Assembly (NCBI GenBank): GCA_038248345.1
Contig: JBBRXO010000002.1
Coordinates: forward strand, 6,506 to 70,505
Length of the DNA stretch: 64,000 nucleotides
Reading direction: 5' to 3'
Source: Armatimonadota bacterium
GTDB lineage: Bacteria > Armatimonadota > Hebobacteria > CAIYQO01
Shown: in pieces, positions 1 through 64,000 of the stretch
Numbering within the stretch: position 1 is the first letter of the stretch
How the letters are laid out: the number at the start of each line of letters is the position of its first letter
Made by a program: the position numbers and the translations under genes
The notes under the pieces: model-generated
What the model was told of the DNA's origin: nothing
Database searches by the model: none
Seen by the model: the letters and a program-made list of their open reading frames with translations, nothing else

Positions 1-323
1 CCACAGCCGCCGGCAGTGATCAATTTGATAATCCCCAACGTGGTGTAACCCATGTAGAAACGATCTACTCCCAGACCGCCGAGGAAGAAGGACAGCAATA
101 CTGCCGTCAGCCAATCGCGCTGCCCGGGCATCGCCCCGATCCCCCCCTGCTGCATGTTGGGACTGTTTAATCCAGCGCCACAATTCACACATGCAACTGC
201 AATAGGAGCAGTACCATTGCCACAATTCGGGCAAAATGCTCTCCCCGTACCTAGTGAAACGCCACATTTGACGCATACCGCCGCACCCGGCCCAGATTGT
301 TGACCGCAATTTCTGCAAAACAT
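1..323 (-). CDS. Zinc-ribbon + TM2-domain membrane protein (3' end cut by window edge); translation from ATG at 323..321 gives MFCRNCGQQSGPG...CPNCG...LGGLGVDRFYMGYTTLGIIKL
   Basis: My own minus-strand translation; double CxxC zinc-ribbon motifs followed by the TM2 DRFY(L/M)G motif; AGGAGG RBS 8 nt upstream of the ATG; not in the ORF track because it runs off the window. Confidence 0.5.
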   Translation of the reverse strand, partial: MFCRNCGQQSGPGAAVCVKCGVSLGTGRAFCPNCGNGTAPIAVACVNCGAGLNSPNMQQGGIGAMPGQRDWLTAVLLSFFLGGLGVDRFYMGYTTLGIIKLITAGGC

Positions 324-396
324 GACCTGATATACCTCCTTTAAAATTACGCCTGCATGATAGCACATTCTTTTGGCGCACTATCCAATACTTTTG

Positions 397-430
397 ACAT
401 TACTAATAGAATCCCTGCTATAAATAAAAT
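397..430 (+). promoter_or_regulatory. Candidate sigma70-type promoter (TTGACA-N19-TATAAA) upstream of the PHP/dipeptidase pair
   Basis: ttgacattactaatagaatccctgctataaat read directly; spacing slightly long. Confidence 0.3.
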
Positions 431-611
431 TTTTTATCACTAATTCTGACATTTTGCGCTATACCAGTATTACCCACCATGATTTATCCCCTTCATCTCG
501 CTTCGTGTCTTCGTGGTTCAATCTAAAAACCAAGCAGGACTTCCCCCCCAACACACGGAAAATCTAATTAGTGGCGATATCGCCTATTAAATCTCTGGAG
601 TTACAAACATC

Positions 612-1970
612 ATGGAAATACCCGCTAAATATTCATCTGCCATTGCCCGCCTGAATGCCCACACTTGCGCGGAAAGACTGATCGCCGCACGGGAACTGGC
701 TGCCGGGGTCGCCTGCGGTGATATCACCTTGCCAGTGCGCACCGTGGAGGTAAACAACCACGTCCACACCAGCTACTCCTTCAGCCCCTATTCGCCCACC
801 GCCGCTGCGTGGGGGGCGATGAGCGCCGGGCTGCAGGCGGTGGGGATCATGGATCATGACTCGGTGGCGGGCGTGGAGGAGATGCTGGCCGCGGGCGCTA
901 TCTTCGGCATCGCCACCACCGCCGGCTTCGAGGTACGTGTGCGTATGAATGACACCCCCTTCGCCGGGCGCGCGCTCAACGGCCCCGGTCTCACCGGCAT
1001 CGCCTACATCGCCATCCACGGCATCCCCGCCCCCATGGTGGGCCGCTGTGCGGAGTTCCTGCGCCCGGTGAATGCCGCCCGCAACGCCCGCAACCGCGCC
1101 ATGGTAGCCCGGCTGAATGAGCTGCTGGCTGAGCAAGGTGTCCCCGCCGTCGACTACGAGGCGGAGGTCTACGCGCACTCCTGCGCCGCCGAGGGGGGCA
1201 GCATCACCGAGCGGCACATCCTTGCAGCGCTCTCGCAAAAGCTCATCGACGAGTACGGCAAAGGCACAGCGCTGGTGACCATGTTGAAGGAGAAACTCAA
1301 GCTGGAACTGCCCGGCAAAATCCGTGGCTTTCTGCTTGACACTACCAACCCCCACTACCTGTATGATTTACTCGGCGTGCTCAAGTCGAGCTACACAGAT
1401 GCCTTCTTCATCGATCCCGGCCCGGACGAATGTCCCGATGTACGTGCAGCTCTGGCGCTAGCCGAGGAGATCGGCGCAATCTCCGCCTACGCCTACCTGG
1501 GCGATGTCACCGAGTCCCCCACGGGTGATAAGAAGGCGGAGAAGTTTGAGGATGAGTTCCTGGACGAGCTGATAATCTGCCTGCGCGAGTTAGGTTTCCG
1601 CGCCATCACCTACATGCCGCCGCGCAACACCCCGGCGCAACTTGCGCGTATCGGCGCCCTCTGCGAGGAAAACGGCCTGCTGCAGATCTCCGGCGTGGAC
1701 ATCAACAGCTCACGACAGAGCTTCAACTGCCCGGAGATATTGGACCCGCGCCACGCTGGCCTCATCAGCGCCACCTGGGCGCTCATCGGACACGAGAAAC
1801 TGGCCTCGGTAGCGCCACAATACGGATTCTTCCAACCGCTGGTCATCTCGAAATATCCGGCATTGACTGAGCGTTTGAAAGCCTTCGCTGAAGTCGGTAT
1901 GGCACTCGATCAACACCACCCTCAGAGAATGCCAGCGGCAGCGAAGAATGTCGGCTATCAACCATGCTGA
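612..1970 (+). CDS. PHP (polymerase/histidinol-phosphatase) domain metal-dependent phosphoesterase
   Basis: N-terminal VEVNNHVHTSYSFSPYSP motif typical of PHP domains; 4-nt overlap with the downstream dipeptidase gene. Confidence 0.55.
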   Translation: MEIPAKYSSAIARLNAHTCAERLIAARELAAGVACGDITLPVRTVEVNNHVHTSYSFSPYSPTAAAWGAMSAGLQAVGIMDHDSVAGVEEMLAAGAIFGIATTAGFEVRVRMNDTPFAGRALNGPGLTGIAYIAIHGIPAPMVGRCAEFLRPVNAARNARNRAMVARLNELLAEQGVPAVDYEAEVYAHSCAAEGGSITERHILAALSQKLIDEYGKGTALVTMLKEKLKLELPGKIRGFLLDTTNPHYLYDLLGVLKSSYTDAFFIDPGPDECPDVRAALALAEEIGAISAYAYLGDVTESPTGDKKAEKFEDEFLDELIICLRELGFRAITYMPPRNTPAQLARIGALCEENGLLQISGVDINSSRQSFNCPEILDPRHAGLISATWALIGHEKLASVAPQYGFFQPLVISKYPALTERLKAFAEVGMALDQHHPQRMPAAAKNVGYQPC

Positions 1971-2995
1971 TTATCGACGGACATCTAGACTTGGCGTGGA
2001 ATGCTCTCGCGTTGGGCCGAGATATAACCCAGCCGCTGGCTGTGATTCGCGCCCTTGAAGGTGAAGTACCCGCGCATGGTGCCGGGGTGGCCACCGTATG
2101 CCTCCCTTCCTTGCGTACTGCAGGCGTGCGCGTGGCAATAGCGACAATATTCGCCGCTCCGCACAGCGAGCACCAACCAGACGGATACCACACAGCAGAA
2201 GAAGCCTACGCGCAAGGCAAAGCACAACTTCGCTATTACCAGCAACTGGAAGATGACGGAGAAATACGCATCATCCGCACGCGGCAACAGCTCGCTGAGT
2301 CCATCGCTGGTGAAGGTGCCTCGCCCGGCATCGTCTTGCTCCTAGAGGGCGCGGAACCGCTTCGCACCCCCGCCGACCTGGTGGAGTACTTTGCCGTCGG
2401 TGTGCGCATTGTTGGGCCTGCCTGGCACGCCACCCGCTACGCCGGAGGTACCGGAGAACCGGGGCCACTCACCGTAATGGGAGGGGAATTGCTGCAGGAG
2501 ATGGATCGCCTGGGTGTCGCTTTGGATATCAGCCACCTGGCCGAGGAAGCCTGTACGCAGGCATTTGCGCTTTTCCCTGGCAATATCATCGCTTCCCACT
2601 GCAATGCCCGCCACATTACCGCGGTAGAGCGCAATCTCACCGACGCGCACATGCAGCAAATAGTGGCGCATGGTGGTGTAATCGGCCTCGTACTCTACAA
2701 CCGCTTCATTCGTAATGGTTGGAGCGAAAAAGATGGCAAGGATGCTGTTTCATTGAATCACCTGCTGGAACATGCTCGCTACATCGCGGCGACAATCGGC
2801 GCAAAACATTTGGCGCTCGGGAGTGACATGGACGGCGGGTTGGGGCGTGACGACATCCCATGCGAACTTGATTCCTGCGCTGATTACGCAAAAATTTCCG
2901 CCGCCCTGGCGATGAGCGGCTTCACCGACGAAGAAATTACGGGGATAATGGGCGGCAACTGGGCACGAGTGTTGGATCAACTGCTACCGAGTTAG
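1964..2995 (+). CDS. Membrane dipeptidase (peptidase M19, renal-dipeptidase family)
   Basis: Starts MLIIDGHLDLAWN..., the M19 signature DGHxDL; TAG stop. Confidence 0.7.
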   Translation: MLIIDGHLDLAWNALALGRDITQPLAVIRALEGEVPAHGAGVATVCLPSLRTAGVRVAIATIFAAPHSEHQPDGYHTAEEAYAQGKAQLRYYQQLEDDGEIRIIRTRQQLAESIAGEGASPGIVLLLEGAEPLRTPADLVEYFAVGVRIVGPAWHATRYAGGTGEPGPLTVMGGELLQEMDRLGVALDISHLAEEACTQAFALFPGNIIASHCNARHITAVERNLTDAHMQQIVAHGGVIGLVLYNRFIRNGWSEKDGKDAVSLNHLLEHARYIAATIGAKHLALGSDMDGGLGRDDIPCELDSCADYAKISAALAMSGFTDEEITGIMGGNWARVLDQLLPS

Positions 2996-4438
2996 CAGCG
3001 ATTGCCGTACGATGTCGATGAGCGGTGTAGCGAACAATGCTGCGGCCAATAACAACGCCGCCCCGATAAAGGCGGGGAATATCCCCCACCCGGCGCCATC
3101 CCGCAGGGAAGGCGTAGTCTGGTGTGCCAGCCAGCGCGGTAAAGTGAATCCCACAGCTATTGCCATTAACCCTAATGCGACCACCACTAGCCACGGAGCA
3201 TATAGGATAGGCCAATGGGATTTTAGCGCGATAAACCCCGGTGTTAATGGTACCGCGCAGAGGGACGCCAGTGCCACAATCATACTGACGATAACGACCA
3301 CCCGCTCACTTCGTTCCTTAAGGGTGAGCGCGGGCAATATACCGCCCCCCGCCAGCCACACCAGCATGGCCGATAACCAGGCGAATTGCGTCCAGAGGAT
3401 GCCGCTGATATTGTCTTTCACCCCTGCCCCACCGTGCGCCTGAAAACCTGCCGCCAGTCCCAATAGTAGCATCCCCCCGAGGACGAGCGCGAGCGGGTGC
3501 AGATATGCAAGCGAAATCCGGCGCTTGCGTGCCACTATCGCCAGATACACCTGCCAGATTACTCCACCATAAACGGCGAGCATCCCCCACCCGGCCAGCC
3601 ACACCAGAACCTTATTCAGCAGATATAGTTGATCAATATTCACATTCGGAAGTGCCTGTAACTCGGAACCGGGAAAGGTGAAACAGACCAACCGCACTAG
3701 CGTCAGTACGCCGGTGAGTGCGAGTATCCCCGCCGCCGGTTGCCAGACCATCCGGGCATCTTCACGGCGTAACCATAGCCACCAGGGAAGATATACTGCC
3801 GGGCACAGCATTCCCAGCATCACCATCAGCAAAGCGGCGCTGCTGGCACCTACAGACGAATTCAATAACACCTGCCATAGATTAGTAAGCGGGGCGCCGT
3901 TGGTGATACGCATAAGCCACCAGAGTCCCACCATGCCGAGAACTGCGCAGAGTAACAATACCAGACTGATCTCTACGTCGCGCCAACGCCAGTCAGGGCG
4001 GCAGATATACCACCAGAAGAGATATACCCCTACTGATAACAGCAGCCAGCAACAAAGAGTGAGGGGTTGATTGATACTGAAGAGGAGTAACTCAGCTAGG
4101 AATGTTATAATAAAGATGATGCCAAAGGGGAGAATAGTATTCGGCACCAGACTTCGCCGCGCGGCGGGCACCCAGGAAAGTAACGCCAACGTAAGACCGA
4201 GCAGTGCCGTCCCCCAACAGGAATAGCTATCCGCACGCAGGAGGGGGAATTGCTGTTGCTGCGATCCTATAAATATTGGCTCGATAATGCCAGGGAGCGC
4301 TGCCAGGGATAGCACGGAGATACCCAGGCCTATTGCCACTGCAAACCACGCAGGGGCACGAACTGCCTGCTGGTATTCATGTTCCGGCAAACGACGCAAT
4401 GCCCGGATGGAGAGCGCGTAGATTATCAATGCCCCCAC
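2984..4438 (-). CDS. Polytopic integral membrane protein, function unknown (about 12+ predicted TM helices, W/L-rich)
   Basis: Hydrophobicity pattern of the 484-aa translation; sits at the distal end of the pilus operon. Confidence 0.4.
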   Translation of the reverse strand: MGALIIYALSIRALRRLPEHEYQQAVRAPAWFAVAIGLGISVLSLAALPGIIEPIFIGSQQQQFPLLRADSYSCWGTALLGLTLALLSWVPAARRSLVPNTILPFGIIFIITFLAELLLFSINQPLTLCCWLLLSVGVYLFWWYICRPDWRWRDVEISLVLLLCAVLGMVGLWWLMRITNGAPLTNLWQVLLNSSVGASSAALLMVMLGMLCPAVYLPWWLWLRREDARMVWQPAAGILALTGVLTLVRLVCFTFPGSELQALPNVNIDQLYLLNKVLVWLAGWGMLAVYGGVIWQVYLAIVARKRRISLAYLHPLALVLGGMLLLGLAAGFQAHGGAGVKDNISGILWTQFAWLSAMLVWLAGGGILPALTLKERSERVVVIVSMIVALASLCAVPLTPGFIALKSHWPILYAPWLVVVALGLMAIAVGFTLPRWLAHQTTPSLRDGAGWGIFPAFIGAALLLAAALFATPLIDIVRQSLLTR

Positions 4439-4547
4439 CGCGAGTAGCGGGAAAAGCAGAATTATGATTACTAACAGATCAGCAGTAATGGCAGTATCTC
4501 CGTAAACCTGGGGCTTCTATTGCACTATGGATGACTACTCCCCATGT

Positions 4548-6263
4548 CTACTCGGCATATATGACGCGCAATGCCTCTTCCATGGTGGTGATACCTTCCA
4601 GAATCTTCCCCATGGCATCTTGCTTCAGCGATATCATACCTTCATCAAGGGCTGTCTGCCGGATAACATGTGTGGGAGCCTTCTGCAGCACCAACTCACG
4701 TACATCGTTAGTCATCTCCATAAATTCAAAGATGCCCAAACGACCCTTATACCCAGTGCCGCGGCAGAAACTGCACCCAGCTCCACGATAGAAGGTGGCA
4801 TCACTATCCAGCGAGATACCCAGGCGGTGCAATGCTTCTGGCGATGGCGTGTACGATTCTTTGCAACGTGGACAGATGCCGCGCACCAGTCGTTGTGCCA
4901 GGATACCGATAATGGAAGAAGACGAAAGGAACGGCTCAATGCCCATCTCTGTCAAACGTGCGATAGCCCCTGGAGCGTCATTAGTATGCAAGGTACTGAA
5001 TACCAGGTGACCGGTAAGCGCCGCCTCAATAGCGATGGTAGCTGTCTCCTGGTCACGCATTTCACCGACGAGAATAATATCCGGGTCCTGTCGGAGGAAG
5101 GTGCGTAGTACCGCCGGGAAGGTCATGCCCGCACGAACATTCACCGGGGCCTGCGTTAAACCCGCGAGCTGATACTCTACCGGGTCTTCCACAGTAAGGA
5201 TGTTTTTTTCTGGGCTATTGAGTGAGTTCAAGGTAGAATAGAGTGTTGTCGACTTACCCGAACCCGTCGGACCGGTGACAAGGATAATACCATAGCTGCG
5301 GTGTATAAGCCGATCGTAGATTTCCATCATTGCCGTGGGAATGCCGAGTTTACTTAAACTGACGGTGATACCACTCTTGTCGAGTACGCGCATAACGATC
5401 TTTTCGCCATGCACACTCGGGAGCGAAGATACACGAAAATCGTACTCTTTACGATTCATCTTTACTGAAATACGGCCATCCTGCGGGGCGCGTTTCTCGG
5501 AGATATCCATCTCAGCCATAACTTTAATACGGGATAATAACGCCGCCTGCGCCGATTTAGGTACGGTGGTCTCATCCTGCAGAATGCCGTCGATACGATA
5601 ACGTACCCGGACTTTCGTGGCCTCAGGCTGAATGTGAATATCCGAGGCTTTCTCATTCAACGCCTGCTGGATTATCATATTTACCAATTGGATAATTGGC
5701 GCATCGTCTACCAGTTCACGTAGTTTATCCAGCGAGATGTCATCGTCTTCCTTGGTTCCCTCGTAGGAGATCTCCTCACTATCCACGGTGGCTTCATTAA
5801 CAACACGTCGGATGGTTTCATCCATTCGGTCGCCCGAGGAGAATAGCGATGATATTGCGTTACTCAGATCCTCTTCTATAGTAATGACCGGGTCGATCTC
5901 TAACCCAGTAGTAAGGCGAATCTGGTCGATGCTGAAGATATCCAGTGGGTTCTGCATCGCAACAGTCAGACGATTGCCACGTTTGGCGATAGCCAAGGCG
6001 CGGCAACGCTGAATAAGATGCTTGGGAATAAGATTTACAATGTCCTGATCTAATTCGTCTTCACGGATTTCGACAAAAGGGACATTCCACTGCCTGCCCA
6101 AAGCCCGGATGCGATCCCGCTCGCTGATCAGACTCATTTTAACCAGCAGCTGCCCCAGCGGTTCGCGTGTACCTTTCTGCACTTGCAAGGCACGATCGAG
6201 ATCTTCCTGACTCAATCCGGTAAGCTCCATTATTACTGATCCATATAAACGATGTCCTGCCAA
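4548..6263 (-). CDS. pilB: Type IV pilus / type II secretion assembly ATPase (PilB/GspE family)
   Basis: GspE N-terminal domain (MELTGLSQEDLDRALQVQKG...), Walker A GPTGSGKSTTLY, tetracysteine motif CPRC...CSFC; likely TTG start at 6263 with an AGAGGGG RBS (in-frame ATG at 6230). Confidence 0.8.
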   Translation of the reverse strand: MAGHRLYGSVIMELTGLSQEDLDRALQVQKGTREPLGQLLVKMSLISERDRIRALGRQWNVPFVEIREDELDQDIVNLIPKHLIQRCRALAIAKRGNRLTVAMQNPLDIFSIDQIRLTTGLEIDPVITIEEDLSNAISSLFSSGDRMDETIRRVVNEATVDSEEISYEGTKEDDDISLDKLRELVDDAPIIQLVNMIIQQALNEKASDIHIQPEATKVRVRYRIDGILQDETTVPKSAQAALLSRIKVMAEMDISEKRAPQDGRISVKMNRKEYDFRVSSLPSVHGEKIVMRVLDKSGITVSLSKLGIPTAMMEIYDRLIHRSYGIILVTGPTGSGKSTTLYSTLNSLNSPEKNILTVEDPVEYQLAGLTQAPVNVRAGMTFPAVLRTFLRQDPDIILVGEMRDQETATIAIEAALTGHLVFSTLHTNDAPGAIARLTEMGIEPFLSSSSIIGILAQRLVRGICPRCKESYTPSPEALHRLGISLDSDATFYRGAGCSFCRGTGYKGRLGIFEFMEMTNDVRELVLQKAPTHVIRQTALDEGMISLKQDAMGKILEGITTMEEALRVIYAE

Positions 6264-6366
6264 CGTGAACTACCCCTCTTTATTACGGATACTGCCCCGG
6301 TAACATGATATCATACCGGGGCAACTACCGTGTGTCTTTATTTGTACCGATATCAACTCAATTTAG

Positions 6367-7203
6367 CTACAGATTTGGACTAGCCAAATCCTTGACTACA
6401 TTTACAATCATAGAGTTGATGCTGACATTCCCATCTGGTGTGCGGATTTTCACAGAAACTTTTACGGATATCGCCGGGTAGGTGAATCCACCCGCCGGGT
6501 TCGAAATAGGAGTCAACACCGGTGCTGTCCAACTCGGATTACGAATGTTAGCGTTGTCAAATGCGCCTACATCAGGTGTTGCCGACCACTCAAATGTAGC
6601 ATTCCCGTCGATCCCAATATCAGACATAATTGTTTCGGCAGGTTTACTGGCATCAAAAGGGATGTCCAACATCTTCACTCGCTTGCCCGACTCAACGTTT
6701 GAATACAGGAAAGGGTTCTTCGGTGGAACATAAGAATCCTTGAAGATGTTGTCATAGTCAAAGGCGAAATAGACTGAAGTACGCGGTATTACCCGAATAT
6801 TAAGTTCGGAAGTGGTTTCACCCCCAAGCTTCGTCTTCACATGCAGTTTCAACACAATATTTACCGGCTGTTCATCCTTACCAATATTTGGTGCTTGCCA
6901 TACATTCTGCAGCGAATATGGTGCAGTGACCAGAAATATACCCGTTTTAGCAGGATATAGGGGGTCTGGTATGATTGACCACTCAGCGTTTACTACACCG
7001 TTTTTGGTAGCGTCACTTACGGCAACGTCGGCCTTGATATTCAGGGTGGCACCAGAAGGGAAGTTCTGCAAATCCAGCGCATTATCCAAATTCCAGGTTA
7101 TCACCGGATCGAGATCCGGTGAAGGGCCAAAGCATCCGGTTACCCCTATCCCCAATATGAAGAGAGTCGCCGCTACAGATATAATCTTTTGCCATTGTTT
7201 CAT
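6367..7203 (-). CDS. Lipoprotein of unknown function (signal peptide plus lipobox VTGC)
   Basis: MKQWQKIISVAATLFILGIGVTGCFG; AAGGAGGG RBS; 12 nt downstream of the secretin gene, so it is an operon member. Confidence 0.45.
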   Translation of the reverse strand: MKQWQKIISVAATLFILGIGVTGCFGPSPDLDPVITWNLDNALDLQNFPSGATLNIKADVAVSDATKNGVVNAEWSIIPDPLYPAKTGIFLVTAPYSLQNVWQAPNIGKDEQPVNIVLKLHVKTKLGGETTSELNIRVIPRTSVYFAFDYDNIFKDSYVPPKNPFLYSNVESGKRVKMLDIPFDASKPAETIMSDIGIDGNATFEWSATPDVGAFDNANIRNPSWTAPVLTPISNPAGGFTYPAISVKVSVKIRTPDGNVSINSMIVNVVKDLASPNL

Positions 7204-7215
7204 AATAATCCCTCC

Positions 7216-10200
7216 TTAGTGGGCCGGCGGTGCCAATGCCGCCGGAATAGAGATAATTTGTCCTGTCGCGTTGGCCTTAGCCTGCGCATATTTGATGATA
7301 TTCGGTTGTACCACAATCAACAGCTCCTTACGTTGTGGAGATTTCTTTGTCGAGCTGAATAACCAGTTACCGATTAGCGGAATCTGGCCTAGCACCGGGA
7401 TGCTGGTACGGACAACACTATTAGTGGTCTGGATCATGCCGCCGATTACCAGCATCTCTCCGTCGCGAACCTTGACGGTGGTAGAACAGTTACTGGTGGT
7501 AATCACCGGCAGGTCAACCCCGTTATCTCTGCGGAAGGTCGGGTTATCTGTCACTGATGTGGTGATGTCCAAAGTGATGATACCATCGTTGGTAGTTTGC
7601 GGACGAACCTTCATTACTACACCAGTATCAATTGTTTGGGTGGTAAATACCGGCCCGTTATTCGTCTGATTGGTAACGGTCTGGTAGTAAATCTTACCGC
7701 CAGCCTGGAAGACCGTCTCTTTGCCTGACTGTACGGTAGTAGAAGGTCTACTTTCAATTCTCGCTTTATTCGTGGATGTTAGCGCCGCCAGACTAGTGCT
7801 GAAGGCGAGGGGGTCGCGGATTATACGCCCAAGCACTAACGGATTGCCACTCTGCGTTTCTCCGGTACCGATCGTGACCCCACCAGGCGTAACAACGCCG
7901 CCATTCACACCACCCCAGGTGATGCCCAGGTTCTTCACTTGACCTTCGTCAACACTGATAATCGTTGCCGTGATTTGAATCTGCGAAGGCTCAGTATCTG
8001 TCTCAAGTATCTTGGCTTCCGCTAATTTAACGATATCATCCGGACCCGATAGTTGCAAAATAACGTTATCGCTTGCGCCGGCAGTGGCACCGCCAAGTGA
8101 TGCAACTCCAGTACCTGAGTTCGTTGGAGTAGGCGTAGTGCCCATCGTATCAGGGCCAACCGATACCATCAGACCATCTTTGCCATACAGGTCGAGCAAC
8201 ATCGTTTTGGTACTATCAACTTTAACGAAGCGCAGGATCACTTGTCTGATCACTTTTCTCGGCCCATTGTCCAGACTGTTGAGCGTAGCCAAGGCCATCT
8301 CTACTGTCTCTTTGGGCCCCTGTAACTCAAACTTGCCAATCGGCTCTACAATGCTCAATGTCCCATCTGCCTTACGTACCACTGGCATCCCGAGTGAGCT
8401 GTTGCCCGCGGCTAGGCTGAAGATACTCGGCGGCAAGGTGATGATCGTCAACCCCTTAGCCTCATACTGCCCCAGCAGGTAGTTAATCGCCGTCGAGGCC
8501 GGGATGGAATCAACCTTGGTGACTACCTTGGCCATTGGGATATCGACATCCATAGTATTCAGTGATGCCAGCGCACTGTCGATGACATTCTTTGGGCCAT
8601 TCAAAATGATATCGTTGCTGGTCCAATTAGTACTCGTACCGCCAGGCATAGCTGCCCAGTTCGGATTAGGGAGGTAGGATACCTTCAAGCCAGCATCCTT
8701 ATAGCTGTTCTCCAGGTACTGCTTCACCTGTGCCGGAATAAGTGACTTGATATGGTATCTGCTCTCCACAATCGTTGCGGCTGTCGTATTGCCCGCGCCG
8801 GTAGTGGGGAGATCAATGGAGGCAATCAGACCTTTTGCTTCTGCAATGCTGCGCGCCGGACCGACAAGCATCAAGTGTGCATTGACTTCGGTTGCAATAA
8901 TATCCTTATAGGCAATTTTCAACGCCTCAATGGCTGCAGCAGGCGAAATATTTGTCAGTGTCAACACTGCATTGGTACTGGCATCTACATTTACACCCGG
9001 TGCGATATCAATTTTCGCCAGCAAAGTCTTAAGGGATTCGAGATTGTCTTTTGCTCCGACGATGTATATTCGATTGGTTCCCATCCCCATCACCTTCAGG
9101 TCTTTGTAGGTATTGGTGATGGCGGTAGTAGCCTCGGCAATAGTCAACTGCTGCAGTGTGTAGGTAAGATTACCTTCTACTTCAGGATTCCTGTCAATTA
9201 AGTCGAGGAAGTTTTTTGCGCTCTTTAAATTTAACACCGTGCCGATGAGCACGATTTGATTACCAGTCTCACCCACGGGAGCGCTTTTCACATCTTTATA
9301 GGGGAGCTCCAGCGCTTTGGCTACTTCTGCAGGACGCATATACTTCAATGTTACTAACATGTTGGTGATCGGTTCAGGTCCCTGTACCTTTTCAGTGTCA
9401 ATGAAATTAAGGAACTTCACCGCTTCCGCCAGACGTGGCGCGGTGCCCGCCAATACCAGCCGATCTACCGGCAGAAAAACGGTTTTAATGTCCTTATATA
9501 CGGTGCCTAATGCCGCGATGGCGTCCTCCTTGGATAACGCCTGCAGTCGATAGGTCACTGTTTCATCAGGTTGCGGCAAATTAACTGCCGCCGAGGAGGC
9601 GTCAATTAACTCCAGCAAGGATTTCGCCGCTTGAAGGCGCTCGGTAGAACCTAGCAGGAGTACCGTACCATTTGAGAAACCTTTCGCACGAACATCCCGC
9701 GCCGAGAGGCTTATCGCGGTTTCAGCATCAGCCGTCGTCATATTATGGAGCGTTACTACCTGTTGTGTCTCCAGCTGAGGATTTGTCCCGTTTGTACTTG
9801 GACTGTTTAGAACATTCAGGAAGGAGACGGCGGCCTTCAGCCGTGATGGCGCCCCCATGAGCACAATCCGACTATCCTTCATGGACTTTACCGTGACATC
9901 TTTGAAAACCACACCCAGTGCTGCTTCTGCATCCGCAGCAGTAACGTTATCCAGTTTCACTACCTGATATATCTCGGAAGCGCTTGTCCCGGAAATTGAG
10001 GCTGCGGTAAAATCCAACTGATCGATGAAAGATTTAGCGGCCTTGATTCGTGAAATTGAACCCACCAGCAGTACCCGGCCATCGACCGTCTTAACCTGCA
10101 CGTCCTTATACATTACCCCCAGCGCAGCCTCGACATCAGCCGGACTGATCTTTTGTAATGTCAAAATTGCGATCTGTTGATTTTGCACACCGTATTGGTC

Positions 10201-10539
10201 ATCGAGCGCCTTGGCGGTATTCACCACGTAGGTGCCATTGACACTTCGGTATGAATACTCGGTCATGCCGGTGATGACAGACAACGCTTCATCTACTGTC
10301 ATGTCGCTCAGGCGTAAGCTGATTGGGCCTTTGACCGTCGGTGAGATTACGATGTTTGTCCCCGTCGCGGTAGCCAGAGCCTGCAGTACTACCGGCAATT
10401 CAGCATTGACGAAATTCAATGACTGAATCTTCGTTTCTGCGTACGCCGAGCTTACTGCTACTGTCAATGCCAGAATAATTGCGACCTTAGCCGCCCGGCT
10501 CAATCGATAGAGATTTGCGATTATTCGTGCTCCTATCAT
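7216..10539 (-). CDS. pilQ: Type IV pilus secretin (PilQ/GspD family) with an N0-like domain followed by about 9-10 tandem 60-70-aa secretin-N-type repeats and a C-terminal secretin domain
   Basis: Signal peptide; recurring motif (A/I)ALG.VYKDV.V.....R(V/I)(L/V)L.G....L..AK.(F/L)(L/I)..(L/I)D about seven times; C-terminal ...SIPVLGQIPLIGNWLFSSTKKSPQRKELLIVVQPNII secretin signature; ATGA overlap with upstream pilP. Confidence 0.8.
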   Translation of the reverse strand: MIGARIIANLYRLSRAAKVAIILALTVAVSSAYAETKIQSLNFVNAELPVVLQALATATGTNIVISPTVKGPISLRLSDMTVDEALSVITGMTEYSYRSVNGTYVVNTAKALDDQYGVQNQQIAILTLQKISPADVEAALGVMYKDVQVKTVDGRVLLVGSISRIKAAKSFIDQLDFTAASISGTSASEIYQVVKLDNVTAADAEAALGVVFKDVTVKSMKDSRIVLMGAPSRLKAAVSFLNVLNSPSTNGTNPQLETQQVVTLHNMTTADAETAISLSARDVRAKGFSNGTVLLLGSTERLQAAKSLLELIDASSAAVNLPQPDETVTYRLQALSKEDAIAALGTVYKDIKTVFLPVDRLVLAGTAPRLAEAVKFLNFIDTEKVQGPEPITNMLVTLKYMRPAEVAKALELPYKDVKSAPVGETGNQIVLIGTVLNLKSAKNFLDLIDRNPEVEGNLTYTLQQLTIAEATTAITNTYKDLKVMGMGTNRIYIVGAKDNLESLKTLLAKIDIAPGVNVDASTNAVLTLTNISPAAAIEALKIAYKDIIATEVNAHLMLVGPARSIAEAKGLIASIDLPTTGAGNTTAATIVESRYHIKSLIPAQVKQYLENSYKDAGLKVSYLPNPNWAAMPGGTSTNWTSNDIILNGPKNVIDSALASLNTMDVDIPMAKVVTKVDSIPASTAINYLLGQYEAKGLTIITLPPSIFSLAAGNSSLGMPVVRKADGTLSIVEPIGKFELQGPKETVEMALATLNSLDNGPRKVIRQVILRFVKVDSTKTMLLDLYGKDGLMVSVGPDTMGTTPTPTNSGTGVASLGGATAGASDNVILQLSGPDDIVKLAEAKILETDTEPSQIQITATIISVDEGQVKNLGITWGGVNGGVVTPGGVTIGTGETQSGNPLVLGRIIRDPLAFSTSLAALTSTNKARIESRPSTTVQSGKETVFQAGGKIYYQTVTNQTNNGPVFTTQTIDTGVVMKVRPQTTNDGIITLDITTSVTDNPTFRRDNGVDLPVITTSNCSTTVKVRDGEMLVIGGMIQTTNSVVRTSIPVLGQIPLIGNWLFSSTKKSPQRKELLIVVQPNIIKYAQAKANATGQIISIPAALAPPAH

Positions 10540-11279
10540 TTGCTACCTCCTGCTATGATTTGCTTGTTACGTTTCCCATCCGTTACAGACATACTACTAT
10601 CTGTTATTCTAGTCACGCTCCACCCGGAACCGGGGATCGCCTGACCCTTAACCACTTGATAATACTGACCATTAAACATGCCGAATGCCATCGGGCGCGC
10701 CTCTGTCATAATGATTCCGCGGAGTCCAAAATCGGGCACCGGCGGCTCAACATCAGCTGCGAGTAACAGGTTGTACGCTTCTAACACTTCCATCGAAGGC
10801 CCTTCTAACGTGAGCATACCGTTTTTAATGGTAACAGTTACACCTGATTTTTCTACAACTGCTTTGGCTGTCTCGCCGTCAATCCACAACAGCTTGTGCG
10901 GTTCACTCTTCATTTTAATATCATCAGACGAATAGTCCGTCCTACCATCGGGCAATTTCCCTATTCCTGTTTTTGAGGTACCAGTTGTACCTTCCGAAAC
11001 CGGTGGTTCAACTGTCACAACATCGTCTTTTTTCTTCTCACCGACAAATGGATCACGAACTATCTCACCGACGAGATTATCTACACTCCTGTTGCGCGCC
11101 CAGTCTAAAGGGGCGGACGCTGGTAGAGCATCAACAGTTGTCGTAGATGTTGTAGCCGGCTTGGTTGCGTTAGAAGGTGCCGGGGTTGTCGGTTTGATGG
11201 TGAAATAAACTGCAACCAGCAATCCTACCAGCATTACTCCTAATACAATATATTGAATTGTCTGTTTATTCATGCTCAT
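10536..11279 (-). CDS. PilP-like pilus assembly protein (assigned mainly by position between pilO and pilQ; N-terminal TM anchor, low-complexity linker, C-terminal beta-rich domain)
   Basis: Gene order pilM-N-O-[this]-Q with ATGA overlaps on both sides. Confidence 0.45.
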   Translation of the reverse strand: MSMNKQTIQYIVLGVMLVGLLVAVYFTIKPTTPAPSNATKPATTSTTTVDALPASAPLDWARNRSVDNLVGEIVRDPFVGEKKKDDVVTVEPPVSEGTTGTSKTGIGKLPDGRTDYSSDDIKMKSEPHKLLWIDGETAKAVVEKSGVTVTIKNGMLTLEGPSMEVLEAYNLLLAADVEPPVPDFGLRGIIMTEARPMAFGMFNGQYYQVVKGQAIPGSGWSVTRITDSSMSVTDGKRNKQIIAGGSK

Positions 11280-11986
11280 TTCGCCTCCCCTCCCTTCAAC
11301 TTGGCCGCCTTAACTACATCAGATTCTTTCTGATTCTGCGAGGGAATAATAATCGCATACGTTTCGATCGATGTAGTTATCTGCATCTTGCCATCTTTAA
11401 TCCCGGAAGGAGTCACCGCAATCGACTTGACGTAAACTAGCTTCTGGAAATTTCGGAGACCATCAAGAAACTTCATCAAACTGGTGTAAGTTCCGTTAAT
11501 TGTAAGGCTTATCTTCATCACCTGCGTAGCATTAGCCGGAGCCTTCGGGGCTGCGGCGGGTGTCGCCGCGGCTGCATCCGTAGGTGCGGGTGGCGGCGGA
11601 GGTGCCTGGCTAGCGAATGGCCCCTTTGTAGGATCAAACGGTTTGATATCACCTGGGTTGATTACAATCAGGTCGTTCCCCGTATTAAAAGCGACTTTCT
11701 GAATCTGCTCCAAGTAGGTCGGGAGGTACTTAACGTCTGTTAGATCCTTGTCAAGCTCACCCTGTAATAATATGTTCCGCTCCAATTCCGCTTTCAATTC
11801 ACCTTTTTTGTCTAACTTCTCTTTTAACTCCTTGATCTGCTTCCTGGTGTCCGCATTGGCGGTCACCTTCTTGGTTACCTCAATCATCTGCATTTGATAA
11901 CCGACTACTCCAAGGGCCATAATAACCAGGCCTATGGCGATTATGATGACAAGTGCGATAGTGAAACGAGAATTACTCTTTTGCAT
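11276..11986 (-). CDS. pilO: PilO-like type IV pilus assembly protein (TM anchor, coiled coil, periplasmic domain, Pro/Ala-rich linker)
   Basis: Architecture and position in the pilMNOPQ operon. Confidence 0.55.
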   Translation of the reverse strand: MQKSNSRFTIALVIIIAIGLVIMALGVVGYQMQMIEVTKKVTANADTRKQIKELKEKLDKKGELKAELERNILLQGELDKDLTDVKYLPTYLEQIQKVAFNTGNDLIVINPGDIKPFDPTKGPFASQAPPPPPAPTDAAAATPAAAPKAPANATQVMKISLTINGTYTSLMKFLDGLRNFQKLVYVKSIAVTPSGIKDGKMQITTSIETYAIIIPSQNQKESDVVKAAKLKGGEAK

Positions 11987-12570
11987 TATAAGTCTCCTCC
12001 TTTCATATCTGCAATTGGAACCGTTACTTCAAAATGTACAGATTTTACTGTGTTGCCCGGGCCAGGCTCAATACTAATGGTACCGACTTTGGTCTTTTCG
12101 TTAGCGGCCCAGTCTGTCTTCGACAAGCTGACCATGTACTCTCCCAACGTTTTCTCATCTGGGGCAGAGCCAGCCATCTTGATATCGACACCTTTATCAG
12201 TGCTGTTAACAGTGAAACTTGTAATCGTTACACCTGGAAAAGCAAGGCTGATCTTACTGACATCCGCCAGAATGATCATCCACACTGCTTCGCTTACTCG
12301 CACTTGATTAATCAGCATAATGTGCGGTTTTATCTTATCAATTTCGCTCTGGATTGCATCGTATTCCTTCTTGGATTCCATCCTTGAATCAAGATCAGCT
12401 TTTTGGTATACCTGGTCTCTGCTCTATGTCGCCAAGGATATCCCCGCAGCCACATTGAGACCTATCATCGCAACGAGCACCACTACTACGAACATAGATG
12501 ACCATCTGATGATGTTCATCTCGCGCAATCGTTTGGCGCGGCGCTCGGCGATCAAGTTAATATTGATCAT
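11986..12570 (-). CDS. pilN: PilN-like pilus assembly protein whose reading frame contains one in-frame TAG stop (codon 49, at 12426..12424) between the TM anchor (MININLIAERRAKRLREMNIIRWSSMFVVVVLVAMIGL...) and the periplasmic domain (track ORF 11986..12381)
   Basis: My own translation of the minus strand from the ATG at 12570..12568 (ATGA overlap with the pilM stop); same frame as the 11986..12381 ORF; classic PilN N-terminus. Confidence 0.55.
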
Positions 12571-13715
12571 CGGCGTGGCTCCTTTTCAAATGCGAGCATC
12601 GGCTCCCGCAATGCGAGTCCCAAAGCCGTAGAAAGTAGCGGTAGCTGGGATTCCAGACCCTCAGCGCCTTCTGGCAAGAGTAGTGCGCCAGAATGGATTA
12701 CATTCAATACCTGCACCGGCACTCCGAGTTGTCCGGCAAGGTATTCGCACAGGCCATTCATTTTTGCAGTGCCGCCTGTAAGAATAACTCGCGAGACACC
12801 TTGGATGGCTGCTGAATCTGGCGTCCGCTGGTAATCATAGAAAGCGAAGGATCGGCGAATCTCGCGAACAAGCTCTTCCAACTCTGGCTCCAGCGCCCGG
12901 CTGGCTTCCTGCCCCAGTGGTGTTAGCATCGCCCGGTCGACTTCATCTGTTACCACCTTAACTTCGTTTTCCTTAACTTCTTCCGCTTGCGATGAACTAA
13001 TGCCCATTGCAGAAGCGATTGCCTCCGTTAGTGCATTGCCCGCAGATGCTACTGATCGTGTCAGTTTGAAGACTCCATCCGAGACGATAGTGATGGAAGT
13101 ATAGGTCGCGCCAATATCAACTAATGCCACGGTCTCCTGTACTTGCGACCCCTGCATTAATTCCACTGCGCTTCTCATCAAGGCAAACGGTTCCAGTTCG
13201 ATGGCAAGTGGTTCTAATCCAGCCTGTTCCAGCGCCTGGACACGACGATCCACCAGATCTCGCGGGGTGGCTGCCAACATGACGTCCATTTGCGGTGTAC
13301 CATCAGCTGCGCTGGTGCCCAGAATCTGCAACTCCACCAGGCTATCTTCTACCGGGAAGGTTATGTAATTACGCGCTTCCCAGTAAATTGATTTGCGTAA
13401 CTGGTTCTCTGGCATAGATGGTAGCAATACCTGACGTATTACCACCGAAGGCCCAGCCACCGCGGCAATTGCCAACGGAGTCTGAATCCCTAAAGTCTGC
13501 AACAGTGTATGAATTGCTTCAGCTACTGCCAACTGATTATCAACGACACCCAGCTTGATAGCGTCGGGCGGCGTTGGCGTGCTTCCGGCATGTGTCAGCA
13601 GGTAACCATTGCGTGTATATACGACTTCCACTACCTTAATTGAGTGGCTGCCGATATCAATTCCCACGGTCTCACTGGTGCCGGAGAATCTGCTCAACAG
13701 ATTCATATCTGGCAA
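12567..13715 (-). CDS. pilM: Type IV pilus assembly ATPase-fold protein PilM (actin/FtsA-like)
   Basis: MPDMNLLSRFSGTSETVGIDIGSHSIKVVEV... and overall PilM-like length and order. Confidence 0.8.
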   Translation of the reverse strand: MPDMNLLSRFSGTSETVGIDIGSHSIKVVEVVYTRNGYLLTHAGSTPTPPDAIKLGVVDNQLAVAEAIHTLLQTLGIQTPLAIAAVAGPSVVIRQVLLPSMPENQLRKSIYWEARNYITFPVEDSLVELQILGTSAADGTPQMDVMLAATPRDLVDRRVQALEQAGLEPLAIELEPFALMRSAVELMQGSQVQETVALVDIGATYTSITIVSDGVFKLTRSVASAGNALTEAIASAMGISSSQAEEVKENEVKVVTDEVDRAMLTPLGQEASRALEPELEELVREIRRSFAFYDYQRTPDSAAIQGVSRVILTGGTAKMNGLCEYLAGQLGVPVQVLNVIHSGALLLPEGAEGLESQLPLLSTALGLALREPMLAFEKEPRR

Positions 13716-13785
13716 CTCCTCTCCCGATGCGAATACTATGCATCAATCCTGACTCTAGAATATCAACTACTGACATACTACCAGG

Positions 13786-16506
13786 TTATTTCTTACTAAT
13801 CAACGCGTATGTACCACTCGTGGTATTGTAGGTAGCTTCCATATTCAGTGTCTTCGCCAGGAAGCTTAACGGAACCATTGTACGGTTTCCAACAATATGT
13901 GCCGGTCGTTTCAGGTCTATAATATCGCTATTCACCTTGGCTTGTGCTGATTCAATCTGGACATCAACAAATGACCCATTTGCCCAGGCATTCACTGCCT
14001 GATTCTTCTCTAACCAGACTACTACGCCACCCTTGGCTTCAATCAGCATACGCATCGGCACCATCGCTACGTCATTCACTACATACGGTGATGGGTAATA
14101 CGCGCCGCTGGCAATTACCGGCTTGTTATCTAAGTATATTCTTCCATTCGCCAACGGAACGATAATCTCCTTTTCCGGGACAAATTGAATTCCTGGGTTA
14201 AGCTGTTGTAACTCTACCGGGGAACTATGATATGCTTCTGCGATGGAATTGATCGAATCACCTTGTCTGATAATATAGCTGGACTGTGCGCTGATATTTG
14301 ACCCTATCGGGGTTACATCGATATTTGTTGCAACTGGCACACTAGCAATAATCGTTGTAAAGTAACTCGCTGCCTCGGTATCGTTGGCTTGATATGAGCG
14401 CGGTAGCTCACTGTAGCTGCTGATGCCAGGATAGTCAATGCTCATGTTAGCCGCACTGACTGATGGCAATGATGCTAATGACAACCAGGCAGGTCGGCTG
14501 AACGATGTGCCAGCTTTGGCATAGCCAGCAACTTCATTATGTCCCGGCTGGCCAGGGGTGATCTCATGGGTGCGGGTGGTAGAAGTGTAAGCGGCGTAAT
14601 TGTTGACTTCACCATTCCCTGTCTGGCGGCGGGGCGCGGCAAACATCCCTTGCACCGGGGCAATGATTGTTCTTTCCGCTACTCCTGGAGTATTGGGGGA
14701 TGCCGGTACACCGAAACTGGTTTCGCTCTTAATATTCCCAGCACCTACCGTTGAATATGCTTGCGGCGTCTTCGGCACATTCGGATTAATAGTCCGGGCA
14801 TTTGCAACATCAGAAATCACCGCATTGTGTGCAGGCATTTTACTTCCCGGCGTTACCGCCAGGATAGTCATCGTCGAATTGTATTGAGGGGTTCCTACAT
14901 TGGTTGATGCAGTGGCTACAGCTGGCGACATTGGAACAGCGTAGTTACTGCCTGAATAATTATTCCCGACTTTTATCGAGGCCATCAGTATCGGTAAGAC
15001 TTTTTCGTCTGGTGATATCGGCCTACTATTAACCGCGCCCGCCACTATTGCAACATTTCCGGGTAATCCGGCTACCGGCTGCTCGGTGAGATTCACCATC
15101 AAAGCATTATTTTGTGGGCTGCCCGAGGTGAGCAATTGGTGCGCTGGTGTGTCATTCAGGTTGATGTTCGGCATAGTTGTGGCCATTACCATTCCGAGTG
15201 GATTAGTCGAACCAATAGTTGTTCCACCGTTCGCAATGGCGGCATTCAGTACCGGTGTTGTAGCCAATGCCGGACTTACTTTGTTAACGATCTCCTTCGG
15301 CAATGTAGTATAGGTCGGAAATTCGCGGCCTAACATTGGATTCATGGCATCGACCGGAGCGCCGACCGTCAGCTGTGCTGGCGAATATGCATTGTAACCG
15401 ACCGCCGGGACAATGATCGGATTGCGCATCGGTGTATATGACGTATAGGTATTCAATGGAGCCAGAGAATTTCCCTTATATGCCAATGCCATCGGGGTAG
15501 TTAACCCATATGCGCGCAATGGTGATGAGCTGGCAAATACGTTGTTCAGTGACTTATTACTTACAGGTACCAGCGCGATGAGATCCTGCAAAATGCCGGG
15601 GGTATACATCTTCGGGCGTGCTGACAGGCCATAAGCCAGCATGGGGACGCCGTAATCTGCGCGGGAGGCGAAGGGCATGTCATTTACGCTACCGAGCATT
15701 GTCGGATGGGATAACCCCAGATAATCATTTAGATTGATCGATTTCGTCGAAGGGTACAGGTTGTTTAAGAACGTCTCAACTCTCTGTGATGGATCGTGCC
15801 CTACTCTTACTGCGACCACCGGGCTGACTGCACGGTTATCAGATATATCGAGAGCTGAGGCGGATAGAACATATTCGCCGGGAGTTAGTTTCGCTTTAAT
15901 TGGATCCCAGGAGATCGTGTATGGGTATTCACTGGTGATACCGTAGGGGACATTGTTGACATACACCGTGATATATTTGATGCCGGCATCACCTGATGCT
16001 TCTACTTTAATATTTACCGGGCCGACGATCTCTGCCCCATTTGTCGGGCTGATGATCCGCACAGTAGGAGGAGTGACCTTCTTGGGAGCGATGGTATTCT
16101 GCAGATAGAAACTCACCTGACGCTCCGCATAACGACCGCGGGTATCGGACAGGCGAATGTTAAATACGTGCGTACCAGGCTCCAACATCGGAGTATAGAC
16201 ACTTAGATCACCGTCGATGCGGAAGGAATAAGACTGCCCCGGCTGGGCTTTGGCTAGATTAACATCACCCTTTATGAAGCGACGCCCATCGATGGTAGTC
16301 TCGTAATGATTAATTTGTGCGTCAATGGGATTGACGAACTGCACGGCCACCGGAAAGGCCGAAGTGGAGATGGGATTATTGGGCAACGGCAGTAATAACT
16401 GCATTTGCATGCCACCATCTTGTGCCTGCACCGGAACGACCACGGCTAATAACGTGAGCGCGAGGGCAACTACAAACAACCCGAACTGAGATCGACTTCC
16501 CATCAT
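13786..16506 (-). CDS. Large secreted envelope protein: signal peptide, N-terminal Ig-like domains, about 400-aa S/T/A/P/N-rich low-complexity linker, LysM-like motif (YIIRQGDSINSIAEAY...), C-terminal copper-amine-oxidase-N-terminal-like (stalk) domain
   Basis: Domain motifs read from the translation; only about 70 bp upstream of pilM on the same strand; candidate sigma70 promoter (TTGACT-N17-TAATTT on the minus strand) about 100 nt upstream of its AGGAGG RBS. Confidence 0.5.
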   Translation of the reverse strand: MMGSRSQFGLFVVALALTLLAVVVPVQAQDGGMQMQLLLPLPNNPISTSAFPVAVQFVNPIDAQINHYETTIDGRRFIKGDVNLAKAQPGQSYSFRIDGDLSVYTPMLEPGTHVFNIRLSDTRGRYAERQVSFYLQNTIAPKKVTPPTVRIISPTNGAEIVGPVNIKVEASGDAGIKYITVYVNNVPYGITSEYPYTISWDPIKAKLTPGEYVLSASALDISDNRAVSPVVAVRVGHDPSQRVETFLNNLYPSTKSINLNDYLGLSHPTMLGSVNDMPFASRADYGVPMLAYGLSARPKMYTPGILQDLIALVPVSNKSLNNVFASSSPLRAYGLTTPMALAYKGNSLAPLNTYTSYTPMRNPIIVPAVGYNAYSPAQLTVGAPVDAMNPMLGREFPTYTTLPKEIVNKVSPALATTPVLNAAIANGGTTIGSTNPLGMVMATTMPNINLNDTPAHQLLTSGSPQNNALMVNLTEQPVAGLPGNVAIVAGAVNSRPISPDEKVLPILMASIKVGNNYSGSNYAVPMSPAVATASTNVGTPQYNSTMTILAVTPGSKMPAHNAVISDVANARTINPNVPKTPQAYSTVGAGNIKSETSFGVPASPNTPGVAERTIIAPVQGMFAAPRRQTGNGEVNNYAAYTSTTRTHEITPGQPGHNEVAGYAKAGTSFSRPAWLSLASLPSVSAANMSIDYPGISSYSELPRSYQANDTEAASYFTTIIASVPVATNIDVTPIGSNISAQSSYIIRQGDSINSIAEAYHSSPVELQQLNPGIQFVPEKEIIVPLANGRIYLDNKPVIASGAYYPSPYVVNDVAMVPMRMLIEAKGGVVVWLEKNQAVNAWANGSFVDVQIESAQAKVNSDIIDLKRPAHIVGNRTMVPLSFLAKTLNMEATYNTTSGTYALISKK

Positions 16507-16676
16507 AATTCCTCCTGGCGGCGCGGCTTACACCTGCGATCTATGACGTCTATTTTCCGACTCATAGCGGTTTGCCGATCCACTGGTTGTACACTATTGT
16601 TTAAATTATCATAAGAACGGGTCTAAGTCAATATCTTTTTCAATGTTTGAGAAAATAGACAAGTCTTCATTTTTTG

Positions 16677-16785
16677 TTGGGGCACATGGCATGTGCCCTC
16701 TATACGGGATATGGGATTATATGACCAATTGTAAGGTATGATTACGACATGGGCACAAGCCTTTTGCCCCTATAATCGGGTTGTT
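16677..16785 (+). repeat. Double-hairpin intergenic repeat, copy A (GGGGCACATGG/CATGTGCCC ... GGGCACAAGCC/TTTTGCCCC)
   Basis: About 90% identical to 43467..43575 and reverse-complement-similar to 19865..19958. Confidence 0.7.
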
Positions 16786-16856
16786 GTTTGCTTGCCGCTC
16801 AATTTTTCGGCTTACAATTATGTACAGATTCTCTGCGTGCCGATATTTCAACCCCA

Positions 16857-17960
16857 CTACCCCAGCACCTTCTCCAACGCGGCAACGAATTTTTTATTTT
16901 CCGCTTCCGTCCCGAAGGTCACCCTGATCATTGTCGGGTAGCCGAAGATGTCGCCAGTGCGTACGATCACTCCCTGTTTCAGCAACTGCTGGAACACCTC
17001 ACGGCACGGTTTGCCGGTATCTACCAGCACAAAGTTGGCCTCACTGGGGACGTAGGTAAGACCCAGCCGATCAAACGCGCCATAGAGCAGCACCTTGCCC
17101 GCTTCGTTGGCGGCGATACTACGCGGGATCTGCTCGGGATCGTTGAGGCTGGCGATGGCCGCCCACTGCGCCAGATTCGCCACGTTGAATGGCTCGCGCA
17201 CCTGGTTCAACGCCGTCATCACCTCCGGGCGGCTACTCACTCCATAGCCGACGCGCAAACCTGCGAGGGCGTAGATCTTCGAAAAGGTGTGCAACACGAT
17301 GACGTTTTTGCCCGCCTTCACATACTCCATCGCCGAACCAAAGGCCGGGTTGGTCGCATACTGATAATATGCCTCGTCCAGCACCACCAGCACGTGCTCC
17401 GGCACGCGTGCAATGAAGGAATCCACTTCCGCCTTAGTATTCACCGCTCCAGTGGGGTTGTGCGGGTTGGCGATATACAACAGTTTTGTGTTGGGGGTGA
17501 TCGCTGCCAGCATCCCCTCCAGATCATGAGCGAAATCAGCGCGCAGCTCCACCTTCACCGGGACAGCGCCCATCAATAAGGTGCTGATCTCGTACATACT
17601 GAAAGGCGGGTCGCCCATCACCACTTCGTCGCCCGGCTCCAGATAGGCAGTGGCGAGGAAATGCATTACCTCGTCGCTGCCGCGTCCGGCGATTATCTGC
17701 CCGGCTTCCACGCCGAGAGTAGCCGCCAGTGCTGTGCGTAATTCAAAGCTATCGTTATCGGGATAGAGGCGGACATCACGCAGGTGCTCCTGCATCGCCG
17801 CAACTGCCAGCGGTGACGGCCCCAGCGGGTTCTCGTTCGACGCCAGTTTGATGATCGACTTCGGATCCAGTCCCAACTCACGTGCCACTTCCTCAATCGG
17901 CTTCCCCGGCGAATACGGCGTAATCGCGTCAATAGCTGCTCTGTATGATGTCTTACTCAT
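16857..17960 (-). CDS. hisC: Histidinol-phosphate aminotransferase
   Basis: KLASNENPLGPSPLAV..., class II aminotransferase motifs, about 367 aa. Confidence 0.8.
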   Translation of the reverse strand: MSKTSYRAAIDAITPYSPGKPIEEVARELGLDPKSIIKLASNENPLGPSPLAVAAMQEHLRDVRLYPDNDSFELRTALAATLGVEAGQIIAGRGSDEVMHFLATAYLEPGDEVVMGDPPFSMYEISTLLMGAVPVKVELRADFAHDLEGMLAAITPNTKLLYIANPHNPTGAVNTKAEVDSFIARVPEHVLVVLDEAYYQYATNPAFGSAMEYVKAGKNVIVLHTFSKIYALAGLRVGYGVSSRPEVMTALNQVREPFNVANLAQWAAIASLNDPEQIPRSIAANEAGKVLLYGAFDRLGLTYVPSEANFVLVDTGKPCREVFQQLLKQGVIVRTGDIFGYPTMIRVTFGTEAENKKFVAALEKVLG

Positions 17961-18066
17961 TGGTTCTCCTATCGCATAACTCTTTGCACTATTTTATCTC
18001 TTTCTCCTTTTAGAAGCAAACCATAAGGTCTGGTCAATCATTCAATAAAATGCTCTCTGTGCTTCT

Positions 18067-18160
18067 AATTCACAGGATTTCAGGATACGACAAAGATATC
18101 AAGGATAAAATATATATCTTATCCTTCCAATACACACTATCCTGTATATCCTGTGAATTA
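18067..18160. promoter_or_regulatory. Nested palindromes upstream of amt (aattcacaggat ... atcctgtgaatt, inner aaggataa/ttatcctt); candidate operator
   Basis: 12-bp perfect inverted repeats about 70 bp apart, read directly from the sequence. Confidence 0.3.
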
Positions 18161-18314
18161 AAACTATACAATCAACTGCTACGTAACAAACATTTAACAA
18201 TTCGACACATCCCGGCAATCTGCGTACACAGCCGCGCAACATTGAGTGGATATCATATAAACGTAACCTTCACACTTGCGTGGAGATATTGTATCCAGAA
18301 AGGGAGGAGTAACG

Positions 18315-19841
18315 ATGAAAAAGATGAGAGAACACCTTGAAGGTATCTCGATGTGGCGACTGGCAATTCTGGTCGCTATGCTGCTGACGCTGGGCGCGGT
18401 AGCGATGGCACAGGGGGCAGGCGCTGATGTGCTGCCTATGGATGCGCAAGCCATTACCGATGCTGTAAAAGATGCGAAGTCCGCTGGTGTTTCAGCGGGA
18501 GATACCGCGTGGATGCTCATGGCCACCGCGCTGGTACTCCTCATGACTCCGGGGCTGGCGCTCTTCTACGCAGGTATGGTACGCCGCAAGAATGCACTCG
18601 GAACTATCATGCAAAGCTTTATGGCCATGGCAGTCATCAGCATTCAATGGGTATTGATCGGCTACACGCTGGCCTTTGGCCCCACCATTAACGGGTGGAT
18701 CGGCGGCATGTCGTGGGCAGGTTTGAACGGCGTCACCGGCGTGCCCAATGCCGATTATGCGGCGACCATTCCGCACTTGGTCTTTATGGCGTTCCAAATG
18801 ATGTTCGCCATCATCACCCCGGCGCTCATCTTCGGCGCAGTGGCAGAACGTATGAAGTTCAAGGCTTTCATAATCTTCCTGCTGCTCTGGGCGACCATTA
18901 TCTATGATCCGCTGGCACACTGGGTATGGGGCTTCAACGGCTTGTTGCGCCCTGGGCAATTATTCGCCCAACTTGGCTTCGGCAGTGGCGCCATGGCTTT
19001 GGACTTCGCTGGTGGTCTAGTAGTGCACATCTCGGCTGGTATCACCGCACTGGTGGCAGCGCTGGTACTCGGCAAGCGCCGCGGCTATCCGCATGAACCA
19101 ATGCCACCGCACAACCTGCCCATGACCGTTCTCGGCGCTGCTCTCTTATGGTTCGGTTGGTTCGGCTTCAATGCCGGCTCTGCTCTGGGAGCCAATGGAT
19201 TGGCGGGCTACGCCTTCGTCAACACCAATACCGCCACTGCCGCTGCAGTACTGGCCTGGGTATTTATCGAATGGATGCACCATGGCAAGCCGACTGTCCT
19301 CGGTGCGGCCTCCGGCGCGGTGGCTGGCCTGGTCGCCATTACCCCTGCTGCTGGCTTTATTCAACCGTGGGCGGCCATCCTTATCGGCCTGGCGGCTGGT
19401 GGTATCTGTTACGGAGCCGTCAATCTGCGCTTCAAGCTCGGATACGATGACAGCCTCGACGCTTTTGGCGTACACGGCATCGGTGGTATGCTCGGCGCTA
19501 TTCTCACCGGTGTCTTCGCCACCACCGCAGTCAACCCGGCGGGCGCCAACGGACTGCTCTACGGCAACCCGGCGCAATTGGGAATCCAATTGTTATCGGT
19601 TTTGATCTCGGTAGTATTCTGCGGCGTGGGCGCATTCCTGCTGCTCAAGCTTACCAGTCTGGTCACCGGCGGCCTGCGCCTCTCCAAGGCCGAGGAAGCC
19701 GAAGGTATGGATATCAGCGAACACGGCGAGAATGGCTACAACCTGGGCGACATCCCACTGGGACACGGCGGCAGCCCCGCCCCGGTAGGCCATCACCCCG
19801 CCCCCATTCCCTCGCTGGCAGCAGCGAAGGCCATGGAGTAA
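18315..19841 (+). CDS. amt: Ammonium transporter (Amt family)
   Basis: Amt-family motifs (DFAGGLVVHISAG..., GAVAERMKF); start chosen at MKKMREH with a GGGAGGAG RBS. Confidence 0.85.
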   Translation: MKKMREHLEGISMWRLAILVAMLLTLGAVAMAQGAGADVLPMDAQAITDAVKDAKSAGVSAGDTAWMLMATALVLLMTPGLALFYAGMVRRKNALGTIMQSFMAMAVISIQWVLIGYTLAFGPTINGWIGGMSWAGLNGVTGVPNADYAATIPHLVFMAFQMMFAIITPALIFGAVAERMKFKAFIIFLLLWATIIYDPLAHWVWGFNGLLRPGQLFAQLGFGSGAMALDFAGGLVVHISAGITALVAALVLGKRRGYPHEPMPPHNLPMTVLGAALLWFGWFGFNAGSALGANGLAGYAFVNTNTATAAAVLAWVFIEWMHHGKPTVLGAASGAVAGLVAITPAAGFIQPWAAILIGLAAGGICYGAVNLRFKLGYDDSLDAFGVHGIGGMLGAILTGVFATTAVNPAGANGLLYGNPAQLGIQLLSVLISVVFCGVGAFLLLKLTSLVTGGLRLSKAEEAEGMDISEHGENGYNLGDIPLGHGGSPAPVGHHPAPIPSLAAAKAME

Positions 19842-19864
19842 CCGGGGGAACCAAAAGGACGTAT

Positions 19865-20319
<455 letters not shown>

Positions 20320-20342
20320 CGAACAACTGAATACGGTCTGAA

Positions 20343-20385
20343 CAGCAGGGTCTACTCCATCGGGGTAGGCCCTGCTGGTTTGATG
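20343..20385 (+). terminator. Stem-loop after glnK (cagcagggtctac...gtaggccctgctg followed by a gttt run)
   Basis: Inverted repeat read directly from the sequence. Confidence 0.35.
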
Positions 20386-20544
20386 AACCCCTGAGAACGC
20401 CAATCTCCGCATTGGCCCGTAGCCCGCGCCCGCCGTGGCGCGTGTCAAGTTGCACGCAGGATGCGTGCGCTCCCAGCAACCTACCTCCCACCTCCAGTTG
20501 ACGTCACCCCCTCATTACCCGCATAATTTACCGGGGGACTTATT

Positions 20545-22293
20545 GTGGATTTAATATTGACGGGGAATCAGGCTATTGCGCGTGCTGCACGCGATGCGGG
20601 GGTGGCGTTGGGGGTCGGGTATCCGGGCACGCCCTCTACTGAGGTTTTGGAGACGCTGGTGACACTGGAGGGTGGACACGCGCAGTGGGCACCCAATGAG
20701 AAGGTGGCGCTGGAGGTGGGCATCGGGGTATCCTTCGGCGGGGCGCGCGCGCTGGTGACGATGAAGCATGTGGGCGTGAATGTCGCCGCGGACCCGCTTT
20801 TCACCGCTGCCTACACGGGCGTTGCCGGTGGACTGGTGGTGATGGCCGCCGATGACCCCGGCATGCACTCCTCGCAGAATGAGCAGGACAGCCGCCACTT
20901 CGCCCGCGCGGCCAAGCTGCCGATGCTGGAGCCGTCGGACTCGCAGGAGGCCTACGATTTCACCCGCCTGGCTTTCCAGCTCTCCGAAGAGTACGACACC
21001 CCGATAATGCTGCGCACCACCACACGCCTCTCGCACGGCAAAAGCACCGTCCACGAGGCACCCGCGGAGACTGACCTGCCGGCACCGGTAGCGCCGCAGA
21101 ACCCGCAGAAATACGTGATGGTCCCCGGCTTTGCCCGCGCCCGCCACCTGGTGGTGGAAGACCGGCAGGTGCGTATCCAGGAATGGGCGGAGAGCGCGGA
21201 TATCACCAAAACCGAATACCGCGATAAAAAGATCGGCATCATCACCAGCGGCGTCACCTACCAGTACGTGCGCGATGTCGCCCCGGAGGCGAGTACGCTG
21301 AAGCTGGGCATGGTGAACCCGCTGCCGATGGCGGCAATTATCGCTTTTGCCAAAGAGATTGAAACCTTATATGTAGTAGAGGAGCTGGACCCGATTATTG
21401 AAGAACAGGTACGCGCTGCCGGTATCACTGTCATCGGCAAGGCGAACTTCCCCATCTTCGGCGAGCTGCTCCCCGGCATTATTGCCAAAGGCTTGGGGCT
21501 AGAAGTGAAACCCTCTGCTACTGCCACCTCTGGTCTGCCCACGCGCCCGCCCAGCCTCTGCCCCGGCTGCCCGCATCGTGGCGTTTTCCTGCTGTTAAAG
21601 AAAAACGGGCTGACGGTGAGTGGTGACATCGGTTGCTATACGCTGGGCGTCTTCGCCCCTCTCAATGCCATGGACACCTGCGTCTGCATGGGCGCATCGG
21701 TCGGCGTGGCGCATGGGCTGGAGCGCGCGGGGCTGGATCCCGCGAAAATCGTTGGCGTCATCGGCGATAGCACTTTCCTGCATAGCGGCATCACCGGCGT
21801 GCTGGATATGGTGTACAACGGCTCCCACGGCACTATCATGATCCTGGACAATAGCATCACCGCCATGACGGGGCGGCAGCAGCATCCAGGCACCGGCAAG
21901 ACCCTCGACGGCATGCCCGCCCCCTCTGTTGACCTGGAAGGCCTACTGAAATCCCTCGGTGTACAGGATGTGACAGTGCTCGACCCCTACGATTTAGCCA
22001 ACACCGAGGCAGAGCTTAAGCGCGCGCTGGCCTATCCCGGTGTCTCGGTAATCATCGCCCGTCGTCCGTGTATGCTCATCCCGCATGAGATTCGGCCCAA
22101 GCTCACGGTAGACGCCGACCTCTGCAAGCGCTGCGGCAAGTGCCTACGCCTGGGGTGCCCGGCCACCGGCAAAATAGCCGAGGAGTACAACGGCAAAACC
22201 CGCTACCTGCCGGTAATTGACGCGCAACTCTGCAACGGTTGCGGCGTCTGTGCGCAACTGTGCGCCTTTGGGGCGTTGAAGGTAAAGGAATAA
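20545..22293 (+). CDS. iorA: Indolepyruvate:ferredoxin oxidoreductase alpha subunit (TPP-binding; C-terminal 2x[4Fe-4S] motifs)
   Basis: MDLILTGNQAIARAARDAGV... and CKRCGKC/CNGCGVC ferredoxin motifs; GTG start; TTGACG-N17-CATAAT promoter candidate at about 20497..20527. Confidence 0.8.
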   Translation: MDLILTGNQAIARAARDAGVALGVGYPGTPSTEVLETLVTLEGGHAQWAPNEKVALEVGIGVSFGGARALVTMKHVGVNVAADPLFTAAYTGVAGGLVVMAADDPGMHSSQNEQDSRHFARAAKLPMLEPSDSQEAYDFTRLAFQLSEEYDTPIMLRTTTRLSHGKSTVHEAPAETDLPAPVAPQNPQKYVMVPGFARARHLVVEDRQVRIQEWAESADITKTEYRDKKIGIITSGVTYQYVRDVAPEASTLKLGMVNPLPMAAIIAFAKEIETLYVVEELDPIIEEQVRAAGITVIGKANFPIFGELLPGIIAKGLGLEVKPSATATSGLPTRPPSLCPGCPHRGVFLLLKKNGLTVSGDIGCYTLGVFAPLNAMDTCVCMGASVGVAHGLERAGLDPAKIVGVIGDSTFLHSGITGVLDMVYNGSHGTIMILDNSITAMTGRQQHPGTGKTLDGMPAPSVDLEGLLKSLGVQDVTVLDPYDLANTEAELKRALAYPGVSVIIARRPCMLIPHEIRPKLTVDADLCKRCGKCLRLGCPATGKIAEEYNGKTRYLPVIDAQLCNGCGVCAQLCAFGALKVKE

Positions 22294-22296
22294 ATC

Positions 22297-22887
22297 ATGC
22301 CATTAACAACGAACATCTTGATAGTAGGCGTAGGCGGGCAGGGGATTGTGCTGGCCGGGGATGTCATCGGGCTGGCGGCGCGGCTGAGTGGGTTGGAGGC
22401 GAAAGCTTCCGAGATTCACGGTATGTCGCAACGCGGCGGGTCGGTGGTCTCCGAGGTGCGCTATGGGATACATGTCTCCTCGCCGCTGATTCCCCCGCCC
22501 GGCGCCAACTTTGTGCTGGCTTTCGAGATGCTGGAGGCGCTGCGCGGGCTGGAGCGGATGCGCCCCGGCGGGCTGGTTATCGCCAACCGGCAGCGCATCA
22601 CCCCGGCGTCGGTCACCTACGGCAGCGCCGTCTACCCGGAGGACGCCGAGGAGCAACTGCTGGCCGCCTGCCCCAAAGCGGTGATCATCGACGCACTGGC
22701 GGAGGCGCAAGCCGCGGGCAACGCGCGCGCCGTAAATAGCGTACTGCTGGGGATGCTGGCGCACCACACGGCACTACCGCGCCAGAACTGGGAAACAGCG
22801 CTGGCGCAGACCGTGAAGCCACAGTATGTAGAGGTAAACCTCGCCGCTTTCGCGCGCGGGTATGAGCGGGCGGAGCGTAATGTATAG
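22297..22887 (+). CDS. iorB: Indolepyruvate oxidoreductase beta subunit
   Basis: MPLTTNILIVGVGGQGIVLAG... about 196 aa, directly after iorA. Confidence 0.75.
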   Translation: MPLTTNILIVGVGGQGIVLAGDVIGLAARLSGLEAKASEIHGMSQRGGSVVSEVRYGIHVSSPLIPPPGANFVLAFEMLEALRGLERMRPGGLVIANRQRITPASVTYGSAVYPEDAEEQLLAACPKAVIIDALAEAQAAGNARAVNSVLLGMLAHHTALPRQNWETALAQTVKPQYVEVNLAAFARGYERAERNV

Positions 22888-23022
22888 TGCATAACAGACC
22901 CAACTACCGCTATGCGGTAGTTGGGTTCACTGCACATAGCGATGATTTTTTGCCATTTCCTCCACAAACTTTTAAATACCGTGATATAATATTGCATTAG
23001 TATCCTACCCGGGAGGTCTATC

Positions 23023-23799
23023 ATGCGATACAAGATATCCATGCCACGCGGCTTCGGCGTTGTAGAGGCGATTATTGTCGTTGCTGCGTTGGTGATAGTA
23101 GCCGTTATCCTGTTCCCGGTATTAACGCCAAGCAATCAAAAAAATACCACGGCACTTCACTGCACGAATAACCAACGCCAGATCGCCCTTGCATGGTCGG
23201 AGTATGTCCAACGACATGATGAAACCTTCCCTGATGCCAGTATTGCCTGGACCCTATTTAAAAAAGAAAATGCACCAGTTTATAGATGCCCAGATCATAG
23301 TGCTGCAGTGAATGGATACGTGTTCAATGCGAGACTCAGCTAAAGAAAGCTGAGCGATCTTAGCTATCCCCTCTCAACCACTTGTTTCTTAACTGCTGAC
23401 GGAAAAAGCAGTGAAATTTCTGGGACATACGCCAATGTAGCCTATGATCAAACGAATATTGATATGAAGCGGCACAAACCTTATTTTTGTAGTAGCTTCT
23501 TAGATGGTCATGTAGAATATTTGAAGGGGAAGGATATCACCACCTGGCTCTCAGCAAAGAGCCAGCAATACACGTCGCAGACTTGCCCAGCCGGGGTGGC
23601 ACAGCCGGTTACCACCACCTTCGCATCGGCAACCTGGGCTGTGACCAGTGGCGTGGTGGATGACGTGAGCGGGCTGCCGAAGGCGGATATGCTGGGTGGG
23701 GACGTGACCTTTAGCAAGGCGGGTAGCTATACCATTACCGCCACCGGGTCGGCGGTGGTTGCGCCACCTACTACGGTTTATGAGTTCAGGGTGAAGTAA
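23023..23799 (+). pseudogene. DUF1559 / H-X9-DG family protein with a prepilin-type N-terminal helix (RGFGVVEAIIVV...), interrupted by a single in-frame TAA at 23341..23343 (track ORFs 23023..23343 and 23464..23799 are in the same frame)
   Basis: My own in-frame translation across the gap: ...VFNARLS*RKLSDLSYPLSTTCFLTADGKSS...YFCSSFLDGHVEYL matches the DUF1559 C-terminal H-X9-DG-like FxDGHV motif; perfect TATAAT -10 plus GGGAGG RBS upstream. Confidence 0.5.
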
Positions 23800-23844
23800 G
23801 AAGTCCCCGTAGCATGGGCGTCCCACCCATGAGAACGGGGATTA

Positions 23845-23990
23845 ACACCACGCGCTAAAGCACGTGGCTATAAGATCATGCATCCTGAAGGGCGCTGGAC
23901 ATTCGATTCCGAAAAGTCCGCGAAGGCGAACGAACGGCGCGTAGCGCCCTGCAGCCGGGATTTCAATCCCAGCGGAAAGAGGTTTTGCAT
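23845..23990 (-). repeat. Modular hairpin repeat family 2, copy a (reverse orientation)
   Basis: Reverse complement aligns to 31940..32070 (gggattgaaatcccgg, gtccgccttcgcggac modules). Confidence 0.6.
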
Positions 23991-24203
23991 TTACCTCAAA
24001 TGTGGTATGGCAGGAATATCGTTTTTAGCGATAATCCGTCCTCCCTGGCCTGACCATGAACGACCAGGCGAACAGGAGGGACGCTAAAAAATCTATACTT
24101 GGGGGAGGTATGGACAGTATCTCATATTGCTGATATTCTATCCTTATTATGTGGACGAGATATCTCTATATAATGTTATTGTTATATTTCTCTATGGGGT
24201 GAA

Positions 24204-24325
24204 AATCTGATGTCGCAGAAACCCTTAGCCCAGCCGTTCACGAATATGCGCCAGGCTATCGTATTGAACACTCGAAAACCAGCCTTGAAACTTGGGACTT
24301 AAAACTGTCTTGCAGGAGAAAAGCC
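24204..24325 (+). promoter_or_regulatory. Conserved upstream leader element (aatctgatgtcgcRgaaWccctt ... ttgaacact.aaaacc ... CTTGRAA heptamer array) immediately 5' of paaK
   Basis: Aligns with 31362..31515 and the minus strand of 33877..34010. Confidence 0.5.
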
Positions 24326-25645
24326 ATGTCAAACACCGGCCATAGTTCAACCATTTACAACCCTCTATATGAATGCATGGAACGCGAGGAGATGCGGGCG
24401 CTGCAACTGCGCCGCATGAAGGACGTGGTCTCGCGCGTCTACAATCATATCCCGGCCTACCGCCAGAAATGCGAGGAGCTGGGCGTCACTCCGATGCACA
24501 TGCAGACGCTGGCCGATATCGCTCACTTTCCCTTCACCATCAAGACAGACTTCCGCGATAATTACCCCTACGGCATGTTCAGTGTGCCCATTGAGGAAGT
24601 AATCCGCATTCACATGTCCAGTGGCACCACCGGCAAACCCACAGTGGTAGGCTATACCAGGAACGACATCGACCTGTGGTCACAGGTGATCGCGCGTTCC
24701 CTCGGATGCGCAGGCGTCACCCGCAAAGACATCGTGCAAGTATGCTACGGCTACGGGCTTTTTACCGGTGGCCTGGGCATACATTACGGGGCGGAGTTGT
24801 ACGGCGCCACCGTTATCCCGGTTTCGGGTGGTAACACTGCCCGCCAGGTGATGTTGATGGAGGATTTCGCCTCCACCGTCATCGCCTCCACTCCCAGCTA
24901 TGCGCTGTATCTGGCCGAGGTCGCCGCCGAAGCGGGGGTACTCGACAAGCTGAAACTACGCATCGGCATCTTCGGCGCCGAGCCGTGGTCAGAGGGGATG
25001 CGCCGGGAGCTGGAGAGCAAACTGAAGCTGAAGGCGCTGGATATTTACGGCATGTGCGAGCTGATAGGCCCGGGAGTGAGCAATGAATGCGAACACCAGC
25101 AGGGACTGCACATCTTCGAGGATCACTTCTACCCGGAGATCATCAACCCGGATACCGGTGAAGTACTCCCCGAAGGGAGCATCGGTGAGCTGGTGGTGAC
25201 CACCATGACCAAAGAGGCGGTGCCCATCATCCGCTACCGCACGCGCGATATCACCTCGCTCAACTACGAGAAATGCTCCTGTGGCCGCACCATGGTGCGT
25301 ATGGATCGCGTCACCGGGCGCAGCGATGATATGCTCATCATTCGCGGCGTCAACGTCTTCCCGTCGCAGATTGAGGATGTCTTAACAACCATCGAAGGAA
25401 CCGCACCGCACTACCAGCTACATGTGCGTCGCGAAGGCAACCTGGATGAGATGGAGCTATGGGTAGAGGTAACCGAGGCGGTGCTCAACGACGAAATCCG
25501 CTCGCTGGAAACCCTCAGCCGTCGTATCGGCAACGCGCTACAAAGCGTCCTCAACGTCTCCTGCCGCATAAAACTGGTAGAGCCAAAGTCAATCCAGCGC
25601 AGCGAAGGCAAAGCGAAACACGTTATTGACCATCGCGTGCTGTAA
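24326..25645 (+). CDS. paaK: Phenylacetate-CoA ligase family (aryl-acetate CoA ligase)
   Basis: N-terminal [22 protein letters not shown] and [16 protein letters not shown]-binding motif typical of PaaK. Confidence 0.75.
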
Positions 25646-25743
25646 ATCATGTTTGAAGGTTCGGAGACATGACCACTTGAAATATACGGTAACAACCAGG
25701 GTAACAGCCATCGATAACCACCTCGTATGCGGGGTGGCATAAA

Positions 25744-26328
25744 GTGAGTCAGTTACTCTTCCCTTGCGCAGTTATCATCTTTTTTGGCATCACCTTTTTT
25801 CTGCGTTGGCGTCGAAAACAAATAGAAGATGCTATGCGACGGGAAGATTATGCCAAATGCCAGCGTATTCTGGCGCGTGATCCACGCAACGCAGCGGCCT
25901 ACGCTATGCTGGGGGAGTTACTGGAACGGGACGGCAAACCTGCAGAGGCGTTGAAGGCCTACGAGGCGTCGTTGGCTAACGACCCCAAACAAATAAATAT
26001 GAATTACCGTGTGGAGTGCCTGCAGGATGAGCAGGCATTGCGGGAAAGTGGGCAAATACGGTGCCCGCTTTGCCGCACCATTCAGGTAAAAAGCCCCGGC
26101 AGATGCTGGCAATGCGGCACTGTGTTGCACATGCGCGGTGCCGTGCTGCAAAGCTTGGGGTATCGCGGTATTATTATATTCGCTCTGCTGCTTATTTGCC
26201 TGGTTTCAGCATACGTTTTTGCTGCTCTGCATAAACCTGATCTGGCTTATGGAGCAATAGGCGGCTTTCTCTTCTGCATATTGGGGTTGATCATCAACCA
26301 TAGATTTGGACGACGTAAAAACAATTAG
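25744..26328 (+). CDS. Membrane protein with TPR-like segment and CxxC...CxxC zinc ribbon, two C-terminal TM helices; function unknown
   Basis: Translation features only. Confidence 0.3.
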   Translation: MSQLLFPCAVIIFFGITFFLRWRRKQIEDAMRREDYAKCQRILARDPRNAAAYAMLGELLERDGKPAEALKAYEASLANDPKQINMNYRVECLQDEQALRESGQIRCPLCRTIQVKSPGRCWQCGTVLHMRGAVLQSLGYRGIIIFALLLICLVSAYVFAALHKPDLAYGAIGGFLFCILGLIINHRFGRRKNN

Positions 26329-26338
26329 GAGGCTAGTT

Positions 26339-27004
26339 ATGCGCTACTTGTATATACTTTTGCTTTTCACCTGTGGAATAATCGTCGATGCTATACCCAC
26401 CCAACTTGGCCCCACCGGCGCGGTAACCCTGCCGGGGGCAGAGTGTCTCACCGGCTTTGTGACGGCGGCAGATATCATCGATAATACTAACCAACGCGGG
26501 CGTTTATTGCGCGTCAATTATGGCACAGGTGATGCCGAGGTCGGCCTGCTCTATGGCGCAGATGACGGCAGCACTAGCGGTGTGAATGGCAAACTACGCC
26601 TCACCCCGCACAACGCCGAATTCCCGGCTGCCGTTGGGATTGCCTACCGTGAATACCCCTATTTCAATGAACGCGTCATCTATGCGGCGGTCGAGCATCA
26701 GTTCATCTCCGATGTCAAAGCCACCGTCGGCGTCCAACACGCCCAGATTCATGCCATAACTGGAAATGTCACCGGAACCCGCGGCTACCTCGCCGTGACC
26801 GTGCGAATGCCACGTAACGAAGAAGTCTGCGGAGAAATCCAGACCTTTGGCGATTCACTCTATGAAAGTAGGGCCATCGCCTCAGTGCGCTACACCAAAC
26901 ATTATCGCCTTTATGACTATTCCATCGGCACCACCAACGCCAACGGAATCCTCGGTGGCGACCGCCAGAACCTCTTCGCCGGGATGAGCGTGGCGTGGCG
27001 CTAG
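26339..27004 (+). CDS. Secreted hypothetical protein (signal peptide; beta-rich, possibly a small outer-membrane barrel)
   Basis: MRYLYILLLFTCGIIVDA signal peptide; alternating hydrophobic pattern; weak. Confidence 0.3.
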   Translation: MRYLYILLLFTCGIIVDAIPTQLGPTGAVTLPGAECLTGFVTAADIIDNTNQRGRLLRVNYGTGDAEVGLLYGADDGSTSGVNGKLRLTPHNAEFPAAVGIAYREYPYFNERVIYAAVEHQFISDVKATVGVQHAQIHAITGNVTGTRGYLAVTVRMPRNEEVCGEIQTFGDSLYESRAIASVRYTKHYRLYDYSIGTTNANGILGGDRQNLFAGMSVAWR

Positions 27005-27052
27005 CGCTTTTCTCTACTTGCCCTTTCCCTCCCCGCATGGGTACAATGAAAC

Positions 27053-28105
27053 ATGCTTATCGATGCCAATGGATTGTGTTTGCGGGAGCAGATTGAAGCG
27101 CGGGAGGATCTTATGCTGGCGCCGGAAGCTGCGCGCAGCATCTACTCGCGTGGGCGGCAACGCCCTGAGCTACCCTGTCCTTTTCGCACCGACTTCCAAC
27201 GTGACCGTGACCGGATATTGCATAGCAAATCATTTCGTCGCCTGGCGGGGAAGACGCAGGTCTTCGTCTCCCCGCGCAATGACCACGACCGCACCCGCCT
27301 GACACACAGCTTGGAGGTATGCCAGGTGGCGCGCACGGTAGCGCGGGTATTGCGACTGAACGAAGATTTAACCGAGGCAATAGCGCTGGGACATGATCTG
27401 GGACACAGCGCCTTCGGTCATGCGGGCGAGACGGCGTTGAATTTAATTTATCAGGAGTATGACCCGGACGCGCACTTCCACCATGCCGAGCAGAGCCTGC
27501 GCATGGTAGACCTGCTGGAGCGTGACGGGCGCGGGCTGAACCTTACCTGGGAAGTACGCAACGGCATTGCCCATCACAGCAAAGGTGAAAAAGACTGGCC
27601 ACAAAAGAGCAGCTGGCGTGCGGCAACACTAGAGGGGCAGCTGGTCGCACTGGCAGATCGTATCGCCTACAGCAGCCACGATATCGACGACGCCATGCGT
27701 GCCGGGCTGCTCACCCTCGATCAATTCCCCGCTTTCATCGTGAATAGCCTGGGCACCACCCACTCCGCCCGCCTCACCGCGATGATCGGCGATATCATCA
27801 ATGCCAGCCGTGACCTCTTCTTCATCCGCATGACGCCGGAGATGACGGAGATCACCAACGAATTGAAGAACTTCATGTATCTGAATCTCTACCTGTCCCG
27901 CAGCATGGCCCCCCGCGTGCGCCGTAGCGTGGATGAGACCATCACTGGCCTCTTCCGCCATTACATGGATCACCCCACCGAGGCAGACATCTCCCCCGAT
28001 AACGACACCAGAGCCCGTGCCCGCCTGGTCTGCGACTTTATCGCCGGGATGACCGATGACTATGCCCGCGACGCCTGGCGCGGGGTGAAAAGGAAAACAC
28101 GGTGA
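27053..28105 (+). CDS. dgt: dGTP triphosphohydrolase-like HD-domain phosphohydrolase
   Basis: FQRDRDRILHSKSFRRL, HDLGHSAFGH HD motifs. Confidence 0.75.
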   Translation: MLIDANGLCLREQIEAREDLMLAPEAARSIYSRGRQRPELPCPFRTDFQRDRDRILHSKSFRRLAGKTQVFVSPRNDHDRTRLTHSLEVCQVARTVARVLRLNEDLTEAIALGHDLGHSAFGHAGETALNLIYQEYDPDAHFHHAEQSLRMVDLLERDGRGLNLTWEVRNGIAHHSKGEKDWPQKSSWRAATLEGQLVALADRIAYSSHDIDDAMRAGLLTLDQFPAFIVNSLGTTHSARLTAMIGDIINASRDLFFIRMTPEMTEITNELKNFMYLNLYLSRSMAPRVRRSVDETITGLFRHYMDHPTEADISPDNDTRARARLVCDFIAGMTDDYARDAWRGVKRKTR

Positions 28106-28758
28106 GTTTACCAACAATAAAATCCCCTCTCATCCTCACCGGCGCTTATGGCAGCGGGAAGACGGAGTGTGCGCTGGCGCTCTCGATTACACTGGCGCGT
28201 GATGAAGCGGTGACATTGATCGATATGGATTTCGTCACCCCCTATTTCCGTGCGCAGGATCTGCGGGCTGAGTTGGGCGCGGAGGGCGTTACGGTAATTT
28301 CGTCGGATCTGCGCACCGCTGCCATTGATTCTCCCAGCATCCCCCCGGAGGCGGCGGAACATATCCTGCATCCGCGCGGGCACACGGTGATCGACCTGGG
28401 CGGTGACCCGACGGGCGCGGTGGTGCTGGGGCAATACGCGCCCTACCTGCACAACTATGATATGTGGGCGGTGGTGAACTTCAGCCGCCCCACCACCCCT
28501 ACCCCGGCCATAGCCTCAGTACTGCTGCAGGAGATTATGTCGCAAACCCGCATGAAAATCACCGGCATCGTCAGCAACACCCACCTTGGCCAATTCACCA
28601 CCGCTGAAGATGTGCTGGAAGGGCTGGCGGGTGCCCAAATTCTGGCCAAACTCCTCCACATACCGGTGAAACTATTATGCCTGCCACCGCATATTACGGT
28701 AGAAACTGACTTGCCCACACTACCTATTACACCGCGATTACTAAGGCCGTGGGAATAG
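28102..28758 (+). CDS. Small P-loop NTPase of unknown function (Walker A GAYGSGKTE, hhhhD Walker B LIDMD)
   Basis: 4-nt overlap with the dgt stop, so probably co-translated. Confidence 0.4.
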   Translation: MSLPTIKSPLILTGAYGSGKTECALALSITLARDEAVTLIDMDFVTPYFRAQDLRAELGAEGVTVISSDLRTAAIDSPSIPPEAAEHILHPRGHTVIDLGGDPTGAVVLGQYAPYLHNYDMWAVVNFSRPTTPTPAIASVLLQEIMSQTRMKITGIVSNTHLGQFTTAEDVLEGLAGAQILAKLLHIPVKLLCLPPHITVETDLPTLPITPRLLRPWE

Positions 28759-29068
28759 TCTTAACCCGGATTTTCTTGATTATTAGGATTTTCCTGATAA
28801 TTTACTGCTTGGGGGAGTATCTCATCGACCCAACGGTCCAGTTATCAGGTAAATCCTTAAAATCCTACAAATCTGGGTTCTGACAAAATCCTACCCACCA
28901 CTAGTGTCTCCCACGCCTAGCGCGCACATTAGTAGCGTATCAAAAGAATAAAATGGTTTGCAAAGCTTGACTCGTGCATCCGCTACGTGCTAAGCTAATA
29001 CTGGTTTGGGCGATTTAGAGATCGTCAAAACCATCGTGTTGAGGTATTTTTCTCAACACAATTAGGAG

Positions 29069-29827
29069 GTGCAAGTTTTGCATTTGGTAAAAAATAACAG
29101 TAAGCTCGCCGCGATTTACGGCGTTTTTGTAATATTGATGATGATCTTAAGTCCGTTTCTCACGGACATTGACACTACCGTTAAGCATGGTGGCGCACTG
29201 GCGATGATCTCCCAGGGATTCGCTGCTCCCATCGAACCATTACAGGCGGAAAACATAGCTCCCATAGCCGGGCCGCAAATGACGGCATCAGCAACCTCAA
29301 CTGTCACCGTCGCCCTTCCCTCTGTAGATACCGCTACTCCAGTAACTGTCGCCCCGCCGGCACCAGTTGCCGAGGTGATTCCTCCAGAGGCTAAAAAGAC
29401 CATCGTATCTGCTAGTGAGCTCTTTGCCGAACGTACCCGCATAATTCAGGAACGGGCAGCTAAAGACAGCGGTGAAGTACTGGTAGCCAGCGCCCGTGAA
29501 TTCACCGGCACACCCTATTCGTGGGGCGGCACTTCTTCACGCGGCATTGACTGCAGCGGTCTGGTAGTGCGCGCCATGCAAGCACAAGGGATCGAAGTCC
29601 CCCACCGCGCCGCCGAACTATACAACATGGGCACCTCCATCTCCCGCAGCGACCTTAAAGCCGGCGATCTGGTCTTCTTCGAGACCGGCGGCAACGGCGT
29701 CTCCCATGTCGGCATCTACATCAGCAACAACACCTTCATCCACGCCAGTTCCAAAGCAGGCGTGAAGGAATCGGAGTTAAGCGGCTACTACGCCGATCAT
29801 TACCTGGGAGCAAGAAGGCTGAATTAG
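29069..29827 (+). CDS. NlpC/P60 family cell-wall peptidase (secreted; Pro/Ala/Thr-rich linker)
   Basis: C-terminal GTPYSWGGTSSRGIDCSGLV...HVGIY...HAS catalytic Cys/His arrangement; GTG/TTG start preceded by a hairpin and an AGGAGG RBS. Confidence 0.7.
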   Translation: MQVLHLVKNNSKLAAIYGVFVILMMILSPFLTDIDTTVKHGGALAMISQGFAAPIEPLQAENIAPIAGPQMTASATSTVTVALPSVDTATPVTVAPPAPVAEVIPPEAKKTIVSASELFAERTRIIQERAAKDSGEVLVASAREFTGTPYSWGGTSSRGIDCSGLVVRAMQAQGIEVPHRAAELYNMGTSISRSDLKAGDLVFFETGGNGVSHVGIYISNNTFIHASSKAGVKESELSGYYADHYLGARRLN

Positions 29828-29856
29828 TTCCAAATTCCAAATTCCAAGTTCCAAGG
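29828..29856 (+). repeat. Tandem heptamer array (TTCCAAR x4) immediately after the NlpC/P60 stop
   Basis: ttccaaattccaaattccaagttccaagg read directly from the sequence. Confidence 0.7.
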
Positions 29857-29893
29857 GGCGGCGCGTATGCGCCGCCCTTTTTTTATTATTTGA
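29855..29893 (+). terminator. Rho-independent terminator (GGGGCGGCGCG-tat-GCGCCGCCC followed by T8)
   Basis: Perfect GC-rich hairpin followed by a T-run. Confidence 0.65.
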
Positions 29894-29905
29894 ATCAGCA
29901 CATGG

Positions 29906-29927
29906 CTTGGAACTTGGAACTTGGAAC
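29906..29927 (+). repeat. Inverted heptamer array (CTTGGAA x3) mirroring the 29828..29856 array, just upstream of radA
   Basis: cttggaacttggaacttggaacc is the reverse complement of the upstream array. Confidence 0.7.
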
Positions 29928-29948
29928 CAAATATGCTACCATACCTCC

Positions 29949-31322
29949 ATGCCGAAGAACATCATTTATGTCTGCTCGGAATGTGGCTGCCAGCAACCGC
30001 GCTGGGCGGGGCGCTGCCCGGACTGCGGGGCGTGGGGCGCGCTGGTAGAGGAGGCCGTTGCGGCTGTGGTGAAGACCAAGTCCGTCAGCGGCAAGCCGAT
30101 AAATGTCCTCCGCGCCTCCTCCGCCATTGCCATCAGCGATGTGCCGCCGGGGACAGAGCCACGCCGTGAAACAAAGCTGAGCGAGTTTGACCGCGTGCTG
30201 GGCGGCGGCGCGGTGCCGGGGTCATCCATCCTGCTCGCCGGTACTCCAGGGGTGGGCAAATCCACTTTATTGCTCCAGGTGGGCTACGCGCTGGCGTGTG
30301 CCGGGCATCGTGCGCTCTATGTCACCGGGGAGGAATCGCTGCCGCAACTGCGCATGCGTGCGGAACGGCTGCGCACCATCCATGAGGAAATGCTGGCACT
30401 GGCGGAGACCGAGCTGGAGTCTATCCTGCAGCACATCGCGCTGCTGCAGCCGGCCTTTGTGGTGGTGGATTCCATCCAGACCACCTTCGACGCCGATATC
30501 GAATCCGCGCCGGGCGCAGTGAGCCAGGTGCGCAATGCCGCTATGCGGCTCATCCGCGCCGCCAAAGAATCGGGGGCGACAATCCTGCTCATCGGGCATG
30601 TTACCAAAGAGGGGCAGATCGCCGGGCCGCGCGTACTCGAGCATATGGTCGACGTAGTGCTGGAGCTGGAGGGCGACCGCGACTTCAGCTACCGCATCTT
30701 GCGCGCGGTAAAGAACCGCTTCGGCTCCACGCATGAGCTGGGCATCTTCACCATGAATGACCGCGGTATGGTGGAGGTCCCCAACCCCTCCGCCGCTTTC
30801 CTCAGCGAGCGCCAGACTGGCATGAGTGGTTCGGCGGTGGTGGCGATGATGGAGGGGACGCGGGCATTGCTAGCCGAGGTGCAGGCGCTGGTGACGCCCA
30901 GCGGTGGGTTCGGCGCACCACGGCGCAACGCCAACGGCATCGACATCCGCCGCGTAGCGCATATCCTGGCCGTGCTGGAGAAGCGCGCGGGGATGCCACT
31001 CGGGCAATACGATGTATTCATCAATGTTCCCGGCGGGTTGAAATTGACCGAGCCGGCCGCTGACCTGGCGGTGGCGCTGGCGGTGGCGAGTAGTTTCCGT
31101 GACGTACCGGTGCAGGCGGGCATGGTCTGCTTCGGCGAAGTAGGGCTGACCGGGGAGATCCGCACAGTATCGCACGCCGACCGCCGCCTCGCCGAGACTG
31201 CGCGGCTAGAGTTCACCAGCTGCCTGACCCCGCCGGGCAAATACCCCGGCAAAAAACCCGGCGTCAAATGCCATGCTCTCCACAATATCGAGCAGGCCTT
31301 TGAGCTGGCATTGATAAGGTGA
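29949..31322 (+). CDS. radA: DNA repair protein RadA/Sms (zinc finger, RecA-like ATPase, Lon-like C-terminal domain)
   Basis: MPKNIIYVCSECGCQQPRWAGRCPDCGAWG zinc finger; Walker A GTPGVGKSTLLLQ; KNRFG motif. Confidence 0.85.
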   Translation: MPKNIIYVCSECGCQQPRWAGRCPDCGAWGALVEEAVAAVVKTKSVSGKPINVLRASSAIAISDVPPGTEPRRETKLSEFDRVLGGGAVPGSSILLAGTPGVGKSTLLLQVGYALACAGHRALYVTGEESLPQLRMRAERLRTIHEEMLALAETELESILQHIALLQPAFVVVDSIQTTFDADIESAPGAVSQVRNAAMRLIRAAKESGATILLIGHVTKEGQIAGPRVLEHMVDVVLELEGDRDFSYRILRAVKNRFGSTHELGIFTMNDRGMVEVPNPSAAFLSERQTGMSGSAVVAMMEGTRALLAEVQALVTPSGGFGAPRRNANGIDIRRVAHILAVLEKRAGMPLGQYDVFINVPGGLKLTEPAADLAVALAVASSFRDVPVQAGMVCFGEVGLTGEIRTVSHADRRLAETARLEFTSCLTPPGKYPGKKPGVKCHALHNIEQAFELALIR

Positions 31323-31361
31323 GGAATTAGTGGTAAAGTACGCTTTATTACTTGGCAATAA

Positions 31362-31515
31362 TAATCTGATGTCGCGGAATCCCTTCTCCCCGCCCTGAAG
31401 GACGATCGGCGTAGCCCACTAGCCCTGTCGTTTACGGCTGGGCGATAGGCTGGCGGGTTTGAACACTATAAAACCTGACTTGGAACTTGAAACTATTTTA
31501 ACAAGGAGGAAACCC
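31362..31515 (+). promoter_or_regulatory. Conserved upstream leader element, copy 5' of the osmC-like gene (tgatgtcgcggaatccctt ... ccctgtcgtttacggctgggcga ... ttgaacactataaaacc ... cttggaacttgaaactatttt ... AGGAGG)
   Basis: High similarity to the fhs-upstream element (minus strand) and the paaK-upstream element. Confidence 0.5.
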
Positions 31516-31905
31516 ATGAAGATCACGAGTAAACTAACTGGCCCGATGCGCTTCGACACCGATATCCGTGGCCATACAGTAATCGTCGGGCAACCGATGA
31601 AGAGTGGCGGTGACGACTCCGGCCCCACCCCACCGGAGCTGCTCGCCACCTCTCTCGGCACCTGCGTCGGCGTCTATGCGCTCTATTTCTGCACTAAACA
31701 CGACATCGACCCTACCGGCATGGAGGTCACCACCGAGTACGCCAAAGCCGAACATCCCGCCCGCCTGGTAGACTTTGTAGTGACCATAACCGTACCGGCT
31801 GGCATCGCCGAAGAAATGAAAGAGCCGTTTTTAGCGACGGTAGAAAAATGCCTGATCCACAATACCCTGCATGAGCCACCGGCGGTGGAGATTAAGGTGG
31901 GATGA
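31516..31905 (+). CDS. OsmC/Ohr family peroxiredoxin-like protein
   Basis: MKITSKLTGPMRFDTDIRGH...GPTPPELLATSLGTCVG OsmC signature; AGGAGG RBS. Confidence 0.7.
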   Translation: MKITSKLTGPMRFDTDIRGHTVIVGQPMKSGGDDSGPTPPELLATSLGTCVGVYALYFCTKHDIDPTGMEVTTEYAKAEHPARLVDFVVTITVPAGIAEEMKEPFLATVEKCLIHNTLHEPPAVEIKVG

Positions 31906-31939
31906 AGGGGTAGATCATAAGAGAGAGGTGTTTGCAATA

Positions 31940-32130
31940 CTCTTTCCCGCTGGGATTGAAATCCCGGCTGCAGGGCGCTGCGCGCCGGTCGTCCGCCTTC
32001 GCGGACTTTTCTGAATCGAATGATAGCGCGCTTTAGCGTACTTGCCGTTGTTAGCCACCTCTTTCAGGGGGTGGCGCCGGGAATCGCAATCCCGCTCTAA
32101 TGGGCGGGACGCCACTGCTACGGGTAGCGG
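31940..32130 (+). repeat. Modular hairpin repeat family 2, copy b (longest copy: gggattgaaatcccgg, gtccgccttcgcggac, atgatagcgcgctttagcgtacttgccgttgttagccacctctttcagggggtggc modules)
   Basis: Modules recur at 23845, 41465, 44868 and 49700/49818. Confidence 0.65.
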
Positions 32131-32163
32131 AACCATGACCATTTGCATTGACGTGGTCTATCC

Positions 32164-33876
32164 TTAGCTCAACCCCACAATCTCCCCGTTCTCATCGATA
32201 TCAATATGCGTGCCAGCCGGGTTGCTGGGCAACGAGGGCATGGTGGCCATTTCTCCGACTAGCGGGTAGAGGAAGCCGGCACCAGCGGCGGGGCGGATGT
32301 CGCGGATGGGGATGGTGAAGCCGGTGGGACGGCCTTTCAGCTTGGGGTCATGCGAGAGCGAGAGGTGGGTCTTGGCCATGCAGATGGGCAGTTTGTCCAG
32401 TCCCCAGGCGGTGTAGCGTTTGATGCGCTCCTCGGCCAGCGGGGTGTAGCTGACGCCTGCAGCGCCGTAGATATTCGTGGCGATGGCTTCGATCTTCTCC
32501 TTGATGGTGTCATCGTCGGCGTAGAGCAACTTGAACTCCGATGGTTGTGCGCAGGCGGCGACCACGGCGTCCGCCAGCTCGATACCACCTTCTCCGCCAC
32601 GTGCCCAGACATCGCTGACGCAGGCGGCAAATGCCCCGGCGGCCAGTGCGCGCTCGCGGATGTAGGCCACCTCGGCAGGGGTGTCGGTGGGGAAGCTGTT
32701 GAGCGCTACCACCACCGGGATGCCGAAGAGCAGCATGTTCTCCACCTGCTTCTCCAGGTTGCCGATACCGGCGGCCAGCGCCTCCATATCCTCCTGGCCC
32801 AGGCGTGGGTCGAGCGGTTTACCCGGCGTCACAGTATATTTGCCGCTATGCATCTTCAATGCGCGCACTGTCGCCACCACCACCGCGCAGCTGGGGCGCA
32901 GCCCGCTCTGCCGGCACTTGATATTGAAGAACTTCTCGGCACCCAGATCCGCGCCGAAGCCCGCCTCGGTGACCACGTAGTCGGCCAACTTCAGAGCGAT
33001 GCGGTCGGCCAGTACGCTGTTGTTGCCGTGGGCGATGTTGGCGAATGGGCCGGCGTGTACCAGCACCGGCGTACCCTCCAGCGTCTGGATCAGGTTCGGC
33101 TTGATGGCGTCGCGCAACAGCACCGTCATGGCTCCGGCACAGCGCAAGTCCTCGGCAGTCACCGGTTCGCCGTCGACGTTAGTGGCGACGATGATGCGCC
33201 CCAGACGTTTGCGCAGGTCGTGGATATCGCTGGTGAGCGCCAGCGCCGCCATGGCCTCGCTGGCGACGGTGATATCAAAACCGGTCTCGCGCGGCACCCC
33301 GCCACGCCGCTGTACCGGCAGATCAGCACCCAGCCCCACTACGATGTTGCGCAGCGCCCAGCCGTCGCTGATATCCACCACGCGCTTCCAGGTGATTGTT
33401 TGCGGGTCAATGCGCAGGGGATTGCCGTGCTTCAGCGAGGCATCGATGAAGGCGGCCAGCAGGTTATTGGCTGCGCCAATAGCATGGATATCGCCGGTGA
33501 AGTGCAGGTTGACATCCTCCATGGGCAGCACCTGTGAATATCCGCCCCCCGCCGCCCCACCCTTGATGCCGAAGACCGGCCCCAGCGAGGGTTGCCGCAG
33601 CGTGATGCAGGCGCGCCGCCCGGTCTTCGCCAACGCCTGCCCGAGGCCTATTGTGGTTACGGTTTTGCCCTCGCCCAGCGGCGTGGGGGTGATGGCGGTG
33701 ACCACCACCAGCTTCCCCTCCGGCACCTCCGCCAGCCGCTGCAGGATGCTCAGCTCAATCTTCGCCTTCACACGTCCATATTGCTCCAGCTCCGTGTCCA
33801 GAATCCCCAGCACCCCGGCGATCTCGGTGATAGGCCGCGCGGTGTGCGCATGTACGATATCTAAATCAGTCAGCAA
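32164..33876 (-). CDS. fhs: Formate-tetrahydrofolate ligase
   Basis: Full-length FTHFS-like translation (EGKTVTTIGL P-loop and others); TTG start preceded by a GGAGG RBS. Confidence 0.9.
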   Translation of the reverse strand: MLTDLDIVHAHTARPITEIAGVLGILDTELEQYGRVKAKIELSILQRLAEVPEGKLVVVTAITPTPLGEGKTVTTIGLGQALAKTGRRACITLRQPSLGPVFGIKGGAAGGGYSQVLPMEDVNLHFTGDIHAIGAANNLLAAFIDASLKHGNPLRIDPQTITWKRVVDISDGWALRNIVVGLGADLPVQRRGGVPRETGFDITVASEAMAALALTSDIHDLRKRLGRIIVATNVDGEPVTAEDLRCAGAMTVLLRDAIKPNLIQTLEGTPVLVHAGPFANIAHGNNSVLADRIALKLADYVVTEAGFGADLGAEKFFNIKCRQSGLRPSCAVVVATVRALKMHSGKYTVTPGKPLDPRLGQEDMEALAAGIGNLEKQVENMLLFGIPVVVALNSFPTDTPAEVAYIRERALAAGAFAACVSDVWARGGEGGIELADAVVAACAQPSEFKLLYADDDTIKEKIEAIATNIYGAAGVSYTPLAEERIKRYTAWGLDKLPICMAKTHLSLSHDPKLKGRPTGFTIPIRDIRPAAGAGFLYPLVGEMATMPSLPSNPAGTHIDIDENGEIVGLS

Positions 33877-34010
33877 ATTATTACCTCCAAAAATAGTTCA
33901 GGTTCCAATTTCCAAGTTTCGAGGTTGGTTTTGAGTGTTCAACTCGCCCAGCCGTGAACGATAGGGCTTGTGGGCTACACTTATTATCCGCCTATGCGGA
34001 CTTTTTTGCT
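33877..34010 (-). promoter_or_regulatory. Conserved upstream leader element, copy 5' of fhs (minus strand: ...gtccgcataggcggat...gtagcccacaagccctatcgttcacggctgggcgag ttgaacactcaaaacc ... cttggaaattggaacctgaactattttt GGAGG)
   Basis: Aligns module by module with the osmC-upstream copy. Confidence 0.5.
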
Positions 34011-34224
34011 ACTACGATTACCTGTGTCTATTTGTTCGCCACCATGCACGTCGGTTCCTGTTTTTTAAATGTGGGCTTCGCGCTACCCGGTATTCTATTA
34101 TCTTTTACCTATTTTTCAGAAATATCGTTGAAAATAGTGGCAAATATTGACCCAAAATACCCGCCATTTTATCGACAAAACCGTTATAATATAAGCAATC
34201 AGTAACCAGAAAGTATTTGTTGTC

Positions 34225-35157
34225 ATGATAAAATTACAAGTTGCAGTAATAATGGGCGGAGTATCCAGCGAACGGGCGATTTCACTGCGTAGCGGGGCAA
34301 ATGCCGCCGCCGCGTTAGATCGGGAAAAATTTGACGTTACCATGGTGGATTTTACCGGTGATGTTGCACAGATTACCGCGTTGGCCGGGGTGGTCGACGT
34401 GGCATTGCTGATGTTGCATGGCCCCGGAGGGGAAGACGGGCGTATCCAGGGGCTGCTCGATTTATTACATATCCCCTACACCGGCAGTGGTGTACTCGGG
34501 AGCGCATTGGCTATGCATAAGGGTGTAGCAAAGGCGATCTACCGCGATGCAGGGATACCGACACCCCGCGGTATAGTGGCAGAAGCGGGTGACCGATGTC
34601 TATCCGAGGCGGTCTTTAGTAATATCGGCTACCCCTGTGTGGTGAAACCCGCCAACGAAGGATCAACTATCGGCATCTCACTGGTGCAGGATGTCGAAGA
34701 GCTGGAGGAGGCGCTGGAGCGAGCTTTCCAGTTCGACAGCGAGCTGGTGATCGAGGAGTTCGTGCGCGGCATGGAGATCAGCGTACCGGTGCTGGGCACT
34801 GAGGTATTGCGTGCATTACCAGCAGTAGAGATCATCCCGCAAAGCGGGTGGTATGATTACGAGATGAAATACACTGCCGGAGCCACCGAGGAGATATGTC
34901 CGGCACGGCTGACGGAAGAGCAGGCAGCACGCGCCGCGGAATTGGCGCTGAAAGCACACCGCGCCTTATGCCTGAAGGGTATCTCACGGACTGACATGAT
35001 CGTCACCGATTATGACCTCATTGTGCTGGAGACTAACACCTTGCCGGGGATGACCGACACCAGCTTGGTGCCGCTTTGTGCGCGTACTGTGGGTATCAGT
35101 TTCAGTGAATTACTAGAAATACTTATCGCCGATGCGCGGGGAATACATAACGGATAA
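34225..35157 (+). CDS. ddl: D-alanine--D-alanine ligase
   Basis: MIKLQVAVIMGGVSSERAISLRSG... ATP-grasp motifs; TATAAT -10 at about 34183. Confidence 0.85.
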   Translation: MIKLQVAVIMGGVSSERAISLRSGANAAAALDREKFDVTMVDFTGDVAQITALAGVVDVALLMLHGPGGEDGRIQGLLDLLHIPYTGSGVLGSALAMHKGVAKAIYRDAGIPTPRGIVAEAGDRCLSEAVFSNIGYPCVVKPANEGSTIGISLVQDVEELEEALERAFQFDSELVIEEFVRGMEISVPVLGTEVLRALPAVEIIPQSGWYDYEMKYTAGATEEICPARLTEEQAARAAELALKAHRALCLKGISRTDMIVTDYDLIVLETNTLPGMTDTSLVPLCARTVGISFSELLEILIADARGIHNG

Positions 35158-36101
35158 TGCGACACAATAACGGGTATAAGCAAAATACGCCATCGGGTAA
35201 TACTGTAGCTCGTGAGCTAGGGGATCGTGGTATGTCTACCGCTGGTGAGGAAAATAATAATATACCGGGGGAATACCTGGAATCACAACAGGTAACCGCT
35301 AACATGCGCTGGCGTCGCCAGCGGTTGGCGTTGTATCGCCGCGTGTGGGCAGTGGCATGGACATTGATACTCGCCTTCCTGGTGGAGGCATGGATCGCGG
35401 CGTGGTTTTCGCCGCGCAATTACATCTATCGATTGGAGACACGTAATACTGACTCCATGACGGAAGAAGAAGTTATCCGTCTCGCGGCTGTGAAACCGAA
35501 GACAAACTACTTCCGTGTTCCCTTGCAGGAAATCGCTACCCGGATCAAGTCGCAAGATCCGCGCGTGGATAACGTCATCGTTGAGCGTGGAGCCATGGGG
35601 ACGCTGATATTGACGGTGAACGAGCGCAAAGCGGTATGCCGTCTGGGTACCAGCGAACCGCCGATGTACCTGGATGAAAAGGGCTACCTATTCACGCGAC
35701 CAATACCAACGCCAAACCTGGTGCCAATTGTCACCGCCATTGAAGCGCCCACGGAGAAAAAAATGGGAGAAAAGCTGACAGAGGCCTACGTTGTGCCGGT
35801 GTTGAAAGCGGTCGTGGCATTGCCCGCCAAAACTAACAAAGGCTTCCTTATTGAAGCTGCCAGCTTGAAGGTAGACGAGAAGAGTGGCGCCACCTATGAA
35901 TTAAGCAATGGCATCATCATCGAATATGGTACCCTCACCTACCCGGAACAGAAGGCGGAGGTAATTAAGAACTTGATCGACAATGCGATAGAAGCAGGCA
36001 ATGCACCGGAGAATATATTATCCTTGAATGTCACCGGCGTGGATAACAAAATGTTAAGAGGGTCGTACACCCCGCGGACCCCGACTGGGGGGACAAATTG
36101 A
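35157..36101 (+). CDS. ftsQ: Cell division protein FtsQ/DivIB-like (TM anchor plus POTRA-like domain)
   Basis: Position after ddl, single TM (VWAVAWTLILAFLV), POTRA-like region; exact start uncertain. Confidence 0.5.
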   Translation: MRHNNGYKQNTPSGNTVARELGDRGMSTAGEENNNIPGEYLESQQVTANMRWRRQRLALYRRVWAVAWTLILAFLVEAWIAAWFSPRNYIYRLETRNTDSMTEEEVIRLAAVKPKTNYFRVPLQEIATRIKSQDPRVDNVIVERGAMGTLILTVNERKAVCRLGTSEPPMYLDEKGYLFTRPIPTPNLVPIVTAIEAPTEKKMGEKLTEAYVVPVLKAVVALPAKTNKGFLIEAASLKVDEKSGATYELSNGIIIEYGTLTYPEQKAEVIKNLIDNAIEAGNAPENILSLNVTGVDNKMLRGSYTPRTPTGGTN

Positions 36102-36871
36102 TGAGAGTTTATGTTCCTATAAGTAAACCACAACCATGGGTGTTGCCGGTGACGTTAGTCTGCCTAGCGTTGGGTGCCCTGATCGCCTTGATGATCATCA
36201 GCTCCAGCGTGAAAGATGACGCCACCACTAGCGCTTCACTCGGTAAAACACCACAGGAGATCACCGCGCTGCAACAGGAGAACAAGCAGTACGAAGATGA
36301 GATCGCCAAGCTACGGGCAGAAAAAGATGAAGCCGTGAAAAAATCATCCACCGCCGCCGAGACCAACCAAGGGATTCAAAAGGAGATGGACGATCTGCGC
36401 ATGCGCGCTGGCACCGCCTCCATGATCGGCCCGGGCATCGCCATCACTCTCGACGACACCAATAACACCAAATTCCCCTCGGATACCGGAGGCATGAAGG
36501 CATTGATCGTGCACGACTGGGACATGCTGATGCTGGTTAATGAGCTGCGTGCCGCTGGCGCAGAGGCCATCAGCGTCAACAACGAACGCGTGGCGGGCGA
36601 AAGCCCCATCCGCTGTGTCGGCCCGGTAATAATGGTAAATAGCCACCAGGTGGCCCCCCCTTTCAAGGTTTTGGCCATCGGTAAAACGGACACCCTCTAC
36701 GGTGCAGTGAAACTGCCGCAAGGGGTGCTGGACAATCTGATGCTGCTGGGCATCCAGGTGCAGGTAGACAAAAAAACCAACATCACCATACCCGCGCTGA
36801 ATGTGCTACCTCCTATCGAATCCGGTAAAATAGCAACTGACGTTAAGAAGGAGGGTGGCCCCGGCCGTTGA
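36098..36871 (+). CDS. DUF881-family membrane protein (YlxW/YlxX-like; coiled coil plus MIGPGIAITLDD motif)
   Basis: DUF881 signature G.GI.ItLdD; ATGA overlap with ftsQ. Confidence 0.55.
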   Translation: MMRVYVPISKPQPWVLPVTLVCLALGALIALMIISSSVKDDATTSASLGKTPQEITALQQENKQYEDEIAKLRAEKDEAVKKSSTAAETNQGIQKEMDDLRMRAGTASMIGPGIAITLDDTNNTKFPSDTGGMKALIVHDWDMLMLVNELRAAGAEAISVNNERVAGESPIRCVGPVIMVNSHQVAPPFKVLAIGKTDTLYGAVKLPQGVLDNLMLLGIQVQVDKKTNITIPALNVLPPIESGKIATDVKKEGGPGR

Positions 36872-36894
36872 CGCCGCTGCCAATACTAATATAA

Positions 36895-37284
36895 ATGTGG
36901 CTCCCCATCCTTGCACTTTTCATCGGCTTTATGGCGGTATTCCTGCCGCAACAGCATCTGAATAATATGCTGAAGCCGGAATATACCCCGTACATCGGCA
37001 TCGCCCTGGTGGCGGGCATCGACTCGATCGTCGGTGCCATCCGCGCGCTGGCCGAGGGGCACTTCAACGACCGCGTCTTCGTCAGCGGCTTTTTCACCAA
37101 CGCCATTCTGGCCGCTGGCCTGCTTTACCTGGGAAATACACTCCGTATCGAACACGTGGCCGTGGCCATCATGGTGGCACTGGTCTTCCGGATATTCAAC
37201 AACTTTGGCTTCGTCCGCCGCTTCGTCTTCGCCCGCCTCTTCGAAAAGAAACTAAGCGCAGACAATTCATTCCCGGAGCCGTAG
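36895..37284 (+). CDS. sbp: Small basic protein Sbp (DUF1290) membrane protein
   Basis: About 129 aa, two TM helices; follows DUF881 as in the Bacillus ylxW-ylxX-sbp arrangement. Confidence 0.5.
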   Translation: MWLPILALFIGFMAVFLPQQHLNNMLKPEYTPYIGIALVAGIDSIVGAIRALAEGHFNDRVFVSGFFTNAILAAGLLYLGNTLRIEHVAVAIMVALVFRIFNNFGFVRRFVFARLFEKKLSADNSFPEP

Positions 37285-37309
37285 CATGGGGAAAGTGAAA
37301 AGGCTTTAA

Positions 37310-38704
37310 ATGGGTATTCTCACCAGTCAGGGAAGGATTATCGGCATCTGGTTCCTCGTAACCAGCCTGATCGGCTTCGTGCATGCATCAGCCATCATGT
37401 ACATCTTTTCTGTCGTCATCATTGGCGGCTTACTTACCGCCTGGGTGCTGGCCTTATGGGGGGCCAAAGACATTACTATCTCACGTGAGGTTCACGCTTC
37501 CACCGTCACCAGTGGTGATCCACTGCCCACTAAACTGAGTATCCATGAGTCCAAAGCGCGCTGGCGCATGCTGGAATTGCACGATAACCACACAAACCTG
37601 ATTAACAATGAAGCCAGCCATCGGCAGCTGACGCTATTATTGGAAGATACCCGCTCCACCACCGCCACCATTGGCGGCAAAAGACAGCAGATGACGCAAC
37701 TGGGTGGGAAGAAGCGCGAACTGCTGATACCTGACATGCTCCGCTTCCCCTACCGCGGCCTCTATCGCCTGGGGCCGATTGAACTGCAGAGCTATGACCC
37801 CTTCGGCCTTATCTACGTTGTCCGTAAGATTGAAATAAATAAGGAAGTGATCGTCTACCCACGCGCGCTCTCCATGCCCGACGCCCTCCTCACCGGGGCG
37901 GGCGGACGGCAGGAATCGGCTATTCGCCCCTCCGGGCGCGCGGGCGAAAGTGCGGAGTTCCACAGTATCCGCCCCTACACCGAAGGCGACGACCTGCGCC
38001 GCGTACACTGGAAAGCCTCGGCCCACTCGGATAAAATGGTGGTAAAAGAGTACGAATATCGCAACGCCGGGGCAGTACAGGTGATCCTCGACTTGCAGGG
38101 GAACGTCCACGCGGGCAGCAGCTACAATTCGACACTGGAGAAGGCTATCACTCTCTCCTCCTCAATTCTCACCCACGTCATCGCCGCAGGCAACCAGATA
38201 GGTCTGTTCACCACTGGCGAGAAGATCATCCAGCTACCGCAGGAATCCGGGCAGCGGCAACTACACCGAGCATTGGAGACGCTGGCGTTGGCAAAAGCCG
38301 ACGGCACCGCCACCTTGGCACAAACACTATTGAGCAATGAGGCCCCTTCCTCACGTCGCTGTACCACCATCGTTATCACACCTTCGCTGGATGTCAATCT
38401 CATTGGCGCACTCTTAAATCTACGCGGCAAATCCGCCCAGCTCTTGTTAGTGCTCCTTGATCCCAGTCAATACCTGATCAATGAGCAACCCGATCCCGCC
38501 GCCCGCCCCAATACGCTGAAGGGCATAAGCAATTATTTCGAGGGCCTTGACCTGTTGAAAACCGATTCAAAAAAAGTTGAAGCCCAACGCAATGAACACA
38601 AACGCCTGCTGAACGCCGCCATCGCCGCTGGCATCGAGGTAGTATCGCTGGATTCCGAAGCACCGCTAAATAAAGCGCTGCAAGCGATTGGACGGTTTAC
38701 CTGA
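37310..38704 (+). CDS. DUF58 domain protein (vWA-like; N-terminal TM helices)
   Basis: GRAGESAEFHSIRPYTEGDDLRRVHWKASAHSDKMVVKEYE is the DUF58 core motif. Confidence 0.6.
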   Translation: MGILTSQGRIIGIWFLVTSLIGFVHASAIMYIFSVVIIGGLLTAWVLALWGAKDITISREVHASTVTSGDPLPTKLSIHESKARWRMLELHDNHTNLINNEASHRQLTLLLEDTRSTTATIGGKRQQMTQLGGKKRELLIPDMLRFPYRGLYRLGPIELQSYDPFGLIYVVRKIEINKEVIVYPRALSMPDALLTGAGGRQESAIRPSGRAGESAEFHSIRPYTEGDDLRRVHWKASAHSDKMVVKEYEYRNAGAVQVILDLQGNVHAGSSYNSTLEKAITLSSSILTHVIAAGNQIGLFTTGEKIIQLPQESGQRQLHRALETLALAKADGTATLAQTLLSNEAPSSRRCTTIVITPSLDVNLIGALLNLRGKSAQLLLVLLDPSQYLINEQPDPAARPNTLKGISNYFEGLDLLKTDSKKVEAQRNEHKRLLNAAIAAGIEVVSLDSEAPLNKALQAIGRFT

Positions 38705-38861
38705 TTCAGGTCTGCAAGTTGATTCTATCATTGTACTCCAACTCCTTGCCTTCCAATCGCCCAACGGGTACACTGAATGTGTGAATGATATAGAAGTTCT
38801 TGATTCCTCATGTTGGCGCGTGCCTGGTACCACTCCGCCGGTCAATTCTCCAGCGTTGCCG

Positions 38862-40628
38862 ATGACGCGGGCGGAGATGACGGCGCGGGGGTGGGAATGT
38901 TGCGACATTATCCTCGTCACCGGTGATGCCTACGTCGATCACCCATCTTTCGGCACGGCGATTATCGGACGCTGGCTGGAATATCTGGGTTACCGCGTGG
39001 GGGTTATCGCGCAACCAGACCCCAAAAATGTCGATGCTTTTCGCGCGTTAGGACGACCTGCCCTCTGCTGGGGGGTAACTGCAGGGAACCTGGACAGCCA
39101 ACTGATGAAATACACTGCTATGCGCAAAATGCGTAGCGATGACGCCTACACCCCCGGCGGGCAAGCAGGAAACCGCCCCGCCAATGCCTCTATGGTCTAC
39201 ACCAGTTGCGTACGGCACGCCTACAAGGGTGTACCGGTGATCCTCGGTGGCGTGGAGGCCTCATTGCGGCGCTTCGCCTATTACGATTTCTGGTCGGATG
39301 CTGTACGCCGTTCGGTGCTGGTGGATGCCAAAGCCGACCTCATTGTCTACGGGATGGGCGAGCGCGCCATGGCGGAGATCGCGCAACGCCTGCGCAACAA
39401 CGAACCACTGACCGACATCCGCGGCACCGCCGAGATGCGCAAGTCACTGGACGACCTAACCGACGTGCATGTACTACCTGCCTTTGAAGAGGTAAGTCAG
39501 CCGACTCCGGAAGGTAAGCTGGCCTTCTCGCGCATGGCACGTGATATCGACAACTTCACCAATCCTGACCTGGCTACCATGTTGGCACAGCGCCATAATG
39601 AGCGCTATCTGCTGGTGCATCCGCCCGCGGCGCCGCTGAGCACCGCCGAGATCGACGTGGTCTATGACTTGCCCTTCACCAGACACCCACACCCGGCCTA
39701 CGCGGGGAAGAATATCCCCGCCTATGAGATGATCAAGGACAGTATCACCACCCACCGTGGCTGCTACAGCGGGTGCAGCTTTTGCGCATTGGGGGCACAT
39801 CAGGGTACGGCGATCAGCTCACGTAGCGCGGATAATGTGCTGCATGAAATAGCCCGGTTGACGCATGACCCCGAATTCCACGGCACGGTGAGTGACCTGG
39901 GCGGCCCGACCGCCAACATGTATGGTACCGGTTGCACACTGGGGCGCGCACGTTGCGCCGAGAAGAGCTGCCTCTTCCCCACCCTTTGTACAAATTTGCG
40001 CACCGACCACGGCCCACTGCTAGCGCTAATGCAAGCGGCCAGTGCGGTACCGGGGGTCAAGCATCTCTTCATCACCAGCGGTATCCGTTGCGACCTGGCT
40101 TTGTCGCCGGGCGGAAAGGGATACATCGAGGAGCTGGTAAAGTCACACGTTGGAGGGCGGTTGAAGATCGCCCCGGAGCATATCTCCACGCGCGTGCTAC
40201 GTGCCATGCACAAATATCCGCCGGAGATCTACCGGCAATTTCTATCACACTTCCGTAGTTGCGCCACAAAATCAGGCCGCCCCTATCAGGTGATAGAATA
40301 TTTCATCAGCGGCCACCCTGGCAGCACACTGGCCGATATGATCGAGCTAGCCGTTTACCTACGTCGTGAGCGCATCGCCCCCGAGCAGGTGCAGGACTTC
40401 TACCCCACCCCGCTCACGCTGGCAACGGCAATGTTCTACACCGGCCTCGACCCCACCACCGAGAAGCCCATCTATGTGGCGCGTAGTGACCGGGAAAAGG
40501 CCCTGCAGCGTGCCCTGCTGCTCTGCCAGAAGCCGGAATTCCACAACAAAGCCCGCACCGCCCTCCGCGCCGCTAAACGCGGGGATTTAATCGGAAACGG
40601 GCCTAATTGCCTGGTGCCAGAAAAGTAG
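38862..40628 (+). CDS. ygiQ: YgiQ family (UPF0313) radical SAM protein
   Basis: N-terminal MTRAEMTARGWECCDIILVTGDAYVDHPSFG and CYSGCSFCAL radical-SAM cysteine cluster. Confidence 0.7.
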   Translation: MTRAEMTARGWECCDIILVTGDAYVDHPSFGTAIIGRWLEYLGYRVGVIAQPDPKNVDAFRALGRPALCWGVTAGNLDSQLMKYTAMRKMRSDDAYTPGGQAGNRPANASMVYTSCVRHAYKGVPVILGGVEASLRRFAYYDFWSDAVRRSVLVDAKADLIVYGMGERAMAEIAQRLRNNEPLTDIRGTAEMRKSLDDLTDVHVLPAFEEVSQPTPEGKLAFSRMARDIDNFTNPDLATMLAQRHNERYLLVHPPAAPLSTAEIDVVYDLPFTRHPHPAYAGKNIPAYEMIKDSITTHRGCYSGCSFCALGAHQGTAISSRSADNVLHEIARLTHDPEFHGTVSDLGGPTANMYGTGCTLGRARCAEKSCLFPTLCTNLRTDHGPLLALMQAASAVPGVKHLFITSGIRCDLALSPGGKGYIEELVKSHVGGRLKIAPEHISTRVLRAMHKYPPEIYRQFLSHFRSCATKSGRPYQVIEYFISGHPGSTLADMIELAVYLRRERIAPEQVQDFYPTPLTLATAMFYTGLDPTTEKPIYVARSDREKALQRALLLCQKPEFHNKARTALRAAKRGDLIGNGPNCLVPEK

Positions 40629-40651
40629 AATCGGCGTATCACATTGATCCA

Positions 40652-41110
40652 TCATTGCGTGAGCGGCAGATACTCATCCAGCGTGATAACCATATGCTGC
40701 GTCCCTATCAGCTTGCGTGCGAGCGCCATATCTGCTGTCAATAATGGTACACTCTTCTGCTCCGCCAGCGCCACATAAACGGCGTCGTAGGCAGAGATAT
40801 TCAACTCGCAGGCCAGCTGCAGCGCGCGTTTGCTCAATTGTTTGAGTGGGGTGGTTATCAGTCCTAAAGCTGATAATTCATCAACTCTGCTCGCTCCAGT
40901 TGCGGTATCAATTTCCCCACGCTGAGCTTTTTTCCAGAGAATGTTAGCACATTCAATATAGAGGAGATCTGGGACAAAAAGAACAAATCCGTCACTCTCA
41001 AACATGTTTTCGAGAAGTTCGCGAAGTTCATGACTTCCGCGCTCTGGCGCTACATACTTGATAAGTACGCTGGCATCATATACACAACGCGGTGGCAACT
41101 CAGTTCTCAT
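40652..41110 (-). CDS. vapC: PIN-domain toxin (VapC family)
   Basis: 152-aa PIN-like protein with conserved acidic residues; overlaps the upstream small RHH gene by 4 nt. Confidence 0.6.
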   Translation of the reverse strand: MRTELPPRCVYDASVLIKYVAPERGSHELRELLENMFESDGFVLFVPDLLYIECANILWKKAQRGEIDTATGASRVDELSALGLITTPLKQLSKRALQLACELNISAYDAVYVALAEQKSVPLLTADMALARKLIGTQHMVITLDEYLPLTQ

Positions 41111-41355
41111 CGTTCCCGATCCTCACGCAACAAATCAGTTGTAGTTTTGCCATCAATTGAAGGCTTAAACAGGTAGTCGCTCTCTCTAAGACGTGTTAAT
41201 GATGCCAGACGCTCACTTTTTATCCGCTTCTTCTCCAATTCGACTTCCACGAGTTTGATTACTTCAGTACCGACAGATTTTTTTTCTGCTTTCGCCATCG
41301 CTTTCAACGCCTGATACATCTCATCAGGAAAGTCTCGTACATATAATGTCGCCAT
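41107..41355 (-). CDS. vapB: Antitoxin, ribbon-helix-helix (CopG/Arc-like)
   Basis: MATLYVRDFPDEMYQALKAMAKAEKKSVGTEVIKLVE; AAGGAG RBS; start chosen at MATLY rather than the track's 41406. Confidence 0.5.
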   Translation of the reverse strand: MATLYVRDFPDEMYQALKAMAKAEKKSVGTEVIKLVEVELEKKRIKSERLASLTRLRESDYLFKPSIDGKTTTDLLREDRER

Positions 41356-41464
41356 AGTAGATTCTCCTTTGACAGTATTATACCCATAATAATTGCAAAT
41401 GTGCAATCGTATTTGTGTGATAATGCAAGCAATAGTAAAGAGTTACGCTGGGACTAAAGTACCG

Positions 41465-41595
41465 GCTGCGTGGCATTAATGCCGGTAGTCCGCCTTCGCG
41501 GACTTTACATATATGGTAATAGCGCGCTTCAGCGTGCTTGCAGTTGTTAGCCACCTCGTTTACGGGGCGGGACGCCCATGCCACGACTATCTCTT
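41465..41595 (+). repeat. Modular hairpin repeat family 2, copy c
   Basis: gtccgccttcgcggac plus atagcgcgcttcagcgtgcttgcagttgttagccacctcgtttacggggcgggacgcc. Confidence 0.6.
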
Positions 41596-43380
41596 CGTCT
41601 GTGCCCACACCTCTTCTGCCTTTGTCACCAGCTCGTCGATCATCTGCAGGCCGTCGTCCCAGAAGGTGGGGTCGTTGATGTCGATGCCTGCCTTTGCCAT
41701 GATGTCTGCCGGGCGCGCGGAGCCGCCGGCGCGGAGGATATCCTGGTAATGCGGGACGAAGGAGGCGCCCTCTTTTTTATAGCGTGCGTAAAGCGCCATC
41801 ACCATCAGCTGGCCGAAGGCATAGGCGTAGACGTAGAAGGGCGTGTGGATGAAGTGCGGGATATACATCCAGAAGCAGGCGTGTCCTTCGCCTAACTCTA
41901 CCGAGTCGCCGAACATCTCTTGCAGGTTCGTCTGCCAGATTTCATTTACCTGTGCGGGGGTCAGCTCTCCCTTTGCACGGCGTTCGGTGTGTACCCCTTG
42001 CTCGAAGCGGTACATGGCGGTCTGGCGGAAGACAGTGGCGAAGACGTCCTCGATTTTGCCGGTGAGCAGTGCCAACTCCGCCATCGGCTCATGCTCTTCG
42101 GCTAAAAGTTCGTTGAAGGTGAGCATCTCGCCGAAGACGCTGGCCGTCTCCGCTGCTGCCAGCGAGGGGTAGTACTGCAGGAACTTCTGCCCGCCCGCGT
42201 AGAGGTCGTGGATGCCGTGGCCCAGCTCATGCGCCAGCGTCATCACGTCGCGCTTTTTGCCGAGGAAGTTCATCAGCACGTAGGGGTGCCAGTCCGGTGC
42301 CAGCCCGGCGCAGAAGGCTCCGCTGCGCTTGCCGTGACGCGGTTCGGCATCCACCCACTTCTCATTGATAAAGCGATCGACCATCTCACCCATCTCGGGG
42401 GCAAAGGCAGTGTAGGAATCGCGCACAATCTTCACCGAGTCATCCCAGCTTATGGTGGCGGTATCGCTGAGAATAGGCGCGTAGCGGTCATAATGGTAGA
42501 GCTTATCCAACCCCATGATCTCGCGCTTCAGCTTATAGTACCGGGCCACAGTATCATAGTGTTCTACCACCGAGTTGATCATAGTGTGTACGGTATCGGT
42601 ATCCACTTCGTCAGAGAGGTGACGTGATTCCTCCGCGTGATTGAAGTGTGTCAGGCGGTCGTTCACCGATTTGTCATAGGCCAGCACGTTGGTAACGTAG
42701 GTGAAGAACTTCTCATTTTTGCTCAACGCGGCGGATATCCCCTCAGCGGCGGCTTTGCGCACGGCGCGGTCGGGATCGTAGGATTTATTCAGGATCTCGG
42801 ACTCAGATAGTTCGACGGTCTCACCATTCAGCGTCATGGTGAAGGTCATGGCGGCGATGGTCTCATCGAAGAGGCGCGAGAAGGCCTGCCCGCTGGTGAC
42901 GGATTTCTCCATCAGGATTCGCTCTTCCGCCTCGCTCAGACGGTGCGGACGTGCAGCGCGCTCATGCTCCAGGTAGTGCCGATAGGCAGCGGTACCCGTA
43001 TCGGAGAGCAATTCGGCAAACTTCTCCTCGGATAACTCCACTAGCTCCAACTCAAAGAATAGCAACTGCTGCGCTGCTGCTACCGACCGCTCCTGCATCC
43101 GCTGCATCAGCGCCCCATGCGCCGGGTTACTCGTATCGCCACTGAAAAGCAACTCGGAATAAGCCGCCGGAAAGGCCAACGTCCGCTGAATCCCCTCATA
43201 TTCACCCAGGGCTACCGCGAACTCCGCCGGCGACAACTGCCCCACCCGCCCCGCGCAGGAGACAGCAAATGACGCCACGCGCACATCCACCTCCGCTAGC
43301 GCACTATCAATCTTCGGGTCCGTCACCCCCGCAAACAAATCCGTCAAATCCCAGGTAACTGGTGTATTACTCATCATCAT
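41587..43380 (-). CDS. pepF: Oligoendopeptidase F (M3 family metallopeptidase)
   Basis: HELGHGIHD zinc-binding motif, about 597 aa. Confidence 0.8.
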   Translation of the reverse strand: MMMSNTPVTWDLTDLFAGVTDPKIDSALAEVDVRVASFAVSCAGRVGQLSPAEFAVALGEYEGIQRTLAFPAAYSELLFSGDTSNPAHGALMQRMQERSVAAAQQLLFFELELVELSEEKFAELLSDTGTAAYRHYLEHERAARPHRLSEAEERILMEKSVTSGQAFSRLFDETIAAMTFTMTLNGETVELSESEILNKSYDPDRAVRKAAAEGISAALSKNEKFFTYVTNVLAYDKSVNDRLTHFNHAEESRHLSDEVDTDTVHTMINSVVEHYDTVARYYKLKREIMGLDKLYHYDRYAPILSDTATISWDDSVKIVRDSYTAFAPEMGEMVDRFINEKWVDAEPRHGKRSGAFCAGLAPDWHPYVLMNFLGKKRDVMTLAHELGHGIHDLYAGGQKFLQYYPSLAAAETASVFGEMLTFNELLAEEHEPMAELALLTGKIEDVFATVFRQTAMYRFEQGVHTERRAKGELTPAQVNEIWQTNLQEMFGDSVELGEGHACFWMYIPHFIHTPFYVYAYAFGQLMVMALYARYKKEGASFVPHYQDILRAGGSARPADIMAKAGIDINDPTFWDDGLQMIDELVTKAEEVWAQTKR

Positions 43381-43466
43381 CCGCCTTTATTGGTTTACTG
43401 TTGGGTTTATAATTGGCTGTTGATGTGGGGAACTCCTGCTGATTTTATATTTTGGAGATAAATGGG

Positions 43467-43575
43467 TAGGGGCACATGGCATGTGCCCTCAATACGGGGT
43501 ATGAGATACATGACCAATTGAAGGTATGGTTACGATGTGGGCACAAGCCTTGTGCCCCTACAATCGGGTTGTGGG
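43467..43575 (+). repeat. Double-hairpin intergenic repeat, copy C
   Basis: About 90% identical to 16677..16785. Confidence 0.7.
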
Positions 43576-44679
43576 CGAAGACCACTTTAGTACATCTCTC
43601 CCTGTTGTAGCACATACCTCTTCTGCTGGCGTCAGTACCTCCCCGCGTCCCTGCACGCGCAACGCTATCCCACGCAGCCAGGGGGTGAACATGGGGGTGC
43701 ATTTGAGTATCTCTGTCTTGATCGCCTGCCGCAACGGCTGGGTGGCGGTGGCGTAGCGGGGGGCGGCGAACTCCAGTGCGGGCTCTAGCGCGGCGGCCAG
43801 TGCCTGCGCGCTGCGAAAGGCGTAGCTGAAGCCTTCGGCGGTGCTGGGGCTAATCCATCCTGCCGCCTCGCCGACCAGCAACACGCGGCCCGCGCCGGTG
43901 CAGAGCTGGCTGCCGTGGCGGGGACGCTCCAGCAGCGCGCCTTCACGCCAGCGCAGTTTGCCAGGAGAGATGCCATATTCCGCCAGTTTTACCAACAGCG
44001 CGGCGAAGTGTGCGTGGGGATTATCATGCGGGGTGAAGGCCGCTCCTATAGCCAGCAGGCCGCCTTTGGGGATTGCCCAGCCATAATAGTTGGTGACAGC
44101 GCGATCGAAGATGGCGATGTGGTCGGCAGGCAGCGCATCCATCTCATACCACCCCTGCAATGCAATGTACTTCTGCGGGGCGGTGGCCGTCGGGAAACAG
44201 CGCCACCGCACCTGCGAGTTAGCGCCATCGGCGCCGATGAGCAACCGCGTCCGCTCGCTATAGTTGTGCCCACCGGCGGTGAAATGAACCGTCACCCCAT
44301 CGGCGTCAGTCTCGATGTTACCTGTTACCACACCGCAACGGATATCCACCGTTGCCGGCGCCAGCGAGAGCAGCCAGCGGTCGAGCAACTCGCGGTGGCA
44401 GTTGATGTACGAACGCGGGTGCGTGCCGGTGATGCCGTTGTCCGCGTCGATCAAGTACACCTGCTGCGGTTGTTCACGTGTCATGATAGCGGACGGCGCC
44501 GCCAGCCCCATATCCGCCAGCGCCCGCTGCGCATTGGCGCTCAGCAACCCGCCACAGCACTTGCCCGGCTTCTCCGGCACCGGCGGTGTATCCAGCGTCC
44601 GCCGCTCCAGCAGCAACACCCGGTATTTCTCCCCCAACAAACGGGCCAGCGTCGCCCCGATAATCGCTATATCGTACAC
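43558..44679 (-). CDS. FAD-dependent oxidoreductase (geranylgeranyl-reductase / FAD-monooxygenase-like)
   Basis: N-terminal dinucleotide-binding segment MYDIAIIGA...; GTG start with an AAGGAGG RBS. Confidence 0.45.
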   Translation of the reverse strand: MYDIAIIGATLARLLGEKYRVLLLERRTLDTPPVPEKPGKCCGGLLSANAQRALADMGLAAPSAIMTREQPQQVYLIDADNGITGTHPRSYINCHRELLDRWLLSLAPATVDIRCGVVTGNIETDADGVTVHFTAGGHNYSERTRLLIGADGANSQVRWRCFPTATAPQKYIALQGWYEMDALPADHIAIFDRAVTNYYGWAIPKGGLLAIGAAFTPHDNPHAHFAALLVKLAEYGISPGKLRWREGALLERPRHGSQLCTGAGRVLLVGEAAGWISPSTAEGFSYAFRSAQALAAALEPALEFAAPRYATATQPLRQAIKTEILKCTPMFTPWLRGIALRVQGRGEVLTPAEEVCATTGRDVLKWSSPTTRL

Positions 44680-44731
44680 ATCTGCCTCCTTCGAGAAAAT
44701 ATTTTGCGGACACTTTGCCCCACTAGTCTAC

Positions 44732-44841
44732 CTAACCCCCAGCCCCTTCTCTGCGCGGGAAGGGGTGTCGATTCAATGATTATCTATTGAAGAACGATCA
44801 TTCTCCCCCTTCCCGCGCCGGGAAGGGGGTCGGGGGGTTAG
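44732..44841. repeat. Large GC-rich palindrome in the divergent promoter region (arms ctaacccccagccccttctctgcgcgggaagggg / ccccttcccgcgccgggaagggggtcggggggttag around an inner ttcaatgat...attgaa palindrome)
   Basis: Read directly from the sequence; each arm is also a local hairpin. Confidence 0.6.
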
Positions 44842-44867
44842 GTCGACCAAGGCTTTTCATCCCCAAA

Positions 44868-44932
44868 CTATGATAGCGCGCTTCAGCGTGCTTGCCGTTG
44901 TTAGCCACCTCCTTCAGGGGGTGGCTTTCCCT
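44868..44932 (+). repeat. Modular hairpin repeat family 2, copy d (tgatagcgcgcttcagcgtgcttgccgttgttagccacctccttcagggggtggc)
   Basis: Near-identical to the core module of 31940..32130. Confidence 0.65.
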
Positions 44933-45040
44933 ATCCCTCATAATCCTACCGCTTCCCTCTCCCCCGTTCCACCCACTGAGGCCACTATTTCGCGCACTTG
45001 GGTGCTTGGTGGCTGGGGTGGTTTGGCATATACTATTGGC

Positions 45041-45775
45041 ATGTACGATATTCTGCTGGTGGAAGATAACGCGCGGTTGCGCCCGGCGCTGGTGAGTGGA
45101 TTGAACGCTACCGGCAAAGTGCGGTTGGCGCACGCCTGCGCGAGCGGGGAAGAGGCGCTGGCGTGGTGTCGCGAGCACACGGCGCAGGCGATATTGATGG
45201 ACGTGCAACTGGCCGGGGAGATGAACGGCATCGCGGCGGCGGTGGCAATACGACGCGAATATGCGCGTATGCCGGTAGTCTTCTACAGCATCCAGGATGA
45301 CGACGCCTACTACCGCGCCTTCCGCCACGCGGGCATCCTCAGCCATTACGCCTACGTGCGCAAGTCGAACTACTTGCTACCGCAGTTGATCGTGCCCTTG
45401 CTGCAGGATGCCATCTCCGGGCGCAGTTTCATCGACCCGGATATCGAGGCGCGTGTGCAGGAAGTACGCCACAAAGACGCGCGCGACCCGATGGCGCTGC
45501 TGGAGCCGAACGAGCAAGAGGTGGCGCGCATGATCGCACGGGGGATGACCAACGAGCAAATCGCCGCGCAACTGGGCTTCCGCGATAAGCGCACCATCAG
45601 CCGCACCGACGGGCAGATATATGCCAGTTGGGGGCTGGACGCCAGCAACACTGATGAAAAAATAGCCCGCACCCGCGCAGTGATTATCATGCAGTCAGGC
45701 CGGTTGCTGGCCTGGGATACCGACGGCACCCCACGCGTGGAGGCAGAGAATGGCGAATGGGTGGTGTGGGAGTAG
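45041..45775 (+). CDS. Two-component response regulator, NarL/LuxR family (receiver plus LuxR-type HTH)
   Basis: MYDILLVEDNARLR..., phospho-acceptor Asp in ILMDVQL, C-terminal ...EQEVARMIARGMTNEQIAAQLGFRDKRTI... Confidence 0.7.
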   Translation: MYDILLVEDNARLRPALVSGLNATGKVRLAHACASGEEALAWCREHTAQAILMDVQLAGEMNGIAAAVAIRREYARMPVVFYSIQDDDAYYRAFRHAGILSHYAYVRKSNYLLPQLIVPLLQDAISGRSFIDPDIEARVQEVRHKDARDPMALLEPNEQEVARMIARGMTNEQIAAQLGFRDKRTISRTDGQIYASWGLDASNTDEKIARTRAVIIMQSGRLLAWDTDGTPRVEAENGEWVVWE

Positions 45776-45790
45776 GTTATGCCTTCACCT

Positions 45791-46576
45791 TCACCGCAAT
45801 TGCTGCGCTGCAGTGAAGCTCTGTCGGATAGTGCCGATGATGGCAATTACCGCGGTAAACATGCTGGCGGCGGTGATCATATAGACCACCATGATCTGGT
45901 AATGCACCGCCTGCAACGGATTCTGCCCGGCGATTATCTGCCCGGTCATCATGCCGGGGAGTGAGACAATCCCCACCACCAGCATACTATTGACGCTGGG
46001 CATGATGGCTGTGCGCAACGCGTCGCGGCGCAGCGGATGTACTGCCTGCGCGGGAGTGGCACCCAGCGCCAGCGCCGTCTCCACCTCATTGCGGCGCGTG
46101 CGCAGGTCGCCGACAAAGCGGCTCACCGCTACCGCCCCGGCGTTCATGGCATTGCCGGTGATCATCCCCGCCAGCGGCAGCACGTACTGCGCCTTCAGCC
46201 ATGGTTGATACTGGTGCAGCACCAACACCAGCACAAAAAGCAGCACCGAGACGCTGCCGCTGACAATGGCGACGGTGAAAACCAGCGCCTTGCCGGGCAA
46301 CGGCTCTTTGATACGCCCCTGCGCGGTATGCACCGCCACCCCCAGCATGATGCCCAACGCCAGCAACACCCAGTACCACTCGCCCAGCCCGGCACGATTG
46401 ATGACGAAGAGTAACACGTAGCCGGTGGCGGAAAGCTGCAGGAAGGAACGGATGATCCCCCAGAACAACTCCTTCTCCAGCCCCAGTTGCAGCCGCCAGG
46501 AGACGGCCATACTGGCGAAAACGAGCGTACCGGCAATGAGCAAATCCAGGTAACTGATGGGGATAGTCGGTTCCAT
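45791..46576 (-). CDS. ABC-type exporter permease, FetB/YbbM (UPF0014) family
   Basis: 261 aa with about 7 TM helices, LALGATP motif; immediately downstream of its ABC ATPase partner. Confidence 0.5.
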   Translation of the reverse strand: MEPTIPISYLDLLIAGTLVFASMAVSWRLQLGLEKELFWGIIRSFLQLSATGYVLLFVINRAGLGEWYWVLLALGIMLGVAVHTAQGRIKEPLPGKALVFTVAIVSGSVSVLLFVLVLVLHQYQPWLKAQYVLPLAGMITGNAMNAGAVAVSRFVGDLRTRRNEVETALALGATPAQAVHPLRRDALRTAIMPSVNSMLVVGIVSLPGMMTGQIIAGQNPLQAVHYQIMVVYMITAASMFTAVIAIIGTIRQSFTAAQQLR

Positions 46577-47305
46577 CTATGCCACCTCCAGCCGACGTTG
46601 TGTCACCACTGCCAGCGCGCTCTCCGCATCGGGGTAAAGCTCTGCCGTGCCCCCGCTCAGCAGCAACGTGGGGCAGGCCAGTCGCAGCAACACCTCACGC
46701 GTGTGTGTCACCATCACCAGCGTCAGCCCACTCTCCGCATTACGGCGCAACAACGCGGCCAGCAACGCAGCGGTGGACTCCTCGTCCAGCGCCGAGGTCG
46801 GCTCGTCGAGGAGCAACACCTCCGGCGACAGCGCCAGTGCCCGCGCCAGCGCCACCCGCTGCTGCTGCCCGCCGGATAATTGCCGCGCACGGCGTTCCAG
46901 CAACTCATCTGGCAGGCCAACCTCAACCAGCAGCGTCGCCGCCTCCTCCGTTGACAACGTCCGCCCCGCCAGCTTCAGTGGATAGGCGAGGTTGGCGAGC
47001 ACGGTATCATCGAAGAGCGTCGGCTGCTGAAATAACATGGCCACCCGGCGGCGCAGCGCCACCGGCTCCAGTTGTGGCAGGGGTACGCCGTCAAGGAGGA
47101 TCTCCCCGCTCGCCGGGTCATCCAGGCGGTTCAGTAGCCGCAGCAGACTGCTCTTACCACTGCCCGAAGGCCCGATAATCGCCAGCCTGCCGCCCGCTGG
47201 CGCCACGAGCGAGACGTCGCGCAGGATCTGCAACACCTGCATCTCCTCCCCCACCAGCGCCGGACGCGCCACTGTCACCCCCCGCAAAGTTATCTTATCA
47301 GCCAT
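46577..47305 (-). CDS. ABC transporter ATP-binding protein (FetA/YbbL-like)
   Basis: Walker [27 protein letters not shown] signature, Walker B LLLDEPTSALD; start chosen at MADKITLRGV. Confidence 0.7.
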   Translation of the reverse strand: MADKITLRGVTVARPALVGEEMQVLQILRDVSLVAPAGGRLAIIGPSGSGKSSLLRLLNRLDDPASGEILLDGVPLPQLEPVALRRRVAMLFQQPTLFDDTVLANLAYPLKLAGRTLSTEEAATLLVEVGLPDELLERRARQLSGGQQQRVALARALALSPEVLLLDEPTSALDEESTAALLAALLRRNAESGLTLVMVTHTREVLLRLACPTLLLSGGTAELYPDAESALAVVTQRRLEVA

Positions 47306-47408
47306 GCTGTTTATTTTCGGGTATGCGGTGGGGTTCTCCTGCAAATGGGGAGACGTATCTGGTATCCACCGCTTCGCGGTGGATACCATGTATTTATATA
47401 TTATTCTC

Positions 47409-47476
47409 TCTTCGTGTCTTCGTGCCTTCGTGGTTCACAATAACTAGGAACTAGGAACTAGAAACTACGAACTCCC
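47409..47476 (+). repeat. Two adjacent tandem arrays upstream of the sensor kinase: (T/C)CTTCGTG x3 then AACTNNN x5
   Basis: tcttcgtgtcttcgtgccttcgtg ... aactaggaactaggaactagaaactacgaactccc; the cttcgtgtcttcgtggttca core recurs at 491..520. Confidence 0.65.
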
Positions 47477-47557
47477 CCGCACTCAAGTGCTTGGTAACTC
47501 CCGCTGATTCTCCTATACTATGGGCATGTACACTAACATCGGGCAGGTAGGTGGATA

Positions 47558-49639
47558 ATGGACGTGCTGGGTTGGGGGTTGCTGGCTATCTCGCTCTTTA
47601 TCGTCTGCCTGCTCGTCTGGCTGGCGGTCACCGTGTTCCTCACCGCAGAGCGGCGTGATCGGTATGTCTGGCTTATCTGTCTGGCCATGCTGGTGGGGGC
47701 GGCTTTCTTCGGCGTGCATGCCGTGTTGATGAGCAATGGGCATAACTCGGGCACCGCGCTGGCGCTGGCCCAGTGGCCGCTGGTATGGGTGGTGGGGGTG
47801 CTATTGCCCTGCGCCTGGTATATGGCGGTGCTCTGGCACACCGGCTTCTGGGAAAGTCGCCGTGCTATGCGACACCGGGCGCTGCACACCATCGCCTATT
47901 ATGCGCTAGTGGTTTTTCTCTTCACCTGTGCCATACTGGTGTTCTCTGATCCCACTATCCGTGCTCATCCCTGGGCATTGTTATCCCCTTTCAACCCGGC
48001 ATACATCCTCGCCGGGCCATATTTTCACCGGGTGCCGGTGCTGGCGCTCATCTTCATCACCGTCATGGTGCTCTGCATTGCGCTGGCGCTCGATGTGCTC
48101 TATCATCCGGCACCCTCGGCACGGCTGATGGGCGACACCGCCCGCATGCGCGCACGGCCATATCTGGTGGGCATCACTCTGGCGCCCTTTGCCGTCAGTC
48201 TGCTGGTGTGCGGTACGTTGCTGCACTTCATGCCGGAGATACTCTACATTCACTCACGTACCCTCGCACCGGCGACCGCCCTGCAGATGAGTTGGATTGA
48301 CCTCGCTATTGTCACGCTGATTGCAGCCACCGTCTTCCTTATGGGGCAGGCCATCGTCTCCTACGAGATCTTCACCGGCAATGCGCTGTTACGTCAGGGG
48401 TTGCGCCGGCGCTGGTACAGCGCGGTGACGCTGGCCGCTGGCTTCAGCGCACTGCTCGGCGCACTGGTGGTTTTTGATTTGCCCATCGTCTTCGGCGCGC
48501 TCATCATCTGCGCGGTGGTGGGGGCGCTCTACGCCGTCAACACCTGGCGCAGCTTCGCCGAACACGAGGCCGCTATCGCCAATATCCGCCTTTTTACCAC
48601 CGGGAACCTCGCCTACGACGCCCCCGCGGAGCATGAGCTGTACTTCCAGCAACTCTGCGAGAAGTTCCTCGGCGTGCGCAGCGCCGGCCTGCTACCGCTG
48701 GGGTCGTATGCGCTGCTCCTGCGCCCGCTGGCCTACCCGACGGATAGCCAGTTGCCGGATTCCGTGACCGCCCTCGCTGCGCAGTTCACTGACCCACAGA
48801 CGCTCTGCCTGCCGATTGCGACGCCTCCATTTTCCTGGGCCGTGCCGCTCTGGCACGAGCGCGGTCTGAATGGACTGCTGCTGCTGGGCGCGAAGCGCGA
48901 CGACGGCCTCTACACGCAGGAGGAGATGGAGGTGGCGCGCGCCATCGGCGAGCAATTGCTGGAACGGCTGGCGGGCAATGAATTGACGCGGCGGTTGGTG
49001 CTGCTGCAACGCACGCGCATGATGGAGGAACAGGTGGTAGATCAGCGCACGCGGCGCACGCTGCATGATGAAGTGCTACCCAGTGTGCAGACGCTGATGA
49101 TCGCCTTGAGCGCCGGGCAACTGGACACCCCGGCGCTGCTGACACAACTTACGGAGGTGCATCAGCAGATCGCCGATATCCTGCACGCCATGCCCACCGC
49201 CAGCAACAACACCCTGCAGGAGAAAGGCATCGTCGGCGCGCTGCAGCAGTTCATCGAGGTCGACCTGCGCGACAGTTTCGCGAACGTCAGCTGGGAGCTA
49301 TGCCCCGGCTACGGTGAGCGGCTGGCCGCCCTCCCTCCGCTCACCACCGAGGTGCTCTTCGGCGCCGCGCGCGAAGCCGTGCGCAACGCCGCCCGCCACG
49401 CCGCCGGTGGCGATACCTCTCGCCCCATTCAGCTGCACCTGCGTGTAACGGATACCGACGGCCTGCTACGCCTCATCATCGAAGACGACGGCATCGGCCA
49501 CGCCGCCCCCCAGGTAACCACCAGCACCGGCCACGGCGTCATGCTGCACAGCACGCTGCTGGCGGTAATTGGAGGTAGCTGGGAGATGACCAGTACGGCA
49601 GGAACGGGTACGCGGGTTTCATTGCGAGTGAGTGGGTAA
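47558..49639 (+). CDS. Sensor histidine kinase (polytopic N-terminal membrane domain; HisKA_3-type dimerisation, HATPase_c)
   Basis: H-box LHDEVLPSVQTL, C-terminal ATPase motifs; partner of the LuxR-type regulator. Confidence 0.65.
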   Translation: MDVLGWGLLAISLFIVCLLVWLAVTVFLTAERRDRYVWLICLAMLVGAAFFGVHAVLMSNGHNSGTALALAQWPLVWVVGVLLPCAWYMAVLWHTGFWESRRAMRHRALHTIAYYALVVFLFTCAILVFSDPTIRAHPWALLSPFNPAYILAGPYFHRVPVLALIFITVMVLCIALALDVLYHPAPSARLMGDTARMRARPYLVGITLAPFAVSLLVCGTLLHFMPEILYIHSRTLAPATALQMSWIDLAIVTLIAATVFLMGQAIVSYEIFTGNALLRQGLRRRWYSAVTLAAGFSALLGALVVFDLPIVFGALIICAVVGALYAVNTWRSFAEHEAAIANIRLFTTGNLAYDAPAEHELYFQQLCEKFLGVRSAGLLPLGSYALLLRPLAYPTDSQLPDSVTALAAQFTDPQTLCLPIATPPFSWAVPLWHERGLNGLLLLGAKRDDGLYTQEEMEVARAIGEQLLERLAGNELTRRLVLLQRTRMMEEQVVDQRTRRTLHDEVLPSVQTLMIALSAGQLDTPALLTQLTEVHQQIADILHAMPTASNNTLQEKGIVGALQQFIEVDLRDSFANVSWELCPGYGERLAALPPLTTEVLFGAAREAVRNAARHAAGGDTSRPIQLHLRVTDTDGLLRLIIEDDGIGHAAPQVTTSTGHGVMLHSTLLAVIGGSWEMTSTAGTGTRVSLRVSG

Positions 49640-49699
49640 GCCTCTCAGGAGTATCGTTTTTAGCGCCAGTCACTAAAAACGATACTCCGGGGTTTCCGA

Positions 49700-49762
49700 T
49701 CCTTTACCACGCGCTAAAGCACATGGCTATAAGATCAAGCACCCTGAAGGGCGCTGCTAATC
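49700..49762 (-). repeat. Modular hairpin repeat family 2, copy e (inverted relative to copy f)
   Basis: Reverse complement cagcgcccttcagggtgcttgatcttatagccatgtgctttagcgcgtggt aligns with 49818..49885. Confidence 0.6.
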
Positions 49763-49817
49763 CAATAATTACTTCCTTTATCTGCCCATGCCACGAAAAG
49801 CCATAACGTTTATTCTC

Positions 49818-49885
49818 AATTAGATGATAGAGCGCTTTAGCGTGCTTGATCTTATAGCCACGTCCTTTAGGGCGTGGAGGTGTCA
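49818..49885 (+). repeat. Modular hairpin repeat family 2, copy f
   Basis: gatagagcgctttagcgtgcttgatcttatagccacgtcctttagggcgtgga. Confidence 0.6.
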
Positions 49886-49963
49886 CAGCATCGGGGTGCG
49901 GATATCTAAATACGATAATCCCTCACCCTTGCGCCTCGCCCCCGCCAGTGATAAAATATTCAT

Positions 49964-50587
49964 ATGGCTGACTACATCGTTATCGGTGATATCCACGGCA
50001 TGGATGGAATGCTGGACAAGCTGCTGGGGTGCCTGCCGGAGGCGGGGACACTGGTGTTTCTCGGCGACTATATCGACCGCGGGCCGGGATCGCGCAAAGT
50101 GCTTGAGCGGCTGCTGGAGCTGGAACAACAGCGCACGTGCGTCTTCCTGCGCGGCAACCATGAGATGCTGGCGCTGGATGCCCTGAAAGGTGACCAGCAG
50201 GCGGAGCTGACCTGGATATTTAACGGCGGCGCAGAGACTATCACTGAATACGACGACGGGATTTTTCCGCCCGAGCACCTTGATTTCATCAAGCGCACGC
50301 AGCTTTACCACCTCACCCCCGAGACGATATTTGTCCACGCTGGGCTGGAGCCGGGTATCCCGATAGAATTGAATGAAGAGCGTACCTTCTGCTGGATGCG
50401 CGAACCATTCCTGAGCAGCGCCTATCACTGGGGCCGTCTGGTCGTTCACGGCCATACGCCTAACCATGCTTATAAAACAGAAATTCGCCCCAACCGCATT
50501 AACATCGACACCGGGGCCGTATACGGTGGGGCGCTGACAGCGCTACTGCTCCCAGAACGTGAGTTCATTGCAGTGACGAGTGGATAG
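49964..50587 (+). CDS. Metallophosphoesterase (PPP-family Ser/Thr phosphatase / ApaH-like)
   Basis: GDIHG ... GDYIDRG ... RGNHE motifs. Confidence 0.65.
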   Translation: MADYIVIGDIHGMDGMLDKLLGCLPEAGTLVFLGDYIDRGPGSRKVLERLLELEQQRTCVFLRGNHEMLALDALKGDQQAELTWIFNGGAETITEYDDGIFPPEHLDFIKRTQLYHLTPETIFVHAGLEPGIPIELNEERTFCWMREPFLSSAYHWGRLVVHGHTPNHAYKTEIRPNRINIDTGAVYGGALTALLLPEREFIAVTSG

Positions 50588-50627
50588 CAAATATACTTCT
50601 GACGTGAGCGTATAACCTTTTAAGCAG

Positions 50628-51722
50628 CTACCGCCCCATCCCAGCGAGGTCGCGCTCCACTGTCCCACAGATGCAATGCAGTAGCGCCATGTGCGCCAAC
50701 TGAATATTGGGGGTATCCGTGGTGGGCACATCAAAAATGATATCACACATACCCGCAAGGGCGCTTGGATTCCCACCGGTAAAGGCGATCACTTTCATTT
50801 GCCGTTCCCGTGCTGCTTCGGCGGCGGCGACGATATTGGGGGTGTTGCCGCTGGTGGAGACCGCAATTAATATGTCACCTGCATAGCCCAACGCCTCCAC
50901 CTGGCGGGAGAAGATATGCTTAAACCCGTAATTATTGCTCAATGAAGTCACCACCGAGGAGTCAGCAGTGAGGGCAATCACAGGCCAGCCACGCCGCTCC
51001 AGCTTATGGCGCCCCACTAGCTCTGCGGCGAAATGCTGGGCTTCCGCTGCACTACCGCCGTTGCCACAGGTAAGGACTTTGCTGCCTGTCCGCAGTGCTG
51101 CTGAAATTACTTCCGCCGCGCGCGCCACTTCGCCCGCCAGCTTATAGGCCGTCTGGCGTAGCATATTACTCGCGGTGAGTAATTCATCGGAGATTGAACA
51201 GATCACCTCGGCATCAGCATCCTCGGGCGCCAGCAATCTACTGATGATCTTCGAGGTGCTCACGCCCTCAATCAACGGAAGAATACAAACTTCCCCACCC
51301 CCGGCGCGGACTACGGATGTCTCCGGCAGACTCTCCACCGTGTAGTCACCGGATTTGCAGTGAATATGCGGCATAATCGCGGCTAGCCACGCATCTGGCA
51401 CGGCATCGCTGAAGACAATCACATAATCCACCGCCCGCAACGCCGCCAGCTGGATAGCCCGATCCTGCTCATTGATGATAGGGCGCCCGGCCCCCTTCAA
51501 CCGCTGTACCGAGCTGTCACTGTTCAGTCCCACAATCAGCAAATCGCCCTGCGCGCGCGCCGCTTGAAGCGAGGAGATATGCCCGGCATGGAGCAGGTCA
51601 AAGCATCCGTTAGTAGTAACGATCACTTCACCGCGCTCACGACGAGTAGCGATTTCCCCCAGCAATTCATCCAGGGGGAGCGGCAGCGGGTTAATAGCGG
51701 ATATCACATATGGGTAGTTCAT
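50628..51722 (-). CDS. Fusion protein: N-terminal RfaE-domain-II-type nucleotidyltransferase (HldE C-terminal-like, GCFDLLHAGH) plus C-terminal SIS domain (GmhA-like sedoheptulose-7-P isomerase)
   Basis: Both domain signatures read in one 364-aa translation. Confidence 0.6.
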   Translation of the reverse strand: MNYPYVISAINPLPLPLDELLGEIATRRERGEVIVTTNGCFDLLHAGHISSLQAARAQGDLLIVGLNSDSSVQRLKGAGRPIINEQDRAIQLAALRAVDYVIVFSDAVPDAWLAAIMPHIHCKSGDYTVESLPETSVVRAGGGEVCILPLIEGVSTSKIISRLLAPEDADAEVICSISDELLTASNMLRQTAYKLAGEVARAAEVISAALRTGSKVLTCGNGGSAAEAQHFAAELVGRHKLERRGWPVIALTADSSVVTSLSNNYGFKHIFSRQVEALGYAGDILIAVSTSGNTPNIVAAAEAARERQMKVIAFTGGNPSALAGMCDIIFDVPTTDTPNIQLAHMALLHCICGTVERDLAGMGR

Positions 51723-51796
51723 AGTTAGTATATTTCCCCATCAAACCACAAAATCCTTTTTATCATTATTCCTCTTCTATTCGCTTTTGTCTGTGG

Positions 51797-51818
51797 TTAA
51801 TTAACAGTTTCCTAACAG
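51797..51818 (+). promoter_or_regulatory. PhoP-type direct repeats (TTAACAgtttccTAACAG, 11-12-bp periodicity) upstream of the porin gene
   Basis: Resembles the TT(A/T/C)ACA-N5 repeats bound by PhoP-family regulators; additional (C/T)TAACA copies further downstream. Confidence 0.35.
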
Positions 51819-52053
51819 ATAGTCCAGCTTGTATATCGTCAAATTCACGCGTGGTTGAACGGTTCTTAACATAACAAATACCAGCATCATTCTATGTCAA
51901 CAAAATACGAATTAAAAATTAACATGCGCACAATGATGTGCTAACCGAGTCCTAACAAAACTCTTGCATTCTACTAATGTAGCAACGCGGAAGGTGAATT
52001 TTGAAAACATCCGCACGTCAAAAAACTCTGGCTTTTTGAAAGGAGCAGAAGAG

Positions 52054-53211
52054 ATGAACAGATCATGGAAAATAGCCGTCGTTCTCGGCATGGCACTTGT
52101 TGCCGCCGGGGCAGTACAGGCACAGTCGGCCACGGCGGCCAAACCGGTGGCCGTGGCCGTGGTTCCGTCAGTTGACACCACCATCATTAAAATTGATGGC
52201 CGGATGTACTCCGGGCTAGTAGTCACGGGCCGCGATGGCGCGTACAGCAATCGCAGCATCATTATCCCTGATGCCAAGCTTCGCTTTACCATCAACCCAA
52301 GCAAGAACATAACCATCGTCAACCGTTTCGACACCAAAAACGCTGCAACTAATGGATTTGATTACTTCTATATGGACGTAAAAAACTATGATGGCGCCAA
52401 AACCGGCAACGTGCTCCGCGTTGGCAAAATTAAAGCCGACTTCGGCGAAGAGACCTGGACCGACAATCCGGTAGAAAACTACCTGGTTTCCAACTCCGTG
52501 GCCTCGATAGGCGGCTATGATGAAGGCGTGAACTTCCGCGGCGCCATCCCCGGTTCCACCCCCGCCACCTACTCCTTCGCCCTGCTCAACGCCAGCAAGG
52601 ATGTCGCTATCTCTGCAAAAGGTATGGCCACTGCTACCAAGGTATCTGTTGCCCCTACCAAGGATCTGTACTTCTCCGGCAGCTATTATCAAACCGGCGA
52701 CCTGGTAAAGACTGATGGCACGCTTGCCGATAGCGATCTAAAAATTGCCGGTATGCAAAAGGCCCCGGCCGGAGCCACCAGCTGGAAACGGAATGTATGG
52801 GAAGCCGATATGCGCTGGAACTACGGCGCCACCGGGCAGAAAGCGGCCATCGGCGGCAAATTCACCACCCCATTTCAGTTCGCCGCCGCCTTCGGTCAAT
52901 TCGATGACCAGGCTACCGGGACGGCCACAGCCGACCGTAAAGGCGACTACTGGTATGCCGAAGGTCAGTATAACGTTAACAAAAAGCTTTACTTCGCCAC
53001 GCGTTACAGCGTAACCAGTCTTAAAAATGGCGCTAAAGAAAAATTGGCCGACAGCCCGGTGGCCGTTAGCGAATATCGCCGCTTTTCCGTAGGCGGTGGG
53101 TACCGCATGAGCGCTATGACCCAGCTAAAACTGGAAGTGAGCAACAACGACGCACGCGACAGCAAAAAGATGCTGAACCAGTATTCCCTCGGCATCGCAA
53201 CAAAATTCTAA
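52054..53211 (+). CDS. Outer-membrane beta-barrel porin-like protein (signal peptide; C-terminal ...IATKF), likely a phosphate-regulon porin
   Basis: Signal peptide MNRSWKIAVVLGMALVAAGAVQAQ, amphipathic beta pattern, sequence ends in Phe, location directly upstream of pstS. Confidence 0.5.
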   Translation: MNRSWKIAVVLGMALVAAGAVQAQSATAAKPVAVAVVPSVDTTIIKIDGRMYSGLVVTGRDGAYSNRSIIIPDAKLRFTINPSKNITIVNRFDTKNAATNGFDYFYMDVKNYDGAKTGNVLRVGKIKADFGEETWTDNPVENYLVSNSVASIGGYDEGVNFRGAIPGSTPATYSFALLNASKDVAISAKGMATATKVSVAPTKDLYFSGSYYQTGDLVKTDGTLADSDLKIAGMQKAPAGATSWKRNVWEADMRWNYGATGQKAAIGGKFTTPFQFAAAFGQFDDQATGTATADRKGDYWYAEGQYNVNKKLYFATRYSVTSLKNGAKEKLADSPVAVSEYRRFSVGGGYRMSAMTQLKLEVSNNDARDSKKMLNQYSLGIATKF

Positions 53212-53233
53212 CGACACCTACAACTCACACTGC

Positions 53234-53258
53234 CCTAACAAATCCCTAACATTACAAC
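53234..53258 (+). promoter_or_regulatory. PhoP-type direct repeats (CCTAACAaatcCCTAACAttacaa) upstream of pstS
   Basis: 11-bp spaced CTAACA repeats. Confidence 0.35.
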
Positions 53259-53381
53259 TTTAAAATATGGTTGTAATCAATACAGTGTCAGCATAGGTGA
53301 GTACGGCATCGCCGACCACCATCCCATGAATGACCGCTAACGGTCATTCATGGGAAACGAAACAAACGGAGGAGAGATCAG

Positions 53382-54503
53382 ATGAAGACCCTGAAATTGG
53401 CTGGATGGATGAAAGTATCAGCTATCGCAGCAATCTGCTTACTAACCGCATTTATCTTGAGTTCATGCGGCGAAAAGCCAACCCCAACCCCTGGAAGCGA
53501 AGGCGCCACCGGGACGCCCGTTGAATTGATGGGCGCCGGCGCTACCTTCCCTAATCCGCTGTACGTCAAGTGGATGGATGCCTACGCCAAGGCTAATCCT
53601 GACGTAAAGATCAACTACCAGTCCGTTGGCTCCGGCGCGGGCATCAAGCAACTCCAGGAAGGCACCGTCGACTTCGGCGGCAGCGATGCTCCCCTGAACG
53701 CTGAAGAAACGACTGGTATGAAGGGCGGCTCGGTAGTCCATTTACCGATGGTTGCTGGCGCAGTGGTACTGGCTTACAACCTCCCGGGAATTAATTCCGG
53801 CCTGAAGCTGACCCCTGAAGTTGTTGCAAACATCTACCTCGGCAAAATTAAAAAATGGAATGACAAGCAGATCACCGCGCTGAACCCGGACATGAAGTTA
53901 CCTGATTCTGAAATCGGTACTGTACATCGCAGCGACGGTTCCGGCACCACCTACATCTTCACTTCCTACTTGGCCGCTGTGAACGATGACTGGAACAAAA
54001 TCGGCGCCAATAAATCACCAAAATGGCCAGAAGGCATCGGCATCGGCGGCAAAGGCAACGACGGTATTGCTGCTGAACTGAAGAAGGGTGAAGGCTCTAT
54101 CGGCTACGTAGAATTATCCTACGCCGTGCAGAACAAGTTGACCTTCGCTTCGATCAAAAATAAGGCTGGCAACTTCATCGAGCCAACCATCAAGTCAACC
54201 ACCGCCGCTATGGCCGGTAAGGCTGCCGATTTGGCAAAAGACATCAAGTCCCCGATCATCAATTCGGATGACAAAGATGCTTATCCCATAGCTGGCATCA
54301 CCTATATCATGATCTACACCGACCAGAAGGATCCCAAAAAAGGCCAGGCACTGGTTAATTACCTGAACTGGGCAATTCACGACGGCGAGAAGATGGCCGA
54401 AGAATTACTCTATGCGCCACTACCTGACGCGCTGGTGAAGGTAAACGAGAAAACCCTGGAAACCATCACTACCGGTGGCAAGCCCATCAAAGCCGGGAAA
54501 TAG
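53382..54503 (+). CDS. pstS: Phosphate ABC transporter substrate-binding protein
   Basis: Lipoprotein-like signal peptide (LSSCG); GAGATFPNPLYVKWMDAY PstS motif. Confidence 0.85.
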   Translation: MKTLKLAGWMKVSAIAAICLLTAFILSSCGEKPTPTPGSEGATGTPVELMGAGATFPNPLYVKWMDAYAKANPDVKINYQSVGSGAGIKQLQEGTVDFGGSDAPLNAEETTGMKGGSVVHLPMVAGAVVLAYNLPGINSGLKLTPEVVANIYLGKIKKWNDKQITALNPDMKLPDSEIGTVHRSDGSGTTYIFTSYLAAVNDDWNKIGANKSPKWPEGIGIGGKGNDGIAAELKKGEGSIGYVELSYAVQNKLTFASIKNKAGNFIEPTIKSTTAAMAGKAADLAKDIKSPIINSDDKDAYPIAGITYIMIYTDQKDPKKGQALVNYLNWAIHDGEKMAEELLYAPLPDALVKVNEKTLETITTGGKPIKAGK

Positions 54504-54620
54504 TTTATCATAGCAATATGATCAGACTGGGTGAGGGTCGGTATAACTACCTTCCCTCACCCGCTAACTTGCCTGATAACACAAAAATGTAATATTATAG
54601 GATGTTCACGCGGAGGTTTT

Positions 54621-55586
54621 ATGGCACTAGATGCGGACAAGCGAAGTTTAAAACGTCAGGGGATTTTCGGTTCCGGTATTGTAGACCGCTATTTTCGTTC
54701 CATAACCTTTCTACTAGCTATTATCGTACCTATCCTGATCATTGTGTTGGTGTATGTGCTAGGTAAAGAGTCTTCAGCTGCCTGGTTCAAATTCAACTGG
54801 TCATTCCTCACTTCTTCCAATTGGGATCCGGGTAAAAACGACTATCACGTCTTTTTTGCCATCTATGGTACCATCGTTTCTTCGATACTGGCGTTGATCA
54901 TCGCCGTACCACTTAGTCTGGGGGCAGCCGTCTGTCTGTCCGAGCTAGCACCCCGCTGGCTTCGTGAGCCGGCCTCGTTTTTTATCGAATTACTTGCTGC
55001 TGTTCCTAGTATCGTCTATGGTCTCTGGGGTATCTTCGTGATGGCGCCTGTCCTTAAAAACTGTGAAGTGTGGTTAGGACAGAAATTCCCCTATATACCA
55101 CTTTTTGCAGGCACGCCACGTGGCGCTGACATGCTTGCCGCTGGGGTTATCCTGGCTATCATGATATTGCCCTATATCACCAGTGTCTCACGTGATGTAA
55201 TCCAGGCAGTACCTGCCACCCAACGCGAGGCAGCCCTGGCGCTTGGCGCCACACAATGGGAAGCTATCCGCGGACCGGTATTTAAATATGCACGCTCCGG
55301 TATCATCGGGGCTATCATCCTGGGGCTGGGGCGGGCGCTGGGCGAAACTATGGCGGTGACGATGGTGATCGGCAATATGCCCAATGTCTCCGCCTCCCTC
55401 TTCAGTCCGGCCTATACCATGCCCAGCTTGCTGGCTAACCAATTCAACGAGGCCTCGAACATGCAATTATCCGCGCTGACGTTAGTGGCGCTAGTGCTGG
55501 TGGTGATAACGATAATAATCAATATCATCGCCCGACTGCTTATCTGGAGCGTCTCCAGCAAGGGCGAAAATAAGGGGGCCTGCTGA
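54621..55586 (+). CDS. pstC: Phosphate ABC transporter permease PstC
   Basis: Start at MALDADKRS with a GGAGG RBS; permease EAA-like loop. Confidence 0.8.
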   Translation: MALDADKRSLKRQGIFGSGIVDRYFRSITFLLAIIVPILIIVLVYVLGKESSAAWFKFNWSFLTSSNWDPGKNDYHVFFAIYGTIVSSILALIIAVPLSLGAAVCLSELAPRWLREPASFFIELLAAVPSIVYGLWGIFVMAPVLKNCEVWLGQKFPYIPLFAGTPRGADMLAAGVILAIMILPYITSVSRDVIQAVPATQREAALALGATQWEAIRGPVFKYARSGIIGAIILGLGRALGETMAVTMVIGNMPNVSASLFSPAYTMPSLLANQFNEASNMQLSALTLVALVLVVITIIINIIARLLIWSVSSKGENKGAC

Positions 55587-56455
55587 TGAATAGACCGCCA
55601 TTGCGACAGGCAGGGTTGGCGTTCCGCCGGAATCTCACCAATAAACTGATGTGGATATTCTGCATCGGCGCGACGTTGATTGCCATCGTCCCGCTGGGGA
55701 TGATCCTCTTCTACTTGCTCGAAAAAGGGCTTCCGAATCTCTCGCTTAACTTCTTCACCCAGCTTCCCAAACCGATGGGAGAGACCGGCGGAGGCATGAA
55801 ACACGCCATCATCGGGACGATAGAGTTGATCGCCATAGCCAGTTCTTTCGGGCTGCCTACCGGCCTACTGGGTGGGATATATCTGGCTGAATTCGGCAAT
55901 AATAAGATTGGCGGCATAATCCGCTTCACTGCCGATATCCTCGCCAGTGTCCCTTCTATTGTCATCGGTATGCTCGTATATACCATCGTAGTACTCCCCC
56001 GGCATCAATTCTCCGCACTAGCAGGCGGCATCGCACTGGGCATCATGATGATCCCCACGGTGACGCGCACTACCGAGGAGATGGTAAAGATGGTACCGAT
56101 GGAACTGCGCGAGTCAGCGCTCTCCCTGGGCGTTACGCGTGTGCGTACTATCTTCACCGTGGTGATAACCGCCGCACGCGGTGGTATTATTACCGGGGTG
56201 TTGCTGGCAATTGCTCGTATCGCTGGCGAGACCGCGCCATTGCTGTTCACAGCTTTCGGTAGTAGGTATTTGAGTACGGATATCAACAAACCTATTGCCA
56301 GTCTACCAAAACAAATCTATGATTATGCATCTGGTCCCTATGAGGCTGAACATGCACAAGCTTGGACTGGTGCGCTGGTTCTGGTAACATTGATATTGGT
56401 GTTAAGCGCAACGGCCAGATATGCGACACGCGGCCGTTATCGTATGGTGAGGTAA
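55586..56455 (+). CDS. pstA: Phosphate ABC transporter permease PstA
   Basis: Overlapping start with the pstC stop; typical PstA length. Confidence 0.8.
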
Positions 56456-57270
56456 TGATGAGTCTTACGATAAATCCGGTTATGAGTACCATTATGAACG
56501 AAAACAATGTTGAAACTGATGTTAAGATGTCAATTAAGAATCTGAACTTCCTCTATGGGAAGAAACAGACGCTTTTTGATGTCAATATCGAAATCCGCGA
56601 ACGGGAGATCACCGCTTTGATCGGGCCTTCCGGCTGCGGTAAATCGACTTTTCTTCGTACGCTGAATCGCATGAATGATGTCATCGAAGACACACATGTG
56701 CAAGGTACGGTGCTGCTGGATGGCGAGGATATCTTCGCCCCGGATGTCGACGTGGTAGCGCTTCGTCGCCGCGTGGGCATGGTCTTCCAACGCCCTACCC
56801 CCTTCCCCATGTCTATCTTCGACAACGTCGCCTATGGCGCCCGCATCAACGGGTTGGCAAAAGGCGCAAACCTTCGTGACCTGGTCGAGAAAAGTCTGAA
56901 GCGCGCCGCCCTCTTTGATGAGGTTAAAGACCTGTTACATCAGCCCGCCACCGCACTGTCCGGCGGACAACAACAACGGCTGTGCATCGCCCGTGTGCTG
57001 GCGGTAGAGCCGGAGATGGTGCTGATGGACGAGCCGTGTTCGGCACTGGATCCTATCTCGACGGCGCGTATTGAAGAGCTAATGGTCGAGTTGAAACAGG
57101 AATATACTATCGTCATCGTCACGCATAACATGCAGCAAGCGGCGCGTGTCTCCGACCGTACCGGCTTCTTCCTCACCGGCGAACTGGTGGAATTCGACTA
57201 CTCCACAAAACTATTCACCGACCCTCGCGACAAACGCACAGAAGATTATATAACTGGTCGCTTCGGCTGA
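56455..57270 (+). CDS. pstB: Phosphate import ATP-binding protein PstB
   Basis: Walker [32 protein letters not shown]. Confidence 0.85.
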
Positions 57271-57286
57271 TCCAGATTGGAGAAAA

Positions 57287-57955
57287 ATGATATCTCGTCA
57301 TCTAGACCGTAGTATGGAAAAACTGAAAAAAATGATTTTGGAGCTGAGTGCCGCCGTGGAACAGGATGTGCAAATGGCGGTGCAAGCTGTGAGCGAGCGC
57401 AGCCCGCGCCTGGCGCAACAGGTGATCGACAGCGATAATGATATCGACAAGCTGGAGGTGGATATCGAAGAGGAATGTCTGCAAATCCTCGCCCTCCATC
57501 AACCGGTAGCCATAGACCTGCGTTTCGTCATCTCCGTACTCAAAATTAATAATGATCTGGAACGCGTCGGAGATGAAGCGGTAAATATCGCCGAACGCGC
57601 CTTATATCTGGCACACAGCCAGGTATTTGAGATACCTTTCGACTTCACCATCATGCTGGAAAAAACGAAACTGATGCTCCAGCATTCACTTGATGCGCTG
57701 ATGGATATGAATGCCAAACTGGCGCACCAGGTAGGTGCACAGGATGAAGAAATTGATGAGTTGAACCGACAGATGTACGCCTATGTACAGGATAGCATCC
57801 GTGCCCAGCCTGAGCATGTGGAAGCCCTCATCCACTTGCTCTCCGTCTCACGGCACCTGGAGCGCATCGCCGATTACGCCACCAACATCGCGGAAGATAT
57901 CATCTACATGATCGAAGGTGAAATCATCCGCCATAAGCCAGAAATATTCGGCTGA
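57287..57955 (+). CDS. phoU: Phosphate signalling protein PhoU
   Basis: Two PhoU repeats (E/DxxxD motifs), 222 aa, directly after pstB. Confidence 0.85.
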   Translation: MISRHLDRSMEKLKKMILELSAAVEQDVQMAVQAVSERSPRLAQQVIDSDNDIDKLEVDIEEECLQILALHQPVAIDLRFVISVLKINNDLERVGDEAVNIAERALYLAHSQVFEIPFDFTIMLEKTKLMLQHSLDALMDMNAKLAHQVGAQDEEIDELNRQMYAYVQDSIRAQPEHVEALIHLLSVSRHLERIADYATNIAEDIIYMIEGEIIRHKPEIFG

Positions 57956-57964
57956 AGTTAAAGT

Positions 57965-57995
57965 CCCAGGCATTCGCCTGGGACTTACTTTTCTA
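57965..57995. terminator. Bidirectional stem-loop between convergent phoU and the 57993..59273 gene (AAGTCCCAGGC-attc-GCCTGGGACTT)
   Basis: Perfect 11-bp stem, T-rich flank on the plus side. Confidence 0.5.
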
Positions 57996-59273
57996 TGCCG
58001 GATAGAATTTGTCTATCTCCTGTCGAGCAATATCCACCGCGCGGCGCGGCTTGTCGAGGTTACCGTGCATGGTGTAGACATCTCGCACCACGAATTCGAG
58101 CATGACGTTTTTGCCGGCAGTAAGCTCCAGCGTCTCGCGGATCTCCGCCGCCCAGGCTTCTTCATTCAATTCCACATCCAGCCCCAGTAGATTGGGATTG
58201 GGTTTGCGTGAGAAGATAATGCCAGTACCGGCAAGCTCATCTGCCATATAGCTTTGGTCGGCCCAGCGGGAGATTGACACCGCTTTGAGATTCGGCAACT
58301 TACATAGGGAGGTCGCCCAGATGGGATCCGCCGGTTCGCAACACCCCCAATATACCAGCCCGAACATCTCCGCCATATCGCGATAATACGGAAAGACAAA
58401 TTCATGGAAGAGTTCGGGGGAAACGCCTACTGTCTCCTGACTATCCATTCCGACCCACATGTCTGACAGCTTCACATGGCCGGGTTTAACTTCATTTTTG
58501 GGGAGTAGCGTGGTGAAATTGAAACAACTTCCACATGTTTGCTGGTTGCCATTGTTCAGCTCCAGTAGACCCTCCGCCTCGGCCCAGCGCGCCATGCTGA
58601 TGGCGTTATCGCGCAGATAGCCCATCAATGCGTGCAGCTTATCCGGGCAGTCGTACATGGCCATGAAGAAGGTCTCCATACTCATCAGCCGCATCATCCG
58701 CTGCGTCAGGCAGGTGTTGGCATAGACGCCAGAACGCAGTACTACCGGCAGAATATCGCCAAAAGTAACCTCCAGAAATGCCTTCTCCGCCAACGTTCCT
58801 TCCCGGTCAACACCGAAGGTAGAAGGTTTCACCATCTCGAAACCATCATCCAGATCAGTGATCGGACATTCGAAATGGTAACCAGTGGTGACCCCTTCAG
58901 CGTCCTTGGCATAGTCGGTAGGAATGTCGATACCAAATTCATTACTCCAGACGTGCCAGCTTATATCGAGAGTAGAAGGGCAGACATGGTCATCGTTGAG
59001 TAGCTCATGATGGCGAATATTGCGCAGAAAATGCGACTCCCAGCGTTTGCCATAATCTGAGGTACACTGATAGATGGAATCGGGCATGAAGTCGCGATCG
59101 AACGTCCAGGTTTCAATCACAAACGGTGGGCGTGTGCCAGGTTTGCCGTCGTTCATGTCCGTCCACATCTGCTCCCGCTGTCGCATTACCGGCATCGCAG
59201 CGATCTCCGCCTGCCTCCGGGCCAACTCACGCAAGTACGCCCGCTCGCTATCGGGGAAATAGAAATCAGTCAT
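57993..59273 (-). CDS. Hypothetical protein (possibly a URO-D/MetE-like fold enzyme; not confidently recognised)
   Basis: 426-aa ORF in an operon with glmM and dtd; no clear motif. Confidence 0.3.
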   Translation of the reverse strand: MTDFYFPDSERAYLRELARRQAEIAAMPVMRQREQMWTDMNDGKPGTRPPFVIETWTFDRDFMPDSIYQCTSDYGKRWESHFLRNIRHHELLNDDHVCPSTLDISWHVWSNEFGIDIPTDYAKDAEGVTTGYHFECPITDLDDGFEMVKPSTFGVDREGTLAEKAFLEVTFGDILPVVLRSGVYANTCLTQRMMRLMSMETFFMAMYDCPDKLHALMGYLRDNAISMARWAEAEGLLELNNGNQQTCGSCFNFTTLLPKNEVKPGHVKLSDMWVGMDSQETVGVSPELFHEFVFPYYRDMAEMFGLVYWGCCEPADPIWATSLCKLPNLKAVSISRWADQSYMADELAGTGIIFSRKPNPNLLGLDVELNEEAWAAEIRETLELTAGKNVMLEFVVRDVYTMHGNLDKPRRAVDIARQEIDKFYPA

Positions 59274-59285
59274 AGCTTCGTCCCT

Positions 59286-60644
59286 TTATACCATACTCTT
59301 TTTAACAATGTCCGCGGTCAACGGCGTCCAGTAGTCTACTTTAGCCTGGTCTAACGCCTCGATCATCACGCGTATCTTCGGCTCGGTGCCGCTGGCGCGT
59401 ACCAATATACGACCCTCGTCGCCCAGGTCGGCTTCGGCTGCGGCAATGGCGTTGGTGATGTCGGTGTGCTTTTCCCAGCCTTTCACCGAGGCTACCGTGA
59501 CGTTGATGAGCTTTTGCGGGTAGTCCTTCATTAGGTCATGGAAATGCGAGAGGGGTTTGCCGGAGGCGCGCAGCATGGAGAGCAGCAGCAGCGCCGTCAC
59601 CAGCCCGTCGCCAGTGGTGCTTTCCTGCAGGAAGATCAGATGGCCGGACTGCTCACCGCCGATGATCGCCCCACGGCGCTGCATTTCCTCCAGCACGTAG
59701 CGGTCGCCCACCTGCGTGCGCACCATCTCGATGCCCATCCCCTGCAACGCGCGCTCGAAGCCCAGGTTGCTCATCACCGTGCCCACGATGCAGTCGCACG
59801 CCAGCTTCCCTTGTTGATGCAGGATGTAGCCGGCCATCGCCATGATATGGTCGCCGTCCATCTTCTGCCCCAGCTCATCTGCCATCATCAGCCGGTCAGC
59901 ATCGCCGTCGAAGGACAGCCCGGCGTCCGCGCCCAGCTCCTTCACCTTGTTCATCACCACGTCAACGTGGGTCGCGCCGCAACCGTCATTGATATTGATG
60001 CCGTCCGGGTCGCAATGCAGCGCGGTGACCTTGGCGCCAAGTTCGCGCAGTAACTGCGGGGCAATGTGCGACACCGCGCCGTTGGCGCAGTCCACCACCA
60101 GGTGCAACCCGTGCAGCCCTTCGGGGGCCAGTTTGCGCAGGTAGTCCAGGTACTTCTCCGCGTAGCCATCAGCGGGGATCAAACGCCCGATCCCTATGCC
60201 CGTCGGGTGATCCAGATGCTCGGTAGAATTGACCTTCTCTTCGATTGCCAACTCGACGTCATCGGGCAGCTTAAAGCCTTTGTGGCTGAAGAATTTGATG
60301 CCGTTGAACTCATAGGGATTATGCGAAGCGGAGATCACCGCGCCCAGATCGACATCCAGCACCCGCGCCAGGTAGGCGATGCCTGCGGTCGGCATCACGC
60401 CCAGGTCGATGACATCCGCGCCCGCGGAGCAGAAACCCGCCGTCATCGCCGCGGCGATCATCTCGCCGGAGATGCGCGTGTCACGCCCCATCACCACGCA
60501 GGGCCGGGCATCCCCCTGCCGCCGCAACACTGTAGCTGCAGCGCGGGCGATGCGCAGACTCAGGTGTACGCTCAGCTCTTTGTTAGCCACGCCGCGCACG
60601 CCGTCAGTGCCAAACAATTCACGTTTCTTCATACTATATACCAA
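59286..60644 (-). CDS. glmM: Phosphoglucosamine mutase
   Basis: LFGTDGVRGVAN..., active-site SASHNP. Confidence 0.85.
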   Translation of the reverse strand: MVYSMKKRELFGTDGVRGVANKELSVHLSLRIARAAATVLRRQGDARPCVVMGRDTRISGEMIAAAMTAGFCSAGADVIDLGVMPTAGIAYLARVLDVDLGAVISASHNPYEFNGIKFFSHKGFKLPDDVELAIEEKVNSTEHLDHPTGIGIGRLIPADGYAEKYLDYLRKLAPEGLHGLHLVVDCANGAVSHIAPQLLRELGAKVTALHCDPDGININDGCGATHVDVVMNKVKELGADAGLSFDGDADRLMMADELGQKMDGDHIMAMAGYILHQQGKLACDCIVGTVMSNLGFERALQGMGIEMVRTQVGDRYVLEEMQRRGAIIGGEQSGHLIFLQESTTGDGLVTALLLLSMLRASGKPLSHFHDLMKDYPQKLINVTVASVKGWEKHTDITNAIAAAEADLGDEGRILVRASGTEPKIRVMIEALDQAKVDYWTPLTADIVKKSMV

Positions 60645-60727
60645 TCTTTCATGGGTGAAATACTCACCCGATAATAACTTCTCTTATTGTTATTCTCTCT
60701 CCGCACAGGTTTTTCCTGCAGGAATAT

Positions 60728-61174
60728 TTAACGCTCCGGCGTCTCCACCAGCAACGTCACCGGGCCATCATTGGTCAACGTCACCGACATGTGCGCCTGG
60801 AAGACGCCCCTTGCTGTATATATTCCATATCCAGCCAGCAACTCGCAGAACAACTCATACAGCCGATTCGCCTCCTCCGGCCCCGCTGCATCAGTAAAAG
60901 ATGGCCGCCGCCCCATGCGCGCGTCGCCGTAGAGGGTGAATTGTGATACCACCAGCGCGGATCCACCGGTCTCCAGCAGGCTCAGATTCATCTTCCCCTG
61001 CGCGTCGGTAAAGATGCGCAAATTAGCCACCTTCTCCGCCAGCCAGACAGCCTCAGCAGTGTCGTCCCCCTGCCCCACTCCCAACAAAACCAGCAACCCA
61101 GCCTCGATCTCGCCGACGACCACGCCGTCAACCTCCACCTTCGCCACAGAAACCCGCTGCACCAACGTCCGCAT
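60728..61174 (-). CDS. dtd: D-aminoacyl-tRNA deacylase
   Basis: [17 protein letters not shown]... and SQFTLYGD motif, 148 aa. Confidence 0.8.
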
Positions 61175-61210
61175 GATATTACCTCGTGATGATTATACGA
61201 TATTTGTGAT

Positions 61211-61418
61211 TAGGTTCCAACGAGGCTATTGTCTTAGAACCTTGATTCACCTGATTAGAGGATTAGCATAAGGATATTGCCTCTGCTGTTGGATAGCGCA
61301 TAATTGAATGTAGGTAAAAACATTACTGCAGAGGCTATCCAACAGTGTAGACAAATAGCGCAGCAATAAATCCTTTAATCAGGCGAATCAAGGTTCTAAG
61401 ACAATGAAGGCGTTCCCA
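61211..61418. repeat. About 200-bp nested inverted-repeat element (outer arms about 45 nt, ...attgtcttagaaccttgattcRcctgattaRaggatt; inner arms ctgctgttggatagc / gctatccaacag)
   Basis: Read directly from the sequence; lies in the divergent gap between dtd and the FGE pseudogene. Confidence 0.6.
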
Positions 61419-61598
61419 GGGAGTTATATACCCCCCATTTTTAACGCGCCACGGCGGGCGCGGGCTACAACTCTTTGTACGCCGCCGTCCCTATTTTCTA
61501 TTTTCTACTTTCTACTTCCTCTCGCCCCCCATTGCCGAACCCCCACCATAAGATGAATCATCAGCCAAATACTATTCTAGAAATGGAGGAACCATACC

Positions 61599-62662
61599 AT
61601 GCAATTCCGAACTCTGCTGACCATCGCTCTGCCTCGCCAGTGCCCTCGCCTGGGGAGCCACAGCTCCGACGATCACCACCTGCGTTATCGAAGATAGGTC
61701 ATTCGGACGAGTAGCGCTAATATCAGGAACAACCTCAGTGGGGTGAAGGAAGTTAAATTCAATGAGTTTGCCACCGTTCATATCGTTAATAACGCCACCT
61801 CATTGTCTACTATTGTTCCTGCGGATGTCATCTACAAGGATTACACCATCACCCTTATCTCACAGGATGGAACTGCAACCGCAACTGTCAAACCGCCAGT
61901 GAACTATAACTGAGTAGACGGTGCCGAGATGATCTGGGTACCCGGCGCTACCTTCACCATGGGAAGTGCTGATGGTGTAGGTTTCGCTGATGAACACCCC
62001 GCTCAACAGGTCACCCTCTCCAGCTACTGGATATACAAATATGATGTCACTGTAGCACAGTATCGCACCTTCTGTGTCGCCACCGGGCGGGCGATGCCAC
62101 AGTGGCCAGGTGATGGCTATAGTTGGAAAAATAAAAAGAGCTGGGAGCACGACGATTTACAACAAAACCCCATCGTCAATGTCAGTTGGAACGATGCCAA
62201 AGCCTACGCCGAGTGGGCGGGAGTGAAACTACCCACTGAAGCACAATGGGAATACGCCGCCCGTGGGCCGAAAGGCAACAACAACCCAAGGGCGGTAATG
62301 CTACAAAAGATGACCGCTACAACGGGTGGGATGCGACAAAGTGTGCTAACAGCAAAAACTCACATCAAGTTGGTATGAGCACCTGGTCGGTTGGCAGTTT
62401 CCCCGTGGGTGGCAGCTGGTGCGGGGCGCAGGATATGGCGGGTAATGTCTGGCAGTGGTGTGAGGACTGGTATGGCGCTAACTCCGCCACCCTTGGCAAT
62501 GACCCAACAGGGCCGGTAAGTGGCAAATACCGCGTGTTACGAAGGCGGTTCGTGACTTACATCCGCAACGACTACCGTGGCGCGTATCGCGTCGAGTCTC
62601 GCCCTGATGAGGGTGTCTTCTTCTTCGGCTTCCGTTGTGCATCAACTGCGCCGGGGCCGTAG
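61599..62662 (+). pseudogene. Formylglycine-generating-enzyme (FGE-sulfatase / SUMF1) family gene disrupted by at least one frameshift (near 62280-62300, in an aacaacaaccc run) and further frame breaks in the signal-peptide/N-terminal region
   Basis: Track ORFs 61929..62378 and 62246..62662 carry consecutive halves of the FGE domain (...WEYAARGPKGNN | ...GSFPVGGSWCGAQDMAGNVWQWCEDWY...GFRCA) in different frames. Confidence 0.55.
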
Positions 62663-62664
62663 TC

Positions 62665-63047
62665 TAAACCCAGATTTACTGGATTTGAAGGAAGGCATCG
62701 TTCGCTGGCAGAGTGCCTACGGCAAGGATAAGATCAAAATGGTGGTCACCGACCGTGGCTTCGACGGTGAGGATTCGCGAAATGCGCTGGCGGAAGCGGG
62801 TATCGGCAATGGTATGTGCCCGCGCAGCCCAAATCTGCTGGCAGATAAGTTGGCCGATCCGGTCTTTCGCGAGTTGCAACGTCGCCGCAGCCAGACCGAA
62901 GGACGCATCGCCATCATCAAAAACAACTTTTTAGACGGCAGATTGAGTACAAAATGGCATGAGAATCACGAAACCGAGGTAGCCTGGGCGATCCTATCGC
63001 ACAATCTATGGGTGCTAGCCCGCCTTCCGACAGTCAGAAAGCAATAA
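62665..63047 (+). mobile_element. 3' fragment of an IS5-like (DDE) transposase gene
   Basis: ...VVTDRGFDGEDSRNALAEAGIG...QTEGRIAIIKNNF...WAILSHNLWVLARL resembles the C-terminal DDE/K-containing part of IS4/IS5-family transposases; no N-terminal half present. Confidence 0.45.
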
Positions 63048-63557
63048 CCGAGGGTCGGAAACGGAAAATAGAATAGAAATCAGACACAAAAAGCGCCAAA
63101 CCAAAGGCGCTGTTGATGAAACACGCCTATCCGGCGGTAAAAACTGGAATATTGGGCATAAGCAAGCCATTTTGGGGATGGCGAGCTTAAAAATAAGCCA
63201 AAATTAAACAACTCGCCACCCCCAAACGAATCCCAAGGTGGGGACTCTGGGACAGTGCCTAGGGACGACAAACAGCAGAAAACTAAAAATTATTATTTTG
63301 AGTTTTAGTGATGTGCAGGGCGTCCGTTTATTTTCCTGCCACCTTTGTAGCGATAACGTTAACCAATGTGAGGTGATAGCAAACCTCATTAGCGCTGAAA
63401 TAGAAATGAACTGATGCCCAGCATCGTCTCATTTTTTGACAAAATGCACCAAAAACCGGTAAGCTAAGGTATCTTTTGCATTTTTGGCAGGACAAACACG
63501 TTCGTGCTGGAAAATAGTAATGGGAAATCGAAAGAAATCCGACGGAGGATAGAAATT

Positions 63558-64000
63558 ATGGTAACTGTTTACTACGACAATGATGCGGATCTGAAATTGC
63601 TCGCGGGCAAAAAAGTCGCGATCATTGGCTATGGCGCTCAAGGGCGCTGCCAGGCGCTAAACCTGCGCGACAGCGGTGTTGACGTTATCGTCTCGGAATT
63701 ACCCGGCACGGTGAACTATGCCCAGGCGGTGGAAGACGGCTTCACCCCGGTAACCGCTATCGAAGCGGCCAAAGAGGGAACCCTAATCCAGATGCTGGTG
63801 CAGGATCACGTGCAGCCGATCGTGTACAAAGCGATTCTGGAGCACCTGGGCAAAGGCAAAACGCTCATCTTCTCCCACGGTTTCAACATCCATTACAACC
63901 AGATTCTGCCGGCTGCTGATGTAGACGTCTTCATGGTCGCTCCGAAGAGCCCGGGCACCCTGGTACGCAGCGAATACGAAGCCGGCCGCGGCGTCCCCTG
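63558..64000 (+). CDS. ilvC: Ketol-acid reductoisomerase (5' part; continues beyond the window)
   Basis: My own translation: MVTVYYDNDADLKLLAGKKVAIIGYGAQGRCQALNLRDSG...; GGAGG RBS; not in the ORF track because it is open at the window edge. Confidence 0.85.
   Translation, partial: MVTVYYDNDADLKLLAGKKVAIIGYGAQGRCQALNLRDSGVDVIVSELPGTVNYAQAVEDGFTPVTAIEAAKEGTLIQMLVQDHVQPIVYKAILEHLGKGKTLIFSHGFNIHYNQILPAADVDVFMVAPKSPGTLVRSEYEAGRGVP

Follow-up and report, generated by a model that had tools for sequence, protein, structure and literature searches.

We propose that the gene cluster described here encodes a trans-envelope assembly module belonging to a type IVa-like pilus system, a nine-gene block conserved across Armatimonadota whose secretin carries an N0 domain and ten further N-domains; we put the probability of this reading at roughly 60%. 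The eight minus-strand open reading frames reported by the initial annotation of the 64-kb window (the whole stretch of DNA analysed) were all recovered at the same coordinates when ORFs and sequence were checked (Table 1). Its “seven-gene operon”, however, has to be redrawn in two respects: the conserved module counts nine genes, the cluster running on past pilB to a ninth conserved gene, and pilN is interrupted in this genome. The nine-gene synteny is retained in distant relatives despite differing flanking genes. The secretin gene is preceded by those for PilM, PilN, PilO and a PilP-like protein, a set of four that makes up the inner-membrane alignment complex wherever such systems have been characterised. 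Searching most ORFs of at least 150 aa outside the cluster with Pfam, and all six frames with a prepilin-motif regular expression, revealed no pilin, PilC, prepilin peptidase or PilT (pilA, pilC, pilD, pilT) within the window, in agreement with the earlier statement on pilin, pilC and pilT; these genes may be located in other parts of the genome. Neither Rfam nor tRNA searches of the window gave a match. A scan of the GTDB species genomes with the secretin alignment found no relative, and thus that collection holds no species-level representative; a further scan, using RadA, placed the organism in the phylum, its RadA being 97% identical to that of an Armatimonadota MAG.

Table 1. Features of the module, with positions in the window and the evidence on which each assignment is based
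Feature	Position	Strand	Evidence
Terminator-like GC-rich hairpin and T-run, 64 nt 3' of the ninth gene	2900..2920	-	terminator scan
Ninth conserved gene, polytopic membrane protein, MrpA/MrpD/NuoL/M/N antiporter-like fold	2984..4525	-	
PilB/GspE-family assembly ATPase, start at 6230 backed by homologues	4548..6230	-	T2SSE, MshEN
278-aa lipoprotein, lipobox ...GVTGC	6367..7203	-	sequence
Secretin, C-terminal barrel (aa 853-1107) and stop codon	7216..7983	-	PF00263 E 9e-38
Secretin, N8-N10, three “long” N-domains with beta2-beta3 inserts (aa 590-852)	7984..8772	-	topology, family HMM, orthology
Secretin, N1-N7, seven “short” N-domains of 65-70 aa (aa 119-589)	8773..10185	-	repeat scores, predicted topology, family HMM
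Secretin, N0 (aa 35-118)	10186..10437	-	PF21305 33.6 bits vs cut-off 27
Secretin, signal peptide	aa 1-34	-	precedes N0
PilP-like protein	10536..11279	-	TIGR03021, family N-domain HMM
pilO	11276..11986	-	PF04350 27.9 bits vs cut-off 22; position conserved
pilN, interrupted	11986..12570	-	single frame with in-frame TAG 12424-12426
pilM, probable ATG start 13706	12567..13715	-	PilM_2, TIGR01175
906-aa secreted envelope protein	13786..16506	-	Pfam, composition, per-segment conservation, position before pilM
Conserved promoter-like/regulatory block 5' of the 906-aa gene	16585..16650	-	read from sequence

The secretin is a protein of 1107 aa in which a signal peptide and N0 are followed by exactly ten secretin N-type (beta-alpha-beta-beta-alpha) domains and a canonical secretin barrel. 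The barrel is recognised by the Pfam Secretin family PF00263 over aa 919-1083 (E 9.4e-38, 129.9 bits against a cut-off of 27.5) and, among PDB sequences, matches PilQ and GspD with E-values from 1e-22 to 1e-11. N0 passes the GspD-type family PF21305 (33.6 bits against 27) and falls just under the STN cut-off (27.2 against 28.4 bits); in the PDB sequence search it also matched the N0 domain of N. meningitidis PilQ (4ar0, E 1e-4). Over the entire protein Secretin_N scores 56.3 bits, with a cut-off of 28.2. When the domains were submitted to Pfam singly, N1, N6 and N7 gave E-values of 1e-3 to 6e-5 and N2, N3 and N5 of about 0.1, while N4 and N8-N10 gave no match and were, for that reason, assigned via the family HMM, predicted topology and orthology. 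An HMM iterated on the family resolves exactly ten domains, each with E <= 2e-11, and pairwise Smith-Waterman scores among N1-N7 lie between 53 and 134, whereas shuffled sequences reach 25.5 +/- 5.2 (maximum 42). For the monomer, the AlphaFold model is of low confidence (pLDDT 55) and silent on ring stacking and oligomerisation, and we drew solely on its secondary structure and its local fold matches. The former consists of ten consecutive beta-alpha-beta-beta-alpha units after N0, separated by linkers of 8-15 residues with low predicted confidence, and the latter, obtained with Foldseek, include GspD, XcpQ N0-N1-N2, InvG and PilQ structures. The original description of an N0-like domain, some nine or ten repeats and a canonical secretin domain therefore survives both profile search and structure prediction, the repeats being secretin N-domains and their number in the family HMM being exactly ten.

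All four members of the clade (the window, L001, L002 and L004) have ten N-domains, which are conserved at 70% identity between orthologues and each retain a full beta-alpha-beta-beta-alpha core; the secretin as a whole is 93% identical to that of L001. The secretins of sister Armatimonadota (P0004, P0015-P0028), 700-900 aa long and 30-41% identical, have four to six. These sister proteins have in common with the window secretin the nine-gene module, N0, the three long N-domains proximal to the outer membrane and the barrel, but contain just one to three copies of the “short” N-domain, against seven here; N8-N10 are orthologous to the outer-membrane-proximal trio of the four-domain relatives. 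Judged from these alignments, N-domain number is a lineage trait, with ten in this clade and four to six in sister Armatimonadota, and N1-N7 are an expansion of the “short” class, the outer-membrane-proximal three having stayed orthologous.

The remaining pilus genes are recognisable to different degrees. PilM matches PilM_2 (PF11104) with an E-value of 7e-54, scores 232.9 on TIGR01175 (cut-off 133) and is 98% identical to the L001 protein. The PilP-like protein comprises an N-terminal membrane anchor, a linker, an N-domain-like module (aa 125-179; i-E 2.6e-6 with the family N-domain HMM), which had previously been missed, and a PilP-type C-terminal beta domain. Its gene lies where PilP would be expected, a membrane anchor takes the place of a lipobox, and its match to TIGR03021 (E 2.8e-4, 21.9 bits against a cut-off of 34.65) covers aa 200-231 only. 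The lipoprotein has no family match in Pfam or NCBIfam and evolves fast, being 63.5% identical to its L001 counterpart (93% for the secretin) and varying from 130 to 492 aa among relatives; encoded directly after the secretin, it is a candidate pilotin, belt or cap protein. The ATPase, 99.3% identical to that of L001, contains T2SSE (PF00437, E 1e-135) and a c-di-GMP-binding MshEN N-terminus (E 2e-17). On NCBIfam it scores 610.9 with TIGR02538 (cut-off 675.65), 599 with GspE (630) and 38.1 with NF053729 (38), and on these profile matches it is a member of the PilB/GspE/MshE family.

The module opens with the 906-aa envelope protein, which has a signal peptide, an Ig-like N-terminal region with Big_7 (aa 147-216; E 7e-14), a fast-evolving middle of about 500 aa rich in P/S/T/N/A/G, LysM (PF01476, aa 744-782) and Cu_amine_oxidN1 (aa 805-900; E 4e-20); Pfam and NCBIfam returned no family beyond these three. 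The LysM score is marginal (21.7 bits against a cut-off of 20.9), and LysM is also recorded in the orthologues of L002, L014 and the P0066 locus. TsaP (Myxococcus, Neisseria) and FimV (Pseudomonas) are periplasmic LysM, peptidoglycan-binding proteins tied genetically or physically to the PilQ secretin. Since the window secretin lacks an AMIN domain of its own, we propose a comparable anchoring role for the 906-aa protein: its Ig-like head, flexible spacer and LysM plus Cu_amine_oxidN1 tail would most likely tie the conduit to peptidoglycan. The likeness is one of functional analogy only, as LysM is shared but Pfam and NCBIfam show no similarity beyond it, and Big_7, the low-complexity spacer of about 500 aa and the Cu_amine_oxidN1 “stalk” are features of the 906-aa protein that are not known from TsaP or FimV.

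At the other end of the module, the ninth gene encodes a protein with a fold of about 14 transmembrane helices, as met in Mrp and complex I antiporter-like subunits, and may provide a further, uncharacterised inner-membrane partner. Whereas its fold resembles that of MrpA/MrpD/NuoL/M/N, the gene stands alone after pilB, without Mrp or Nuo partner genes, and none of 21 family members matches PF00361 or any other Pfam family. The family profile found nothing relevant among PDB sequences, and hhalign against E. coli NuoN and NuoM gave a probability below 1%, limited to a short TM12 motif, with NuoN K395 aligned to Leu. In canonical antiporters the proton path runs along membrane-embedded residues, namely a Glu in TM5 and Lys in TM7, TM8 and TM12. 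No Lys is invariant or near-invariant in the 21-sequence alignment. E156 is a tentative counterpart of the TM5 Glu. Two other identities were considered for this protein and ruled out: PilC, given the lack of a T2SSF match and a fold that is antiporter-like rather than GspF-like, and a pilin glycosylation enzyme (Wzy_C or GT-C), which fold searches did not bear out. Its codon 3 is TAG (4517-4519), AAG in L001, and the longest uninterrupted ORF starts at GTG 4438 and spans 484 aa.

Do these two outer genes belong to the machine? The initial annotation had linked all genes by overlaps or very short gaps, which is true from pilM through the lipoprotein gene (-4, -1, -4, -4 and +12 nt) but not of the steps from the 906-aa gene to pilM (79 nt) and from the lipoprotein gene to pilB (136 nt). 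In the distant relatives L013 and L014 the former gap measures 365-441 nt, and co-transcription is therefore not general. Nor is the promoter-like site 5' of the 906-aa gene the only candidate, as had been thought, for scanning found further promoter-like sites before pilM (13854-13825) and before pilB (6338-6310). The upstream element is nevertheless phylogenetically conserved: a block with TTGACT (16631-16626), followed by N15-GATAAT or by N17-TAATTT with TG, is almost unchanged in L001 and L002, in contrast to the remainder of the spacer. The consensus promoter scan missed this site because its spacer to GATAAT is 15 nt. The alternative that survives best, doubtful as we find it, is that the 906-aa and antiporter-like proteins are conserved neighbours and nothing more, with unrelated envelope or membrane functions. 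It would fit with the 906-aa gene having its own conserved promoter-like element and, in L013 and L014, a large spacer before pilM, and with the placing of the antiporter-like gene away from pilus genes in one relative, L016: the homologue P0060 has a fucosidase and a giant surface protein as neighbours, and pilus genes are absent nearby. Against this, both genes hold their position in loci with entirely different outer flanks. The 906-aa gene is directly 5' of pilM in all eight other loci examined (among them L001, L002, L013, L014, L018, L019 and the P0066 locus, with the L018 contig containing just the first 51 codons of the adjoining gene); the flanking genes differ in L013, L014 and the P0066 locus, which are distantly related. 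Every homologue found precedes pilM, and its occurrence elsewhere without pilus genes, which would have spoken against the initial proposal, was never seen. Moreover, 22 nt separate pilB from the start of the antiporter-like gene, which is itself followed by the only strong terminator-like hairpin.

A second possibility, which we deem unlikely, is a role of the module in type II-like secretion or in DNA uptake (as a competence pseudopilus) rather than in an extended surface pilus, the long channel guiding substrate or DNA. The profile scores leave some room for it: on NCBIfam the secretin scores equally with the GspD and PilQ models (146.8 and 145.4 bits, both under cut-off), its N0 belongs to a GspD-type Pfam family, the ATPase differs little between GspE (599 bits) and PilB (611), and pilT is lacking from the window. 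The PilQ of Thermus is, in addition, bifunctional in DNA uptake (PMC5745081). PilM, however, exceeds the curated Pfam and NCBIfam cut-offs and PilO that of Pfam, and the GspC, GspF, GspL and GspM families were not detected. The gene order pilM-N-O-P-Q, too, is a hallmark of type IVa pili.

If the pilus reading is adopted, the array of N-domains can perceivably be turned into a structure. About 13-15 protomers would stack the N-domains into some eleven rings, to which the N-domain-like module of the PilP-like protein may add one more. In Thermus thermophilus, PilQ (757 aa) forms rings N0-N5 and is 350 A long, with what was called an “unusual number” of rings (PMC5745081). Scaling from this protein (350 A for six rings plus the barrel), the periplasmic tube would measure about 45-55 nm, approximately twice the Thermus or Deinococcus secretins, and such a tube would let the pilus cross an unusually wide envelope with inner-membrane components of normal size. 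By domain count and Thermus scaling, a very long conduit and a wide or thick envelope are thus plausible. The comparison with Thermus drawn at the outset is apt in that its PilQ is likewise the secretin of a type IV pilus, encoded in a pilM-N-O-(W/P)-Q setting by a Terrabacteria diderm; it has many beta-alpha-beta-beta-alpha ring domains in a row beneath a canonical barrel and lacks AMIN domains. The two proteins nonetheless differ: Thermus PilQ has five N-domains after N0 against ten here, the N0 of the Armatimonadota secretin is of the ordinary GspD/STN type, the PDB search gave no sequence relationship between the two outside the barrel, and the accessory genes of the present module are different ones, encoding the 906-aa LysM protein, the lipoprotein and the antiporter-like protein. 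The Deinococcus radiodurans DR_0774 secretin complex (8CO1), which is about 350 A long, crosses a thick envelope and has its belt and cap as separate subunits (PMC10828601), was Foldseek match number 2 for the window secretin model. DR_0774, in contrast, has 740 aa with a flange domain and only N0-N3, and is extended via added subunits and one extra domain, not by tandem N-domain expansion. Coiled-coil connectors of the OmpM/SlpA type between outer membrane and peptidoglycan have been reported in Armatimonadetes (PMC9388160).

The extra N-domains could instead form a flexible tether, an array interacting with peptidoglycan or the S-layer, or partner-binding sites, in which case the rigid tube would be no longer and the envelope not unusually wide. 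Inner-membrane components are indeed no longer in the ten-domain clade (PilN 189-194 aa, PilO 226-243 aa, PilP-like protein 198-262 aa), these partners being of the same size in the four-domain and ten-domain clades, and the low-confidence interdomain linkers also agree with a tether. So does L015, a member of another lineage, where a 17-domain N-array is a separate protein without a barrel, which implies that N-arrays are usable outside the barrel protein. We consider this improbable, given that N-domains of the same fold stack as rings under the barrel in every solved secretin (Foldseek matches; PMC5745081) and that all ten domains keep the full core and the conservation between orthologues described above.

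Whether the module functions in this particular genome is a separate question. Formerly listed among the genes of the operon, pilN is not intact: codon 49, just past the transmembrane helix, is an in-frame TAG, where L001 has GAG and L002 has GAA. The gene is intact, at 189-194 aa, in L001, L002, L004, L013, L014, L019 and the P0066 locus. The frame 3' of the TAG is still open and conserved, and its C-terminal part has a weak match to Pfam PilN (E 0.048). Reassignment of the stop codon was ruled out: of 39 confident genes, 14 end in TAG, pilB and the ninth gene among them. If the pilN base call is right, the pilus machine is probably inactive in this genome. That the whole cluster is a decaying remnant of a system being lost, without current function, is the reading to which we give the least credence, for although the TAGs at pilN codon 49 and ninth-gene codon 3 are the sole in-frame stops among 15 genes shared with L001 and TAG is an ordinary stop in the window, there are no frameshifts or further stops, every other gene is intact, with 64-99% identity to L001, pilN past the stop remains as conserved as just noted, the ninth-gene TAG may be harmless (many homologues are annotated with short N-termini), and one wrong consensus base, or an allele from a minority of the population, may have entered the metagenome assembly.

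Taken together, we favour a type IVa-like pilus module with an expanded secretin. One could go further and see here an undescribed type of pilus machine, in which conduit length is set by the copy number of one N-domain class (4 to 10 rings), the conduit is held with the help of a peptidoglycan-anchored 900-aa spacer protein, and an orphan, lysine-less MrpD/NuoN-fold protein encoded after pilB is an integral inner-membrane component, possibly ion-conducting or platform-associated, present in no known type IV filament system; we regard this fuller version as a long shot. Secretin length is thought to match envelope width, and while the six-ring PilQ of Thermus is cited as exceptional, the window secretin exceeds its ring-domain count. 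The uncultured ten-domain clade is predicted to have a periplasm of about double the width found in Thermus or Deinococcus. The natural series of secretins with 4, 5, 6 and 10 domains, in one otherwise constant module, offers a handle on the scaling of trans-envelope machines, and with the conserved LysM/“stalk” protein and the antiporter-fold protein there are two candidates for new components of type IV pilus machines in Terrabacteria diderms. Finally, judging from the barrel-less 17-domain N-array of another lineage, the lengthening of conduits through N-domain arrays may be a general strategy that has been overlooked.

Nine consecutive minus-strand genes, called as ORFs between positions 16506 and 2984, make up a type IVa-like pilus assembly module. 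The families to which the initial annotation had assigned the cluster genes were confirmed by Pfam and NCBIfam; its description as a seven-gene operon, however, has to be revised, as the module comprises nine genes and pilN is interrupted here. Junctions from pilM to the lipoprotein gene are indeed tight (-4, -1, -4, -4 and +12 nt), and 22 nt separate pilB from the ninth gene, but the tightness claimed throughout fails at the 79 nt preceding pilM and the 136 nt 5' of pilB. The MshEN motif at the N-terminus of the ATPase suggests c-di-GMP control of assembly, with the NCBIfam c-di-GMP motif NF053729 barely reaching its cut-off (38.1 vs 38 bits). No pilin motif, pilC, pilT or prepilin peptidase was found in the window, either by Pfam on most ORFs of at least 150 aa or by a six-frame prepilin regular expression, in agreement with what had been said of the first three. 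Large prepilin-type genes (GFTLIELLVV; N_methyl + SBP_bac_10) occur near the module in two related loci (L004:10222-11754 and L001:22770-23318), the one in L004 adjoining the antiporter-like gene on its 3' side; the window has none. Elsewhere in the window, ddl, an ftsQ-like POTRA gene and a DUF881 gene form an ordinary division/cell-wall cluster.

Features of the pilus module and other elements in the window
Feature	Position	Strand	Basis or detail
906-aa protein gene	13786-16506	-	ORF; Pfam Big_7 aa 147-216, LysM aa 744-782 (marginal), Cu_amine_oxidN1 aa 805-900
pilM	12567-13715	-	PilM_2 E 7e-54 (Pfam)
pilN	11986-12570	-	single frame with in-frame TAG
pilN TAG, codon 49	12424-12426	-	
pilO	11276-11986	-	27.9 bits vs cut-off 22
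PilP-like gene, 247 aa	10536-11279	-	ORF
Secretin gene, 1107 aa	7216-10539	-	Secretin E 9e-38, GspD-type N0, Secretin_N
Lipoprotein gene, 278 aa	6367-7203	-	ORF
PilB-type ATPase	4548-6230	-	T2SSE E 1e-135, MshEN
Ninth gene, polytopic membrane protein	2984-4525	-	ORF
Ninth-gene TAG, codon 3	4517-4519	-	
TTGACT upstream of 906-aa gene	16631-16626		by eye
Promoter-like site 5' of pilM	13854-13825		consensus scan
Promoter-like site 5' of pilB	6338-6310		consensus scan
Terminator-like hairpin	2920-2900		strong
57-nt insertion	~16670-16730	-	relative to L001 and L002
ddl, ftsQ-like, DUF881 group	34225-36871	+	

The secretin, initially credited with about ten N-domains, has exactly ten in addition to N0. 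We cut the stretch that separates N0 (aa 35-118) from the C-terminal barrel (which starts at aa 853) into ten units. N1-N7, of 65-70 aa each, share clear homology, with local alignment scores of 53-134 vs 25.5 +/- 5.2 (maximum 42) for shuffled sequences, and N8-N10 form a second group (79-93 aa; mutual scores 48-74) with insertions between strands 2 and 3. Tested singly against Pfam Secretin_N, N1, N6 and N7 gave E 1e-3 to 6e-5, N2, N3 and N5 about 0.1, and N4 and N8-N10 no match; an HMM iterated on the secretin family returned exactly ten domains, each at E <= 2e-11. The overall quality of the AlphaFold model is low (pLDDT 55); its secondary structure runs through ten successive beta-alpha-beta-beta-alpha units after N0, and Foldseek matches it to GspD, PulD, XcpQ N0-N1-N2, InvG and PilQ structures. 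Together, the family HMM and the fold matches to GspD, InvG and PilQ identify the repeats as secretin N-domains, as had been proposed.

Searched against 1.84 billion representative proteins, the N-array (aa 119-852) drew only 27 matches. NCBI labels relatives of both the secretin and the ninth gene Armatimonadota, and the RadA of the window shares 97% identity with its counterpart in an Armatimonadota MAG. Domain counts made with the family HMM gave ten in 4/4 members of the window clade (window, L001, L002 and L004; 70-93% identity), and four in most sister secretins (30-41% identity, 700-900 aa), with five in two homologues (P0015 and P0020) and six in another (P0025/P0041). A domain tree pairs N8, N9 and N10 each with one orthologue among the three domains next to the barrel in the short relatives, and puts N1-N7 in a "short" class that is present elsewhere in one to three copies. 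The window array is thus the largest fused one of its family in these searches. A partial sequence, P0036 (NCBI MGC8971321.1), is an AMIN + N0 protein with near-identical repeated N-domain blocks, as if a three-domain unit had been duplicated in tandem very recently. The long-array architecture is, however, not unique in principle, because a 42%-GC contig of another lineage, unrelated to the window (L015:4451-10046; Logan SRR32456895), encodes pilM-N-O followed by a 1321-aa protein with signal peptide, N0 and 17 N-domains but without barrel; its next gene specifies a separate ordinary 547-aa secretin (N0 + 3N + secretin) with its own signal peptide.

Both of the characterised long secretins are much shorter than that of the window: Thermus PilQ, at 757 aa, has rings N0-N5 and measures 350 A (PMC5745081), and D. 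radiodurans DR_0774, at 740 aa, combines a flange domain with N0-N3 and measures about 350 A, its barrel being about 85 A high (PMC10828601). The window N-array is about twice that of the characterised record-holders. Scaled from known secretins, each ring would account for about 44 A, and a stack of eleven together with the barrel would measure roughly 50-57 nm. Compared with the four-domain clade, the ten-domain clade shows no lengthening of its inner-membrane components; in a wider envelope, the difference would be bridged by the secretin alone. The best reading, we infer, is that ten N-domains and N0 would build a long conduit across a wide envelope. The original observation is thus real, and its main interpretation, a pilus module with a long N-array secretin, stands up.

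The same gene order recurs in L001, L002 and L004, in the distant relatives L013 and L014 and in the P0066 locus, and L003 has the portion that starts with the secretin gene; the genes on the outer flanks are not the same from clade to clade. This order begins with the Big_7/LysM/Cu_amine_oxidN1 protein (851-919 aa), pilM, pilN, pilO and the PilP-like gene (198-262 aa) and ends with the secretin, a variable small gene (130-492 aa), pilB (MshEN) and a 462-515-aa membrane protein. Every placeable homologue of the 906-aa protein precedes pilM, which upholds its proposed association with the pilus genes. Its ends (aa 1-240 and 740-906) are conserved, and the middle ~500 aa, rich in P/S/T/N/A/G and poor in charged residues, evolve fast (10-24% identity to distant orthologues vs 34-54% for the C-terminal LysM/stalk domains). 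In the PilP-like protein, the family HMM detects an N-domain-like module (aa 125-179, i-E 2.6e-6) between the membrane anchor and the PilP-type C-terminal beta domain. The lipoprotein, which by eye looks like two Ig/PKD-like repeats, has diverged far more rapidly than the proteins encoded beside it, being 63.5% identical to its L001 counterpart (secretin 93%, PilB 99%), and genes of unrelated size (130-492 aa) take its position in distant relatives.

The pilN gene, previously listed among the linked cluster genes, is one reading frame with TAG at codon 49, just past the transmembrane helix, where L001 (a 93%-related locus) has GAG and L002 GAA; the remainder is open and conserved, and orthologues are intact at 189-194 aa. 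Recoding is unlikely because TAG is a normal stop in the window, ending 14/39 genes. The stop would cut the periplasmic domain off from the PilM-binding peptide and the membrane anchor, which, given what is established about PilN, should inactivate pilus assembly, unless the stop reflects an error in the sequence assembly or a minority allele. The ninth gene has TAG at codon 3 (AAG in L001), its longest uninterrupted ORF starting at GTG 4438, ~28 N-terminal residues short; this may be harmless, since the annotated N-termini of many homologues are shorter. Across the 15 genes in common with L001 no other in-frame stop occurs, and both of these fall inside the pilus module.

Pfam, NCBIfam and PDB sequence searches gave no match for the ninth-gene product, whose highly conserved family of 21 sequences occurs in Armatimonadota only. 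A confident model from the family alignment (pLDDT 85, pTM 0.89) matches in Foldseek only the antiporter-like MrpA/MrpD and NuoL/M/N (E 3e-9, TM-score 0.6-0.68). The canonical proton-path lysines are missing: the family alignment contains no conserved Lys, and NuoN K395 lies opposite Leu in one weak profile alignment (TM12 "LSLAGIPxxxGF" motif). Homologues lie 3' of pilB in seven other loci and alone in L016. The product is probably an uncharacterised partner of the pilus machine.

A consensus promoter scan found no site upstream of the 906-aa gene and found promoter-like sites 5' of pilM and pilB, the total of such sites being modestly above shuffles (32 vs 20.4 +/- 4.8). By eye, TTGACT upstream of the 906-aa gene is followed by N15-GATAAT or N17-TAATTT, and the block with this site has hardly changed in L001 and L002 amid an otherwise diverged spacer, which supports a real regulatory element. 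The upstream promoter-like element is backed by conservation but, contrary to the earlier claim, is not the only candidate. The 57-nt insertion in this spacer holds a perfect palindrome, GGGCACATG/CATGTGCCC. A strong terminator-like hairpin lies 3' of the ninth gene. Transcription as a single long unit is plausible, among other arrangements.

Taken together, the initial description is corrected on three points: pilN is broken, the module comprises nine genes, and promoter-like sites exist inside it. Beyond it lie the probable antiporter-fold partner, the PilP-like N-domain, the 4-to-10 copy-number series and the 17-domain barrel-less array, four by-products that, in our judgement, outweigh the original description in interest.

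Follow-up and report, generated by a model that had tools for sequence, protein, structure and literature searches.

The pilN gene of an uncultured Armatimonadota bacterium is interrupted by an in-frame amber codon located directly after the region encoding its transmembrane (TM) segment. This TAG allele is derived, is unique to the assembly in which it was found and is the only lesion in the gene. On balance, it is probably a real and very recent single-base nonsense mutation (GAG, encoding Glu49, to TAG, with the changed base at position 12426) that affects an otherwise intact pilus operon of the strain or sub-population from which the assembly derives. All positions refer to the whole stretch of 64,000 nucleotides (hereafter the window).

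On the minus strand, the ATG at 12570, which is preceded by an AAGGAG Shine-Dalgarno sequence 8 nt upstream, overlaps the pilM stop codon as ATGA (pilM TGA, 12569..12567) and opens a run of 48 sense codons, MININLIAERRAKRLREMNIIRWSSMFVVVVLVAMIGLNVAAGISLAT, that is followed by TAG at 12426..12424. Past the TAG, the same frame is open for another 145 codons up to a TAA (11988..11986) that overlaps the pilO start codon as TAATG. The first ATG after the TAG, at 12381, corresponds to codon 64 of the full frame and is the start of a 131-aa ORF. The open frame beyond the TAG is not a chance occurrence because the read-through product matches full-length proteins from other sources: a 194-aa protein from an independent assembly (P0015) agrees with it at all 193 other residues, and a second protein (P0001) shows 81% identity to it. 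Translation thus bears out all the coordinates given in the first-pass annotation of this DNA, namely, those of the start codon, the 48 codons, the TAG and the 131-aa ORF; its identification of the gene as pilN, with the amber codon placed directly after the TM segment, agrees with the homologs, the TM prediction and the operon position (Table 1).

Table 1. Coordinates, strand and supporting evidence for pilN, the amber codon and the neighboring pilus genes in the window
Feature	Position	Strand	Evidence and state
pilN 5' fragment, codons 1-48 and premature TAG	12424..12570	-	Sequence and ORF reading; N-terminus MININLIAERR and a single TM helix (~residues 24-46)
Premature amber TAG, codon 49	12424..12426	-	Changed base 12426: T on the coding (minus) strand, G in relatives; GAG (Glu) to TAG
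Rest of the pilN frame, codons 50-194 and TAA	11986..12423	-	Periplasmic coiled-coil and ferredoxin-like core; open, base-identical to the intact allele
131-aa ORF from the internal ATG, codon 64	11986..12381	-	Fragment as called in the NCBI record (P0002)
pilM, actin-like ATPase fold, cytoplasmic partner of the PilN N-terminus	12567..13715	-	PF11104, 183.5 bits; TIGR01175, 232.9 bits; intact, no difference from L001
pilO	11276..11986	-	PF04350, 27.9 bits (cut-off 22); intact, identical in L001
pilP-like gene, 247 aa	10536..11279	-	TIGR03021, 21.9 bits, below the cut-off of 34.65; intact, identical in L001
pilQ secretin, 1107 aa	7216..10539	-	PF00263, 129.9 bits, and Secretin_N, GspD N0 domain and STN; intact; the exact protein is also present in SRR19962012
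PilB-type assembly ATPase (T2SSE and MshEN)	4548..6263	-	PF00437, 452.6 bits; PF05157, 63.2 bits; intact

The comparison with related loci shows that the interruption is confined to the window. The protein database contains 13 homologs, each a single protein of 189-194 aa that covers 100% of the read-through query; besides these, the only match to this query is the window's own 131-aa piece (P0002). The 26 related loci that were compared came from Logan, ENA, GTDB genomes and JGI metagenomes; contig ends truncate two of them, and in each of the 24 complete ones PilN is encoded without any internal stop, at a length of 189-198 aa. No other members carrying the stop were found in the clusters of the 48-aa and 131-aa pieces, leaving the TAG allele in one record only, and a 29-nt pattern of the site, with N at the variable base, had no matches either in the GTDB representative genomes or in the JGI metagenomes. 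Exact-match look-ups of the 131-aa and 48-aa pieces and of four other proteins of the window (693, 646, 582 and 571 aa) likewise retrieved no entry. One of the related loci, L001, is a Logan contig from the run SRR19962012, for which a full-text literature search found no paper. This contig aligns with positions 18570..6299 of the window at 99.951% identity, with six mismatches and no gaps over 12,272 bp. Codon 49 of the L001 pilN, the gene for P0015, is GAG (Glu), and the rest of this gene is base-identical to that of the window, as are pilM, pilO, the pilP-like gene and pilQ. Glutamate is also encoded at this position in all five other closest orthologs, for example by GAG in L002, L011 and L012 and by GAA in L003.

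The six differences between the window and L001 consist of three synonymous transitions in a hisC-like gene, two missense transitions in the gene for a 906-aa protein, and the TAG/GAG difference at 12426, which is the sole transversion among them. When polarised on L002, an 88% identical outgroup, the TAG of the window is the derived state; of the two missense differences in the 906-aa protein, A283V is derived in L001 and G386D is derived in the window. The three synonymous transitions, at 17253, 17258 and 17283, are packed in 31 bp of the hisC-like gene (16857..17960, minus strand), and all are derived in the window relative to L002; they resemble the trace of a short recombination tract or of a multi-nucleotide event more than a set of independent mutations.

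Although divergent, the read-through product is a genuine PilN, and its gene lies within a pilM-N-O-P-Q operon, which the neighboring genes identify as one for type IVa pili (T4aP). By the published description, PilN begins with a short cytoplasmic stretch that carries a conserved PilM-binding motif, crosses the membrane once and continues in the periplasm with a coiled-coil and a core that heterodimerises with PilO (PMC5805733). In the window protein and its homologs, the N-terminal residues 1-11 (MININLIAERR) are invariant in 14 sequences and align with residues 2-12 of the Myxococcus xanthus PilN (MIRINLLPVRA) in a profile-to-PDB match; thus, by sequence, a putative PilM-binding motif is present at the cytoplasmic N-terminus. 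This short N-terminus is followed by a single TM segment: hydrophobicity peaks in the 19-mer that begins at residue 26 (Kyte-Doolittle mean, 2.6), and nothing comparable is found later in the protein. For the remaining part of the protein, the AlphaFold model of the intact allele (pLDDT 81) consists of a helix spanning residues 2-110 followed by a beta-beta-alpha-beta-beta arrangement, i.e. a predicted periplasmic coiled-coil and a ferredoxin-like core similar to those of PilO and GspL. The best Foldseek neighbours of this model include the periplasmic domains of GspL (XcpY, PulL and EpsL), PilO of Pseudomonas aeruginosa (5uvr and 2rjz) and PilN of Thermus thermophilus (4bhq), all with a probability of 1.00 and target-normalised TM-scores of 0.43-0.76, and with E-values of only 2e-3 to 5e-2.

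The searches of Pfam and NCBIfam with the window's own pilN pieces produced sub-threshold PilN matches only; for PF05137, the scores were 12.9 bits for the read-through translation and 14.1 bits for the 131-aa piece, below the gathering cut-off of 22.8. Accordingly, the assignment to PilN rests on the homologs, the profile-to-PDB comparison and the structure model, and the window pilN is placed in a divergent Armatimonadota branch of the family. A precomputed PF05137 match is available for 8 of the 13 database homologs, and the comparison of the family profile with the PDB retrieved the M. xanthus PilN (3jc8) with E = 5.5e-6, over profile positions 1-156, an alignment that spans the position of the TAG.

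The gene order pilM-pilN-pilO-pilP-pilQ, in which the assignments of PilM, PilO and the secretin are clear-cut and that of PilP is weak, is common to L001 and L002. The pilO gene has its own GGAGG Shine-Dalgarno sequence ~8 nt upstream of the start codon (context AAAGGAGGAGACTTATAATG). In the 247-aa gene at the pilP position, the TIGR03021 match is confined to the C-terminal 30 residues, and there is no Pfam match of note; the pilP call is supported by the location of this gene between pilO and pilQ, and the gene product may be a divergent PilP analogue in this lineage.

Several features of the neighboring genes deserve mention. The start of pilM is ambiguous: the mechanically called ORF begins with TTG at 13715 (382 aa) whereas the Logan gene call begins with ATG at 13706 (379 aa), and the latter is the likelier start, with GGAGAGGAG ~9 nt upstream. 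The 3' end of the L002 pilM (4866..6014 in that locus) differs in frame or length, ending in ...HADDQY with a 14-nt overlap into pilN, whereas the window pilM ends in ...EKEPRR with the 4-nt ATGA overlap, so that the window and L002 lineages differ by a small indel close to the PilM C-terminus. Directly upstream of pilM is the gene for the 906-aa protein (13786..16506, minus strand), which contains Big_7, LysM and Cu_amine_oxidN1 domains. PilQ is unusually long and contains, between the N0/STN region and the secretin core, eight tandem modules of ~64-69 aa, recognizable by a YKD/FKD/ARD motif (residues 144, 212, 280, 348, 414, 478, 544 and 613); Pfam calls only three of these modules as Secretin_N. 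The gene for the PilB-type ATPase is flanked by a 278-aa ORF (6367..7203, minus strand) and a 484-aa ORF (2984..4438, minus strand), both with no Pfam match. The 278-aa gene, which is located directly after pilQ, is kept in L001 and L002; the L002 version encodes 262 aa, with a different C-terminus and stop codon.

The case for a recent mutation is built on the facts that all orthologs are single-piece, PilN functions as one chain, the sister strain is intact and the outgroup L002 has GAG. The mutation appears to be recent because pilN shows no further differences from L001, and pilM, pilO, the pilP-like gene and pilQ show none at all. Besides the TAG, the window and L001 differ at five positions, three of them synonymous, which amounts to ~4e-4 differences per base. 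Short-read consensus error is ~1e-5 per base or lower, and given that the observed divergence far exceeds this typical level, any one difference is, a priori, more likely to reflect a real variant. The other five differences can be taken as real variation because three of the five are synonymous, a distribution that is seldom expected of random errors.

Nevertheless, it is a realistic, if less favored, possibility that the true codon is GAG (Glu49) and pilN is intact, the TAG being one wrong base introduced into the MAG contig by sequencing, consensus calling or assembly. The TAG allele is represented in a single record, and the only other assembly of the strain has GAG, in a pilN that is otherwise identical at every base; the rest of the operon is untouched, as would be expected if nothing were really wrong with it. 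Furthermore, the change from G to T (or C to A on the other strand), the sole transversion among the six differences, is a known signature of library damage; both artefacts of oxidative damage and genuine 8-oxoG mutagenesis typically produce it. Selection should also act against a nonsense mutation in a core gene when the operon is tightly coupled and otherwise perfectly conserved, unless loss of the pilus is tolerated or favored. Apart from the three clustered synonymous changes, the changes derived in the window across the 12 kb are one missense mutation and the TAG nonsense mutation, a pattern that would also fit a slightly error-prone consensus. Weighing against an error, consensus substitution errors are rare compared with the real variation observed here, and, by our own estimate, ~4-5% of random substitutions create a stop codon. 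Moreover, the window assembly is not error-ridden: there are no indels relative to L001 over the 12,272 bp, and no other obviously broken genes were seen in the 64 kb, the window being tiled by intact ORFs. All things considered, we favor the recent nonsense mutation.

The two remaining open segments of the frame could be thought to encode a genuine two-piece PilN, in which a membrane anchor of 48 aa and a domain of 131 aa translated independently of it would assemble non-covalently. Both ORFs are indeed open, the second one with an ATG of its own, and related modules are divided differently in nature, as PilM plus PilN in pilus systems and as a single GspL in type II secretion. However, the split is absent from all 24 complete loci as well as from the 99.95%-identical strain. 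The sequence around the internal ATG, GATTCAAGGATG, contains an AAGG that abuts the ATG, with no spacing, whereas pilN and pilO have AAGGAG and GGAGG, respectively, ~8 nt upstream. The N-terminus of the 131-aa piece, MESKKEYDAIQSEIDK, is charged, and residues 64-194 include no hydrophobic N-terminal segment, TM segment or signal peptide; given the lack of an N-terminal hydrophobic segment, the product would stay in the cytoplasm rather than reach the periplasm where PilN acts (PMC5805733). The piece also would start in the middle of a helix, considering that codon 49 and Met64 are both located inside a continuous predicted helix, with pLDDT of at least 90 over residues 21-70, and residues 49-63 would be encoded by neither piece. 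With the split not conserved, and the downstream piece devoid of a spaced Shine-Dalgarno sequence and an export signal, a two-piece PilN is close to refuted and is, in our estimate, very improbable. Most likely, the 131-aa ORF is an annotation by-product and not an independent gene.

Another explanation holds that the nonsense mutation is real but leaky, such that near-cognate or suppressor-tRNA read-through of the UAG would provide a reduced amount of full-length PilN and support a pilus at a lower level. The basal read-through of UAG in bacteria is in the range of ~1e-3 to 1e-2, and the frame downstream of the TAG is perfectly preserved. This preservation, however, is equally explained by recency because the intact allele is base-identical. 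In addition, the stop is not conserved in any relative, the 24 complete loci having sense codons at this position, GAG/GAA or others, and conserved genes that terminate in TAG do so at the expected C-terminus. No unusual structure is seen in the RNA 3' of the TAG: the predicted fold of 121 nt around and 3' of the TAG has an energy of -18.5 kcal/mol (z = -0.39 relative to shuffled sequences), with no stimulatory structure, and the sequence that follows the TAG follows a sense codon in L001. The tRNA scan of the 64-kb window detected no tRNA genes, a result that says nothing of suppressors elsewhere in the genome. Altogether, a leaky stop appears unlikely. Structured or programmed read-through was rejected in view of the lack of conservation of the stop and the RNA z-score.

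Reassignment or recoding of TAG in this organism, through pyrrolysine incorporation or a genome-wide amber reassignment, has in its favor the in-frame TAG itself and nothing more. More long ORFs in the window terminate with TAG than with either of the other stops: 28 of the 71 ORFs of at least 150 aa (a set in which some are spurious shadow ORFs) do so, among them the hisC-like gene and an M19 dipeptidase gene, in accord with the first-pass annotation, which had pointed to these two genes as examples of TAG serving as a normal stop. In the window, L001 and L002 alike, the hisC-like reading frame closes with TAG at a conserved ...KVLG C-terminus, a second stop lies two codons later, and the codon orthologous to the pilN TAG encodes Glu instead of being a conserved TAG. 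The use of TAG as a terminator, the C-terminus of the hisC-like gene and the Glu codon in the orthologs refute reassignment for practical purposes, and its probability is negligible.

The first-pass annotation had put forward four explanations for the stop, of which a sequence error and a recent nonsense mutation are retained whereas a two-piece PilN and read-through are strongly disfavored. It had also proposed the comparison of orthologs, in which, as described above, all 24 complete loci turned out to carry a single intact pilN and the 99.95%-identical strain GAG. Intact relatives, with no evidence of suppression, are an outcome that it had listed as a refutation, and this is the outcome that we observed, which counts against the split gene and read-through.

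If the TAG is a real nonsense mutation, translation would end after 48 residues and would yield a stub with the PilM-binding motif and the TM helix but no exported periplasmic domain. The truncated PilN would be unable to pair with PilO or to recruit PilP and PilQ, and the alignment subcomplex would be lost or severely reduced, along with pilus assembly; such a loss or strong reduction of pilus assembly is to be expected because PilMNOP are critical for the function of T4aP (PMC5805733). The pilO gene and the genes downstream of it would still be translatable from their own ribosome-binding sites, given that pilO has its own GGAGG, although the levels of PilO and the downstream products may fall because translation is no longer coupled through TAATG and because transcription may show polarity. 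More speculatively, the 48-aa stub could, in principle, still occupy PilM. There is a slim chance that the TAG allele is not only real but is maintained as a tolerated or useful state. It could then be a pilus-off variant, as would fit selection by pilus-dependent phages, with the stub still occupying PilM and acting as a dominant-negative brake, or a variant in which low-level read-through of the UAG tunes the dosage of PilN.

Whether a nonsense allele or a base error, the event described here is of a known type, in a gene family that is itself known, and does not represent a new kind of split or recoded gene. For annotation, this implies that the 48-aa and 131-aa ORFs are to be merged into one pilN with an internal stop, flagged either as a pseudogene or with a 'low-quality sequence' exception, and that any inference of working type IV pili in this MAG needs the caveat of an interrupted pilN. 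If reads confirm the T allele, it would offer a small, clean case of a pilus-off variant that segregates in a population of uncultured Armatimonadota, and no new mechanism would be involved.

In its general features, the window pilN resembles the ordinary nonsense pseudogenes and loss-of-function pilus alleles of natural populations, with which it shares the single derived base, the intact allele in a near-identical strain and the untouched neighbors. It differs from ordinary nonsense pseudogenes in showing no secondary decay, which indicates that the change is either very young or not real. With the PilN proteins of T4aP (PF05137; 3jc8 of M. xanthus and 4bhq of T. thermophilus), the window copy has in common the position between pilM and pilO, the overlapping start and stop codons, the N-terminal motif, the one TM helix, and the long helix followed by the beta-beta-alpha-beta-beta core. 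It departs from them in the premature TAG at codon 49, i.e. in not being encoded as one uninterrupted polypeptide, and its N-terminal motif is INLIAERR, in contrast to the INLLP-type motif of proteobacterial PilN. The best structural match to the PilN model comes from the GspL proteins (XcpY, EpsL and PulL), namely 6ghu_A, with a TM-score of 0.76 normalised to the target, a probability of 1.00 and E = 2.2e-3. GspL of type II secretion consists of a PilM-like cytoplasmic domain fused to a TM segment and a periplasmic domain, and so demonstrates that this module tolerates other partitions of its domains. The TAG in the window, in contrast, would part the TM anchor from the periplasmic domain, and we know of no system in which these two are separate, as a functional split in this pilN would need them to be.

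Follow-up and report, generated by a model that had tools for sequence, protein, structure and literature searches.

Three double-hairpin repeats of an Armatimonadota-like genome are probably GTAG-tagged head-head REP dimers, one of them in the amt-glnK spacer

Three double-hairpin repeats in the window, a 64-kb stretch of an Armatimonadota-like MAG, are a known kind of junk-like mobile repeat and not a new regulatory RNA. Each copy is very likely a dimer of two inverted GTAG-tagged repetitive extragenic palindromes (REPs) with the tags on the outside, that is, a "head-head", REPIN- or BIME-like element, non-autonomous and mobilised by a RAYT. A "MITE/REP-like element" had been one of two proposals in the sequence-only reading of this DNA; this one is supported and can be sharpened to a GTAG-tagged head-head REP dimer. 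We infer that a RAYT of the home genome moves the copies, and the dimer family in this MAG is apparently lineage-restricted.

Anatomy and placement of the three units

The three copies lie where the sequence-only reading had located them (Table 1). Each unit is ~100-110 nt long and holds two GC-rich palindromes of 19-20 nt with GGG/CCC at the foot, and folding gave an 8-bp stem and a 3-nt loop per palindrome, apart from the 11-bp hairpin 2 of copy C; the stems are imperfect in hairpin 2 of copy A and hairpin 1 of copy C. The paired palindromic hairpins described earlier are present, at a separation of 50-52 nt in all three copies instead of about 55 nt. Copies A and B are 88% identical (first given as about 90%), A and C 70%, and B and C 75%. 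Copy C is indeed reversed with a diverged middle, the divergence falling in the spacer, and the ATACGGG and G[AG]TTACGA motifs that had been reported to flank the hairpins recur in all three copies as inner motifs of the spacer. Copies A and B also have AATCGGGTTGT past the right hairpin, and in copy B the outer 26 nt make up inverted arms with 88% complementarity. Hairpins 1 and 2 of one dimer differ in loop and stem bases, which makes each unit a heterodimer. In copy B the tags are inverted and stand at the outer ends, with GTAG before hairpin 1 and CTAC after hairpin 2. Across the three copies the tags are exact in three of six cases and one base off in the other three (A, GTTG and CTAT; B, GTAG and CTAC; C, GTAG and CTAT), where the CTAT on the right of copies A and C reads ATAG on the other strand.

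Table 1 Coordinates of the repeat units, their parts and the flanking genes in the window
Feature	Position	Strand	Description
Copy A	16676..16784	+	Double-hairpin unit between hisC-like gene and 906-aa gene
Copy A left tag	16676-16679	+	GTTG, degenerate
Copy A hairpin 1	16680-16698	+	GGGCACATGGCATGTGCCC; followed by 52-nt spacer
Copy A hairpin 2	16751-16770	+	GGGCACAAGCCTTTTGCCCC, imperfect
Copy A right tag	16770-16773	+	CTAT
Copy A tail	16774-16784	+	AATCGGGTTGT, common to copy B
Copy B	43466..43572	+	Most intact; between pepF and FAD monooxygenase ORF
Copy B left tag	43466-43469	+	GTAG
Copy B hairpin 1	43470-43488	+	Followed by 50-nt spacer
Copy B hairpin 2	43539-43557	+	
Copy B right tag	43558-43561	+	CTAC
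Copy B tail	43562-43572	+	AATCGGGTTGT
Copy C	19863..19960	-	Reverse on + strand; in amt-glnK spacer
Copy C left tag	19960-19957	-	GTAG, element orientation
Copy C hairpin 1	19956-19938	-	GAGCACATGGTATGTGCCC, one mismatch; followed by 52-nt diverged spacer
Copy C hairpin 2	19886-19866	-	GGGGCACAAGCCTTGTGCCCC, 11 bp; tag CTAT after
906-aa Big_7/Cu_amine_oxidN1 protein gene	13786-16506	-	Flanks copy A
hisC-like gene (Aminotran_1_2)	16857-17960	-	Flanks copy A
amt (Ammonium_transp) stop codon	19839-19841		Flanks copy C
glnK Shine-Dalgarno AAGGAGG	19966-19972		
glnK (P-II) ATG	19981		Flanks copy C
pepF (Peptidase_M3)	41587-43380	-	Flanks copy B
FAD monooxygenase ORF (FAD_binding_3)	43558-44679	-	Flanks copy B

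Across the 64 kb, hairpin 1 (GGGCACATGGCATGTGCCC) and hairpin 2 (GGGCACAAGCCTTGTGCCCC) matched at the three sites alone. When up to 3 mismatches were allowed, the two strands together held 8 and 11 matches, where shuffles predict 0.01 and 0.04, and an nhmmer profile built from the three copies detected no further full copy in the window. The genes on either side of each copy are co-directional, so that the placement is the extragenic one of GTAG-tagged REPs; coding sequence is touched only by copy B, which covers the stop codon and last 4-5 codons of one ORF. The TAG stop of this monooxygenase ORF is the CTA of the CTAC tag read on the opposite strand. The gene neighbours named earlier were correct at all three sites, except that copy A had been put upstream of hisC: because both flanking genes are on the minus strand, it lies downstream of hisC by transcription and upstream of the 906-aa gene. 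Some proteins of the window had exact matches on Logan contigs of 1.3-14 kb from sample SRR19962012, and others had none.

Related hairpins, RAYT genes and known REP systems

We scanned 185,579 species genomes, the home genome not among them, for the bare hairpin with no tag in the pattern, and obtained 51 exact hairpins in 49 loci. GTAG/CTAC stood directly at the foot in 23 of the 51, compared with ~0.4 expected by chance, and the hosts of tagged hairpins came from unrelated phyla (Planctomycetota, Chloroflexota, Cyanobacteria, Armatimonadota and others). In a Pirellulales MAG (L006) and a Chloroflexia MAG (L019) this hairpin type occurs both beside and inside RAYT-like genes, and GTAG...CTAC dimers of like architecture surround the L006 locus. 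The two proteins matched NF047646, "REP-associated tyrosine transposase" (E 1e-19 to 1e-22, profile positions 7-133 of 146), with scores of 68.6 and 77.5 bits once the in-frame REP insert was removed, just under the 80-bit equivalog cutoff. The HUH motif (NHIHGI) and the tyrosine motif WQRNYYEH could be recognised, and Pfam Y1_Tnp gave a further match to the L006 protein, with 32 bits. RAYT homologues numbered more than 7,900, some of them labelled "REP element-mobilizing transposase RayT" by JGI, and "double-foot" REP forms were present at two further loci (L033 and L010). A putative RAYT fragment at the edge of another locus (L011) was rejected as a translated REP.

Within the 64-kb window, tblastn with the L006 RAYT returned translated hairpins and no RAYT gene, and peptides translated from the home hairpins were found in 0 of 120 RAYT homologues. 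The two-hairpin composite had no match in JGI metagenomes or IMG/VR, the combination of hairpin 1 and spacer motif had none in metagenomes, and blastn with copy B had none against plasmids and phages. Since the composite was found in no searched collection, the family is so far known from one genome.

We further compared the units with described REP systems. An inverted REP pair with a conserved spacer has been termed a "head-head" (HH) heterodimer by Di Nocera, De Gregorio & Rocco (2013, PMC3733652), who listed 24 REP families covering eight phyla; their GTAG REPs are stem-loops of 20-40 bp with tag variants GYAG, GTRG, GYRG and GTMG, separated by spacers of 20-100 bp and located mostly between unidirectional or convergent ORFs, in tens to thousands of copies per genome. 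The features of GTAG REPs, namely a GC-rich palindromic stem-loop, an exact or degenerate end tag and inverted units with a 20-100 bp spacer, were all found here. In common with HH dimers (PMC3733652), our units have the 8-bp stem and 3-nt loop, the unpaired end GTAG, the inverted arrangement, the partly conserved spacer and the position between unidirectional ORFs, and the copy B tag provides the TAG stop of a flanking ORF, as already described for GTAG REPs (PMC3733652). They differ in that two of the three copies have degenerate tags. The host is an Armatimonadota-like MAG, and the likeness to those families is one of architecture and tag, with GGGCACA...TGTGCCC as the stem sequence here.

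REPINs mobilised by RAYTs (Bertels & Rainey 2011, PMC3116915; PMC3337134) likewise combine two inverted REPs and a spacer in one long hairpin of ~100 nt, extragenic, without coding capacity and without target-site duplication. As in a REPIN doublet, the whole unit here folded as one extended hairpin (-27 kcal/mol, z = -5.9), and hairpin 1 paired with hairpin 2 in the minimum-free-energy and consensus structures of copies A and B. The single hairpins folded as ssDNA at -4.2 to -11.9 kcal/mol. In contrast to a large near-identical REPIN population, only three dimers occur in the 64 kb and they differ by 12-30%, more than a recently active population would show; the degenerate tags of copies A and C also count against the REP-dimer reading. 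Escherichia coli BIMEs are mosaics of inverted REPs with linkers and GTAG at the foot, where the tag is required for recognition by the transposase TnpA-REP (PMC3479197, PMC8266576), but their stems are long and bulged whereas those here are short and perfect, and the linker here shows no sign of sites for IHF or gyrase. According to Quentin et al. (2018, PMC6006769), TnpA-Y1 subclass 2.4 is defined by long REPs with three foot G-C pairs and by REPs inserted in frame within the transposase gene. The three foot G-C pairs, the 5' GT[AG]G tag and the double-foot forms are shared with this subclass (PMC6006769), to which the home element would be assigned by hairpin similarity.

In the explanation that we favour, a single-copy HUH/Y1 RAYT (TnpA-REP) would recognise a single-stranded hairpin together with the GTAG at its foot, and would cut and rejoin single-stranded DNA with no target-site duplication left behind. 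Copies would then settle in gaps between co-directional or convergent genes.

Empty sites and other origins

A syntenic contig of a close relative (L051; Amt 92% identical, same gene order) carried no copy at site A, at site C or elsewhere in its 21.5 kb, and its spacers were shorter by about 100 and 57 nt. At copy A, homology with this contig stopped exactly at the junction ...TTTTTTGT/TGGGGCAC; the empty sites are not clean, and the intergenic DNA around them has diverged. For copy B, the genes around the nearest homologue found (71% identity, GCA_038215455.1) are different ones.

None of the three copies is flanked by a direct repeat of the kind left as a target-site duplication, which argues against a classical MITE derived from a DDE transposon and bounded by terminal inverted repeats of ~26 bp. 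We consider such an origin, or that of an IS200/IS605 miniature (PATE), very unlikely. The ~100-nt size is MITE-like and the outer arms of copy B could pass for terminal repeats, but these "terminal repeats" are self-complementary hairpins with the REP-typical GTAG. Subterminal hairpins and the lack of a duplication are also features of IS200/IS605 derivatives; the end hairpins of IS200/IS605, however, are in direct and not inverted orientation, and no transposase lies nearby within the window.

It is scarcely credible that the palindromes are operators of a dimeric DNA-binding regulator (TGTGCCC/GGGCACA half-site pair). They are perfect and lie in non-coding DNA, as such sites might, but they are situated downstream of ORFs, one of them over a stop codon, and next to functionally unrelated genes; they always come in pairs around a conserved spacer, the close relative lacks them in its orthologous promoters and spacers, and this hairpin is scattered, GTAG-tagged, over unrelated phyla.

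The suggestion of a "small structured RNA family", also made in the sequence-only reading, found no support. On the transcribed strand the units folded more stably than shuffles (z = -3.2 to -5.7), which would suit independently expressed small structured non-coding RNAs or riboswitch-like leaders. The fold, however, is that of the palindromes themselves. Rfam 15 gave no match at gathering thresholds in the whole window, and in E-value mode copies B and C matched generic hairpin families only (E 0.2-1; 13-20 bits versus cutoffs of 57-101). Compensatory changes were seen in 0 of 28 predicted pairs, a comparison of three sequences with little power, and the spacer of copy C has diverged. Scans detected no promoter-like site within the units and no U-tract terminator inside any copy on either strand, and the same hairpins with GTAG tags adjoin transposase genes in other phyla. 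An RNA family of this kind is accordingly highly improbable, and the REP dimer is the reading that we retain below.

The copy between amt and glnK

Copy C occupies 98 of the 139 nt from the amt stop to the glnK ATG and ends 5 nt before the Shine-Dalgarno sequence, and a regulatory role in this spacer, such as the attenuator, stabiliser or processing site suggested in the sequence-only reading, is possible. Through co-option as a cis-acting RNA element, the dimer might stabilise, process or decouple the transcript and so set the Amt:GlnK ratio, an added function that would be compatible with a REP origin and that we regard as unlikely. Relative to the co-directional genes beside them, the three copies all point the same way, but the chance probability of this is 1/4. 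The first hairpin in the amt-glnK mRNA is an 11-bp GC-rich stem, operon-internal REPs stabilise upstream mRNA (summarised in PMC3733652), and unrelated strong hairpins in the amt-glnK spacer of two relatives (L051 and L052) suggest that this position tolerates or favours a stem-loop. Against co-option, a U-tract terminator and compensatory changes are both lacking, and the nearest relative does without the repeat.

Once transcribed, stable hairpins may incidentally shield upstream mRNA from 3' exonucleases, or may alternatively shift how tightly neighbouring cistrons are coupled. Because there is no U-tract terminator, the element stops so close to the Shine-Dalgarno sequence and the relatives have unrelated hairpins, any effect on amt-glnK is most likely the generic 3'-hairpin effect of operon REPs. 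A more specific scenario, in which the dimer with its conserved 50-nt spacer forms a lineage-specific REPIN population of an uncultured Armatimonadota lineage and its amt-glnK copy was co-opted for differential transcript stability or processing, replacing the unrelated hairpin of relatives, seems unlikely to us.

Should the copy between amt and glnK modulate the operon, a further selfish repeat would have been co-opted as an mRNA element, a known theme. The amt-glnK hairpins should not be taken for a dedicated regulatory RNA. The REP-dimer family adds to the widespread GTAG-REP/RAYT system and carries little weight beyond annotation; in this organism, the repeats explain short-read contig breaks at these points.

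Architecture and folding of the repeat unit

We recovered the three copies that the sequence-only reading had located in the window, and found them to be real and non-random, as hairpin 1 (GGGCACATGGCATGTGCCC) and hairpin 2 (GGGCACAAGCCTTGTGCCCC) matched the 64-kb window only within copies A, B and C (0.01-0.04 matches expected by chance, dinucleotide shuffles). A profile built from these copies detected no fourth full copy in the window. The proposed dimensions needed slight adjustment: A and B are 88% rather than about 90% identical, and the two palindromes per copy, correctly described, have 8-bp stems with 3-nt loops instead of 9-10-bp stems (exception, the 11-bp stem of copy C hairpin 2; imperfect in copy A hairpin 2 and copy C hairpin 1) and lie 50-52 nt apart in all copies, not about 55 nt. 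The middle part of copy C is divergent as reported, its spacer having changed (A-C, 70%; B-C, 75%). This spacer is partly conserved among copies and contains ATACGGG and G[AG]TTACGA, and 11 nt past the right tag (AATCGGGTTGT) are common to copies A and B.

The GTAG/CTAC tags of copy B had not been described in the sequence-only reading. Since tags flank hairpins 1 and 2 on the outer side in all three copies, the unit consists of two tagged palindromes in inverted orientation, tags outside. Folding, suggested earlier as a check, bore out the hairpins and units as single-stranded DNA structures; owing to 88% complementarity across the outer 26 nt, the whole unit can also form one long hairpin (-27 kcal/mol, z = -5.9).

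Direct repeats, read from the sequence, flank none of copies A, B and C, so the target-site duplications that the sequence-only reading had proposed to look for are absent. A DDE-type MITE is therefore unlikely, and its 'terminal repeats' would here be self-folding tagged hairpins. An IS200/IS605 miniature would be close in mechanism; however, IS200/IS605-type elements carry end hairpins in direct orientation, whereas those found here are inverted. The earlier classification as a 'MITE/REP-like element or small structured RNA' stood in its first part, given the tagged inverted hairpins; a dedicated structured RNA is unlikely, with no Rfam match, compensatory changes at 0 of 28 predicted pairs and a diverged spacer.

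Coordinates of repeat copies and associated features in the window and in other loci
Feature	Position	Strand	Description
Copy A	16676-16784	+	Tags GTTG and CTAT; between hisC-like aminotransferase gene and gene for 906-aa Big_7/Cu_amine_oxidN1 protein
Copy B	43466-43572	+	Between pepF (Peptidase_M3) and FAD monooxygenase gene
Copy B left tag	43466-43469		GTAG, directly 5' of hairpin 1
Copy B right tag	43558-43561		CTAC, directly 3' of hairpin 2; complement of GTAG
Copy C	19863-19960	-	Tags GTAG and CTAT; between amt and glnK
FAD monooxygenase ORF	43558-44679	-	
Second repeat family	23848-23997; 31925-32075 (reverse); 41481-41571; 44870-44925; 49706-49755; 49829-49877		Core ...GTGGCTAACAACGGCAAGTACGCTAAAGCGCGCTATCAT... 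plus GCCACC...GGTGGC hairpin
Second family, MITE-like unit	49707-49877		Two 49-nt arms, 86% complementary, 73 nt apart
Second family, 98-nt copies	23900-23997; 31925-32022		Inverted, 88%; flank a 7.9-kb segment
MITE-like element	61228-61405		Inverted 37-nt arms (ATTGTCTTAGAACCTTGATTCACCTGATTAGAGGATT...), 95% complementary, 104 nt apart
Short repeat	501-539; 47418-47456		CTTCGTG[TC]CTTCGTGGTTCA..., two copies, 74% identity
FGE-sulfatase (PF03781) gene	61914-62659	+	Overlapping ORFs 61929-62378 and 62246-62662
GC-rich palindromes	44736-44835		CCCCTTCCCGCGC...GGGAAGGGG, 30-nt inverted arms
426-aa ORF	57993-59273	-	
L006 RAYT-like ORF	6503-7360	-	
L019 RAYT-like gene	6571-7278	+	
L010 hairpin positions	4250-4290; 7043-7071		
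L051 amt-glnK spacer	11525-11606		CTCTCCCTGTCGGCAAATGCCGACAGGGAGAG
L052 amt-glnK spacer	7480-7534		CCCCTCCCCCGACATGCGGGGGAGGGG

Genomic context and comparison with relatives

The intergenic settings described earlier were confirmed. Genes on either side of each copy are co-directional, and orientation relative to transcription is identical in 3/3 copies (probability by chance, 1/4). The 906-aa protein beside copy A heads a pilM...secretin cluster. The amt stop and glnK start are separated by 139 nt, of which copy C takes up 98; it ends 5 nt before the glnK Shine-Dalgarno sequence, leaving the ribosome-binding site outside the element. At copy B, the FAD monooxygenase ORF ends in a TAG stop complementary to the CTAC tag, its last five codons are copy B sequence, and the C-terminus, ending in these element-derived codons, is ~13 residues longer than in homologues. 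Five residues are also missing from its dinucleotide-binding GxGxxG motif (IIG-----ATLA vs IIGAGPAGATLA, the version in all close homologues), and this ORF may be an impaired gene or pseudogene.

A terminator scan found no U-tract at copies A, B and C, and hence the units are not intrinsic terminators; an influence on expression, if there is one, would be no more specific than that of any stable transcribed hairpin. Operator sites for a regulator are implausible, as the copies lie downstream of unrelated genes and are absent from a close relative.

Apart from the window itself, matching sequence came solely from short Logan contigs of run SRR19962012. Contigs of Armatimonadota MAG GCA_038215455.1 share synteny with the window, and the best named homologues of the window's proteins come from Armatimonadota MAGs. 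The JGI contig L051 (Amt, 92% identical) has the gene order secretin-pil-902aa-hisC-amt-glnK-POR in common with the window, and lacks the unit at sites A and C and throughout its 21.5 kb. Its spacers at these sites are shorter by about 100 and 57 nt, and at site A the homology stops exactly at the left tag (between ...TTTTTTGT and TGGGGCAC), although divergence of the remaining intergenic DNA means that neither is a clean empty site. The unit was nevertheless clearly gained or lost after the two lineages split. The exact composite element had no match in JGI metagenomes, IMG/VR, plasmids or phages.

The amt-glnK spacers of L051 and a second relative's contig, L052, each contain an unrelated strong hairpin, which suggests that an amt-glnK stem-loop is common in this lineage; a stem-loop there seems to be tolerated or favoured, whatever its origin. 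A locus of GCA_038215455.1 (L010) carries a single GGGCACAAGCCTTGTGCCCC hairpin set within a longer, 30-bp palindrome that lies between convergent genes, as well as a 'double-foot' repetitive extragenic palindrome (REP), GTAGAGACAGGGCATAGCCCTGTCTCTAC. The window has an extra 426-aa ORF at the counterpart of the first L010 position.

Tagged hairpins and putative REP-associated transposases

We scanned 185,579 genomes (one per species) for the bare hairpin, leaving the tag out of the pattern, and found 51 exact hairpins at 49 loci, against an estimated chance background of roughly 17-35. GTAG or CTAC lay directly at the foot of 23/51 hairpins, compared with about 0.4 expected. Sources included Pirellulales, Phycisphaerales, Chloroflexia, cyanobacteria, Armatimonadia and others, with many loci each from several genomes. 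The Pirellulales locus L006 has eight such hairpins within 1.7 kb, arranged as GTAG-hairpin...hairpin-CTAC dimers around and inside one ORF, which encodes both the HUH motif NHIHGI and the tyrosine motif WQRNYYEHIIR. In the Chloroflexia locus L019, one hairpin immediately precedes the start codon, and another lies within, a gene whose product is 40% identical to its L006 homologue. The L006 and L019 proteins hit the NCBIfam model NF047646, 'REP-associated tyrosine transposase' (RAYT), over nearly the full profile (68.6 and 77.5 bits with the internal insert removed, slightly below the equivalog cutoff of 80 bits), and the L006 protein also passes Pfam Y1_Tnp. Such RAYT-like homologues number >7,900, some named 'REP element-mobilizing transposase RayT' by JGI. 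Their internal insert starts with VGADGVRP and ends with GTRRVPL, GAYHAPL or GASLAPL, translations of the GTAG-hairpin and hairpin-CTAC sequences. Tandem expansions, e.g., a repeated GVRPQ unit, occur in some homologues (L006, L019, P0121-P0240).

REPs of TnpA-Y1 subclass 2.4 have three G-C pairs at the stem foot and a 5' GT[AG]G tag, include 'double-foot' variants and are found inserted in frame into the gene for the transposase, in the HUH-Y interval (Quentin et al. 2018, PMC6006769). This description agrees with L006, L019 and their homologues, and therefore REP inserts within such genes, tandem expansions included, are already known. GTAG-tagged REPs have 5-13 bp stems and short loops and are most commonly dimerized with tags outside (head-head, 'HH'); spacers are mostly of 20-100 bp, with a tendency towards conservation in the HH type. 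Their usual location is between ORFs that are unidirectional or convergent (Di Nocera et al. 2013, PMC3733652). The window element agrees with this description on every count. The best-supported reading is that copies A, B and C are GTAG REP HH dimers (REPIN-like) of this well-described kind. As non-autonomous dimers, they would be spread through single-stranded DNA by a RAYT reading the hairpin plus GTAG tag, which would leave no duplication. No RAYT gene is encoded in the window; RAYT-mediated propagation is an inference for the home genome.

Other repeats and possibly damaged genes

A second dispersed repeat family, unrelated to copies A-C, had no Rfam match at gathering thresholds. One of its copies adjoins two GC-rich palindromes upstream of the FAD monooxygenase gene. 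A further MITE-like element lies just upstream of the FGE-sulfatase gene, which is split into two overlapping ORFs, one matching the N-half of the domain and the other the C-half; the split is probably a frameshift or pseudogene. Hairpin repeats are generally abundant in the intergenic DNA of the home genome, and a short repeat was also present in two copies.

Follow-up and report, generated by a model that had tools for sequence, protein, structure and literature searches.

A recent and genuine substitution, AAA (Lys) to TAA at position 23341, has very probably inactivated one copy of a fast-evolving, cassette-borne family of prepilin-type H-X9-DG/DUF1559-like proteins, in an uncultured member of the Armatimonadota. 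All positions refer to the window, i.e. the whole 64,000-nucleotide stretch of DNA that was analysed. The intact gene would have encoded a 258-aa protein, with a class III signal (G/FGVVE) followed by a hydrophobic helix, an alpha/beta domain ending in RH-x9-DGH, and a C-terminal domain of ~85 residues. Once A was replaced by T at 23341, perhaps through template switching at a quasi-palindrome, translation would halt after residue 106, so that the signal and helix would be kept and the H-X9-DG motif and C-terminal domain lost. In what would be a young pseudogene, the promoter and ribosome-binding site remain intact, and the downstream codons show no decay so far.

A single premature stop codon within one reading frame

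When translated on the forward strand, positions 23023-23799 comprise 259 codons with one internal stop (TAA, 23341-23343) and a terminal TAA at 23797-23799, as compared to the ~12 stops expected by simple arithmetic, rather than from any tool output, in a random frame of this length. The two open reading frames (ORFs) at 23023..23343 (106 aa) and 23464..23799 (111 aa) share one frame, and the sole internal stop across the 259 codons is the in-frame ochre codon described in the original prediction. The features of the locus are as follows.

22953..23839, + strand: self-contained cassette comprising the gene with its promoter and 5'UTR and ~40 bp on the 3' side, the sole stretch aligning with the orthologous locus L002
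22961..22990, + strand: putative sigma-70-like promoter, TCCACA-18-TG-n-TATAAT, with an extended -10 TG (consensus scan, 10/12 matches plus the TG)
23011..23016, + strand: Shine-Dalgarno sequence GGGAGG, 6 nt 5' of the ATG (read from the sequence)
23023..23343, + strand: translated remnant, 106 codons and the premature stop (ORF list, translation, and alignment)
23335..23354, no strand assigned: perfect 7-bp inverted repeat, CTCAGCT / AGCTGAG, with loop AAAGAA (read from the sequence)
23341..23343, + strand: premature ochre codon TAA (codon alignment; same TAA in contig L001)
23344..23799, + strand: remainder of the gene 3' of the stop, codons 108-258 and the original TAA, with no further stop or frameshift
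23473..23511, + strand: H-x9-DG-H motif (H151...D161 G162 H163), invariant or near-invariant in alignments of 12 and 60 sequences

The remnant carries the leader MRYKISMPRG, the cleavage-type motif G/FGVVE, the hydrophobic helix, the conserved residues Cys47 and Cys89, and the first beta-strand, while the remainder of the gene encodes three of the four predicted beta-strands, the H-X9-DG motif, and the C-terminal domain of ~85 aa. The lesion lies in the DNA context ...CTCAGCTAAAGAAAG..., which reads in RNA as ...GCGAGACUCAGC-UAA-AGAAAGCUGAGC..., or CUCAGC-UAA-AGAAAG in its immediate surroundings. Both expression signals proposed originally, a TATAAT box and a ribosome-binding site, were recovered: TATAAT lies in the 10/12-match site at 22961-22990, which probably functions as a promoter, and GGGAGG precedes the ATG by 6 nt.

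Intact relatives and the ancestral codon

The read-through product was queried against 5.8 billion proteins, and matched two 258-aa proteins from end to end, P0001 (78% identity, E 1e-127) and P0002 (49%). A third 258-aa copy, P0047, encoded in tandem with P0002, also aligns end to end, and other matches were weaker and spanned only the first 60-65% of the protein. The halves thus do not correspond to two separate proteins in relatives, where intact 258-aa homologues are single proteins, and the gene is best read as one, as first proposed. For the same reason, a pair of separate genes could be discarded, as could a frameshift between the halves, since both lie in one frame. Useful re-initiation at ATG 23464, the first in-frame start 3' of the stop, was rejected as well, since this ATG has no Shine-Dalgarno sequence and its product would be without the signal and most of the fold.

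In the codon alignment, each of these full-length intact homologues has a sense codon opposite the window TAA, namely AAA in P0001 (locus L002), AAA in P0002 (L003a), and AAT in P0047 (L003b). The ancestral codon at 23341 was most likely AAA (Lys), judging from this alignment. Given that AAA can become a stop only through a first-base A-to-T change, one A-to-T transversion would suffice to produce the lesion.

A divergent sub-family of prepilin-type H-X9-DG proteins

The predicted N-terminus, MRYKISMPRG/FGVVEAIIVVAALVIVAVILFP, has the features of a class III signal, i.e. a basic leader ending in Gly, Phe (where Phe or Met is expected) at +1, Glu at +5, and a hydrophobic helix of the kind formed by ~20 hydrophobic residues. 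E15 is invariant and F11 nearly so in a 12-sequence alignment, and G10 is invariant in four close homologues. At the end of the pilin-like domain, RHKPYFCSSFLDGH forms an exact H-x9-DG motif (R150-H151-KPYFCSSFL-D161-G162-H163), with a His, nine residues, and Asp-Gly. Seven residues are invariant across the 12 sequences (E15, C47, C89, R150, D161, G162, and H163) and H151 is nearly so, and the equivalent columns, along with D126, are invariant across 60 sequences.

Curated models gave only sub-threshold scores or none. PF07596 (DUF1559, SBP_bac_10) scored 16.2-16.6 bits (E ~0.01) over profile positions 11-38, below its gathering threshold of 23.3 bits, and the intact homologues P0001 and P0047 reached only 17.4 and 19.5 bits against the same threshold. 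N_methyl (PF07963) scored 10.5 bits (E 0.49) against a cut-off of 21.2. For the window protein, TIGR02532 (cut-off 16.3 bits) was not reported and TIGR04294 (cut-off 19 bits) had no match, and P0001 scored 11.9 bits (E 0.15) with the latter. Homology to proteins that do pass these thresholds was nonetheless clear. The paralogue P0202 clears both PF07963 and TIGR02532 (33.4 and 37.5 bits), and P0004, P0005, P0007, and P0008, all carriers of PF07963 and PF07596, matched at E 1e-15 to 1e-20 (1.5e-20 for P0004) with 34-37% identity over residues 1-165, within an overall range of 33-42% identity for relatives bearing both domains. A profile built from P0001 and P0002 retrieved 58,523 proteins at E <= 1e-3, with the best matches mostly spanning positions 6-170 or further, and nearly all of the best 120 profile matches had PF07963 and PF07596. 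A profile search of an annotated database likewise returned thousands of proteins named as prepilin-type cleavage/methylation or H-X9-DG proteins, many of them from Armatimonadota. By sequence, then, the window gene is a divergent member of the prepilin-type H-X9-DG/DUF1559-like family. The DUF1559 assignment made originally is borne out by this homology, but falls short of formal Pfam membership (16.2 vs 23.3 bits).

Proteins of the PF07963 + PF07596 / TIGR04294 type, found in Planctomycetota, Verrucomicrobiota, and Armatimonadota, resemble the window protein in their homology over residues 6-170 (42% identity for P0202), their G/F...E5 signal, a CxxNxRQI block after the helix, the RH-x9-DGH motif, and massive paralogy, with at least 10 copies in a related metagenome-assembled genome (MAG). 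This MAG, GCA_038215455.1 from Armatimonadota, is the closest genome and holds the 78% orthologue along with at least nine paralogues, and within the window this copy was the only one detected by tblastn and motif scan. For comparison, 74 DUF1559 genes are found in Rhodopirellula baltica (PMC2754498). In contrast to the typical members, the sub-family formed by the window protein, P0001, P0002, and P0047 has GFG(V/I)(V/A)E in place of GFTLIE, a replacement which explains why the curated models miss it: the sub-family fails the cut-offs of PF07963, TIGR02532, PF07596, and TIGR04294. It also has a C-terminal domain of its own, ~85 aa long and with faint PKD-like similarity, and the window copy differs further in that a nonsense codon cuts it short. 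The closest known systems also include type IV pilins and type II secretion pseudopilins (GspG/EpsG, PilA, ComP, and PilX), and the intact protein would presumably have had a pilin-like role. A pilM-N-O-(P)-Q and ATPase cluster lies at 4548-13715 of the same window.

Parts of the protein removed by the truncation

An AlphaFold2 model was obtained for the orthologue P0001 from a 60-sequence alignment, and the positions of strands in the window protein were taken from this model. The model is confident over residues 1-175 (pLDDT mostly 83-97), and residues 176-258 are below 50. It displays a long N-terminal helix (13-38 and 45-63) and strands at 98-101, 121-126, 154-158, and 163-166. A Foldseek comparison to the PDB gave no meaningful match. 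Based on this model, a stop at codon 107 spares the signal, the helix, and one strand, and removes three of the four predicted strands, the H-X9-DG motif, and the C-terminal domain, including the conserved residues D126, R150, D161, G162, and H163. The truncated product is thus predicted to be most likely non-functional, and the locus would accordingly represent a young pseudogene, although a 106-aa fragment consisting of signal and helix could retain some activity. For annotation purposes, the 106-aa and 111-aa ORFs, which were deposited as separate proteins, should be merged into one flagged pseudogene. Pseudogenes are expected in large, fast-evolving families of surface proteins, and the case is in this respect an ordinary one, unlikely to surprise a specialist.

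A promoter-bearing cassette present at different loci

The cassette (~890 bp) is 83% identical to the orthologous locus L002 over 899 columns, and its ~70 bp of upstream sequence, covering the promoter and 5'UTR, is 91.5% identical. The upstream elements GTGATAWAAT and GGAGG are kept in all four family copies (window, L002, and L003a/b). Flanking genes differ between loci: the window copy lies between iorB and paaK, the L002 copy between murJ and dnaG, and in L003 murJ is followed by two tandem copies at this same murJ/dnaG locus. The neighbours in the window were assigned based on domain content as IorA-like (POR_N + TPP_enzyme_C + Fer4), IorB-like (POR), and PaaK-like (AMP-binding + AMP-binding_C_2), in agreement with the location between iorAB and paaK given in the original prediction. 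Another syntenic relative was found (L034), with a contig that ends within iorB. The G+C content of the pilin-like gene is ~50% (43-51% across its first 500 nt), and that of iorAB upstream is 60-70%. Between L002 and L003, identity is 91% for MurJ vs only ~50% for the cassette proteins, which suggests that the locus behaves as a hypervariable surface-protein site.

Divergence within the cassette is also uneven, as synonymous divergence between the window and L002 copies is 0.09 (pS) in codons 67-137, which hold the stop, vs 0.45-0.46 on either side. This mosaic suggests past recombination or gene conversion. Beyond the lesion itself, the locus thus offers a few points of modest interest, in that the sub-family escapes curated HMMs, travels between loci as a promoter-bearing cassette, and shows mosaic divergence.

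Age of the stop and selection on the gene

A product identical to the 106-aa remnant is recorded in the Logan assembly of run SRR19962012, in which contig L001 (1642 bp) is identical to window positions 21777-23418 but for five positions, one of which alters IorB, and carries the same TAA. L001 ends 75 bp past the stop, and the sister sequence therefore confirms the downstream half up to 23418, with the rest seen in the window alone. The same run also yielded L033 (14,010 bp), a contig which matches window positions 6299-20308 but for nine positions and without gaps. Together, the two contigs appear from their sequence to represent a distinguishable but very close strain, ~0.09% diverged and assembled with a different assembler, from read sets that are possibly not separate from those of the MAG. 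The stop is older than the split of these two strains.

An upper bound on its age is suggested by the pattern of substitutions. Compared to L002, dN/dS amounts to 0.45 in codons 1-106 and 0.21 in codons 108-258, and the corresponding values for the intact tandem pair L003a/L003b are 0.38 and 0.23. No second lesion is found in the 151 codons 3' of the stop, and this, along with the downstream dN/dS of 0.21, argues that almost all of the divergence from L002 took place under purifying selection on the whole gene, and that the stop is much younger than this divergence. Ongoing gene decay, one of the causes put forward originally, is thus retained, as a recent nonsense mutation fits all of the data.

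Using L003a/b as outgroups, 19 amino-acid changes could be assigned to the window lineage vs eight to the L002 lineage, with 13 and five of these, respectively, located upstream of the stop. Relaxed constraint or diversifying selection may hence have preceded the stop in the window lineage. This excess could also point to a selected loss, in which truncation was favoured, for instance by shedding a surface protein targeted by phages or grazers, or in which the 106-aa fragment took on a role of its own, with the allele being maintained in either case. The TAA allele is indeed common to two distinguishable strains, and the family is a fast-evolving cassette swapped between loci, as is typical of diversifying surface proteins, with the contrast between MurJ and the adjacent cassette proteins pointing in the same direction. 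However, strains only 0.09% apart can share an allele without any selection, all close homologues are 258 aa long with no naturally short (~106 aa) relative among them, and the truncation does not recur independently. We therefore consider a selected loss or neofunctionalisation to be unlikely, and simple inactivation of the gene to be the better reading.

Reproducibility of the stop across assemblies

An inactivating mutation presupposes that the stop is real. If it were instead an artefact of sequencing, assembly, or consensus calling, the organism would have AAA or another sense codon at 23341 and an intact gene. The window does come from a metagenome-assembled genome and includes three disrupted genes in 64 kb, and one of the other lesions, the pilN TAG, does not recur in the near-identical SRR19962012 assembly, so that some lesions in the window could be consensus errors or minority alleles. 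Yet consensus-level substitution errors are rare, the site lies outside any homopolymer, and the stop is reproduced at the contig level outside this assembly, with another assembler (Logan) yielding the identical TAA on a contig set apart by 5 single-nucleotide differences in 1642 bp. Because a distinguishable strain put together by a different assembler shares the TAA, an assembly or consensus error at 23341, and with it the assembly quality that had been suspected as a cause, becomes very unlikely for this stop. Further look-ups added no record, whether for the exact products of IorB, PaaK, the 111-aa ORF, the truncated PilN ORF of the window and P0013, and both halves of the FGE gene, or for JGI metagenome contigs scanned with a protein pattern and with a DNA pattern across the stop (N at variable bases), which gave no match.

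Read-through, recoding, and phase variation

Were the stop bypassed, through a suppressor tRNA, programmed read-through, or a reassigned codon, the 258-aa protein would still be made. The intact 151 downstream codons with their dN/dS of 0.21, and the intact promoter and ribosome-binding site, are as expected if full-length protein were produced at some level; in addition, the stop sits inside a hairpin, and pilN has a second in-frame stop. Against this, TAA serves as a normal terminator in the window, where it closes 15 of the 53 long non-overlapping ORFs, including iorA and the pilin-like gene itself. The stop is also not conserved, with sense codons in the orthologues, and the pilN TAG is GAG in the sister strain and hence looks like an ordinary mutation. 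ARAGORN detected no tRNA gene in the window, and an Rfam search over 22500-24600 gave no credible match. Selenocysteine or pyrrolysine insertion at 23341 could be dismissed outright, as neither is encoded by TAA. Of the stop codons, UAA leaks least, and known stimulators of read-through sit downstream of the stop rather than around it. Overall, we find a bypass highly improbable, and termination at codon 107 in an inactivated gene remains the favoured reading.

The lesion is a base substitution, and neither a homopolymer, a short tandem repeat, nor an invertible segment was found at the site, where the 7-bp hairpin is the sole local feature. Given this lack of a repeat tract, classical phase variation is inapplicable. 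Together with the absence of the stop in relatives and the normal use of TAA as a terminator, this leaves the phase-variable or suppressed stop raised in the original prediction unsupported.

A hairpin at the site of the mutation

The arms of the hairpin, CTCAGCT at 23335-23341 and AGCTGAG at 23348-23354, place the T of the TAA as the innermost base of the 5' arm. The centroid of the DNA fold is this hairpin (-6.3 kcal/mol), whereas none forms with the L002 version (GTCAGCA...AGCTGAG). Only two positions, 23335 and 23341, distinguish the window from L002 across 39 nt around the stop; both lie in the 5' arm and complete the stem. When all substitutions in the reconstructed intact gene were considered, four of 91 nonsense changes (4.4%) completed a perfect stem of at least 7 bp, as did 1.4% of all changes.

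Quasi-palindrome template-switch mutagenesis is an established mechanism (PMC7202029), and we propose it as a candidate origin here because the new T completes the 7-bp hairpin. As in the quasi-palindrome reporters of E. coli thyA and lacZ, the substitution perfects an imperfect inverted repeat, and the new base can pair with the opposite arm. Unlike in these reporters, the event is read here from one natural allele chosen post hoc (p ~0.04), and the ancestral base at the second stem position, 23335, is ambiguous, so that a template-switch origin of the TAA is suggestive only. We give very little credence to the further idea that the hairpin CTCAGC[T]AAAGAAAGCTGAG is a templated hotspot that repeatedly switches the cassette off, or that a UAA within the stem undergoes regulated read-through at low level; if true, pilin-like genes in Armatimonadota would have a contingency switch of a new kind, based on a hairpin-borne stop. 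A second perfected hairpin specific to the window is found at 23544-23551 / 23558-23565.

Other disrupted genes in the window

All three disrupted genes listed originally for this 64-kb stretch are present in the window, i.e. the gene with the 23341 TAA, pilN with its TAG, and a frameshifted FGE gene, with the difference that the pilN TAG is absent in SRR19962012. In pilN (12570..11986, - strand), the in-frame TAG replaces a codon that encodes Glu in five of the six closest intact orthologues. In the sister contig L033, PilN is intact (194 aa) and the base at window position 12426 is C rather than A, giving GAG, and pilN is also intact and syntenic in the more distant L034 (81% PilN identity). 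The pilN stop thus either arose very recently in this strain alone or reflects an error in the consensus. The two nonsense codons of the window accordingly differ in their history, as the 23341 TAA is shared with the sister strain and the pilN TAG is not. Finally, the FGE-sulfatase gene is split over two frames at ~62290, and its halves match Pfam profile positions 5-133 and 129-254.

Cassette loci and upstream region

Comparison of the three loci containing the pilin-like gene indicates that it moves between loci as a cassette with its own promoter:

Window 22953-23839: promoter-bearing cassette, compared with L002 3683-4570 (intact orthologue) and L003 706-2404 (tandem copies)
Window 22933-23022: upstream region, with copies at L002 3664-3753 and at L003 706-795 and 1573-1627

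The cassette is flanked by iorB and paaK in the window and by murJ and dnaG in L002, while in L003 the tandem pair follows murJ. L002 and L003 share 91% identity in MurJ but only ~50% in the cassette proteins, which suggests that the cassette locus is hypervariable and exchangeable. The upstream region is 91.5% identical between window and L002, exceeding conservation at synonymous sites of the gene itself, and a motif string, AAAWAC(C/T)GTGATAWAAT...GCAT...GGAGG, is common to all four copies; both observations suggest that this family has its own promoter and 5'UTR and that these are constrained.

Divergence within the cassette gene

Synonymous difference from L002 is 0.09 at window 23221-23433 (codons 67-137), against 0.45-0.46 in the coding segments on either side. 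This mosaic pattern suggests recombination or gene conversion, or else an unexplained constraint at the nucleotide level. The gene also holds a second perfect hairpin:

Window 23544-23565: arms CTGGCTCT and AGAGCCAG, loop CAGCAA

Two substitutions specific to the window create it: at 23551 the C of L002 is replaced by T, turning Pro into Ser, and at 23559 its A is replaced by G, a synonymous change; no perfect stem of at least 7 bp was found in the L002 cassette.

Dispersed intergenic repeat

Directly 3' of the cassette gene begins a dispersed intergenic repeat, with units of ~50-200 bp, 73-94% identity and internal inverted repeats, of which the window holds several further copies:

Window 23806-23997: copy directly after the cassette gene
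Window 31925-32124: inverted copy
Window 49706-49756, 49829-49877 and 41443-41506: further copies
Other loci: L009 4691-5313; L011 5892-6019; L005 3486-3536; L015 2947-3010; L006 9637-9686; L002 7983-8119

The repeat had no match in Rfam and is also present in the related Armatimonadota MAG (GCA_038215455.1); it resembles a REP- or MITE-like element.

Other disrupted genes

Two further disruptions in the original prediction, in pilN and an FGE-sulfatase gene (PF03781), were both recovered:

Window 12570..11986, minus strand: pilN, in-frame TAG at 12424-12426
L033 7739-8323: intact PilN of the sister strain (194 aa)
Window 61929-62662, plus strand: FGE-sulfatase gene, frame change near 62290

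Five of the six closest intact PilN orthologues have Glu at the TAG position. The near-identical SRR19962012 strain reads GAG there and encodes an intact PilN, the difference being a single base at 12426 (A in the window, C in that strain); the pilN stop is therefore either strain-specific or a consensus error. In contrast, the cassette-gene TAA at 23341 is common to both strains. The FGE-sulfatase gene, for which product look-ups returned no match on record, has an apparent 1-base frameshift around AACAACAACCCAAGGGCGGTAAT, because its halves, in different frames, match profile positions 5-133 and 129-254.

The deposited annotation breaks the cassette-gene and pilN pseudogenes up into independent ORFs: 23023-23343 (106 aa) and 23464-23799 (111 aa) are separate entries in the public protein collection (NCBI source, 86,680-bp contig), where the truncated PilN (131 aa) is likewise deposited as its own protein.
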